From: Haliotis cracherodii
Taxonomy: Eukaryota
Length of the DNA: 64,000 bases
Assembly: GCF_022045235.1 (NCBI RefSeq)
Contig: NW_027266297.1
Location: forward strand, 30,752,001-30,816,000
Reading direction: 5' to 3'
Part shown: one piece after another, positions 1 to 64,000 of the stretch
How positions within the stretch are numbered: position 1 is the first letter of the stretch
Layout of the letters: each line of letters begins with the position of its first letter
Position numbers and translations under genes: made by a program
Notes under the pieces: generated by a model
The model's input: the letters and a program-made list of their open reading frames with translations, nothing else
What the model was told of the DNA's origin: nothing
Database searches by the model: none

Positions 1-495
1 TGCAGGTGCGAGAGGTATGCCGTTGACGTTGTTGCCGAGGGGAACGCTAGATGCCGTCATTCCGGGGGCGACACTGTTCTGAGCTGAAAAAGAACATATT
101 TCCAGTCATTCTTCAAAGGAAAACATTGAATCTATGAATATGTTTGGAATATCTTTAGACATGCATCGGGCTCAAATGCTGTGCAGGTGAGAAAGGAACA
201 CCGTTGCCGAGGGGGACGTTGGACGCTGGGTTTCTAGGGGCGACACTGTTCTGAGCTGAAGCAGTTGTTTTGAAAAAAACCCTGTTATTCTCATATCTAA
301 ATAGAACATAATCAAGGGAAATATTGCGGAAATATGGCCCGAAAACAGCATTAGGAAATACAGGAATTCGTCGTACTAACTCGGCCACATTTTACACAAT
401 GTGCAACCGTCTGTTTTCAGGGGACACCAAAGCCATCACCTACCATGAATAGTGACTGCCACGAAGGCGAAAAGAGCACAAATTGCTGTCTTCAT
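1..495 (-). CDS. Met-rich secreted protein, subfamily A copy A1 (3' part runs off the window start)
   Basis: Exon 2 CDS 495-444 (MKTAICALFAFVAVTIH, acceptor cag 510-508, donor gtaggt) splices in phase 1 to the last exon starting at 83 (ttttcag|ctcag, giving A-QNSVAPGMTASSVPLG...). Non-coding exon 1 ends at 2030 (aag|gtaagg). Near-identical inverted copy of A5. Confidence 0.85.
155..255 (-). other. Duplicated 5' part of the last exon (alternative or pseudo-exon) in intron 2 of A1
   Basis: gcttcag|ctcagaac... encodes QNSVAPRNPASNVPLGNGVPFSPAQHLSPMHV*, a diverged copy of the start of the last exon. Confidence 0.7.
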
Positions 496-774
496 GATTC
501 GTCTTTCCTGCAAGAGATAAACAACAACATTAATGAAAGAAAATACACGAATGAAGACCATTTATGATGTCCCCCGCCGTGTTTTTGCTGGAATATTGCT
601 AAAAGCGGCGTAAAACCATACTCACTCATGCACTCAAACATGTTTACTTCGTCAGTATCCGCGGATACAATATTTACTTCAGCTCCATTCCATTTTCTTT
701 TTCATGAACGTTAATAATTGGGCTTTTTGCCATACGAGCATAAGACAAATCAATAGGAATTCTGAAATTTGAAG

Positions 775-1051
775 TGAGTGAGTTGGGTTTAACGCCGTAT
801 TTAACAGTATTCCAGTCATATAATACGACGTGTCAGCTAAATGTGGGAGGAAAGCCCGAAGTGATGCAGGTCTCAGACGTTTACCACTTCGATGAAACCC
901 ATGAGCACGGGTATGGTGCTGACAAACCTAGAAACATAATCGGGGCGAACCGGGATTCTAACCCACAATCATAGGTTTCTGGCGTGCCCAAGGGACGCAA
1001 CTGTGTATAGCGAATCGTGGTGCCTTGGACGACTAGGCCACCCGTTACCCC
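775..1051 (-). mobile_element. tRNA-derived SINE, family S3 (long head)
   Basis: A-box tggcctagtcg, B-box ggttagaatcc, tail ggcgttaaacccaactcactcac, flanked by direct repeat ctgaaatttgaag (762-774, 1052-1064). Confidence 0.8.
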
Positions 1052-1099
1052 CTGAAATTTGAAGAACATGAAGACATGAAACCATTATCTATAACTTTT

Positions 1100-1935
1100 T
1101 ATGGAGAAAACAACACGTGGAATGCTGGACTTCCTCATAGATAACATCGCAGGCATCGCCATGGGTACCAACTGTGATCCTCTCCTTGCTGATCTGTTTC
1201 TTTGTGTATACGCGGTTTGACAGAATTAAAACAAGGGAATTTGGTCACGGTGAGTTGAGGTGAACTGGGGTTTAACGTCGCTTCCAAGATCATTGCACTT
1301 ATGCACCTGGGTGTGGGTGTGGCTGCTTGTACTAGTCCAGACTGATGCCGATTAATAGTGCTAGCCCACTGAGATACCATGCCGCAGTTTAACATGAATA
1401 CCCCACTCAGACACAGTATACTGACTCCGAGCCGACCAGTCCTTGCCGATCGCCAGACAGGGTAACAACAAATACCATCTTTTAACGTCTTTTGGTATCA
1501 CGCGGCCGGGGATCGAACCCCGGACCTTCCGCTCTCCGGGCGGACTCTATACCACTAGATCACGGGGGCGGTCGAGTTTGGTCAAGACGTTTATATTAAG
1601 CCTTAGTTATATCGATAATTTGATATCTCTCAATAACGTCAAATAGCTAATTCCCTTCTACCGATTTACCAACCTGACATATAAGAATCAACCTCACCTA
1701 TTTCATATGTAGATCTATGCATAAAGAGTCACAAAACATTTGAGCACATTACCAACTTTGACGCATCAGAGACTAAAATGATGCCCAATGTACATCCCCA
1801 TTTTGATTTTTACTATTTGTTCCCGGTTTGCTTTAGATGAACAATTCACTTGCCTTTGTATGTGTTTGTGATGGGTGCCACGAGTGGGAGAGGATACGCT
1901 AACCTTTTTACGACCTCCTGGTATTAAACGCATTG
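1100..1935 (+). mobile_element. Decayed Penelope-like (Naiad-type) RT fragment interrupted by a SINE, in intron 1 of A1
   Basis: GIAMGTNCDPLLADLFL (RT motif B) at ~1150-1200 and SYIDNLISLNN (YIDD-like) at ~1605-1640; many stops and deletions. Confidence 0.65.
1258..1573 (-). mobile_element. tRNA-derived SINE, family S4 (MESC/Meta-core-like)
   Basis: Pol III A/B boxes, then ataccaaaagacgttaaaagatggta...ggactggtcggctcggagtcagtata core and cgacgttaaacccc tail; inverted twin at 33151-33485. Confidence 0.75.
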
Positions 1936-2029
1936 TTAACGGAGCACTACACACCACACACTCCCATCGTATACTTAGCCTATACATATCCGAAACTATA
2001 TAAGATACAAAAAGTTGACGTTTCCTTAC

Positions 2030-2100
2030 CTTGTGCTGCTTCTGAACCAGAGCTGAAGCCAGGGATGATGTGTTGAATGTCCAGCACTGAGCCTTTTATA
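2030..2100 (-). promoter_or_regulatory. TATA box and non-coding exon 1 of A1
   Basis: TATAAAA at 2100-2094, ~65 nt upstream of donor aag|gtaagg; conserved in all five A copies. Confidence 0.7.
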
Positions 2101-3062
2101 TCTCCTGGTGTGGCAGTGGGTCGTGGTTTCCTGTCAGCAATACATTACCCTTCTACATGATGTGCATGACGTAAGTTGTCAAGTGACCATGTCTTCATGT
2201 CTTGGTTATCACATATTTCTTGTTGCATGTCGGTATAAACATGTCGCAACGATCATCTTAAACTTACTACGAAGTTCATATTGAATAACAGTCTTCTCTT
2301 GATTAACCAGATAGTCCAGAATACCCAACTCTAATCTTATATGACATATTATCTCATATAGTTTCTTTAAGGATGATTCAAATGCGTCTTACAAAATAAA
2401 ATCTAAACGAACATTTAATCGGTAGTTTCTAAACACCAATGTTTGAATATAAATATGAGCTTATGTTTATTTGTCTGGGTTTCCTCGAATTTATGAATAT
2501 GCATTACATATTTTGTATACACAAAAACTTCCTCGGACTCGACAAGGTACATAACATTGACAGTATCTGTGTGTGCCTGGTATAATTCTTGTCAAGTTAG
2601 ATAAATATGATGATATATTTCTAAAATTGTTTTTGTATTTAATAATGATTCAGAATTGAATCTCTCAAAGGGGATTCGGTTCTTGCAAATTGACATTCCT
2701 AGCGTAATTCAAGCCTTTCAGTTTTGTTACGTATATCAAAAGAAAAAGTAGTGATTAAACAGGGCCAATTTCTCAGTTTTATACACCAAAATGAGTGAAT
2801 GAGTTTGGTTTTACGCTGCTTTTAGCAATAGTCCAGCAATATCAAGAGATTCGAACCCGTGTCTTCGGCTTGACCAACGACCGCTTTAACCACAAAGCTT
2901 CACCTCCGCCCCGTTTCAAACGAGATACTTATCACAACGTAGGACACTTACAGAAAGTAGACACCTAGGCATGGAGCACATTCCCATTGTACTTGGACAG
3001 GCTCCGCGAATCCCAGGTTTCTATGTTTACCCGCTTATGGAGTAAGTTACCAAGTCACAAAT

Positions 3063-3228
3063 AGGGGCGGTCGGGTAGCCTACTGGGTAAAGCGTTCGCT
3101 CGTCATGCCGAAGACCCGGGTTCGATTCCCGACATGGGTACAATCTGTGAAGCCCATTTACGGTGTCCCCCGCCGTGATATTGCTGGAATATTGCTAAAA
3201 GCGGCGTAAAACCATAATCACTCACTCT
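3063..3228 (+). mobile_element. tRNA-derived SINE, family S1 (~165 bp, (ACTC)n tail)
   Basis: ggggcggtcgggtagcc...gggttcgattccc head, gatattgctggaatattgctaaaagcggcgtaaaacc tail; more than 20 copies in the window. Confidence 0.85.
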
Positions 3229-3557
3229 CTTAGTCACACACATATGTGAGGCTCACACATCCTGTTAATTAGCTAGTTATGATCAGGAATATCAGAATCT
3301 CTATTGTCAAATACTTTTACTGGCAATGCAATATTTACCCTTGTCGCTTGGATATTAATTAATTAGCCTTAACTGTTCTTGTTTATTATATCATTTGTAA
3401 TAAAAAGTAACTAAAACTAAACTATGTATAAATAATGACTATAAACATTATACATCAAAACAAATTATTGCGAAATGGTTATGTCCTATTATGCATAAAA
3501 CGGCTTTAAGCTACCTGGCTTGACCTCATAAATGGTTTGTTGTGTTCCCGTTAGACT

Positions 3558-3843
3558 GAGTGAGTGAGTGAGTGAGTCTGGTTTAACGCCGCTTTTGACA
3601 GTATTCCAGTCATATCACGGCGTGTCAGCTTAATGTTGGAGGAAAGCCCGAAGTGATGCAGGTCTCAGAAGTTTACCACTTCGATGAAACCCACGAGCAC
3701 GGGTATAGTGCTGACAAACCTAGAAACATAATTGGGGCGAACCGGGATTCTAACCCACAATCATAGGTTTCTGGCGTGCCTGAGGGACGCAACTCTGCAC
3801 AGCGAATCGCGGCCCCTTAGACGACTGGGCCAGCCGTGCCCCC
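3558..3843 (-). mobile_element. SINE family S3
   Basis: Same sequence as 775-1051; (GAGT)n tail at 3558-3577. Confidence 0.8.
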
Positions 3844-4212
3844 GTTCAAGTTAGAAGTTGGATCAATCTGTGAAACAATATTGGCCATATCGCTATTATT
3901 ATTACTGATTTTCAGTTATTAATATGTTGTATGCAGCTACTTTCATCTTTGAGTAGACTTTGGATTTAAACACATTGTCTCCTTTCTGCCTTGATCAACA
4001 ATGTGCGAGAAGATTTTCAATATAGAATGGGTATCAAGCATGTGATGTTACTTGCTAGAGTCCATCACTTACTTGATAACGGTGATAGAAACTACACCGT
4101 AACGTCGCTCCTAATTGCCATAAAGATGTTGTTCATCCATATGGCTTATCCTTACTTTGTACTCCAACTTCTAAATGCCTCTCCAAGAAGAGCTATAAGA
4201 ATCTGATAATCG

Positions 4213-4483
4213 ACCCGTGAAGACTCGGGGTAAATAGGTCTTCAGCAACCCACGCTTGCCGTAAAAGGCGACTATGCTTGTCGTAAGAGGCGACTAACAG
4301 GATCGGGTGGTCAGACTTGCTGACTTGGTTGATGCATGTCATCTGTCCGAATTGCTGGATCGATGCTCATGATGTCAATCACTGGATGATCTGGTCCAGA
4401 CTCGATTATTTACAGACCGCCGCCATATGGCGGGAATATTGCTGAGTGCTGAGTTAAACAACAAAAAACAAACAAAAACAAAC
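4213..4483 (+). mobile_element. SINE-like element, family S2 (no tRNA head, (CAAA)n tail)
   Basis: acccgtgaag...tgcttgtcgtaagaggcgactaa...aatattgctgagtg...aaacaacaaa, target-site duplication tctgataatcg (4202-4212, 4484-4494). Confidence 0.8.
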
Positions 4484-4871
4484 TCTGATAATCGTGGATG
4501 GCTATAGCTATTCGATGGTTCCAGCGTAACCACTCATAGTACTACAGCTTCAGATAAGGTTTTGATCTAGACACCTCTTCTCAGTGTATCCGCTGCTCTG
4601 CATATTTGTTGCAACAGAAATACATATTTTGAAATTGCAGTTTCTTTCCCTTTTTCAATATTTATAATATATTTGACTACTGGGCATTTCAAAAAAAATA
4701 ACGGCAAAATAATCTAATATCTAAGTACCACACCCTCTGTAATTATTGTGACAATTTATCATTAGCACTAATTGGTATCCCTTTTTTCTTTAAACATTTG
4801 CTCATGTCAGGAAATACACTCCCGTTTCCATAAAACGTTGTGTCATCACCGCGACTTAACAGTGATTTGTG

Positions 4872-5043
4872 GTGCGGTCGGGTAGCCGAGAGGTAAAAGC
4901 GTACGCTCGTCACGCCGAAGACCCGGGTTCGATTCCCGACATCGGGTATAATGTGTGAAGCCCATTTCTGGTGTCCCTCGCCTTGATATTGGTCGATTAT
5001 TGCTAAAAGCGGCGATACAACCACACTCACTCACTCACTCACT
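4872..5043 (+). mobile_element. SINE family S1
   Basis: S1 head and tail with (ACTC)n. Confidence 0.8.
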
Positions 5044-5199
5044 AATGTGATTCGTGTCTTAAGGTTCATGAATGTGTCCCTTACATATTGTATCGATGGA
5101 CAGTCTACCCTTACTATGAGAGAAACGGCACCAAGCAAAGGCCATGAGTCTTTTATCCACTCCTATCTTTAGGAAAATAACTATTATTACGAATATAGC

Positions 5200-6085
5200 G
5201 TTGAAGAAACCTAGTGGTAAAGTGTTAACCATTTCATGTCCTGCCCCACCGGTGACAACAGCCACAAACCAAAGCAGAGGCAAGTCAAATGTGCACCTGA
5301 AAAAACAACCGTGAACATATGGTACATGTCCTTCACACGTCTACCATAAAACCTTTTGAAGGCTTTACTGAGGACTTGAAGGTTGTAACCCTGATCAAAG
5401 AACTTCTGAGCAAGAGTTGTATGTGCTGTATGAAATCTTCGTAGGCAAAACTCGAAACCTTATTCTCACGATATGCAGAGAAAAGTTATGTCAGCGGCTG
5501 TCACTTCATGAATGAGAAGCAGTTTGCATGCTGCTCCGATAGCATGAGACTGGTGGTATTTCAACACAAGATCGGCTTAGGTTTGAAAATAAAGCGACAA
5601 AACCCTTTCCATGTCCACATAGAAATCTCTTCTTAAAGCAGAGTCGATTGTACAATTCCGACTATATCATGCGCATGTGAATAGTGATGATTCCAGGTGT
5701 TCGCGAAAAGGTGAGCGTACCCTGCCCCACCGAGGCACCTGTCACAAACACATGCAAAGGCAGGTCAGTTGTTCACTAAAAGACATGGGAACATATGGTA
5801 CGAGTCAAAATTTGGAATTGCATCAGGCATCATTTTTGTCACAGATGCGTCAAATTTGGAAATGTCCTCCACATGTCTACCATAAAATTTTATGAAAGCT
5901 TTCCTGAGGCCTTGAATGTTGTAACCTTGATCAAACAACTTCTGAGCAAGAGGTGTAGGACGCTCTTCGAAATGTTGGTAGAAATAGCATGTTCGATTGT
6001 ATTTCAAAATTGCGAAATGTAAACACCAAAGGCTGGAGCTGCCGGAATATTGCTCGACATGAAGGGAAAGTTGACTGTTGGAAAG
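5200..6085 (-). mobile_element. Two tandem 3' fragments of a Naiad-like Penelope element
   Basis: SSNIPAAPAFGVYISQ...AQKLFDQGY...KAFIKFYGRH post-RT C-terminal region followed by the conserved 3' motif; no GIY-YIG downstream. Confidence 0.7.
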
Positions 6086-7079
6086 TTATACTCACTATCA
6101 CAATCTCAGGACCAGTTCTACAATAAAAGCAAGTTCAAGTTCCTCAAAGTGACCACAGCACTACGCCAGTCTTCACTCATGAACACTAGGCTTATTTCGC
6201 TAACTATTTAATACAACGTGCAGCAATGGAGTAGTGATGTTGCATGAAGTCGCTGAAACCGTGTAACCTCAGAATCCGCCGCATAAACTTCGAATATTGT
6301 TATAACGTGACGGCCATTTTTGAAGGCACATTATTCTGTGTTTAACAGATATTATGGATACATCTTGATTTGAAGACAAAAACAAACGTAAACAATTTGA
6401 ACAGTCAAGGACGTTGGCATTACGAGGTTCATATAATAATAACAAGGCTATTTGTATAACGCAAACCACTGAGGGACATGCTCACTGTGCAAAGTCAGCA
6501 TATGTACATATATACAACAGAGTGGGGACAGTAAGATAGTAATATTATACACATTCAATTGTAGCGTTCACAAAGGTATGTTTGAAGTCCAGACTTAAAC
6601 ACAGTGATGCCAGGTGCACTTTTACGGCTAACGGAAGAGAGTTCCATATACCAGGCACCTGTGAACTTTGGTACAATACATGGTTCGGTGCACTGACCTC
6701 GAGAACGACACTACTTTATTGGTAGGTCAGACTCCTTTTTTACGGATGTTGATTGTGAAATACTTGGTCGGTAGGTCGGCACATAATAAACAAATAAAAT
6801 GCATAGTATTGGATTTTCTTTTAAAATTCATGTTAAAGTTTGATTTGGATCGGTAGGTACAAAAATAATAATCTTGGCCTGGTTTGGGACCTTACAGACA
6901 GTGTTAATCTAAAATACGACAGCCGCATTTTAATTGTCATTAATGGCAAAGCGATTTGAACCTACGTCGGTAGCAACCTTTATCATACTGATTACATGGA
7001 TATTTGTTTCAGAATTTTCGATTTTTAAAGTCGGCGGATCCATGAACTAAACAGAACATGTAATACCTCAAAGTATTCT

Positions 7080-7248
7080 GGGGCAGTCGGGTAGCCTAGT
7101 GGTTAAATCGTTCGCTCGTCATGCCGAAGACCCACGTTCGATTCCCTACATGTCTACAATGTGTGAAGCTCATTTCTGGTGTCCACCGCCGTGATATTGC
7201 TAGAATATTGCTGAGAGCGGCGTAAAACCATACTCATTCACTCACTCA
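7080..7248 (+). mobile_element. SINE family S1
   Basis: S1 consensus. Confidence 0.8.
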
Positions 7249-7785
7249 TAATATTCTTCATCACGCATGACACAGAACTTTTTGTTGTATCGTCAACTGG
7301 ACGATGAAGAAAAGCTGACTTTCTGAATCTCTGCACTTGTACACATGCAACAGACGTAATGCAAAATTAAAATATCGTGTTTTTTAGTTTCAACGGAGTT
7401 CGGTAAATGCACTATCATGTCACTAGATCTTCTGGTTCATCGATCACTTGATTGTCTGGTTTGTTTACAGGCCGCCGTCACATGGCAGGGGAACTGTTGT
7501 GCGGTGTTGTGCGATGTCAATAAAATCTGTTTCGACGAATAATCAAGACTAGTTATTCTATTGCATTGACATTTTATATTTCATTATATTAATAAAGTGG
7601 TACAAAAGGTTTTCATTCAAAGCATGTTTATTACATCATTTCTAGAAGGAAAACATTGCCAGTTGTCGTTCATGTATCAATAAAAAGGTGACGTTAAATT
7701 CACGGTCGGTCAAAGTTGGGAAGCTTGTTCATACATCAATAAATAGGTGACATGAAATGGATAAATCTATATAAGAGAGTCGCGT

Positions 7786-8523
7786 TTACATCATCTCGCT
7801 TCCAAGAAACATCATGGTCATAGGGTCGAAGCCTCGTCCACCTCTCTGGTTGCGATTGTTCATGAGAGCCATCATGGGCCACATGTTGTCGGCGCCGTTC
7901 ATCATGGCGAAAGGGAGCATCATATTGTTGGACTGCCTTGGGTTCATCATCATGCTGTACATGGCCATCCTGCGCCCGTTGTCACCCCCCATCATAAAAG
8001 GGAGATAGTTCATGGGGGACTGGGCAGCGTTGTTGGCGTGTTGATTGTTGGTGGCAGCCGTCGGGTGGATGTTATTAAAGACATTACTGGCATGGGACAA
8101 GAGAGCGCCTGGCATCGGGCTCGGATGTTGTGCAGGTGCGAGTGATATGCCGTTGACGTTGTTGCCGAGTGGAATGCTAGATGCTGTCATTCCGGGGGCG
8201 ACACTATTCTGAGCTGAAAAAGAACATATTTCCAATCATATTTCATTTAGAATACTTCAAAAGAAAACATTGAATACTGTAAAAATAAGTTTGAAACATG
8301 CTTGGACATGCATATAATTGATAAAATCTTCGCCTACAGAGTAATAATAAAAATAATTTTATCATTATTCGCTGAGGGGCAAGGACCCTGAGCTGATGAT
8401 GACCCTAACCAGCCTGACTGTACCAGAATCACCCAAACCCTCTTTTCTGCATTTTTTTATTTTAATCTCTACATAATAGCAACAATAATAATAATTATGC
8501 TACTACTACTACTACTACTACTG

Positions 8524-8554
<31 letters not shown>

Positions 8555-8665
8555 TTCTACTAAAGTACTGCCGATGTGACGTTAAATATTAATTCACTCA
8601 CTAAACTACTTACCATGAATGGTGACTGCCACGAAGGCGAAAATGACACAAACTACTGCTTTCAT
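7786..8665 (-). CDS. Met-rich secreted protein, subfamily A copy A2 (159 aa)
   Basis: Exons 8665-8614 (MKAVVCVIFAFVAVTIH, donor gtaagt) + 8213-7786 (ttttcag|ctc...TAA) = 480 nt in frame. Hydrophobic signal peptide, Met-rich C-terminus. Exon 1 ends at 8985. Confidence 0.9.
8500..8562. repeat. (TAC)n microsatellite, (GTA)n on the gene strand, in intron 2 of A2
   Basis: Visible trinucleotide run. Confidence 0.9.
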
Positions 8666-8984
8666 TATTCGTCTTTCCTGGAGAATAAAAAATAATATGA
8701 ATAGAAAGTTATAAACATAACAAAAATGACTTGAAATGTGTACTTCACTACCATTACCGTTACAAAGGCAGGTAACCGTGAAGGGCTTTCCTCCTACAAT
8801 AAGTGGACGCGATAACTAAAATACTGTTCACATTGGCGTAAAACAAATTAACTCACTATAAATACAATTTTTACTTTTACTTCCTCTGGAGATAGTAGTT
8901 CAAACATTTAAAGACGTATTATATTTGGTCAGGATAACTTTATTCTGAAGCTATATATGATACAAATAGTTGACGTTTTGTTAC

Positions 8985-9055
8985 CTTGTGCTGCTTCTGA
9001 ACCAGAGCTGAAGCCAGGGATGATGTGCTGAATATCCGGCACTGGGCATTTTATA
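8985..9055 (-). promoter_or_regulatory. TATA box and exon 1 of A2
   Basis: TATAAAA at 9055-9049; donor aag|gtaaca at 8985. Confidence 0.7.
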
Positions 9056-9587
9056 TCCCCTGGTGTGGCAGTGGGTCGTGGTATTCCGTCAGCAATACAT
9101 TACCCTTCTACATGATGTGCATGATGTAAGTTGTCAAGTGACCATGTCTTCATGACTTGGTTATCACATAATTCTTGTTTTATGTCCGTCAAGTGACCTT
9201 GTCCGTGGTTATCACATATGTCTTGCCGTATACCCTGATGATATGTTGCATGCATCAGTTTAAATCTACACAGCAGTTTTGAATAATAACTTCCTATGGA
9301 ATAACTCTAGATCGTTCCACGTCCGAGCTGCCATATCTTTTAACGTCGCTATCAATGATTGAATATATAATAATATAATAATCATGTTAAGTTTTATTTG
9401 CATAAGAGTTCACTCGAGAGCAATTACTTACAAATAGTTAATTGTTGCGTTGCATCAATTGTACATATATTCGTCTTAATCTGTCTACGATGCGCCAACG
9501 TTAAAATTTGGTTTAGGAACCTGATGTCCAACAACTTGTCAGAGGGGTACACAGAGTACGTGGTCTAGACTTCCAGTAGTCGCACTT

Positions 9588-9686
9588 CCAGCCTCGGTGG
9601 CTGAGTTGGTTAGATCGCTAACTTTGTTGGCGATTAGGTGCCTTTCTCTGACAGTGTTGGTTCGATTCCCTGATTGGACTCAACCA
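9588..9686 (+). mobile_element. tRNA-like Pol III head (probable SINE head, fifth family)
   Basis: tggctgagttgg A-box and ggttcgattcc B-box without a clean cloverleaf. Confidence 0.45.
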
Positions 9687-9869
9687 ACACAGTATTATTA
9701 TTTGTAGGTAGAAAGTGTAATCCCAAATATAACATTGGTTTCATTGAACTTGATGTCGTTTTCACAAACGAAAGGGTTTAATGTCCTCTATTGTGCTTAG
9801 ATTTCTCTAGTTTGACTTTTTGTACCATAAGTTCCCTGTCTTGTTCAGGTGAACACTTGACATGCATTT

Positions 9870-10125
9870 TTCCCTTTGACAAGATGGATGACTTCAATTT
9901 TCCCTTCATGTCAGTCCTTGGTGTCTACATTTCACAACTTTTGAGGTACAATCCAGCATGCTCTTTATACCAAGATTCAAAGAGCGTTATACAACTCTTA
10001 CTCAGAAGTTTGATCAAGGTTAAAACATTAAATACCCCAGTAAAGCTTTCAAAAAGTTTATGGTAGATATGTGGAGGACATTTCCAAATTTGACGTATCA
10101 GTGACAAAACGTATGTCTGATGCAG
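9870..10125 (+). mobile_element. Naiad-like Penelope RT C-terminal fragment
   Basis: FDKMDDFNFP...GVYISQLLRYNPACS. Confidence 0.7.
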
Positions 10126-10489
10126 GAATTTAGTACCATTTAATGTAAACAGTGATGAGGAAGTTGTCATATATAGATGCTCAAACTACCTGTAAACTTC
10201 CGGAATGGCGTGAATGGATGTCAAGCGGTATAGAAAGATATGGAACAATCTGTGATTTTTAGGGACACAGGACTGGTCTAGCACTGTGTGGAAAGTGCTG
10301 GAAGGTAGTTAGACTATATAAGTGGAGCGGATGCGTGCCTGTCTCATCTCACATTTCATCTGACATTACATCAAGACATTACATCACCCTAGTGTTCAGC
10401 CAAGGCCTATCTTTGAAGTTTGACCACTGTTGCCGCGTGGTAATCATTATTCTTGTCATTGTCATTTCTGCTGCTCTCACATTTTATAC

Positions 10490-10908
10490 TGGGGGTGGTC
10501 GGGTAGCCTAGTTGTTAAAGCGTTTGCTTGTCACGCCGAAGACCCGGACTCGATTCCCCACATGGGTACAATGTACGAAGCCCATTTCTGGTGTCTCCCG
10601 CCGTGATTTTGCTGGAATATTGCTAAAAGCTTACTTACTTGCTTACTTTGGAGATTTAACGTGCGCATTCAGACTGATGCGTATTTTGCACACGGTGCTA
10701 AAAGCGGCGTAAAACCATATTCACTTACTTACTCATACGAAATGGGTCGGCCGGGTAGCCTAGTGGTTGAAGCTTTCGCTCGTCACGCCGAATACCCGGG
10801 TTTGATCCCGACATGGGTACAATGTGTGAAGCCCATTCCTGTTGTCTCCCGCCGTGATTTTGCTGGAATATTGCTAAAAGCGGCATAAAATCATACACAC
10901 TCACTCAC
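10490..10908 (+). mobile_element. Two adjacent S1 SINEs
   Basis: S1 heads at ~10491 and ~10744, each with the gatxttgctggaatattgctaaaagc tail. Confidence 0.8.
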
Positions 10909-11310
10909 ATTTTATACTGCCATTGAATAGTGTACTACCTATATATTGTGTATTGCCATTGTAATTGCTGTGCTGTAACTTGTATTGATTTGTTAACCTA
11001 GTTAATTGTGTAATTCAAGTGTTGATTGTATACTGTATGTTGGTTGCTTGTTGGTTTCACACTACATTCTCTTAGGACAGATTTCTGGGTTAACATATTG
11101 TTTCAATTTGGGAATCGACACGCAACAATATGTTCCCATGGGTTTTTTTCAGGTGAATAATTGGGTTGCCTTTGCATGTGTTTGTGACGGGTGCTACTGG
11201 TGGGGCAACACCATTTCGCGAACACCTGTTATCATCACTGATTGATAGTGATTCATAAATATTATTATGCTTATCATATATAGTCAAAAAGGTACAATGG
11301 ACAATGCCTG

Positions 11311-11610
11311 GATGTTTCTTGGAGGCGAGATGATGTAAACACGACTCTCTTATATAGATTTATCCATTTCATGTCACCTATTTATTGATGTATGAACAAG
11401 CTCCCCAACTTTGACTGACCGAGAATTTAACGTCACCTTTTTATTGATATATGAACGACAACTGGCAATGTTTTCCTTCTAGAAATGATGTAATAAACAT
11501 GCTTTGAAATGATGAAAACCTTTTGTACCACTTTATTAATATAATGAAATATAAAATGTCAATGCAATAGAAAAACTAGTCTTGATTATTCGTCGAAACA
11601 GATTCTATTG
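11311..11610 (+). pseudogene. 3'-only remnant of a subfamily A gene (last 8 codons MFLGGEMM* plus 3' UTR)
   Basis: gatgtttcttggaggcgagatgatgtaa (stop 11336-11338) followed by the A-type 3' UTR; no upstream gene sequence, abuts a Penelope 3' fragment. Confidence 0.85.
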
Positions 11611-12949
11611 ACACCGCACAAGAACAGTGCATTTACCGAACTCCGTTGAAACTAATAAACATGATATTTTAATTTTGCATTACGTCTGTTGCATGTGTAC
11701 AAGTGCAGAGATTCAGAAAGTCAGCTTTTCTTCATCGTCCAGTTGACGATACAACAAAAAGTTCTGTGTCATGCGTGATGAAGAATATTATGAGTGAGTG
11801 AATGAGTATGGTTTTACGCCGCTCTCAGCAATTTTCTAGCAATATCACGGCGGTGGACACCAGAAATGAGCTTCACACATTGTAGACATGTAGGGAATCA
11901 AACGGGGGTCTTCGGCATGACGAGCGAACGATTTAACCACTAGGCTACCCGACTGCCCCAGAATACTTTGAGGTATTACATGTTCTGTTTAGTTTATGGA
12001 TCCGCCGACTTTAAAAATCTAAAATTCTGAAACAAATATCCATGTAATCAGTATGATAAAGGTTTCTACCGACGTAGGTTCAAATCGCTTTGCCATTAAT
12101 GACAATTAAATGCGGCTGTCGTATCTGTAAGGTCCCAAACCAGGCCAAGATTATTATTTTTGTACCTACCGATCCAAATCACACTTTAACATGAATTTTA
12201 AAAGAAAATCCAATACTATGCATTTTATTTGTTTATTATGTGCCGACCTACCGACCAAGTATTTCACAATCAACATCCGTAAAAAAGGAGTCTGACCTAC
12301 CAATAAAGTAGTGTCGTTCTCGAGGTCAGTGCACCGAACCATGTATTGTACCAAAGTTCAAAGATGCCTGATATACCATTGATATGGAACTCCCTTCCCT
12401 TCAGCCTTAAAAGTGCACCTGGCATCACTGTGTTTAAGTCTGGACTTCAAAAATACCGTTGTGAACGCTACAACTGAATGTGTATAATATTACTATCTTA
12501 CTGTCCCCACTCTGTTGTATATATGTACATATGCTGACTTTGCACAGTGAGCATGTCCCTCAGTGGTTTGCGTTATACAAATAGCCTTGTCATTATTATA
12601 TGAACCTCGTAATGCCAACGTCCTTGACTGTTCAAATTGTTTACGTTTGTTTTTGTCTTCAAATCAAGATGTATCCATAATATCTGTTAAACACAGAATA
12701 ATGTGCCTTCAAAAATGGCCGTCACGTTATAACAATATTCGAAGTTTATGCGGCGGATTCTGAGGTTACACGGTTTCAGCGACTTCATGCAACATCACTA
12801 CTCCATTGCTGCACGTTGTATTAAATAGTTAGCGAAATAAGCCTAGTGTTCATGAGTGAAGACTGGCGTAGTGCTGTGGTCGCTTTGAGGAACTTGAACT
12901 TGCTTTTATTGTAGAACTGGTCCTGAGATTGTGATAGTGAGTATAACTT

Positions 12950-13360
12950 TCCAACAGTCAACTTTCCCTTCATGTCGAGCAATATTTCGGCAGCTGCAGC
13001 CTTTGGTGTTTACATTTCGCAACTTTTGAGATACAATCGAACATGCTATTTCTACCAACATTTCGAAGAGCGTCCTACACCTCTTGCTCAGAAGTTGTTT
13101 GATCAAGGTTACAACATTCAAGGCCTCAGGAAAGCTTTCATAAAATTTTATGGTAGACATGTGGAGGACATTTCCAAATTTGACGCATCTGTGACAAAAA
13201 TGATGCCTGATGCAAGTCCCAATTTTGACTTGTACGGTATGTTCCCATGTTTTTGGTGAACAACTGACTTGCCTCTGCATGTGTTAGTGACAGGTTCCTC
13301 GATGGGCAGGGTACGCTCACCTTTTCGCGAACACCTGGAATCATCACTATTCACATGCGC
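12950..13360 (+). mobile_element. Naiad-like Penelope 3' fragment
   Basis: ORF 12972-13259 (GVYISQLLRYNRTC...KFYGRH); copies at 20150-20560 and 26695-27110. Confidence 0.7.
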
Positions 13361-13560
13361 ATGATATAGTCGGAATTGTACAATCGACTCTGCTCTAAGA
13401 AGAGATTTCTATTGGACATGGAAAGGGTTATATATAATCATGTCATTGGGACATGGTCCGCGTCAAAAATATTTTTCTCTTTCACACCTAAGCCGATCTT
13501 GTGTTGAAATACCACCAGTCTCATGCTATCGAAGCAGCATGCAAACTGCTTCTCATTCAT

Positions 13561-13803
13561 GGTTTTGGTTTGTTGTTTAACGCCGCACTCAGCAATATTC
13601 CAGCTATATGACGGCGGTCTGTAAATAATCGAGTCTGGACCGGACAATCCAGTGATTGATATCATGAGCATCGATCCACGCAATTGGGACCGATGACATG
13701 TATCAAGCAAGTCAGCGAGCCTGACCACCCGATCCCGTTAGTCGCCTTTTACGACAAGCATGGGTTGCTGAAGACCTATTCTACCCCGGAATCTTCACGG
13801 GTT
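13561..13803 (-). mobile_element. SINE-like family S2, unit-specific insertion
   Basis: Flanked by direct repeat ttctcattcat; absent from the paralogous units (e.g. 5500-5520). Confidence 0.85.
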
Positions 13804-15239
13804 TTCTCATTCATGAAGTGACGGCCGCTGACATAACTTTTCAATTATACATATCGTGAGAATAAGGTTTCGTGTTTTGCCTACGAAGATTTCATACAGC
13901 ACATACAACTCTTGCTCAGAAGTTCTTTGATCAGGGTTACAACCTTCAAGTCCTCAGTAAAGCCTTCAAAAGGTTTTATGGTAGACATGTGAAGGACATG
14001 TACCATATGTTCACGGTTGTTTTTTCAGGTGCACATTTGACTTGCCTTTACATGTGTTTATTGGCTGTTGTCACCGGTGGAGCAGGACATGAAATGGCGA
14101 ACACTTTACCACTAGGTTTCTTCAACGCTATTTTCGTAATAATAGTTATTTTCCTAAAGATAAGAATGAATAAAAGACTCATGGGCTTGGTGCTATTGAT
14201 ATCCCCGTTTCTCTCATATTAAGGGTACACTGTCCATGGATACAATATGTAAGGGACACATTCATGAACCTTAAGACACGAATCACATTAGTGAGTGAGT
14301 GAGTGAGTGTGGTTTTATCGCCGCTTTTAGCAATATTCCACCAATATCAAGGCGGGGAAAGCAGAAATGGGCTTCACGTATTGTACCCATGTCGGGAATC
14401 GAACCCGGGTCTTCGGCGTGACGAACGTACGCTTTAACCTCTCCGACCGCCCCGCGAATCACTGTTAAGTCGCGGTGATGACACAACGTTTTATGGAAAC
14501 GGGAGTGTATTTCCTGACATGAGCAAATGTTTAAAGAAAAAAGGGATACCAATTACTGCTAATGATAAATTGTCACAATAATTACAGAGGGTGTGGTACT
14601 TAGATATTAGATTATTTTGCCGTTATTTTTTTTTTTGAAATGCCCAGTAGTCAAATATATTATAAATATTGAAAAAGGGAAAGAAACTGCAATTTCAAAA
14701 TATGTATTTCTGTTGCAACAAATATGCAGAGCAGCGGATACATTGAGAAGAGGTGTCTAGATCAAAACCTTATCTGAAGCTGTAGTACTATGAGTGGTTA
14801 CGCTGGAACCATCGAATAGCTATAGCCATCCTCGATTATCAGAGTTTGTTTTTGTTTGTTTTTTGTTGTTTAACTCAGCACTCAGCAATATTCCCGCCAT
14901 ATGGCGGCTGTCTGTAAATAATCGAGTCTGGACCAGACAATCCAGTGATTGACATCATGAGCATCGATCCACGCAATTCGGACAGATGACATGCATCAAC
15001 CAAGTCAGCGAGCCTGACCACCCGATCCTGTTAGTCGCCTCTTACGACAAGCGTAGTCGCCTTTTACGGCAAGCGTGGGTTGCTGAAGACCTATTCTGCT
15101 ATATGGATGAACAACTTCAACAAAGTCTACTCAAAGATGAAAGTAGTTGCATACAACATATTAATAACTGAAAATCAGTAATAATAATAGGGATATGGCA
15201 AATATTGTTTCACAGATTGATCCAACTTCTAACTTGAAC

Positions 15240-15525
15240 GGGGGCACGGGTGGCCCAGTCGTGAAAGGCGCTGCGATTCGCTGTGCAGAGTTGCGTCCCT
15301 TAGGCACGCCAGAAACCTATGATTGTGGGTTCGAATCCCGGTTCGCCCCTATTATGTTTCTAGATTTGTCAGCACCATACCTGTGCTCGTGGGTTTCACC
15401 GAAGTGGTAAACGTCTGAGACCTGCATCACTTCGGGCTTTCCTCCAACATTGAGCTGACACGCCGTGATATGACTGGAATACTGTTAAAAGCGGCCTTAA
15501 ACCAGACTCACGTACTCACTCACTC
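15240..15525 (+). mobile_element. SINE family S3
   Basis: Full head and tail; copy at 22210-22492. Confidence 0.8.
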
Positions 15526-15877
15526 TAACTTGAACACAACAAACCATTTATGAGGTCAAACCAGGTAGCTTAAAGCCGTTTAAATGCATAATAGATCAAA
15601 GGACATAACCATTTCGCAATAATTTGTTTTGATGTATAATGTTTATAATCATTATTTATATGTAGTAGTTTATTTTTTAGTTACTTTTTATTACAATTGA
15701 TAACATACATAAGAACAGTTACGGCTTATTAATTAATATCCAAGCGTCTAGGGTAAATATTGCATTGCCAGTAAAAGTATTTAACAATAGAGATTCTGAT
15801 ATTCCTGATCATGACTAGCTAATTAACAGGATCAAAGGACCGATGTGTGTGCCCCACATGTGTGTGTGAGACTAAGA

Positions 15878-16330
15878 GAGTGAGTGAGTGTGGTTTTACG
15901 CCGCTTTTAGCAATATTCCAGCAATATCACGGCGGGGGACACCAGAAATGGGCTTCACACATTGTCCCATGTCGGGAATCGAACCCGGGTCTTTGGCGTG
16001 ACGAGAGAACGCTTTACCCAGTAGGCTATCCGACCGCCCCTATTTGTGACTTAGTAACTTACTCCATAAGCAGGTAAACATAGAAACCTGGGATTCGCGG
16101 AGCCTGTCCAAGTACAATGGGAATGTGCTCCATGCCTAGGTGTCTACTTCCTGTAAGTATCATGCGTTGTGATAAGTATCTCATTTGAAACGGGGCGGAG
16201 GTGAAGCTTTGTGGTTAAAGCGGTCGTTGGACAAGCCGAAGACACTGGTTCGAATCTCCAAATGGGTAAAATGTCTGAAGACCATTTCTTGTTTCCACCG
16301 CCGTGATATTGCTGAAATATTGCTAAAAGC
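15878..16330. mobile_element. Divergent pair of S1 SINEs (15878-16040 minus, 16192-16330 plus)
   Basis: S1 consensus; the same pair occurs at 22827-23280 and 28577-29060. Confidence 0.75.
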
Positions 16331-17146
16331 AATAAAACTAAAACTGAAATTGAAACTGAGAAATTGGCCCAGTTTAATCACTAAATTTTCTTTTGATATA
16401 CGTAACAGAACTTGTCCAGACAAACGAAATGATATTTGAAAGGCTTGAATTATGCTCGGAATGTAAATTTGCAAGAGCCAAACCCCCTTTTGAGAGATTC
16501 AATTCTGAATCTGATTCATTATTTAATATAAAAAATAATTATAGAAATATGTCATTATATTTATCTAACTCGACAAGAACAATACCAGGCACACACAGAT
16601 ACTGTCAATGTTATGTACCTTGTCCAGTCCGAGGAGGTTTTTTTGTATATAAAATATGTAATGAATATTAATACATTTGAGGAAACCCAGACAAATAAAC
16701 ATAAGCTCATATTCATATTCAAACATTAGTGTTTAGAAACTACCGATTAAATATTCGTTTAGATTTTATTTTGTAAGACGCATTTGAGTCATCCTTAAAG
16801 AAACTATATGAGATAATATGTCAAATAAGATTAGAGTTGGGTATTCTGGACTTATACGAACATGGAGTATATAGCACAATGGCAATTCAATTCATTAGCC
16901 TGTCCACAACTACAGGAAAACTTTGTTGTCAACTGGCCTAGTTAATCAAGAGAAGACTGTTATTTAATATGAATTTCGTGCAAGTTTAAAATGATCGTTG
17001 CGACATGTTTATACCGACATGCAACAAGAAATATGTGATAACCAAGACATGAAGACATGGTCACTTGACAACTTACATCATGCACATCATGTAGAAGGGT
17101 AATGTATTGCTGACAGGAGACCACGACCCACTGCCACACCAGGGAA

Positions 17147-17217
17147 TATAAAAGGCCCAGTGCTGGACATTCAACACATCATCCCTGGCTTCAGCTCTGG
17201 TTCAGAAGCAGCACAAG
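17147..17217 (+). promoter_or_regulatory. TATA box and exon 1 of A3
   Basis: TATAAAA 17147-17153; donor aag|gtaagg after 17217. Confidence 0.7.
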
Positions 17218-17245
17218 GTAAGGAAACGTCAACTATTTGTGTCAT

Positions 17246-17407
17246 AGTGAGTGAGTGAGTGAGTTTGGTTTTACGCCAATATTCCAGCAATATCACGGCG
17301 GGGGACACCAGAAATGGGCTTCACACATTGTACCCATGTCGGGATTCGAACCAGGGTCTTCGGCGTGACGAGCGAACGCTTTAACCAGTAGGCTACCCGA
17401 CCGCCCC
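17246..17407 (-). mobile_element. S1 SINE in intron 1 of A3 (shared with A4 at 24196-24368, absent in A2)
   Basis: Direct repeat ttgtrtcata on both sides. Confidence 0.85.
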
Positions 17408-17708
17408 TTGTATCATATAAAGCTTCAGAATAAAGTAATCCTAACCAAATATAATACGTCTTTAAATGTTTGAACTACTATCTCCAGAGGAAATAATAGT
17501 AAAAATTGTATATATAGTGAGTTAATTTGTTTTACGCCAATGTGAACAGTATTTTAGTTATCGCGTCCGCTTAGTGTAGGAAAATAGCCCTTCACGGTTA
17601 CCTGCCTTTGTAACGGTGATGGTAGTGAAGTACACATTTCAAGTCATTATTGTTATGTTTATAACTTTCTATTCAAATCAATTTTTTTTTCTCCAGGAAA
17701 GACGAATA

Positions 17709-17815
17709 ATGAAAGCAGTAGTTTGTGTCATTTTCACCTTTGTGGCAGTCACCATTCATGGTAAGTAGTTTAGTGAGTGAGTGAGTTAATATTTAACGTC
17801 ACATCGGCAGTACTT

Positions 17816-17881
<66 letters not shown>

Positions 17882-18617
17882 CAGCAGCAGCAGTAGTAGT
17901 AGCATAATTATTATTTTTGTTGTTATTATGTAGAGATTAAAATAATAAAATGCAGCAAAGAGGGTTTGGGTGATTCTGGCACAGTCAGGCTGGTTAGGGT
18001 CATCATCAGCTCAGGGTCCTTGCCCCCTCAGCGAATTATAATAAAATTATTATTATAATTACTCTGTAGACGAAGATTTTATCAATTATATGCATGTCCA
18101 AGCATGTTTCAAACTTATTTTTACAGTATTCAATGTTTTCTTTTGAAGTATTCTAAATAAAATATGATTGGAAATATGTTCTTTTTCAGCTCAGAATAGT
18201 GTCGCCCCCGGAATGACAGCATCTAGCGTTCCCCTCGGCAACAACGTCAACGGCATACCACTCGCACCTGCACAACATACGAGCCTGATGCCAGGCGCTC
18301 TCTTGTCCCATGCCAGTAATGTCTTCAATAACAACCACCTGACGGCTGCCACCAACAATCAACACGCCAACAACGCTGCTCAGTCCCCCATGAACTATCT
18401 CCCTTTTATGATGGGGGGTGACAACGGGCGCAGGATGGCCATGTACAGCATGATGATGAACCCAAGGCAGTCCAACAATATGATGCTCCCTTTCGCCATG
18501 ATGAACGGCGCCGACAACATGTGGCCCATGATGGCTCTCATGAACAATCGCAACCAGAGAGGTGGACGAGGCTTCGACCCTATGACCATGATGTTTCTTG
18601 GAAGCGAGATGATGTAA
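17709..18617 (+). CDS. Met-rich secreted protein, subfamily A copy A3 (159 aa)
   Basis: Exons 17709-17760 (MKAVVCVIFTFVAVTIH, donor gtaagt) + 18190-18617; canonical splice sites, in frame. Confidence 0.9.
17816..17902. repeat. (GTA)n/(GCA)n microsatellite in intron 2 of A3
   Basis: Visible run. Confidence 0.95.
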
Positions 18618-19305
18618 ACACGACTCTCTTATATTGTTTATCCATTTCATGTCACCTATTTATTGATATATGACCTAACTACCCAACTATGACCGACCAT
18701 GAATTTAGCGTCACCTTTTTATTGATTTATGAACGACAACTGGCAATGTTTTCGTTCGATAAATGATGTGATAAACATGCTTTCGAATAATGAAAACATA
18801 TTGTACCACTTTATTAATATAATGAAATATAAAATGTCAATGCACTAGAATAACTAGTCTTGATTATTCGTCGAAACAGATTCTGTTGGACGTAAAACAC
18901 AAAATGGTGGTGAAAATTCTATGAATGGATCACTGAAACTCACTGATGAGGTTTTGCGAAAAGGGTAAGCATGTCTTGTCCTACCGGCAGGAACCGCCAC
19001 TCACACAATTTAAATAAATAATTGTTTATTTTCTGACACCGCACAACACCGCACAACAGTTCCCTTGCCATGTGACGGCGGCCTGTAAACAAACCAGACA
19101 ATCAAGTGATCGATGAACCAGAAGATCTAGCGACATGATAGTGCATTTACCGAACTCCGTTGAAACTAATAAACACGATATTTTAATTTTGTATTACGTC
19201 TGTTGCATGTGTACAAGTGCAGAGATTCAGAAAGTCAGCTTTTCTTCATCGTCCAGTTGACGGCACAACAAAAAGTTCTGTGTCATGCGTGATGTAGAAT
19301 ATTAT

Positions 19306-19645
19306 GAGTGAGTGAGTGAGTATGGTTTTACGCCGCTTTTAGCAATATTCCAGCAATATCACGGCGGGGGACACCAGAAATGGGCTTCACACATTGTACC
19401 CATGTCGGGAATCGAACCCGGGTCTTCGGCGTGACGAGCGATCGCTTTAACCACTAGGCTACCCGACTGCCCCTGTAGAATATTATGAGTGAGTGAGTGA
19501 GTATGGTTTTACGCCGCTCTCAGCAATATTCCAGCAATATAACGGCAGGGGACACCAGAAATGGGCTTCACACATTGTCCCATGACGGGAATCGAACGTG
19601 GGTCTTCGGCGTGACCGCTTTAACCACTAGGCTACCCGACCTCCC
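19306..19645 (-). mobile_element. Two S1 SINEs, the first inserted at the tail of the second
   Basis: Duplication tgtagaatattat flanks 19306-19473. Confidence 0.8.
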
Positions 19646-21727
19646 CATTTTGAGGTATTAAATGTTCTGTTTAGTTTATGGATCCGCCGACTTTAAAAAT
19701 CGAAAATTCTGCAACGAATATACATGTTATCAATATGATAAAGGTTAAAATCGTTTTGCCATTAATGACATTTAAATGCGGCTGTCATATTTTAGATTTA
19801 TACTGTCTGTAGGGTCCCAAACCAGGCCAAGATTTTGTTTTTGTACCTACCGATCCAAATCAAACTTTAACATGAATTTTAAAAGAAAATCCAATACTAT
19901 GCATTTTATTTGTTCATTTTTTTCCGACCTACCGACCAAGTATTTCACAATCAACATCCGTAAAAAAGGAGTCTGACCTACCAATAAAGTAGTGTCGTTC
20001 TCGAGGTCAGTGCACCGAACATGTATTGTACCAAAGTTCAAAGATGCCTGGTATATTATTGACTGACGTAGTGCTGTGGTCGCTTTGAGGAACTTGAACT
20101 TGCTTTTATTTTAGAACTAGTCCTGAGATTGTGATAGTGAGTATAACTTTCCAACAGTCAACTTTCCCTTCATGTCGAGCAATGTTCCGGCAGCTCCAGC
20201 CTTTGGTGTTTACATTTCGCAATTTTTTAGATACAATCGAACATGCTATTTCTACCTACATTTCGAAGAGCGTCCTACACCTCTTGCTCAGAAGTTGTTT
20301 GATCAAGGTTACAACATTCAAGGCCTCAGGAAAGCTTTCATAAAGTTTTATGGTAGACATGTGGAGGACATTTCCAAATTTGACGCACCAGTGACAAAAA
20401 TGATGCCTGATGCAATTCCAAATTTTGACTTGTACGGTATGTTCCCATGTTTTTGGTGAACAACTGACTTGCCTCTGCATGTGTTTGTGACAGGTGCTTC
20501 GGTGGGGCAGGGTACGCTCACCTTTTCGCGAACACCTGGAATCATCACTATTCACATGCGCATGATATAGTCGGAATTGTACAATCGACTCCGCTTTAAG
20601 AAGAGATTTCTTTTCGACATGGAAAGGGTTTTCTCGCTTTATTTATATGTAATAATGTCATTGGGACAAGGTCTGCGTCAAAAATATTTTACTCTTTTAC
20701 ACCTAAGCCAATCTGCTTCTCATTCATGAAGTGACAGCCGCTGACATAACTTTTCTAAGCATATCGTGAGAATAAGGTTTCGTGTTTTGCCTACGAAGAT
20801 TTCATACAGCACATACAACTCTTGCTTAGAAATTCTTTGATCAGGGTTACAACCTTCAAGTCCTCAGTAAAGCCTTCAAAAGGTTTTATGGTAGACATGT
20901 GAAGGACATGTACCATATGTTCACGGTTGTTTTTTCAGGTGCACATTTGGCTTGCCTCTGCTTTGGTTTGTGGCTGTTGTCACCGGTGGAGCAGGACATG
21001 AAATGGCGAACACTTTACCACTAGGTTTCCTCAACGCTATATTCGTAGTAAAAGTTATTTTCCTAAAGATAGGAGTGGATAAAAGACTCATGGCCTTTGC
21101 TTGGTGCCGTTTCTCTCATAATAAGGATACACTGTCAATGGATACAATATGTAATGGACACATTCATGAACCTTAAGACACGAATCACATTAGTGAGTGA
21201 GTGAGTGTGGTTTTATCGCCGCTTTTAGCAATATTCCACCAATATCAAGGCGGGGAAAGCAGAAATGGGCTTCACGTATTGTACCAATGTCGGGAATCGA
21301 ACTCGGGTCTTCGGCGTGACGAGCGTACGCTTTTACCTCTCGGCTACCCGACCGCACCCCGAATCACTGTTAAGTCACACAACGTTTTATGGAAACGGGA
21401 GAGTATTTCCTGACATGAGCAAATGTTTAAAGAAAAAAGGGATACCAATTACTGCTAATGATAAATTGTCACAATAATTACAGAGGGTGTGGTACTTAGA
21501 TATTAGATTATTTTGCCGTTATTTTTTTTTAAATGCCAAATATATTATAAATATTGAAAAAGGGAAAGAAACTGCAATTTCAAAATATGTATTTCTGTTG
21601 CAACAAATATGCAGAGCAGTGGATACATTGAGAAGAGGTGTCTAGATCAAAACCTTATCTGAAGCTGTAGTACTATGAGTGGTTACGCTGGAACCATCGA
21701 ATAGCTATAGCCATCCTCGATTATCAG

Positions 21728-22000
21728 AGTTTGTTTTTGTTTGTTTTTTGTTGTTTACCGACGCACTCAGCAATATTCCCGCCATATGGCGGCGGTCTGT
21801 AAATAATCGAGTCTGGATCAGACCATCCACTGATTGACACCATGAGCATCGATCGACGCAATTCGGACAGATGACATGCATCAACCAAGTCAGCAAGTCT
21901 GACCACCCGATCCTGTTAGTCGCCTCTTACGACAAGCATAGTCGCCTTTTACGGCAAGCGTGGGTTGCTGAAGACCTATTTACCCCGAGTCTTCACGGGT
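21728..22000 (-). mobile_element. SINE-like family S2
   Basis: Inverted paralog of 4213-4483, with cgattatcaga duplication. Confidence 0.8.
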
Positions 22001-24095
22001 CGATTATCAGATTCTTATAGCTCTTCTTGGAGAGGCATTTAGAAGTTGGAGTACAAAGTAAGGATAAGCTATATGGATGAACAACTTCAACAAAGTCTAC
22101 TCAAAGATGAAAGTAGCTGCATACAACATATTAATAACTGAAAATCAGTAATAATAATAGGGATATGGCAAATATTGTTTCACAGATTGATCCAACTTCT
22201 AACTTGAACGGGGGCACGGGTGGCACAGTCGTGAAAGGCGCTGCGATTCACTGTGCAGAGTTGCGTCCCTTAGGCACGCCAGAAACCTATGATTGTGGGT
22301 TAGAATCCCGGTTCACCCCTATTATTTTTCTAGATTTGTCAGCACTATACCTGTGCTCGTGGGTTTCACCGAAGTGGTAAACGTCTGAGACCTGCATCAC
22401 TTCGGGCTTTCCTCCAACATTAAGCTGACACGCCGTGATATGACTGGAATACTGTTAAAAGCGGCCTTAAACCAGACTCACTCACTCACTTACTCTAATT
22501 TGAGCACAACAAACCATTTATGAGGTCAAGCCAGGTAGCTTAAAGCCGTTTTATGCATAATAGACCAAAGGACATAACCATTTCGCAATAATTTGTTTTG
22601 ATGTATAATGTTTATAATCATTATTTATATGTAGTAGTTTAGTTTTAGTTACTTTTTATTACAATTGATATAATAAACAAGAACAGTTACGGCTTATTAA
22701 TTAATATCCAAGCGACTAGGGTAAATATTTCATTGCCAGTAAAAGTATTTGACAAAAGAGATTCTGATATTCCTGATCATGACTAGCTGATTAACAGGAT
22801 CAAAGGACGGATGTGTGAGCCTAAGAGAGTGAGTGAGTGTGGTTTTACGCCGCTTTTAGCAATATTCCAGCAATATCACGGCGGGGGACACCAGAAATGG
22901 GCTTCACACATTGTCCCATGTCGGGAATCGAACCCGGGTCTTTGGCGTGACGAGAGAACGCTTTACCCAGTAGGCTATTCGACCGCCCCTATTTGTGACT
23001 TAGTAACTTACTCCATAAGCAGGTAAACATAGAAACCTGGGATTCGCGGAGCCTGTCCAAGTACAATGGGAATGTGCTTCACGCCTAGGTGTCTACTTCC
23101 TGTAAGTATCATGCGTTGTGATAAGTATCTCATTTGAAACGGGGCGGAGGGGAAGCTTTGTGGTTAAAGCGGTCGTTGGACAAGCCGAAGAAACTGGTGC
23201 GAATCTTCAAATGGGTAAAATGTCTGAAGACCATTTCTTGTTTCCACCGCCGTGATATTGCTGAAATATTGCTAAAAGCAATAAAACTAAAACTGAAATT
23301 GAAACTGAGAAATTGGCCCAGTTTAATCACTAAATTTTCTTTTGATATACGTAACAGAACTTGTCAAGACAAACGAAATGATATTTGAAAGGCTTGAATT
23401 ATGCTCGGAATGTAAATTTGCAAGAGCCAAACCCCCTTTTGAGAGATTCAATTCTGAATCTGATTCATTATTTAATATAAAAAATAATTTTAGAAATATG
23501 TCATTATATTTATCTAACTCGACAAGAACAATACCAGGCACACACAGATACTGTCAATGTTATGTACCTTGTCCAGTCCGAGGAGGTTTTTGTGTATACA
23601 AAATATGTAATGAATATTAATACATTTGAGGAAACCCAGACAAATAAACATAAGCTCATATTCATATTCAAACATTAGTGTTTAGAAACTACCGATTAAA
23701 TATTCGTTTAGATTTTATTTTGTAAGACGCATTTGAATCATCCTTAAAGAAACTATATGAGATAATATGTCAAATAAGATTAGAGTTGGGTATTCTGGAC
23801 TTATACGAACATGGAGTATATAGCACAATGGCAATTCAATTCATTAGCCTGTCCACAACTACAGGAAAACTTTGTTGTCAACTGGCCTAGTTAATCAAGA
23901 GAAGACTGTTATTTAATATGAATTTCGTGCAAGTTTAAAATGATCGTTGCGACATGTTTATACCGACATACAACAAGAATTATGTGATAACCAAGACATG
24001 AAGACATGGTCACTTGACAACTTACATCATGCACATCATGTAGAAGGGTAATGTATTGCTGACAGGAGACCACGACCCACTGCCACACCAGGGAA

Positions 24096-24166
24096 TATAA
24101 AAGGCCCAGTGCTGGACATTCAACACATCATCCCTGGCTTCAGCTCTGGTTCAGAAGCAGCACAAG
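24096..24166 (+). promoter_or_regulatory. TATA box and exon 1 of A4
   Basis: TATAAAA 24096-24102; donor after 24166. Confidence 0.7.
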
Positions 24167-24668
24167 GTAAGGAAACGTCAACTATTTGTGTCATAGTGAG
24201 TGAGTGAGTGAGTGAGTGAGTGAGTTTGGTTTTACGCCAATATTCTAGCAATTTCACGGCGGGGGACACCAGAAATGGGCTTCACACATTGTACCCATGT
24301 CGGGATTCGAACCAGGGTCTTCGGCGTGACGAGCGAACGCTTTAACCAGTAGGCTACCCGACCGCCCCTTGTATCATATAAAGCTTCAGAATAAAGTAAT
24401 CCTAACCAAATATAATACGTCTTTAAATGTTTGAACTACTATCTCCAGAGGAAATAATAGTAAAAATTGTATATATAGTGAGTTAATTTGTTTTACGCCA
24501 ATGTGAACAGTATTTTAGTTATCGCGTCCACTTATTGTAGGAAAATAGCCCTTCACGGTTACCTGCCTTTGTAACGGTAATGGTAGTGAAGTACACATTT
24601 CAAGTCATTATTGTTATGTTTATAACTTTCTATGCATATCAATTTTTTTTCTCCAGGAAAGACGAATT

Positions 24669-24775
24669 ATGAAAGCAGTAGTTTGTGTCATTTTCACCTT
24701 TGTGGCAGTCACCATTCATGGTAAGTAGTTTAGTGAGTGAGTGAGTTAATATTTAACGTCACATCGGCAGTACTT

Positions 24776-24835
<60 letters not shown>

Positions 24836-25564
24836 CAGCAGTAGTAGTAGCATAATTATTATTTTTGTTGTTATTATGTAGAGATTAAAATAATAAAATG
24901 CAGAAAAGAGGGTTTGGGTGATTCTGGCACAGTCAGGCTGGTTAGGGTCATCATCAGCTCAGGGTCCTTGCCACCTCAGCGAATTATAATAAAATTATTA
25001 TTATAATTACTCTGTAGACGAAGATTTTATCAATTATATGCATGTCCAAGCATGTTTCAAACTTATTTTTACAGTATTCAATGTTTTCTTTTGAAGTATT
25101 CTAAATAAAATATGATGGAAATATGTTCTTTTTCAGCTCAGAACAGTGTCGCCCCCGGAATGACAGCATCTAGCGTTCCCCTCGGCAACAACGTCAACGG
25201 CATATCACTCGCACCTGCACAACATCCGAGCCCGATGCCAGGCGCTCTCTTGTCCCATGCCAGTAATGTCTTCAATAACAACCACCTGACGGCTGCCACC
25301 AACAATCAACACGCCAACAACGCTGCCCAGTCCCCCATGAACTATCTCCCTTTTATGATGGGGGGTGACAACGGGCGCAGGATGGCCATGTACAGCATGA
25401 TGATGAACCCAAGGCAGTCCAACAATATGATGCTCCCTTTCGCCATGATGAACGGCGCCGACAACATGTGGCCCATGATGGCTCTCATGAACAATCGCAA
25501 CCAGAGAGGTGGACGAGGCTTCGACCCTATGACCATGATGTTTCTTGGAAGCGAGATGATGTAA
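24669..25564 (+). CDS. Met-rich secreted protein, subfamily A copy A4 (159 aa)
   Basis: Exons 24669-24720 + 25137-25564, canonical phase-1 intron containing (GTA)n at ~24776-24850. Confidence 0.9.
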
Positions 25565-28500
25565 ACACGACTCTCTTATATTGATTTATCCATTTCATGT
25601 CACCTATTTATTGATATATGAACTAACTACCCAACTATGACCGACCATGAATTTAGCGTCACCTTTTTATTGATTTATGAACGACAACTGGCAATGTTTT
25701 CGTTCGATAAATGATGTGATAAACATGCTTTCGAATAATGGAAACCTTTTGTACCACTTTATTAATATAATGAAATATAAAATGTCAATGCAATAGAATA
25801 ACTAGTCTTGATTATTCGTCGAAACAGATTCTATTGGACGTAAAACACAAAATGGTGGTGAAAATTATATGAATGGATCACTGAAACTCACTGATGAGGT
25901 TTTGCGAAAAGGGTAAGCATGTCTTGTCCTACCGGTAGCAACCGTCACTCACACAATTTAAATAAATAATTGTTTATTTTCTGACACCGCACAACACCGC
26001 ACAACAGTTCCCCTGCCATGTGACGGCGGCCTGTAAACAAACCAGACAATCAAGTGATCGATGAACCAGAAGATCTAGCGACATGATAGTGCATTTACCG
26101 AACTCCGTTGAAACTAATAAACACGATATTTCGGCGTGACAAGCGAACGATTTAACCACTAGGCTACTCGACCTCCCCATTTTGAGGTATTAAATGTTCT
26201 GTTTAGTTTATGGATCCGCCGACTTTAAAAATCGAAAATTCTGAAACAAATATACATGTAATCAATATGATAAAGGTTTCTACGGCGACGGTTAAAATCG
26301 CTTTGCCATTAATGACATTTAAATGCGGCTGTCATATTTTAGATTTATACTGTCAGTAAGGTCCCAAACCTGGCCAAGATTTTGTTTTTGTACCTACCGA
26401 TCCAAATCAAACTTTAACATGAATTTTAAAAGAAAATCCAATACTATGCATTTTATTTGTTCATTTTTTTCCGACCTACCGACCAAGTATTTCACAATCA
26501 GCATCCGTAAAAAAGGAGTCTGACCTACCAATAAAGTAGTGTCGTTCTCGAGGTCAGTGCACCGAACATGTATTGTACCAAAGTTCAAAGATGCCTGGTA
26601 TATTATTGACTGACGTAGTGCTGTGGTCGCTTTGAGGAACTTGAACTTGCTTTTATTTTAGAACTAGTCCTGAGATTGTGATAGTGAGTATAACTTTCCA
26701 ACAGTCAACTTTCCCTTCATGTCGAGCAATGTTCCGGCAGCTCCAGCCTTTGGTGTTTACATTTCGCAATTTTTTAGATACAATCGAACATGCTATTTCT
26801 ACCAACATTTCGAAGAGCGTCCTACACCTCTTGCTCAGAAGTTGTCTGATCAAGGTTACAACATTCAAGGCCTCAGGAAAGCTTTCATAAAGTTTTATGG
26901 TAGACATGTGGAGGACATTTCCAAATTTGACGCATCAGTGACAGAAATGATGCCTGATGCAATTCCAAATTTTGACTTGTACGGTATGTTCCCATGTTTT
27001 GGGGTGAACAACATGCCTCTGCATGTGTTAGTGACAGGTGCTTCGGTGGGGCAGGGTACGCTCACCTTTTCGCGAACACCTGGAATCATCACTATTCACA
27101 TGCCCATGATATAGTCGGAATTGTACAATCGACTCCGCTTTAAGAAGAGATTTCTTTTCGACATGGAAAGGGTTTTGTCGCTTTATTTATATGTAATAAT
27201 GTCATTGGGACAAGGTCTGCGTCAAAAATATTTTTCTCTTTTACACCTAAGCCAATCTGCTTCTCATTCATGAAGTGACAGCCGCTGACATAACTTTTCT
27301 ACGCATATCGATCGTGAGAATAAGGTTTCGTGTTTTGCCTACGAAGATTCCATACAGCACATACAACTCTTGCTCGGAAGTTCTTTGATCAGGGTTACAA
27401 CCTTCAAGTCCTCAGTAAAGCCTTCAAAAGGTTTTATGGTAGACATGTGAAGGACATGTACCATATGTTCACGGTTGTTTTTTCAGGTGCACATTTGACT
27501 TGCCTTTGCATGTGTTTATGGGTGTTGTCACCGATGGGGCAGGACATGAAATGGCGAACACTTTACCACTAGGTTTCTTCAACCGTATTTTTTTGTAATA
27601 ATAGTTATTTTCCTAAAGATAAGAATGAATAAAAGACTCATGGGCTTGGTGCTATTGATATCCCCGTTTCTCTCATATTAAGGGTACACTGTCCATGGAT
27701 ACAATATGTAAGGGACACATTCATGAACCTTAAGACACGAATCACATTAGTGAGTGAGTGAGTGAGTGTGGTTTTATCGCCGCTTTTAGCAATATTCGAC
27801 CAATATCAAGGCGAGGGAAACCAGAAATGGGCTTCACGTATTGTACCCATGTCAGGAATCGAACCCGGGTCTTCGGCGTGACGAGCGTACGCTGTTACCT
27901 CTCGGCTACCCGACCGCACCACGAATCACTGTTAAGTCACACAACGTTTTATGGAAACGGGAATGTATTTCCTGACATGAGGAAATGTTTAAAGAAAAAA
28001 AGGGATACCAATTACTGCTAATGATAAATTGTCACAATAATTACAGAGGGTGTGGTACTTAGATATTAGATTATTTTGCCATTATTTTTTTTGAAATGCC
28101 CAGTTGTCAAATATATTATAAATATTGAAAAAGGGAAAGAAACTGCAATTTCAAAATATGTATTTCTGTTGCAACAAATATGCAGAGCAGCGGATACATT
28201 GAGAAGAGGTGTCTAGATCAAAACCTTATCTGAAGCTACAAACAAACCATTTATGAGGTCAAACCAGGTAGCTTAAAGCCGTTTAATGCATAATAGATCA
28301 AAGGACATAACCATTTCGCAATAATTTGTTTTGATGTATAATGTTTATAATCATTATTTATATGTAGTAGTTTAGTTTTAGTTACTTTTTATTACAATTG
28401 ATATAATAAACAAGAACAGTTACGGCTTATTAATTAATATCCAAGCGACTAGGGTAAATATTTCATTGCCAGTAAAAGTATTTAACAAAAGAGATTCTGA

Positions 28501-29991
28501 TATTCCTGATCATGACTAGCTAATTAACAGGATCAAAGGACCGAGGTGTGTGCCTCACATATGTGTGTGACTAAGAGAGTGAGTGAGTGAGTGTGGTTTT
28601 ACGCCGCTTTTAGCAATATTCCAGCAATATCACGGCGGGGGACACCAGAAATGGGCTTCACACATTGTCCCATGTCGGGAATCGAACCCGGGTCTTCGGC
28701 ATGACGAGAGAACGCTTTACCCAGTAGGCTATCCGACCGCCCCTATTTGTGACTTAGTAAGCTACTCCATAAGCGGGTAAACATAGAAACCTGGGATTCG
28801 CGGAGCCTGGCCAAGTACAATGGGAATGTGCTTCACGCCTAGGGGTCTACTTTCTGTAAGTGTCCTACGTTGTGATAAGTATCTCGTTTGAAACGGGGCG
28901 GAGGTAAAGCTTTGTGGTTAAAGCGGTCGTTGGTCAAGCCGAAGACACGGGTTCGAATCTCCAAATGGGTAAAATGTCTGAAGCCCATTTCTGGTGTCCC
29001 CCGCCTTGATATTGCTGGAATATTGCTAAAAGCAGCGTAAAACCAAACTCATTCACTCACTTTGGTGTATGAAACTGAGAAATTGGCCCTGTTTAATCAC
29101 TAAATTTTCTTTTGATATACGTAACAAAACTGAAAGGCTTGAATTACGCTAGGAATGACAATTTGCAAGAACCGAATCCCCTTTGAGAGATTCAATTCTG
29201 AATCATTATTAAATACAAAAACAATTTTAGAAATATATCATCATATTTATCTAACTTGACAAGAATAATACCAGGCACACACAGATACTGTCAATGTTAT
29301 GTACCTTGTTCAGTCCGAGGAGGTTTTTGTGTATACAAAATATGTAATGCATATTCATTAAATTCGAGGAAACCCAGACAAATAAACATAAGCTCATATT
29401 TATATTCAAACATTGGTGTTTACAAACTACCGATTAAAAATTCGTTTAGATTTTATGTTGTACGACGCATTTGAGTCATCCTTAAAGAAATAATAATAAA
29501 TGAGATGATATGTCAAATAAGATTAGAGTTGGGTATTCTGGACTTATACGAACATGGAGTACATGTAACTTCTTTGATAGGCATTTAGAAGTTGGAGTTC
29601 TAAGTAAGGATAAGAAATTTATGGATGAACAACTTCTTTATTACAGTCACAACCCTCGCCACCAACCTCAAAGACTTCAAGATCAGGAAACTACAAGAAG
29701 CCATCAACATCAAAAGACTTCAGCCCTCAATCAACCGTGGCCAAGGCTATTACATACCCCTGGCCTACCATCAACTCATAAAAGACCCAAAAGACCCCAA
29801 TCAGCCATAATCCCGTTGTTTACATTACTGGCTTCATCCTTTGTTCATGGCACTGACTTCACCCATGGTCATCATCACTGCCCTTGTGTGTACACAACAG
29901 GCTTCTCTACTCCAGCATAACAATATCTACTCTATTGTATAAACATTGCCTCCTACGTGTATATATACTTGCTTACCGCACTCTGTAAATC

Positions 29992-32238
29992 TAAAGCTTT
30001 CGACATGGTATGGCACGACGGGCTAATACAAAAACTTCAAAAAATAGGACTCAAAGGTCAGATAATAAACTACATCCAGGACTTCCTAAACAATCGTAAA
30101 ATAACCGTGGGTATAGACCAAACACTATCGGACCAATGTCCCCTAGAAAATGGCACTCCCCAGGGCAGTATCCTCAGCCCCTCCCTCTTCAATATAATGA
30201 TAAACGATCTATTCGAGGGCCTATCCCCTAAAGTAAACACATCGAAATTCGCGGATGACGGAGCCCTCTGAATCCGCACTAAAAGCATTAAAATGGCCCA
30301 AAATTTACTCCAAAAATCTCTTCATAAAATACAACAATGGGCTGACAAATGGGGCTTCTCCCTTAACTCAGAAAAAACAACAGGAATAGTATTAAAACAT
30401 AAAAACATGAAACCCGCCTCCCCAATCCTCCAGCTAAACAACCAAACAATCAAATTTCAAAAACAAACCAAATTCTTAGGACTTATTTTCGATGAACATC
30501 TCACCTGGGATGCTCACATCCAAAACCTAACAACTAAATGCAGTAAAGACCTAAACACCCAAAGATGCCTAACTGGCTCTAACTGGGGAGCCTCCAAAGA
30601 TACCCTCCTCTCTCTCTACATATCACTAATTAGATCAAAACTAGACTACGGCTGCGCCAAATACAACACCCTAAACAACTCTCTATCTAAAAAACTTGAC
30701 TCAATACAATATCAGGCCCTCAAACTCATTACACGCACCCAACATGGCACCTCCTACACTTCACTTCAGGCCTTAACAGGAGAAATGCCACTAAGTCTAC
30801 GCAGGGAACAGCTAAGCTTAAATTTCTGGGCCGCGTCCCAATCAAACCCTCTCATCCAAAACTTAATAAACCAAAATATCAGCCCCAAAAACCAAGCTCT
30901 AGCTCGTAAACACCCCTTACTTCCCAAAGAATAACAAACTACCTCAATGAACACCAAATTAAAAATCTTAAACAAAACTGCAAACAATCAAATATCTTCA
31001 CCCCTAAACTTAAAATACCCAAAATAGACACAACACTAGCTAGCCAAATAAATAAACAAACCGACCCAAACATAGCTAAAACCACCACACTAGCATACAT
31101 ACACGAAAATTGGCCAAATTGGTGTCACATTTACAAGGACGGATCCTCAGATCCGACCTCCAAATACACAGGTTTCGGAATCCATACCACACAACCAACT
31201 AAAAGCACACAATCCTTCCGACTCCCAAACAACCAATCAATATTCACGGCAGAACTAATGGGCATGGCCTCAGCCCTCCATAATCAAAAACCACAAAAAA
31301 ATCCTAATACTTACCGACTCCCTAAGTGGACTGCAAGCCCTCCAAAACAAAAATACCAAACACCGACCTAAATTAATAAATCAAATACTTAAAAGCTCCA
31401 ACGACCGAACTAAGGCAGGCAAACAAATAACCTTCTTGTGGATACCCGCCCACGTAGGAATATACGGTAATGAAAACGCCGATAAAGCAGCTAAACTATC
31501 CCTCAAAATCCCAGAAATAAGCTTAAACTTACCAATCTCAAAATCAGAAATTAAAAGCGTAAACAAGCAAAAAATCACCAAAAAATGGCATAACCTTTAT
31601 CTAAACTCAAATAGCCCAATAAAAAAAGTACTCAGCAAACCACTAACCAAACCAAAACTTCTCCATCCATCAAAAATAATCGACAGAGTAATCACTAAAC
31701 TCCAAACAGGACACACCAACCTAAATAACCATCTAAAAAAAATTAAAAAACATACTACAGGTAACTGCCCACACTGCAAACAACTAGAAACCCCAGAACA
31801 CGCACTCATCCACTGCACACACTACCTAACACATCGAACCGCATTACAAACCACCCTCAATCTAAACAAGGCTCCCACTCTAGAAGCAATACTAAACCCA
31901 CAAAATAAACTAGAAAAATTCAAGGCCTTAGGCGTATTCTTAATCAAAACGGAACTAATAAAACGCATTTAAAAACACTATAATCTACCAAATCAAAATT
32001 ACATAAACAAACACACATCCACCATACCCAGTTCTCCTCCCCAACCCCATCGGCATCTATTCCAAATCTCAAAATTCCAAAATTCTATATAAGCAACCCC
32101 TAAAGGCCCCTCTTGGATTGCACACACCACTTTCGCCCCTTTCGGAAACACATTAAATGGCCTGGCCGGGCCCGTGTGCGAAATACGCATCAGTCGGAAA
32201 GCGCACGTTAAATATCCAAAGTAAGTAAGTAAGTAAGT
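29992..32238 (+). mobile_element. 5'-truncated non-LTR retrotransposon (RT + RNase H + CCHC; I/Nimb-group-like), inactivated
   Basis: KAFDMVWH, GTPQGSILSPSLF, FADD, KFLGLIFD, WIPAHVGIYGNENAD, CPHC...H...C; premature stops and frameshifts; (TAAG)n tail; TSD actctgtaaatc at 29980-29991 and 32239-32250. Confidence 0.92.
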
Positions 32239-32254
32239 ACTCTGTAAATCACTT

Positions 32255-32295
32255 GCTTGATAACGGTGTTAGAACCTACACCGAAACGTCGCTCT
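32255..32295 (+). ncRNA. Minimal hammerhead-ribozyme-like motif in the Penelope pseudo-LTR
   Basis: UUGAUAA - stem ggtgt/acacc - GAAAC GUC; decayed second copy at 4073-4106. Confidence 0.4.
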
Positions 32296-32629
32296 TAATT
32301 GTAATAAAGAAGTTGTTCATCCATAAATTTCTTATCCTTACTATGGAGTACATGGCACAATGGCAATTCAATTCATTAGCCTGTCCACAACTACAGGAAA
32401 ACTTTGTTGTCAACTGGCCTAGTGTTAATCAAGAGAAGACTGTTATTCAATATGAACTTCGTGTAAGTTTAAGATGATCGTTGCGACATGTTTATACCGA
32501 CATACAACAAGAAATATGTGATAACCAAGACATGAAGACATGGTCACTTGACAACTTACGTCATGCACATCATGTAGAGGGGTAATGTATTGCTGACAGG
32601 AAACCACGACCCACTGCCACACCAAGGGA

Positions 32630-32695
32630 TATAAAAGGCCCAGTGCTGGACATTCAACACATCATCCCTGGCTTCAGGTTCAGAAGCAGCACAAG
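32630..32695 (+). promoter_or_regulatory. TATA box and exon 1 of A5
   Basis: TATAAAA 32630-32636; donor aag|gtaagg after 32695. Confidence 0.7.
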
Positions 32696-33150
32696 GTAAG
32701 GAAACGTCAACTATTTGTATCTTATATAGCTTCGGATATGTATAGGCTATGTATACGTTGGGAGTGTGTGATGTGTAGTGCTCCGTTAACAATGCGTTTA
32801 ATACCAGGAGGTCGTAAAAAGGTTAGCGTATCCTCTCCCACTCGTGGCACCCATCACAAACACATACAAAGGCAAGTGAATTGTTCATCTAAAGCAAACC
32901 GGGAACAAATAGTACAAATCCAAATGGGGATGTACATTGGGCATCATTTTAGTCTCTGATGCGTCAAATTTGGTAATGTGCTCAAATGTTTTGTGACTCT
33001 TTATGCATAGATCTACATATGAAATAGGTGAGGTTGATTCTTATATGTCAGGTTGGTAAATCGGTAGAAGGGAATTAGCTATTTGACGTTATTGAGAGAT
33101 ATCAAATTATTGATATAACTAAGGCTTAAGTTAAACGTCTTGACCAAACT

Positions 33151-33485
33151 CGGCCGCCTCCGTGACCTAGTGGTATAGCGTCCGCCCGGAGAGCGGAAGG
33201 TCCGGGGTTCGATCCCCGGCCGCGTCATACCAAAAGACGTTAAAAGATGGTATTTGTAGTTACCCTGTCTGGCGCTCGGCATTAAGGGGCTAAAACAAGG
33301 ACTGGTCGGCTCGGAGTCAGTATACTGTGTCTGAGTGGGGTATTCATGTTAAACTGCGGCATGGTATCTCAGTGGGCTAGCACTATTAATCGGCATCAGT
33401 CCGGACTAGTACAAGCAGCCACACCCACATCCAGGTGCATAAGTGCAATGATCCTGGACGCGACGTTAAACCCCAGTTCACCCCC
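33151..33485 (+). mobile_element. SINE family S4 (MESC/Meta-core-like) within a Penelope RT remnant in intron 1 of A5
   Basis: tRNA-like head, conserved core, cgacgttaaacccc tail. Confidence 0.75.
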
Positions 33486-33689
33486 AACTCACCTTGACCA
33501 AATTCCCTTGTTTTAATTCTGTCAAACCGCGTATACACAAAGAAACAGATCAGCAAGGAGAGGATCACAGTTGGTACCCATGGCGATGCCTGCGATGTTA
33601 TCTATGAGGAAGTCCAGCATTCCACGTGTTGTTTTCTCCATAAAAAGTTATAGATAATGGTTTTCATGTCTTCATGTTCTTCAAATTTC

Positions 33690-33970
33690 AGGGGGTAACG
33701 GGTGGCCTAGTCGTCCAAGGCACCACGATTCGCTATACACAGTTGCGTCCCTTGGGCACGCCAGAAACCTATGATTGTGGGTTCGAATCCCGGTACGCCC
33801 CGATTATGTTTCTAGGTTTGTCAGCACAATACCTGTGCTCGTGGGTTTCACCCCCGAAGTGGTAAACGTCTGAGACCTGCATCAGTTCGGAGTTTCCACG
33901 AACATTTAGCTGACACGCCGTATTATATGACTGGAATACTGTTAAAAGTTAAACCCAACTCACGCACTCA
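33690..33970 (+). mobile_element. SINE family S3 in intron 1 of A5
   Basis: Flanked by cttcaaatttcag duplication. Confidence 0.8.
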
Positions 33971-34249
33971 CTTCAAATTTCAGAATTCCTATTGATTTGT
34001 CTTATGCTCGTATGGCAAAAAGCCCAATTATTAACGTTCATGAAAAAGAAAATGGAATGGAGCTGAAGTAAATATTGTATCCGCGGATACTGACGAAGTA
34101 AACATGTTTGAGTGCATGAGTGAGTATGGTTTTACGCCGCTTTTAGAAATATTCCAGCAATAACACGACTGGGGACATCAGAAATGGTCTTCATTCGTGT
34201 ATTTTCTTTCATTAATGTTGTTGTTTATCTCTTGCAGGAAAGACGAATC

Positions 34250-35118
34250 ATGAAGACAGCAATTTGTGTTCTTTTCGCCTTCGTGGCAGTCACTATTCAT
34301 GGTAGGTGATGACAGCTTCAAAAATATATTTTCGTAATGCTTTGGTGTCCCCTGAAAACAAACGACTACACATTGCATAAAATGTGGCCGAGTTAGTACG
34401 ACGAATTCCTGTATTTCCTAATGCTGTTTTCAGGCCATATTTCCGCAATATTTCCCTTGATTATGTTCTATTTAGATATAAGAATAACAGTTCTTTTTTT
34501 AAAAACAACTGCTTCAGCTCAGAATAGTGTCGTCCCCGGCAACACAGCGTCCAACGTCCCCCTCGGCAACGGTGTTCCTTTCTCACCTGTACAGCATCCG
34601 AGCCCGATGCATGTCTAAAGATATTCCAAACATATTTCATAGATTCAATGTTTTCCTTTGAAGAATGACTGGAAATATGTTCTTTTTCAGCTCAGAACAG
34701 TGTCGCCCCCGGAATGACGGCATCTAGCGTTCCCCTCGGCAACAACGTCAACGGCATACCACTCGCACCTGCACAACATCCGAGCCCGATGCCAGGCGCT
34801 CTCTTGTCCCATGCCAGTAATGTCTTCAATAACAACCACCTGACGGCTGCCACCAACAATCAACACGCCAACAACGCTGCCCAGTCCCCCATGAACTATC
34901 TCCCTTTTATGATGGGGGGTGACAACGGGCGCAGGATGGCCATGTACAGCATGATGATGAACCCAAGGCAGTCCAACAATATGATGCTCCCTTTCGCCAT
35001 GATGAACGGCGTCGACAACATGTGGCCCATGATGGCTCTCATGAACAATCGCAACCAGAGAGGTGGACGAGGCTTCGACCCAATGACGATGATGTTTCTT
35101 GGAAGCGAGATGATGTAA
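34250..35118 (+). CDS. Met-rich secreted protein, subfamily A copy A5 (159 aa)
   Basis: Exons 34250-34301 (MKTAICVLFAFVAVTIH, donor gtaggt) + 34691-35118; AATAAA at 35236-35241. Confidence 0.88.
34518..34618 (+). other. Duplicated 5' part of the last exon (alternative or pseudo-exon) in A5
   Basis: gcttcag|ctcag... gives QNSVVPGNTASNVPLGNGVPFSPVQHPSPMHV*. Confidence 0.7.
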
Positions 35119-49692: not shown

Positions 49693-50315
49693 CCCCGTGG
49701 GTATTCCGGTTTAGAATTATAGGTACCCAGCTGACTGTGCTGGTCGTAATAGATCGGGTGATCACTCTCGTTAACTTGATTATTGCTCACCGTAATCAGA
49801 CGGAGGGAATCGTTCGCATGTCTTGAAAATTTATAAATACTGCATGTAACAAAAAACGCCAAACATTACCACTACCACTGTGGGAATTTCAGTTTAAAAT
49901 ATCCCGGTGCGGGGGCTTTAGTGTTACGTGGTAAGGATTGTTGGTTGATAGAGTGCGCCCTTGATTCTTATGGCTCAACTGGTAAACGTTGTTTTCGCAT
50001 TTGTAGGACATTGAGCTGGAACAAAATTATACAAACATTGCAAGCTATACGCATTCACAAGCATTGCACTCTATACGCATTCACAAACATTGCAATATAT
50101 ACGCATTCTTCCTTTTGTCTTTGCAAATATGCGTTACCTGATCAGATTTGGCAACACCAATAAGACCATCGTTATGCATTCTAGTATATTTTTCCATTGA
50201 AAATGTGTCATGGATTAGTGACATATATTTTTCCCGATACATGTTCATAGTGAATGTCCACCGCACTAACCATATGCTACAAGGCACAGAGAGCTACACA
50301 GAGACATATGACCTT
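48745..50315 (-). pseudogene. Inverted subfamily B paralog lacking the Met-rich domain (pseudogene or remodelled 59-aa ORF)
   Basis: Degenerate signal exon 50315-50271 (tacag|aaggtcatatgtctc...tatg|gttagt, ancestral ATG lost) and last exon from 48913 (atttttgctaccag|gccaagcctctgcaccagcttacccc), frameshifted, with the Met block deleted. Confidence 0.8.
48955..49691. repeat. Compound (TAC)n/(TGC)n/(CAC)n microsatellite with higher-order repeats, in the intron of the inverted paralog
   Basis: Visible; recurring block ctattgctgttgttgctactact. Confidence 0.95.
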
Positions 50316-50776
50316 CTGTAAAATGTACAGTTTTACACTAGCATCCCTCAGTATCCAGTGAAGTAGTTCATGTAAATTTCTGAAAATGTTTTCAATATGA
50401 TAATAATATATACATACACAAAACATGAATGTTTGCTCATAATACAAATTAACGCACTGTAAATACATTTTAATGCCCTGAAATGTCTTGAGTGAGTGAG
50501 TGAATTCAATGTTTTGGCTTCAACAGTTTGAACTATCGAGATTACACTGTACATATAAGGGGCAAGGTGAGTCAAGAACGAAGTGATTCCGACTTTGCCA
50601 CATTGATGACATCCACCAGCTCGGTATCGTGATGGCAAACAAGATAAGTTATTATCAGGGATAATAATCATGTTGCATTCAAACCAACAATCCTCGGATT
50701 CTGTCACGCCTAAGGTACGCAACTCTACACAATTCTGCGTTCATATACATATAACAATCTATTTAATCAAAATGTC

Positions 50777-50935
50777 TGAGTGAGAATATGGTTTTACGTC
50801 GCTTTTAGCAATATTCCAGCAATATCACGGCGGGAGTCACCAGAATGGCCTTCACACATTGTACCCATGTCGGGAATCGAACCCAGGTCATCGTCGAGAC
50901 GAGCTAACGCTTTAGCCACTAGATTACCCGACCGC
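50777..50935 (-). mobile_element. S1 SINE
   Basis: S1 consensus, diverged. Confidence 0.8.
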
Positions 50936-51930
50936 ATACTGTCAACATAAATTGATGTACATTTAGGTAAAAGTGACTGAACATGGGTTTATGACGTTTT
51001 TAGCAATATCCAAGCCATATCACCGCGGTTTTTAGAAAAATCATATTTTTATCATTCTTTTTGTTTATGAAATTTTCAAGCGTTTTCTATTCGATATGAA
51101 TAATTATTTTACCACTCAGCATAATAGAAGGTGCGGATTCGAACAAGATAGCATTAGTTTTATGTTCAGAAATCAATACCCGTCAGTATAAATAGTCTGT
51201 TTTGAATAGACTCTTATTTAACATTAGAAAGTCTATTTGGATCCAAGTTTTGGACCTGTCACGATTATCCGACGAAAAGATACTATTACAAACTGGCGGT
51301 GAAAAGCATAGAATGGATCATAGAATAGACTAGAAGTCACCAGTTGTTTGCGTACTTATGACTTTGAATATACATCTGAGCAAGGAATTGTGTGTCATAC
51401 AATATTAAAGACATCTTACATATCACGTACTTGTTTAACATCATTAAAAGTTTGAACATATATTGCTACAAAATAACCTAACACAGTATAAACTTCCAAC
51501 ACTTAGCCATTAAAATAACATGTTCACTGCAGTTGCTTATAGCGTAACACGAAAAAACAGATCACAAACACAATGGCCTTTTTGTACACATCAATAAATC
51601 CTTTACAATGATAGTATTTATATTTGAGACTTGCAAACAGCCGTCAAGGTTAAGATTCCGATGGTATTCTAAATCCCCAAAACTACTACATTCATTAAAG
51701 CAAGAATAATTTTTAAGAACATCAGATTTCCTGTTTATCAACTTAAAGGGACATAAATGGCATATCAATCATCTATCATAACACTCGTGTCACCCTTGTA
51801 GTATTACAAAACGGCTTGAACGGTTTACTCATAGTGTATTACATGAGGTCTGTTTCACGCATAGGTAATACGGTCATAGATCATTTGTGTAAGAGTATAC
51901 ACGTTATTGCTGATTCCGTAACGTATGGTT

Positions 51931-52018
51931 TATAAACTGCAGCTGAGCTGGTGATAGTATCATTGGCTTCATTAGTTACAGTAGCACTCCAGTTCGGTAC
52001 AGGGACAATCCAAGCCAG
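51931..52018 (+). promoter_or_regulatory. TATA box and non-coding exon 1 of B2
   Basis: TATAAA 51931-51936; donor cag|gtaaat after 52018; block nearly identical in B3. Confidence 0.65.
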
Positions 52019-52216
52019 GTAAATTCTTTTGTTTATTAGCTATGATGATACATACATATTTATACATTGGCTAGTTTTACTGAAATATCGGAATGCAACA
52101 CTGTTGTTACTGATATAGCTGTGTTGCATTCATGAACATGAAATAAATGCAATTAATATTGTTTGAGAATGCATGTTAAGAATTCTAAACTATACAAAGT
52201 ATATTTTTCAGACAAA

Positions 52217-53151
52217 ATGAAGATCATATGCCTTTGCATAGCTCTCTTTGGCGCTGCAGCCAATGGTAAGTAAATACTCGCGTATACATATATACATTAC
52301 AAATATTAACCGCATATCTTTATCTGTGCGAATTAATCAATTGAATAATTATATATAAGTACAGTTTGTGTTGCGAGTACAGTTCATGAATGTTCTTAAA
52401 GATAAGACACTGTGCACAATTCTGTTGCAATATCATAACTCTCATCATTCTTTTCCAGCTCAAAGTACTGCACACGCTTATAACAACATCAACCAGTTTA
52501 GTTTCCCTCCAATGAACAGCCATCACAGTCAAGGCAACACTGTATCCACGGCATATGGTTACCATGGTAACAGTATGTCCACCAAGAACGGTAACCAAGG
52601 TAATTCTGTTTCCAAAGACAACGGTTACAAAGACAACAAGTGATAGTGGTAGTTGTAGTGGTAGTAATAGTAGAAGTAATGGTAGTAGTAGTAGCAGTAG
52701 CAGTTAAACGATATAAGGAAAGTAATATTAGTGTAAGTAAACGATAACTCACATGAAACATCATTTGCTTGCAGCTCAAGCACCTGCACCAGCTTATCCC
52801 TCGACGAATACCAACGCTTACCCAATGTCAAACAACTACGCCTACCAAGCGAATGGTTACAGTGGTTACCAAAGCAGCGCCGCGTCCACTGCAACTGGTT
52901 ACAAGAGCAACACCAACAACATCAACTCTTACATGCTTCCTATGATGATGGGTATGGATCAAGGAAGTCAACTGGCAACTCTCGGAATGATGATGAACTC
53001 GAGGCAGGGCAACAACATGCTCCCCTTCTACATGATGAACCAAGGGTATGAGAACATGCTGCCCATGATGGCCTTCATGAACCGCGGCACCCAGAGAGGC
53101 CAGATGATGAACCCCTTCATGATGATGACTCTTCATGAAGCGATGAACTAA
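52217..53151 (+). CDS. Met-rich secreted protein, subfamily B copy B2 (188 aa)
   Basis: Exons 52217-52265 (MKIICLCIALFGAAAN) + 52459-52599 (QSTAHAY...KNGNQ, donor caag|gtaatt) + 52775-53151 = 567 nt in frame; AATAAA 53304-53309. Confidence 0.88.
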
Positions 53152-53664
53152 AGAATTGACTAAACTGTGGTGTAATATTTGAGTGAACACAAGGGGTTTA
53201 TTATTTATGTATGTTTATTAGATGGTATCCCATGATGCACTCTCAAAACATTGATATCACGAACTATTTATTGACTAATTTATGAAACAATAATAATTTA
53301 TTGAATAAACTTTCTTGAATCATATATGCTATATGTTTGTTGTTTTAAACCTACATACCACACGTGAACAATTGATGATACCGTTACGTTACATTCGTTC
53401 AAACACTCATTCACTTAACCGGGATCATGAACAGCGGCAACAAGAGAGGCTTCCGCATTAACGTGACAATACATTTACAGTGTCGCCGTATTGATGATAC
53501 TGTTCATACGTTCATTCTTTATGATTAATTCAAAACGTGGAGGCACAAAAAGCGACAGAACCCTTTTCATATCCAATAGAAATCTCGAGTCTCGAGTCGA
53601 GTACAATTCCGACTAAATCATGAGCATGTGTTTATGAATCACTCTCAAATAGTAATGATACCAG

Positions 53665-53771
53665 GGACCCGCTCCACAAAGCGATCTTAGCGCTACGACT
53701 GTCGTAAGCCTATGTTTAAGTATGGGAGTTACGATCATCTTACCGCTAAGATCGCTTTGTGGAACCGGGCC
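53665..53771. mobile_element. 107-bp MITE (Harbinger-like, CAG target duplication)
   Basis: TIRs ggacccgctccacaaagcgatcttagcg / cgctaagatcgctttgtggaaccgggcc; empty site in the B3 unit at ~60600. Confidence 0.8.
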
Positions 53772-54989
53772 CAGGTGAGCGTATCCTGCCCCACCGGTGG
53801 CAATCGTCACAAACACATGCAAAGGTAAGTCAATTGTTCATCTAAAAACACACGGGAACATATGGCACAAGTCAAAATAGGGAATTTCAGGGACATCATT
53901 TTGGTCACTAATGCTTCAGATTTGAAAATGTCTTCCACATGTCTACCATAAAACGTTTTGAAAGCTTTACTTTTCAAGCACAGTGGCAACTAGAATGGCT
54001 GAGCATTTACGATACGAATGAGACGAACCATATAAAAATAGGAAGTATTTACAGATGTGTATACTCGTATGAGATCGATCTCTGTTTCTACATTCTATAT
54101 TATACAATGTAAACGAGTCGTTTATTTGAAACATAATTTAAGAGTAAGGAAGTACTTTTGATGGAGTCTTTTGAAAAGTATTCACTACTAAGACAGATAG
54201 ATTGTTTCAGCATCTTACCTTGACGGTGAGTTGATGAGGTGACATGGGATGAAGGGTATTATTTCTTATTATATAGCTACGTGCATCCACGTTTGTGTGA
54301 GTGTGTGTGTCTGCTTGTACTAGCCAGGACTAATTCCGATTTGATATTGCTCTCCCACTGAGATGCCATACCACAGTTAACATGAAGACCCCACTCAGAC
54401 ACAGTATACTGACTCCGAGGTCGCGGTCTGTGCCCTAAGGGTATTGCAGTTGTTTACCAACATTTCCATTCCCATAACCCGTTACAAGCCGATATTTAAT
54501 ATAAGGGCAAATTAGATGTAAAAGGTATATGAACGGACCACTGAAAATCAGTGATGACAGCAGGTATTGGTGAATAGGATAGCATGACTTTCCTGCTCCG
54601 CTGGTAGCACCCGCCACTCACACAATTTGCATACAAAGTAAGTATCTTTTGCCTGATGCCGCACAGCAGTACGCCTGACACGCGACGACAAACTGTTAAC
54701 AAACCAAACAATCAAGTGGTCGAGAAAATCCTGTGACACAATAGTGCATTTACCCATTTTGTTGAGACTAAAAAGAAACCGGCATGTTCATTTTTTGAAT
54801 TACATCTGCTGTGTACAAGTGCAAAGATTCTGCTGCTTATGAGAAAAGAAAAACGTTGAAGAAATTAATGTATTCATTTATCAACACAGTGGGGGCTGTT
54901 TTGATGTCTCGGCCCAAACATTTGTTTTGTAGCTGACTCAGCATTGATAAATGCTACTGAAAAAAAATATTATCATGCAATGTACTCTG

Positions 54990-55765
54990 GTATCAACACG
55001 ACAAACTTAAGGAAAAACAAACGGGGTTGCTGTAAATAGAGTTACATCTGTGTTACGTTTGGGAATAGGACATTCAGGCAAGAAGTAGGCACTCCATGTC
55101 CTCCGTTTATGCTCCCCTCCTTGCTGACCTGTTTCTTTATGCATACGAGTCTCAATTTCTTTTCGGATTGGCCAAATCTAAACAAGGAAATTGGCCAACA
55201 AGTTTATCTTTAACTTCAGGTGTATCCATCATCTGATATCGTTCTATAAATAGTCAGTGACAAGTCAATATTTAGATCTATGCATGAAGATCCAGAGTGA
55301 CAAAATCTATACACGAGACTGTATGACAAGAGGGATGCTTTCAACTTTCCCTTTTTGTCGAGCAATATTCCAGCAGCTCCAGCTTTTAGTTTCTACTTTG
55401 GTGTACTTTTGAGGTTCAATCGAGCATACTTTTTCCACGAAGATTTCAAAGAGCGCCATACGACTCTTGCTGAGAGTTGTTTGATCTGGGTTACAACAGT
55501 CAAGGCCTTAGAAAAGCTTTCAAAACGTTTTATGGAAGACTTTTGGAAAACATTTTCCAATTTGACGCATCAGTGAAAAAAATGATGTCCGACCCAATTT
55601 TCTGTTTTGACTTTTACCATAATGTCCCCGTGTTTGACAGTTGACTTGCCTTTGCATGTGTTTGTGACGCGTGCCACTGGTGGGTCAGAATACGCTCACG
55701 TTTTCGCAAGCACATGGTATCATCACTATTTGATAGTGATTCATCAACACATGCTCATGATGTAG
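54990..55765 (+). mobile_element. Decayed Naiad-like Penelope RT (motif B to 3' end)
   Basis: FRQEVG...APLLADLFLYAYESQF, LYDKRDAFNF, SSNIPAAPAF; duplicate at 62100-62865. Confidence 0.75.
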
Positions 55766-56695
55766 AACCTGAGATTTATTTGTATACAATGACTTTCAGA
55801 CCATATCGTTCAGTATTTATATGTGTATGCCCATTACGGAACAATGAAAATTGAAAATGAATATCTCCATTTATCCCTTCTATTATGACAAAAACAATAC
55901 CTCTCATCTTTTATATTTGTCTGAAACACTTAAAATGAAACTCTTCCTCACAAATGAAATAAAGTTATGCATATATACCATGTCTACAGGAAGCACATTA
56001 TAACGATAGGCGCAAGGATAATACAAGTATTATATTGTACATATTTTGAACTTATGTATATGGTCCGGTGGCCTAGAATACAATATGCTTCAAGACTATT
56101 TCTCGATCAGGTTTACTAAATAAGATGATACTCCTACGATACAGGCTTCAGAATATATACCATATATGTGAATTCCCTCAATAAATTACAGACACCATGT
56201 TGTATATTATATAAAACACCTCATAAACTGCATCACGTGACAAAGAGGCCCCCCATGTCAGCGACTGTCAATGTGCCCATCACTCCCTCTTGTTGTGTTG
56301 TAATACAACATTACAGGGATACCTAGACGCATTCGTGGCATGATACCTGAGTCTTATGTTTTTTTATTCATATTGAATACAATCATGTGGACATCCGTCG
56401 TTCCTCTGAAGCTGTTAAGGTATATCTAACTTACCAGTGAGATTACACAGAACGTGTTGTTCGTAGTATGTTTAAAACAGCATTGATTTCGTTAGAACGA
56501 TTTACGAATATTTTTTAGAAGACCAACATTTTGATTTACAAATATAAATAAATCTGTAACAGGCATTGAGTTATATTATATACACTTATTATTTATGTGT
56601 GGTAGATAGTTTCTGATAGTATTTAGGATCCATAAATAAATGTGACTCATTTTGTTATATCAGTATCAGAACCTATCAAGTATCTAAAAGTATTC

Positions 56696-56865
56696 GGGGC
56701 GGTCGGGTATCTTCGTGGTTAAAGCGTTCGCTCGTCACGCCGAAGACCTGGGTTCGATTCCCGATATGGGTACAATGTGTGAAGCCCATTTGTGGTGTCC
56801 CCCGCCGTGATATTGCTGGAATATTGCTAAAAGTGGCGTAAAAATCTAACTCACCCATTCACTCT
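56696..56865 (+). mobile_element. S1 SINE
   Basis: S1 consensus; paralog at 63800-63967. Confidence 0.85.
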
Positions 56866-58038
56866 GAACGTGTTGGTGAAGACAAATGGGATTTAACCTC
56901 TCTGTTCAAGATTATTTTACTTTTAAAGCACATACAATCCATTGAATAGTGGTCTAAAGTAGGTATCCGGGTTCAAGGTGATGCATATTTTATGCATATA
57001 ACAAACTATTTAATGAAAATGTCTGAACATAGTTTCAACAATTCATATTGATGTACATTTCGGAAAAGGTGAATTAGTGAGTGAGTTTGGTTTGTTGACG
57101 CTTTTAACAATATAGCAGCAATATCACAGTGGATTTTAGAACATTAACATTTTAAAATTTCTTTTGGTTAAAGAATTGTACAAGATGTAAACAGCATTGT
57201 CAATAATTTTGTATTCGATTTGAAGGAATATATTAGCACTCAAACTATTTAAAGATTCCATCAGTTTTATGTTCAGAAATATATACCCGTCTTTATAAGT
57301 AGTCTGTTTTAAGTTTTATTAAACCTTAGAAAGCCTATATGAGTCCATATTTTTCGAACCAAAATCCTTTTGGCGTAAAAGGCAAACTAGGGCTAAAAAG
57401 TATATAAAGGGATATCTGAAAATCAGTGAAGTCATCAAGTGTTTGCGAACTTATGGAAATGAATTATGTCTCATATCACATTTAAGACAACTCATATATT
57501 ATGTACTTGTTTAAAACATTTAAAGTTTTAAATATGTTTCTACAATATAGCCTGAAACAGCATGTACTTCGAATCCTCATCCATAAGAATAACATGTTTA
57601 TTGCAGTTGCTTATAGCGTAACACAACAAAAGAACCCTTTACAAACACATTGGCTTTATTTTACAAATAAAAAAATACTTCAAAGTGATAGACCTTTTAT
57701 TTAAGACTTGCAAACAACCGTCAACGAACTTAAGGGAAAGCTTCCAATGACATTCTGAATTCCCTAAATTACTACAATCATGGTAGGTCGAATCCCACAA
57801 ACATATTAATTAGGAACATCTGAGTATTTGTTAAACAATTAAATGTAATCGCGACATGAGTAGTACATGGATATCAATCACCCATAATAGCACTCGTGTC
57901 AACCTTGTATTATTACAAAACAGCGTGAAGCGCCGACTGACACCTTGTAGTGTATTACGTGTGGTCAATTTGACTCGTAGTTAATACCATCTTAGGCAAG
58001 TTGTGTTGCACTTATTGCTGATTCCGTAACGTATGGTT

Positions 58039-58126
58039 TATAAACTACAGCTGAGCTGGTGATAGTATCATTGGCTTCATTAGTTACAGTAGCACTCTAG
58101 TTCGATACAGGGACAATCCAAGCCAG
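58039..58126 (+). promoter_or_regulatory. TATA box and exon 1 of B3
   Basis: TATAAA 58039-58044; donor after 58126. Confidence 0.65.
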
Positions 58127-58457
58127 GTAAATTCTTTGGTTTTATCAGCTATGATGATACATACATATTTATAAATTGGCTAGTTTTATTGATATTTGTG
58201 AATGTTAGACTATTACTTCTGATATAGCTGTGTTGTATTCATGAACGTAAAACTATTACAATTAATATAGTTTAGAGAATGCATGTTAAGTGTGAAGATT
58301 AGCCAATATAAATGTTTGAGAAGTGCCGTGTATTTAACTCGAACGTTCATTTGTATTTTCCAGCATCTTAGTACAAAGCAGTACCAAAACGTTTACAGAC
58401 GAATTTATGACAGTAAATCAGAATTCTAAAATTTACAAAGTATATTTTTCAGACAAA

Positions 58458-59568
58458 ATGAAGATCATATGCCTCTGTATTGCTCTCTTTGGCGCTGCAG
58501 CCAATGGTAAGTAAATATTCGTGGATACATCTATGCATTACAAATATAACCTACATATCTTTATCTGTGCGAATTAATCAATTGCACAATATGCACTCAC
58601 CACCAAAAGATACGCAAATTCCATACATGTTGGTTAATACATGAAGGCTTACTCATATTTAAGAGATAGTAGATGTGTTCGATCCACAAAGGAACATACT
58701 GTTATGTTAAGTGAACCGATGCTTATGAACGCATAACATGTGACGTCATAGAAACATGTCTCGAGAAGCACCATTTGTCTCGTGCAGGATTAGCGTGTCA
58801 AGTTTGGAAATCACGTGCAGCATATCTTGAAAGCAATGAAGACACTCTGTGGTAACACTTGACTGATTGTTAGTTTAACATTAATTGGTGTACATTCTTA
58901 ACGAACATACTTCTCTATATGTTTCTTTGGTTCGTGTTTCTTTTATCGGTGAGTATATACACGTATCGTTTGTGTTGCGAATACAGTTCATGAATATTCT
59001 CAAAGATAAGACACTGTGCACAGTTCTGTTGCAATATCATAACTCTCATCATTCTTTTCCAGCTCAAAGTACTGCACATGCTTATAACAACGTCAACCAG
59101 TTTAGTTTCCCTCCAACGAACAGCCATCACAGTCAAGGCAACACTGTATCCCCGATATATGGTTACCATGGTAACAGTTTATCCACCAACAACGGTAACC
59201 AAGGTAATTCAGTTTACAATAACACAGCAGTTGTAAAGGCAGCTAGTGATAGTTGTAGTAGTTGTAGTTGTGGTAGTGGTAGCGGGAGTGGTTGTTGTTG
59301 TTGTTTATTTAACACCGCACTCAACAATATTCCAGCTATATGTCGGCGGTCTGTAAATAATCGATTTTGGACCAGACGAACCAGTGATTGACACCATGGG
59401 CATCGATCTACGAAAATGGGATACGATGACATGCATCAAAAGAGTCAGCGAGTCTGAACACCCGATCGCATTAGTCGCCTCTTTCGACAAGCAGAGTCGC
59501 CTCTTACGGCAAGGGTTGCTGAAGACCTATTCTAACCCGGATTTTAACGTGTCTCATTGGTAGTAGAT

Positions 59569-59608
<40 letters not shown>

Positions 59609-60083
59609 CAGTAGCAGCAGCAGCAGCAGCAGTAACAGTAGCAGATAAATGATATAAGGAAAGTAATATTAGTATAAGTAAACGATAAACATTTTTTTGC
59701 TACCAGCTCAAGCACCTGCACCAGCCTACCCCACGACGAATACCAACGCTTACCCAATGTCAAACAACTACGCCTACCAAGCAAATGGTTACAGTGGTTA
59801 CCAAAGCAGCGCCGCGTCCACTGCAACTGGTTACAAGAGCAACACCAACAACATCAACTCTTACATGCTTCCTATGATGATGGGTATGGATCAAGGAAGT
59901 CAAATGGCAACTCTCGGAATGATGATGAACTCGAGGCAGGGCAACAACATGCTCCCCTTCTACATGATGAACCAAGGGTATGAGAACATGCTACCCATGA
60001 TGGCCTTCATGAACAGCGGCAACCAGAGAGGCCAGAGGATGAACCCCTTCATGATGATGACTCTTCATGAAGCGATGAACTAA
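58458..60083 (+). CDS. Met-rich secreted protein, subfamily B copy B3 (188 aa)
   Basis: Exons 58458-58506 + 59063-59203 + 59707-60083 = 567 nt, all phase-1 GT-AG introns; AATAAA 60236-60241. Confidence 0.88.
58594..58955. mobile_element. ~360-bp Tc1/mariner-like MITE in intron 2 of B3
   Basis: Imperfect TIRs cactcaccaccaaaaga / tcttttatcggtgagta at a TA-rich site; absent in B2. Confidence 0.55.
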
Positions 60084-62099
60084 AGAATTGACTAAACTGT
60101 GGTGTAATATTTGAGTGAACACAAGGGGTTTATTATTTATGTATGTTTATTAGATGGTATCCCATGATGCACTCTCAAAACGTTTATATCACGAACTATT
60201 TATTGACTAATTTATGAAACAATAATAATTTATTGAATAAACTTTCTTGAATCATACATGCTATATGTTTGTTGTTTTAAACCTATATACCACACGTGAA
60301 CAATTGATGATAACCGTTACGTTACATTCGTTCAAACAAACTCATTCACTAAATCTAGATCATGAACAGCGGCAACAAGAGAGGCTTCCGCATTGACGTG
60401 ACAATACATGTCGCCGTATTGATAATACTGTTCATAACGTTCATTCCTCATGATTAATTCACAAAGTGGAGGCACAAAAAGCGACAAAACCCTTAATAGT
60501 TTCCATATCCAATAGAAATCTCTACACAAAGCAGAGTCGAGTACCATTCCGACTAGATCATGAGCATGTGTTTATGATTCACTCTCAAATAGTAATGATA
60601 CCAGGTGAGCGTATCCTGAACCACCGGTGGCATCCGTCACAAACATATGCAAAGGTAAGTCAATTGTTCATCTAAAAACACACGGGAACATATGGCACAA
60701 GTCAAAATAGGGAATTTCAGGGACATCATTTTGGTCACTGATGCTTCAGATTTGAAAATGTCTTCCACATGTCTACCATAAAACGTTTTGAAAGCTTTAC
60801 TTTTCAAGCACAGTGGCAACTAGAATGGCTGAGCATTTACGATACGAATGAGACGAACCATATAAAAATAGGAAGTATTTACAGATGTGTATACTCGTAT
60901 GAGATCGATCTCTGTTTCTACATTCTATATTATACAATGTAAACGAGTCGTTTATTTGAAACATAATTTAAGAGTAAGGAAGTACTTTTGATGGAGTCTT
61001 TTGAAAAGTATTCACTACTAAGACAGATAGATTGTTTCAGCATCTTACCTTGACGGTGAGTTGATGAGGTGACATGGGATGAAGGGTATTATTTCTTATT
61101 ATATAGCTACGTGCATCCACGTTTGTGTGATTATGTGTGTCTGCTTGTACTAGCCAGGACTAATTCCGATTTGATATTGCTCTCCCACTGAGATGCCATA
61201 CCACAGTTAACATGAAGACCCCACTCAGAAACAGTATACTGACTCCGAGGTCGCGTCTGTGCCCTAAGGGTATTTCAGTTGTTTACCAACATTTCCATTC
61301 CCATAACCCGTTACAAGCCGATATTTAATATTTTGACGTGACTGGTTGATTATGTCCCTTTCGTCATTATAGTGTAACGTTTAGGGGACCCGTTTCACAA
61401 AGCAATCACAGTGCTACGACATTATTAACTCCAAGTTCTACCAAGTTCTAATTAAGACTGGAACTATTAGCATCTCAGATCTTTCGATGTAATAAAACAA
61501 CACACGTTTATTGTACGTTCCGTAACCGACGTAAATACAAATTGTTAATGCGAGATAATAAAGTACTAGCCTAGATTCTCCACAGAAAAAGATGCCATTT
61601 GGCGTAAAGGGCAAATTAGATATAAAAGGTATATGAATGGACCACTGAAAATCAGTGATGACAGCAGGTATTGGTGAATAGGATAGCATGACTTTCCTGC
61701 TCCACTGGTAGCACCCGCCACTCACACAATTTGCATAAAAAGTAAGTATCCAGAACTTGATGCCGCACAGCAGTACTCCTGACACGCGACGACAAACTGT
61801 TAACAAACCAGACAATCAAGTGGTCGAGAAAATTCCGTGACACAATAGTGCATTTACCCATTTTGTTGAGACTAAAAAGAAACCAGCATGTTCATTTTTT
61901 GAATTACATCTGCTGTGTACAAGTGCAAAGATTCTGCTGCTTATGAGAAAAGAAAAACGTTGAAGAAATTAATGTATTCATTTATCAACACAGTGGGGGC
62001 TGTTTTGATGTCTCGGCCCAAACATTTGTTTTGTAGCTGACTCAGCATTGATAAATGCTACTGAAAAAAATATTATCATGCAATGTACTCTAGTATCAA

Positions 62100-62865
62100 C
62101 ACGACAAACTTAAGGAAAAACAAACGGGGTTGCTGTAAATAGAGTTACATCTGTGTTACGTTTGGGAATAGGACATTCAGGCAAGAAGTAGGCACTCCAT
62201 GTCCATCGTTTATGCTCCTCTCCTTGCTGACCTGTTTCTTTATGCATACGAGTCTCAATTTCTTTTCGGATTGGCCAAATCTAAACAAGGAAATTGGCCA
62301 ACAAGTTTAACTTTAACTTCAGGTGTATCCATCATCTGATATCGTTCTATAAATAGTCAGTGAAAAGTCAATATTTAGATCTATGCATGAAGATCCAGAG
62401 TAACAAAATCTATATACGAGACTGTATGACAAGAGGGATGCTTTCAACTTTCCCTTTTTGTCGAGCAATATTCCAGCAGCTCCAGCTTTTAGTTTCTACT
62501 TTGGTGTACTTTTGAGGTTCAATCGAGCATACTTTTTCCACGAAGATTTCAAAGAGCGCCATACGACTCTTGCTGAGAGTTGTTTGATCTGAGTTACAAC
62601 AGTCAAGGCCTTAGAAAAGCTTTCAAAACGTTTTATGGTAGACTTTTGGAAAACATTTTCCAATTTGACGCATCAGTGAAAAAAATGATGTCCGACCCAA
62701 TTTTCTGTTTTGACTTTTACCATAATGTCCCCGTGTTTGACAGTTGACTTGCCTTTGCATGTGTTTGTGACGCGTGCCACCGGTGGGTCAGAATACGCTC
62801 ATGTTTTCGCGAGCACATGGTATCATCACTATTTGATAGTGATTCATCAACACATGCTCATGATG
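62100..62865 (+). mobile_element. Decayed Naiad-like Penelope RT
   Basis: Duplicate of 54990-55765. Confidence 0.75.
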
Positions 62866-63799
62866 TAGAACCTGAGATTTATTTGTATACAATGACTTTC
62901 AGACCATATCGTTCAGTATTTATACGTGTATGCCCATTACGGAACAATGAAAATTGAAAATGAATATCTCCATTTATCCCTTCTATTATGACAAAAACAA
63001 TACCTCTCATCTTTTATATTTGTCTGAAACACTTAAAATGAAACTCTTCCTCACAAATGAAATAAAGTTATGCATATATACCATGTCTACAGGAAGCACA
63101 TTATAACGATAGGCGCAAGGATAATACAAGTATTATATTGTACATATTTTGAACTTATGTATATGGTCCGATGGCCTAGAATACAATATGCTTCTAGACT
63201 ATTTCTCGATCAAGTTTATTAAATAAGATGATACTCCTACGATACAGGCTACAGAATATATAACATATATGTGAATTCCCTCAATAAATTACAGACACCA
63301 CGTTGTGTATTATATAAAACACCTCATAAACTGCATCACGTGACAAAGAGGCCCCCATGTCAGCGACTGTCAATGTGCCCATCACTCCCTCTTGTTGTGT
63401 TGTAATACAACATTACAGGGATACCTAGACGCATTCGTGGCATGCTACCTGGGTCTTATGTTCTTTTGATTCATATTGAATACAATCATGTGGACATCCG
63501 TCGTTCCTCTGAAGCTGTTAAGGTATATCTAACTTACCAGTGAAATTACACAGAACGCGTTGTTCGTAGTATGTTTAAAACAGCATTGATTTCGTTAGAA
63601 CGATATACGAATATTTTTTAGAAGACCAACATTTTGATTTACAAATATAAATAAATCTGTAACAGGCATTGAGTTATATTATATACACTTATTATTTATG
63701 TGTGGTAGATAGTTTCTGAGAGTATTAATGATCAATAAAGAAATGTGACTTATTTTGTTACATCAGTATCAGATCCTATCAAGTATCTAAAAGTATTTC

Positions 63800-63967
63800 G
63801 GGGCGGTCGGGTATCCTCGTGGTTAAAGCGTTCGCTCGTCACGCCGAAGACCTGGGTTCGATTCCCGACATGGGTACAATGTGTGAAGCCCATTTGTGGT
63901 GTCCCCCGCCGTGATATTGCTGGAATATTGCTAAAAGCGGCGTAAAAATCTAACTCACCCATTCACT
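63800..63967 (+). mobile_element. S1 SINE
   Basis: S1 consensus. Confidence 0.85.
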
Positions 63968-64000
63968 CTGAACGTGTTGGTGAAGACAAATGGGATTTAA

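Follow-up and report, generated by a model that had tools for sequence, protein, structure and literature searches.

We show that the window analysed here, a stretch of 64,000 nucleotides from the abalone Haliotis cracherodii, contains eight genes and two relics of a family of small, predicted secreted proteins. All eight genes (8/8) combine a conserved C-terminal segment of 76 aa, hereafter the Met module, with a phase-1 signal exon whose splicing gives Ala|Gln. Our analysis confirms these genes, which public annotation already contains, while the family itself has not been described before, and sequence comparisons support a family that appears to be restricted to abalones. With moderate confidence, we regard its members as dosage-amplified, disordered secreted proteins that would act through the Met module as the bulk product of a specialised epithelium or gland. 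Lineage-specific secreted low-complexity proteins of molluscs make shells, glues and mucus, and this family is a clean, large and still-duplicating case among them.

Gene architecture and cluster organization

Searches with tblastn and blastn found the Met-rich last exon eight times in the window, five times as type A and three times as type B (Table 1); together with exon and junction checks, they bear out the eight genes and two relics of common architecture proposed in an earlier note on this DNA. The plan common to all eight genes comprises a TATA box, a short non-coding exon, a signal exon, a phase-1 intron and a Cys-free last exon. Upstream of each last exon, the signal exon (49 or 52 nt) opens with ATG and codes for a hydrophobic peptide of 16-17 residues; in every copy its donor is GT(A/G)AG in phase 1 and the acceptor is CAG. 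The earlier note had claimed that splicing always creates Ala|Gln, and in all eight genes a split codon G|CT (Ala) is indeed followed by CAG or CAA (Gln), with the divergent members L016 and L017 keeping the same phase-1 Ala|Gln acceptor. The signal peptide proposed for the first coding exon also has the expected features as judged by rule, namely Lys as the second residue, 12-14 residues that form a hydrophobic core, and small side chains at -1 and -3 (I-H-A, A-N-A, V-Y-A), so that A-x-A or I-x-A precedes Gln.

In the promoter region, the TATAAAAG box is nearly invariant in 5 of 5 A copies, as is the A-gene non-coding exon of ~40 nt, which ends CACAAG|GTAAGG; non-coding exon 1 of the B genes was placed from TATA box, donor and conservation only. 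B2 and B3 have an additional, third coding exon. All window junctions, including 17760/18190 and 52265/52459, which had been predicted exactly, are identical to those of RefSeq models P0001, P0005, P0022, P0024, P0028, P0030, P0032 and P0033. The N gap in the B1 intron touches no coding sequence: the last exon begins 21 nt past it, and the sequences on its two sides share one strand and have compatible phases. RefSeq XP_071119752.1 (P0005, 154 aa) joins exactly the two exons of B1, and a middle exon could lie in the gap.

Table 1. Features of the gene family in the window (window coordinates)
Feature	Position	Strand	Remarks
A1 last exon	1..83	-	5' part only, runs off window start; RefSeq protein P0028; whole exon at C34:30751659-30752081 in G000
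A1 intron pseudo-exon	163-260		duplicated, same as in A5
A1 signal exon	444..495	-	17 codons + 1 nt; donor GTAGGT
A1 TATA box and non-coding exon 1	2030..2107	-	TATA ~2100; short exon, ends 2030
A2 last exon	7786..8213	-	141 aa mature chain + stop; equals P0033
A2 signal exon	8614..8665	-
A2 TATA box and non-coding exon 1	8985..9062	-	TATA ~9055; exon ends 8985
A relic	11311..11382	+	72-bp A-gene 3'-end fragment, 96% to A3 18590-18660; near inverted-duplication centre
A3 TATA box and non-coding exon 1	17147..17217	+	TATA 17147; exon ends 17217, donor GTAAGG
A3 signal exon	17709..17760	+	ATG 17709; donor after 17760
A3 last exon	18190..18617	+	Met module 18387-18614; equals P0030
A4 TATA box and non-coding exon 1	24096..24166	+
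A4 signal exon	24669..24720	+
A4 last exon	25137..25564	+	equals P0001
A5 TATA box and non-coding exon 1	32630..32695	+	intron 1 enlarged by ~1.4 kb of repeats
A5 signal exon	34250..34301	+	diverged type common to A1
A5 intron pseudo-exon	34513..34610	+	duplicated last-exon 5' part + acceptor, stop at end
A5 last exon	34691..35118	+	equals P0032
B1 signal exon	44442..44490	+	16 codons + 1 nt
Assembly gap (N)	44767..44905		within B1 intron; left edge ends GTAGTA
B1 last exon	44927..45342	+	137 aa + stop; equals P0005
B relic	48778..48947	-	acceptor + 5' part of last exon, frame broken, without Met module
(TAC)n repeat	48953-49692		after B relic
B2 TATA box and inferred non-coding exon 1	51931..52018	+	TATAAA 51931; exon ends 52018; 97% conserved with B3 58012-58142
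B2 signal exon	52217..52265	+
B2 middle exon	52459..52599	+	141 nt, phase 1 to 1; Asn/Ser/His/Tyr-rich; present in P0024
B2 last exon	52775..53151	+
B3 TATA and inferred non-coding exon 1	58037..58126	+	approximate
B3 signal exon	58458..58506	+
B3 middle exon	59063..59203	+	141 nt, phase 1 to 1; present in P0022
B3 last exon	59707..60083	+

The amplification noticed earlier extends beyond the window, which is the middle of a cluster of 16 paralogous genes over ~130 kb of one chromosome (C34); three further Gly/Met-rich paralogs lie outside the cluster on another chromosome (C13), and a family profile scores 19 genome loci with E values of 1e-18 to 1e-34. The N-terminal halves of the C13 paralogs are Gly/Met/Pro-rich. 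The cluster has grown via direct and inverted segmental duplications of ~7 kb, and this growth is partly older than the split between H. cracherodii and H. rufescens; between A1 and its counterpart in H. rufescens, 2 of 83 residues differ, as against 5-12 between A1 and the other H. cracherodii copies. Orthologs have been retained in three species. The window region is rich in repeats and microsatellites.

Transcript-like evidence comes from runs of other species, among which the RNA nature of X1 and X5 is a guess. Run X1 holds a 479-nt contig (depth 596) across the A5 last exon, and run X5 a 560-nt contig whose match starts exactly at the predicted A5 acceptor, with 127 further letters unmatched; intron bins are empty in both runs and covered in the DNA-like run X15. 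There is no spliced joint among the matches listed for these runs, and three runs with the same species label have almost none of the exon's words.

Conservation and predicted structure of the Met module

Each gene encodes a protein of ~154-220 aa, consisting of a predicted signal peptide, a polar spacer and the C-terminal Met module. The mature chain is Cys-free and Met-rich, as the first reading of the sequence had it, its exons encoding 0 Cys, 16-18% Met and 14-17% Asn. The spacer is fast-evolving, Pro/Ala/Asn/His-rich in type A and Tyr/Asn/Ser/Gly/Gln-rich in type B; A and B spacers are unalignable, whereas the Met modules are 54-58% identical. Within the module we found recurring (N/Y)(M/L)(L/W)P-x-x-M-M motifs and invariant Pro, Gly, Leu, Asn and Met residues, while its internal periodicity has no statistical support in an hhalign self-comparison (E 0.4). 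Compared with A3, H. asinina proteins are 78% identical in the module and 70-71% identical across the complete last exon. The Met module is under purifying selection, with a dN/dS of ~0.1-0.2, and has probably been homogenised through gene conversion: A2, A3 and A4 have 0/228 nucleotide differences in the module, compared with 5-9/195 in the spacers.

These data bear on two other readings of the genes. That they are non-functional low-complexity ORFs carried by segmental duplication, as the abundant repeats and microsatellites of the region might suggest, is contradicted by the conservation data and is exceedingly improbable: the ORFs are intact in 8 of 8 copies, splice sites and promoters are conserved, dN/dS in the module is well below 1, orthologs persist in three species, and the relics show how decayed copies look in this region. 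It is also very unlikely that the proteins are precursors of secreted signalling peptides (pheromone or hormone) cleaved at basic sites such as GRR. Their small size, secretion and fast-evolving N-terminus, as well as the G-R-R within the module of A genes, would fit such precursors, but B genes have GRH, GSQ or GSH instead, and the conserved unit is the entire 76-aa module, with no repeated peptides between dibasic sites.

AlphaFold2, run on a 14-row alignment, predicts four short helices, all inside the module, at a mean pLDDT of 47.9, a low value that may stem from the shallow alignment instead of true disorder. The earlier note had recognised no named family and had proposed a lineage-specific one, and both views stand. 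All public gene models of the family are named "uncharacterized protein", Pfam had no family for the last exons or the full-length proteins, its only two matches to the 46-aa middle exon lay far under the cut-offs, and no PDB sequence matched with an E value of up to 1. Among 1.84 billion representative proteins, a profile search returned only Haliotis-type sequences and two weak non-family matches (E 2.4e-4 and 4.6e-4). Marine plankton transcripts encode weakly similar repeat proteins of the LLPLMMM type.

Proposed role of the proteins

The strong, conserved TATA promoter, the tiny genes and the many near-identical copies suggest that dosage matters to the function of these proteins, which would be bulk secretions from a specialised epithelium or gland. 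The mature chain is predicted to be mostly disordered, and the Met module may be its working part, forming short Pro-capped hydrophobic helices that are candidate stickers for self-association or that, alternatively, might bind a hydrophobic or soft-metal partner. The setting would be extracellular and oxidising, where Cys is unsuitable, and the spacers could adjust solubility or cross-linking, the Tyr residues of type B being candidates for the latter.

A different reading, argued by analogy and in our opinion unlikely, is that of a soluble protective or binding protein of mucus, gut fluid or hemolymph. Its Met clusters, free of Cys, would then scavenge oxidants or serve as binding sites for hydrophobic ligands or for soft metals of the Cu(I) type. 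MM/MMM clusters are dense in the module, which lacks Cys and contains few His, and the invariance of certain Pro, Gly and Asn residues suggests that it folds on binding instead of being purely of low complexity. Binding of Cu(I)/Ag(I) is a property of the extracellular Met motifs in Ctr1, CusF and SilE/PcoE, and Met residues on protein surfaces serve as an oxidant sink. Moreover, bacterial SilE/PcoE and the Mets motifs of the Ctr1 ectodomain are Cys-free, Met-rich, disordered extracellular segments, as is predicted for the family, and they can turn helical upon Cu(I)/Ag(I) binding. However, Pfam, profile and PDB searches found no sequence relation to Ctr1, CusF or SilE/PcoE; SilE/PcoE and Ctr1 come from unrelated organisms and their His-Met spacing is absent from the family. 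The analogy is functional only.

In a bolder reading, to which we give little credence, the Met module would be an undescribed extracellular self-assembly domain, with Met/aromatic stickers on Pro-capped mini-helices, possibly switchable by Met oxidation or Cu(I), and Tyr- or Pro-rich spacers, building an abalone-specific biomaterial (periostracum, adhesive or lubricating secretion, radular or egg-coat matrix). The LLPLMMM-type plankton proteins are a hint that such a self-assembly principle could be wider. If the tissue and the material are found, Met-based cohesion could emerge as a new sequence principle of extracellular protein materials, as opposed to Cys-, His- or DOPA-based cohesion. 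The growth of the cluster, in which gene conversion and exon duplication take part, would then also be a tractable object of study.

Comparison with shell matrix proteins and other known systems

It is possible, if doubtful, that the proteins belong to the shell or periostracum matrix, the candidate named first in the earlier note. They would then come from the mantle and become occluded in nacre, prismatic layer or periostracum, with the module acting on CaCO3 or on matrix assembly. The Tyr-rich B spacers would fit quinone tanning, which occurs in the periostracum and suits Tyr-rich sequences. Nacre of H. asinina also contains Met-rich, Cys-poor, basic secreted proteins without relatives, ML6A10, ML8B1 and ML5A7, with 7-11% Met (PMC2989941). 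ML6A10, the Methionine-rich protein (MRP) whose presence in nacre MS has proven (Marie et al. 2010, PMC2989941), resembles the family in its abalone origin, basic pI, lack of known relatives, signal peptide ending Ala|Gln, Pro/Ala-rich spacer and Met-rich C-terminal half ending MM; in contrast, its Met content is 11%, against 16-18%, and its Asn is not dominant. Membership in an ML6A10/MRP family was rejected, because the H. cracherodii ortholog of ML6A10, the one Met-rich Haliotis nacre protein compared, is not significantly similar (BLASTP E 0.045 over 20 aa; hhalign probability 1.8%); a pattern search placed this ortholog at a single site on another chromosome, C9 (L018:1315-1578(-)). The G/M-rich nacre protein idb_54497 was likewise rejected as a member, being a different protein that contains Cys. 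The shell-matrix MS data to which the earlier note had pointed also speak against a shell role: in the parts of these sources that were accessible, 0 of 12 family motif words occur in the shell-proteome supplements of H. laevigata (6.2 million characters) and 0 of 4 in the H. asinina shell-protein table, both of a kind in which heavily Met-oxidised peptides are hard to identify, and 0 of 6 in H. asinina mantle EST supplements.

Unusually high Met in extracellular mollusc proteins is also a feature of abductin, the elastomer of the bivalve hinge ligament, and of MRNP34, a Met-rich nacre protein of Pinctada, and the Gly/Met/Pro-rich halves of the C13 paralogs recall an abductin-like composition. 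Abductin and MRNP34 are built of short tandem repeats, whereas the family module is not a significant internal repeat, and the profile search found no sequence relation to either. The mollusc mantle secretome, with its lineage-specific secreted low-complexity genes (Jackson et al. 2006, PMC1676022; Aguilera et al. 2017, PMC5400390), offers a broader parallel: like the family, these genes are confined to particular taxa, encode secreted products of biased composition, evolve rapidly and often occur as tandem duplicates, while the family, seen here at the gene level, differs in having a well-conserved 76-aa module and not only repeats.

Gene structure and database models

We show that the window carries members of a taxon-restricted, amplified gene family that is under purifying selection and whose products combine a secretion-type N-terminus with a conserved Met module, the 76-residue C-terminal part of the chain. 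The six-frame ORF list of the window contains seven long ORFs with a very Met-rich tail at the end, and tblastn searches of the window added an eighth copy, truncated by the window start, as well as weaker partial matches. Upstream of each ORF lies a short ATG-starting exon of 49 nt (B-type genes, B1-B3) or 52 nt (A-type genes, A1-A5), which codes for Met-Lys plus a hydrophobic stretch and stops after the first base of a codon, at a GT(A/G)AG donor. A CAG acceptor opens the long ORF; the split codon G/CT gives Ala and the next codon, CAG or CAA, gives Gln. A scripted boundary check found phase 1 at every boundary in A1-A5 and B1-B3, and the junctions quoted in the earlier note, 17760/18190 and 52265/52459, proved exact. 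B2 and B3 have an extra exon of 141 nt that is entered and left in phase 1, and the Ala/Gln junction is therefore made twice in these genes. The mature-chain exons encode no Cys; the last exons are rich in Met (16-18%) and Asn (14-17%), and the 46-residue middle exons of B2 and B3 contain 17-20% Asn.

Alignment of the five A genes revealed about 190 nearly invariant upstream bases. Among these bases are TATAAAAG and, about 30 nt farther on, a short segment ending in CACAAG/GTAAGG. Given this donor-ended segment and a CAG acceptor 12 nt 5' of the signal-exon ATG, a non-coding exon 1 is the natural reading. In B2 and B3, TATAAA and a donor fall within 131 nt that are 97% conserved between the two genes, compared with 78% farther upstream, and these conserved elements suggest a promoter and exon 1 here as well.

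The last exon of A3 matches proteins of 159-166 residues, with 98% identity in Haliotis cracherodii and 70% in H. asinina. Every one of them is named "uncharacterized protein", and they start exactly with the predicted signal exon and continue with Ala-Gln. Cluster look-ups returned RefSeq XP models for all eight window genes (Table) and, in H. rufescens, seven A-type and at least six B-type genes. The joined full-length forms are those of the database proteins, while the window searches were run per exon. The cluster of Met-rich genes with a signal exon that the earlier note had described is confirmed in detail.

The sole run of N in the window lies within the intron of B1, 21 nt before the last exon. 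The two flanks agree in strand and are compatible in phase, and XP_071119752.1 (154 residues = 16 + 1 + 137) joins both B1 exons across the gap. The H. rufescens counterpart (P0039) likewise has 154 residues, which makes a hidden middle exon slightly less likely. The sequence to the left of the gap ends in GTAGTA, and B2 and B3 have (GTA)n microsatellites in the intron preceding the last exon. An own-genome locus overlapping the gap (L009) has letters where the window has N, and these were left out of the analysis.

Four public runs, which stem from species other than H. cracherodii and whose RNA origin is a guess, provided contigs that were also aligned to A5. Run X1 has a 479-nt contig (depth 596) over the last exon, and run X5 a 560-nt contig whose match starts exactly at the predicted acceptor (34690/34691) and which carries 127 further letters unmatched by the A5 intron. 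The A5 intron bins are empty in both runs and covered in the DNA-like run X15. The splice joint itself is not among the joints listed, because repeats of intron 1 swamp the table. The contig pattern in these presumed RNA runs of other species is thus weakly indicative of A5 splicing, with which it is compatible.

Gene models, relics and other features in and around the cluster (positions in the window unless a locus or contig of the own genome, G000, is named)
Feature	Position	Strand	RefSeq XP model
A1			P0028
A2			P0033
A3			P0030
A4			P0001
A5			P0032
B1			P0005 (XP_071119752.1)
B1 signal exon	44442-44490
B1 last exon	from 44927
B2			P0024
B3			P0022
N run	44767-44905
Relic, B last exon with acceptor, frame broken, Met module absent	48778-48947	-
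Relic, 72-bp A 3' end	11311-11382
ORF resembling B middle exon	L022:3878-4486 (G000:C34:30851878-30852486)
C13 paralogs (L017 and two more)	G000:C13:17145341-17178573
Spectrin-repeat-like ORFs	L024 (G000:C34:30868001-30878000)	-
Satellite array	35693-40726
Non-LTR retroelement	29510-31972	+
SINE-like repeat	17246-17407
ORF of about 95 residues	12972-13259
ORF of about 95 residues	20172-20459
ORF of about 95 residues	26719-27114
ORF of about 95 residues	45932-46243	-
ORF of about 95 residues	L019:8744-9049

Cluster organization and relics

A search of the own genome (1.18 Gb, 80 contigs; the window is C34:30752001-30816000) located 16 family members on contig C34 at 30.716-30.847 Mb and three on contig C13 at 17.145-17.178 Mb. 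Along C34 come, in order, a divergent long member (+), A0 (+), B, B, A1, A2 (-), A3, A4, A5, B1, B2, B3, B, B (+), and finally one long and one divergent B (+). In a self-comparison, direct repeats are offset by 6.5-7.1 kb, and inverted repeats, 92-97% identical, match the A1-A2 side to the A3-A5 side. Since the phase-1 acceptor that yields Ala/Gln is also retained in L016 and L017, which are divergent members, the architecture is ancestral to the family.

The three C13 paralogs share this acceptor; their N-terminal half is rich in Gly, Met and Pro, and their Met module is longer. The H. asinina ortholog is P0011 (304 residues). In the first A gene of the cluster (L006; P0002 and P0029), the acceptor lies 21 nt farther upstream, adding seven residues and a second Ala-Gln, a variant conserved in H. 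rufescens.

Two relics in the window show decay and rearrangement, as does a second copy of the last exon's 5' part that sits in the introns of A5 and A1. The B middle exon looks like a successful version of such a partial duplication. Past the last Met-module match, an ORF resembling the B middle exon is probably another relic at the cluster edge. The flanking DNA has no informative neighbour except, downstream, a spectrin-repeat-like gene, apparently of the plakin/spectrin type and with no relation to the cluster.

Several repeats are interspersed with the genes. The array between A5 and B1 consists of about 62 copies of an 81-bp satellite unit (93% matches) and gives rise to a spurious 953-residue ORF, and a broken non-LTR retroelement (RVT_1 plus an RNase H trace) with strongly negative GC skew (-0.43) lies between A4 and A5. 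A SINE-like repeat of about 170 bp, with copies 80-90% alike in more than 30 other places, is present in intron 1 of A3 and A4 and not in that of A2. A recurrent ORF of about 95 residues with a conserved ...QKLFDQGY...FYGRH... motif has no Pfam match and is probably part of a dispersed repeat, because it occurs in each 7-kb unit and also outside the cluster.

Conservation and distribution of the Met module

While the spacers of A and B proteins, the N-terminal part of the mature chain, cannot be aligned with each other, their last 76 residues are 54-58% identical, with invariant Leu, Pro, Gly, Asn and Met in recurring (N/Y)(M/L)(L/W)P-x-x-M-M contexts. Despite this visual periodicity, profile self-comparison found no significant internal repeat (E 0.4). 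Among A copies, the module has a dN/dS of about 0.1-0.2. At the DNA level, A2, A3 and A4 have 0/228 differences in the module and 5-9/195 in the spacers, which suggests either gene conversion or very strong constraint. The signal peptide and spacer of A1 differ at 2 positions from one H. rufescens gene and at 5-12 from its own neighbours, whereas modules differ on average by 1.9 within and 3.0 between species; some of the expansion is therefore older than the split between the species, and the module has been partly homogenised. The AlphaFold2 model is of low confidence (mean pLDDT 47.9), with helices confined to the signal peptide, a brief part of the spacer and four short segments of the module.

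Pfam returned no family for any exon product or full-length database protein, and just two matches far below its cut-offs for the 46-residue middle exon. Searching PDB sequences with the profile of the module gave no match, and the best ESM Atlas match (0.76) was judged unusable. A HMMER profile search of 1.84 billion representatives gave seven matches, five of them abalone-type sequences that include an 87-residue fragment (source not given), 49% identical to the A4 protein, and the G/M-rich C13-type protein of H. asinina. The others were P0012, a Met-repeat protein of a Tara metatranscriptome that matched weakly (E 2.4e-4), and a long protein dismissed as spurious. A word-indexed search added P0009, a second Tara protein like P0012, and these three were all that either search found beyond Haliotis-type sequences. 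P0009, P0012 and P0014 (Tara Oceans metatranscriptomes / IMG) carry repeated K(D/E)LLPLMMMNGQ...M(D/N)PxxMMM units, give weak matches to the module profile (E 2.4e-4 to 2.6e-3) and have no Pfam match. The C13-type paralog P0011 retrieved no named relative as a query, and literature searches found no paper citing the family's RefSeq loci or protein ids (12 ids) or printing its peptide words (6 words).

Discussion

The abalone-type relatives, the 16 + three genes and the predicted signal exon support the earlier proposal that these proteins are lineage-specific, amplified and secreted. Since the genes are already publicly annotated as uncharacterised proteins, what is new is the recognition of the family and its module. 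We infer that the amplified genes serve high-dosage secretion from a specialised tissue. The mature chain would be largely disordered, and the Met module would act through hydrophobic Met/aromatic contacts that serve self-association or binding in an oxidising extracellular milieu. Candidate destinations are shell, periostracum, mucus, gut fluid and egg coat; the readings as a structural material and as shell matrix, both put forward previously, are unproven.

With regard to the shell, no motif word of the A, B or C13 type occurs in the shell-proteome supplements of H. laevigata, whose peptide tables and sequences run to 6.2 million characters, in files that are partial and with oxidised Met peptides being hard to detect. 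The family's words were likewise absent from the H. asinina shell table, to which the same difficulty with oxidised Met applies, and from mantle EST supplements. A G/M-rich nacre protein considered as a C13 paralog, idb_54497, is a different, Cys-containing protein. Because several files are incomplete and Met oxidation makes peptides difficult to identify, these negatives are of limited weight; they take away positive support for a shell role and leave the shell-matrix reading mildly disfavoured.

Three Met-rich nacre proteins without relatives have been described (Marie et al. 2010). The ortholog of the Met-rich nacre protein ML6A10 of H. asinina was located on contig C9 of H. cracherodii with a 30-nt degenerate pattern, and ML6A10 was rejected as a relative (BLASTP E 0.045 over 20 residues, profile probability 1.8%). 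Judged from the sequences, kinship is not demonstrable, and what links the window family to this nacre protein is a resemblance in outline.
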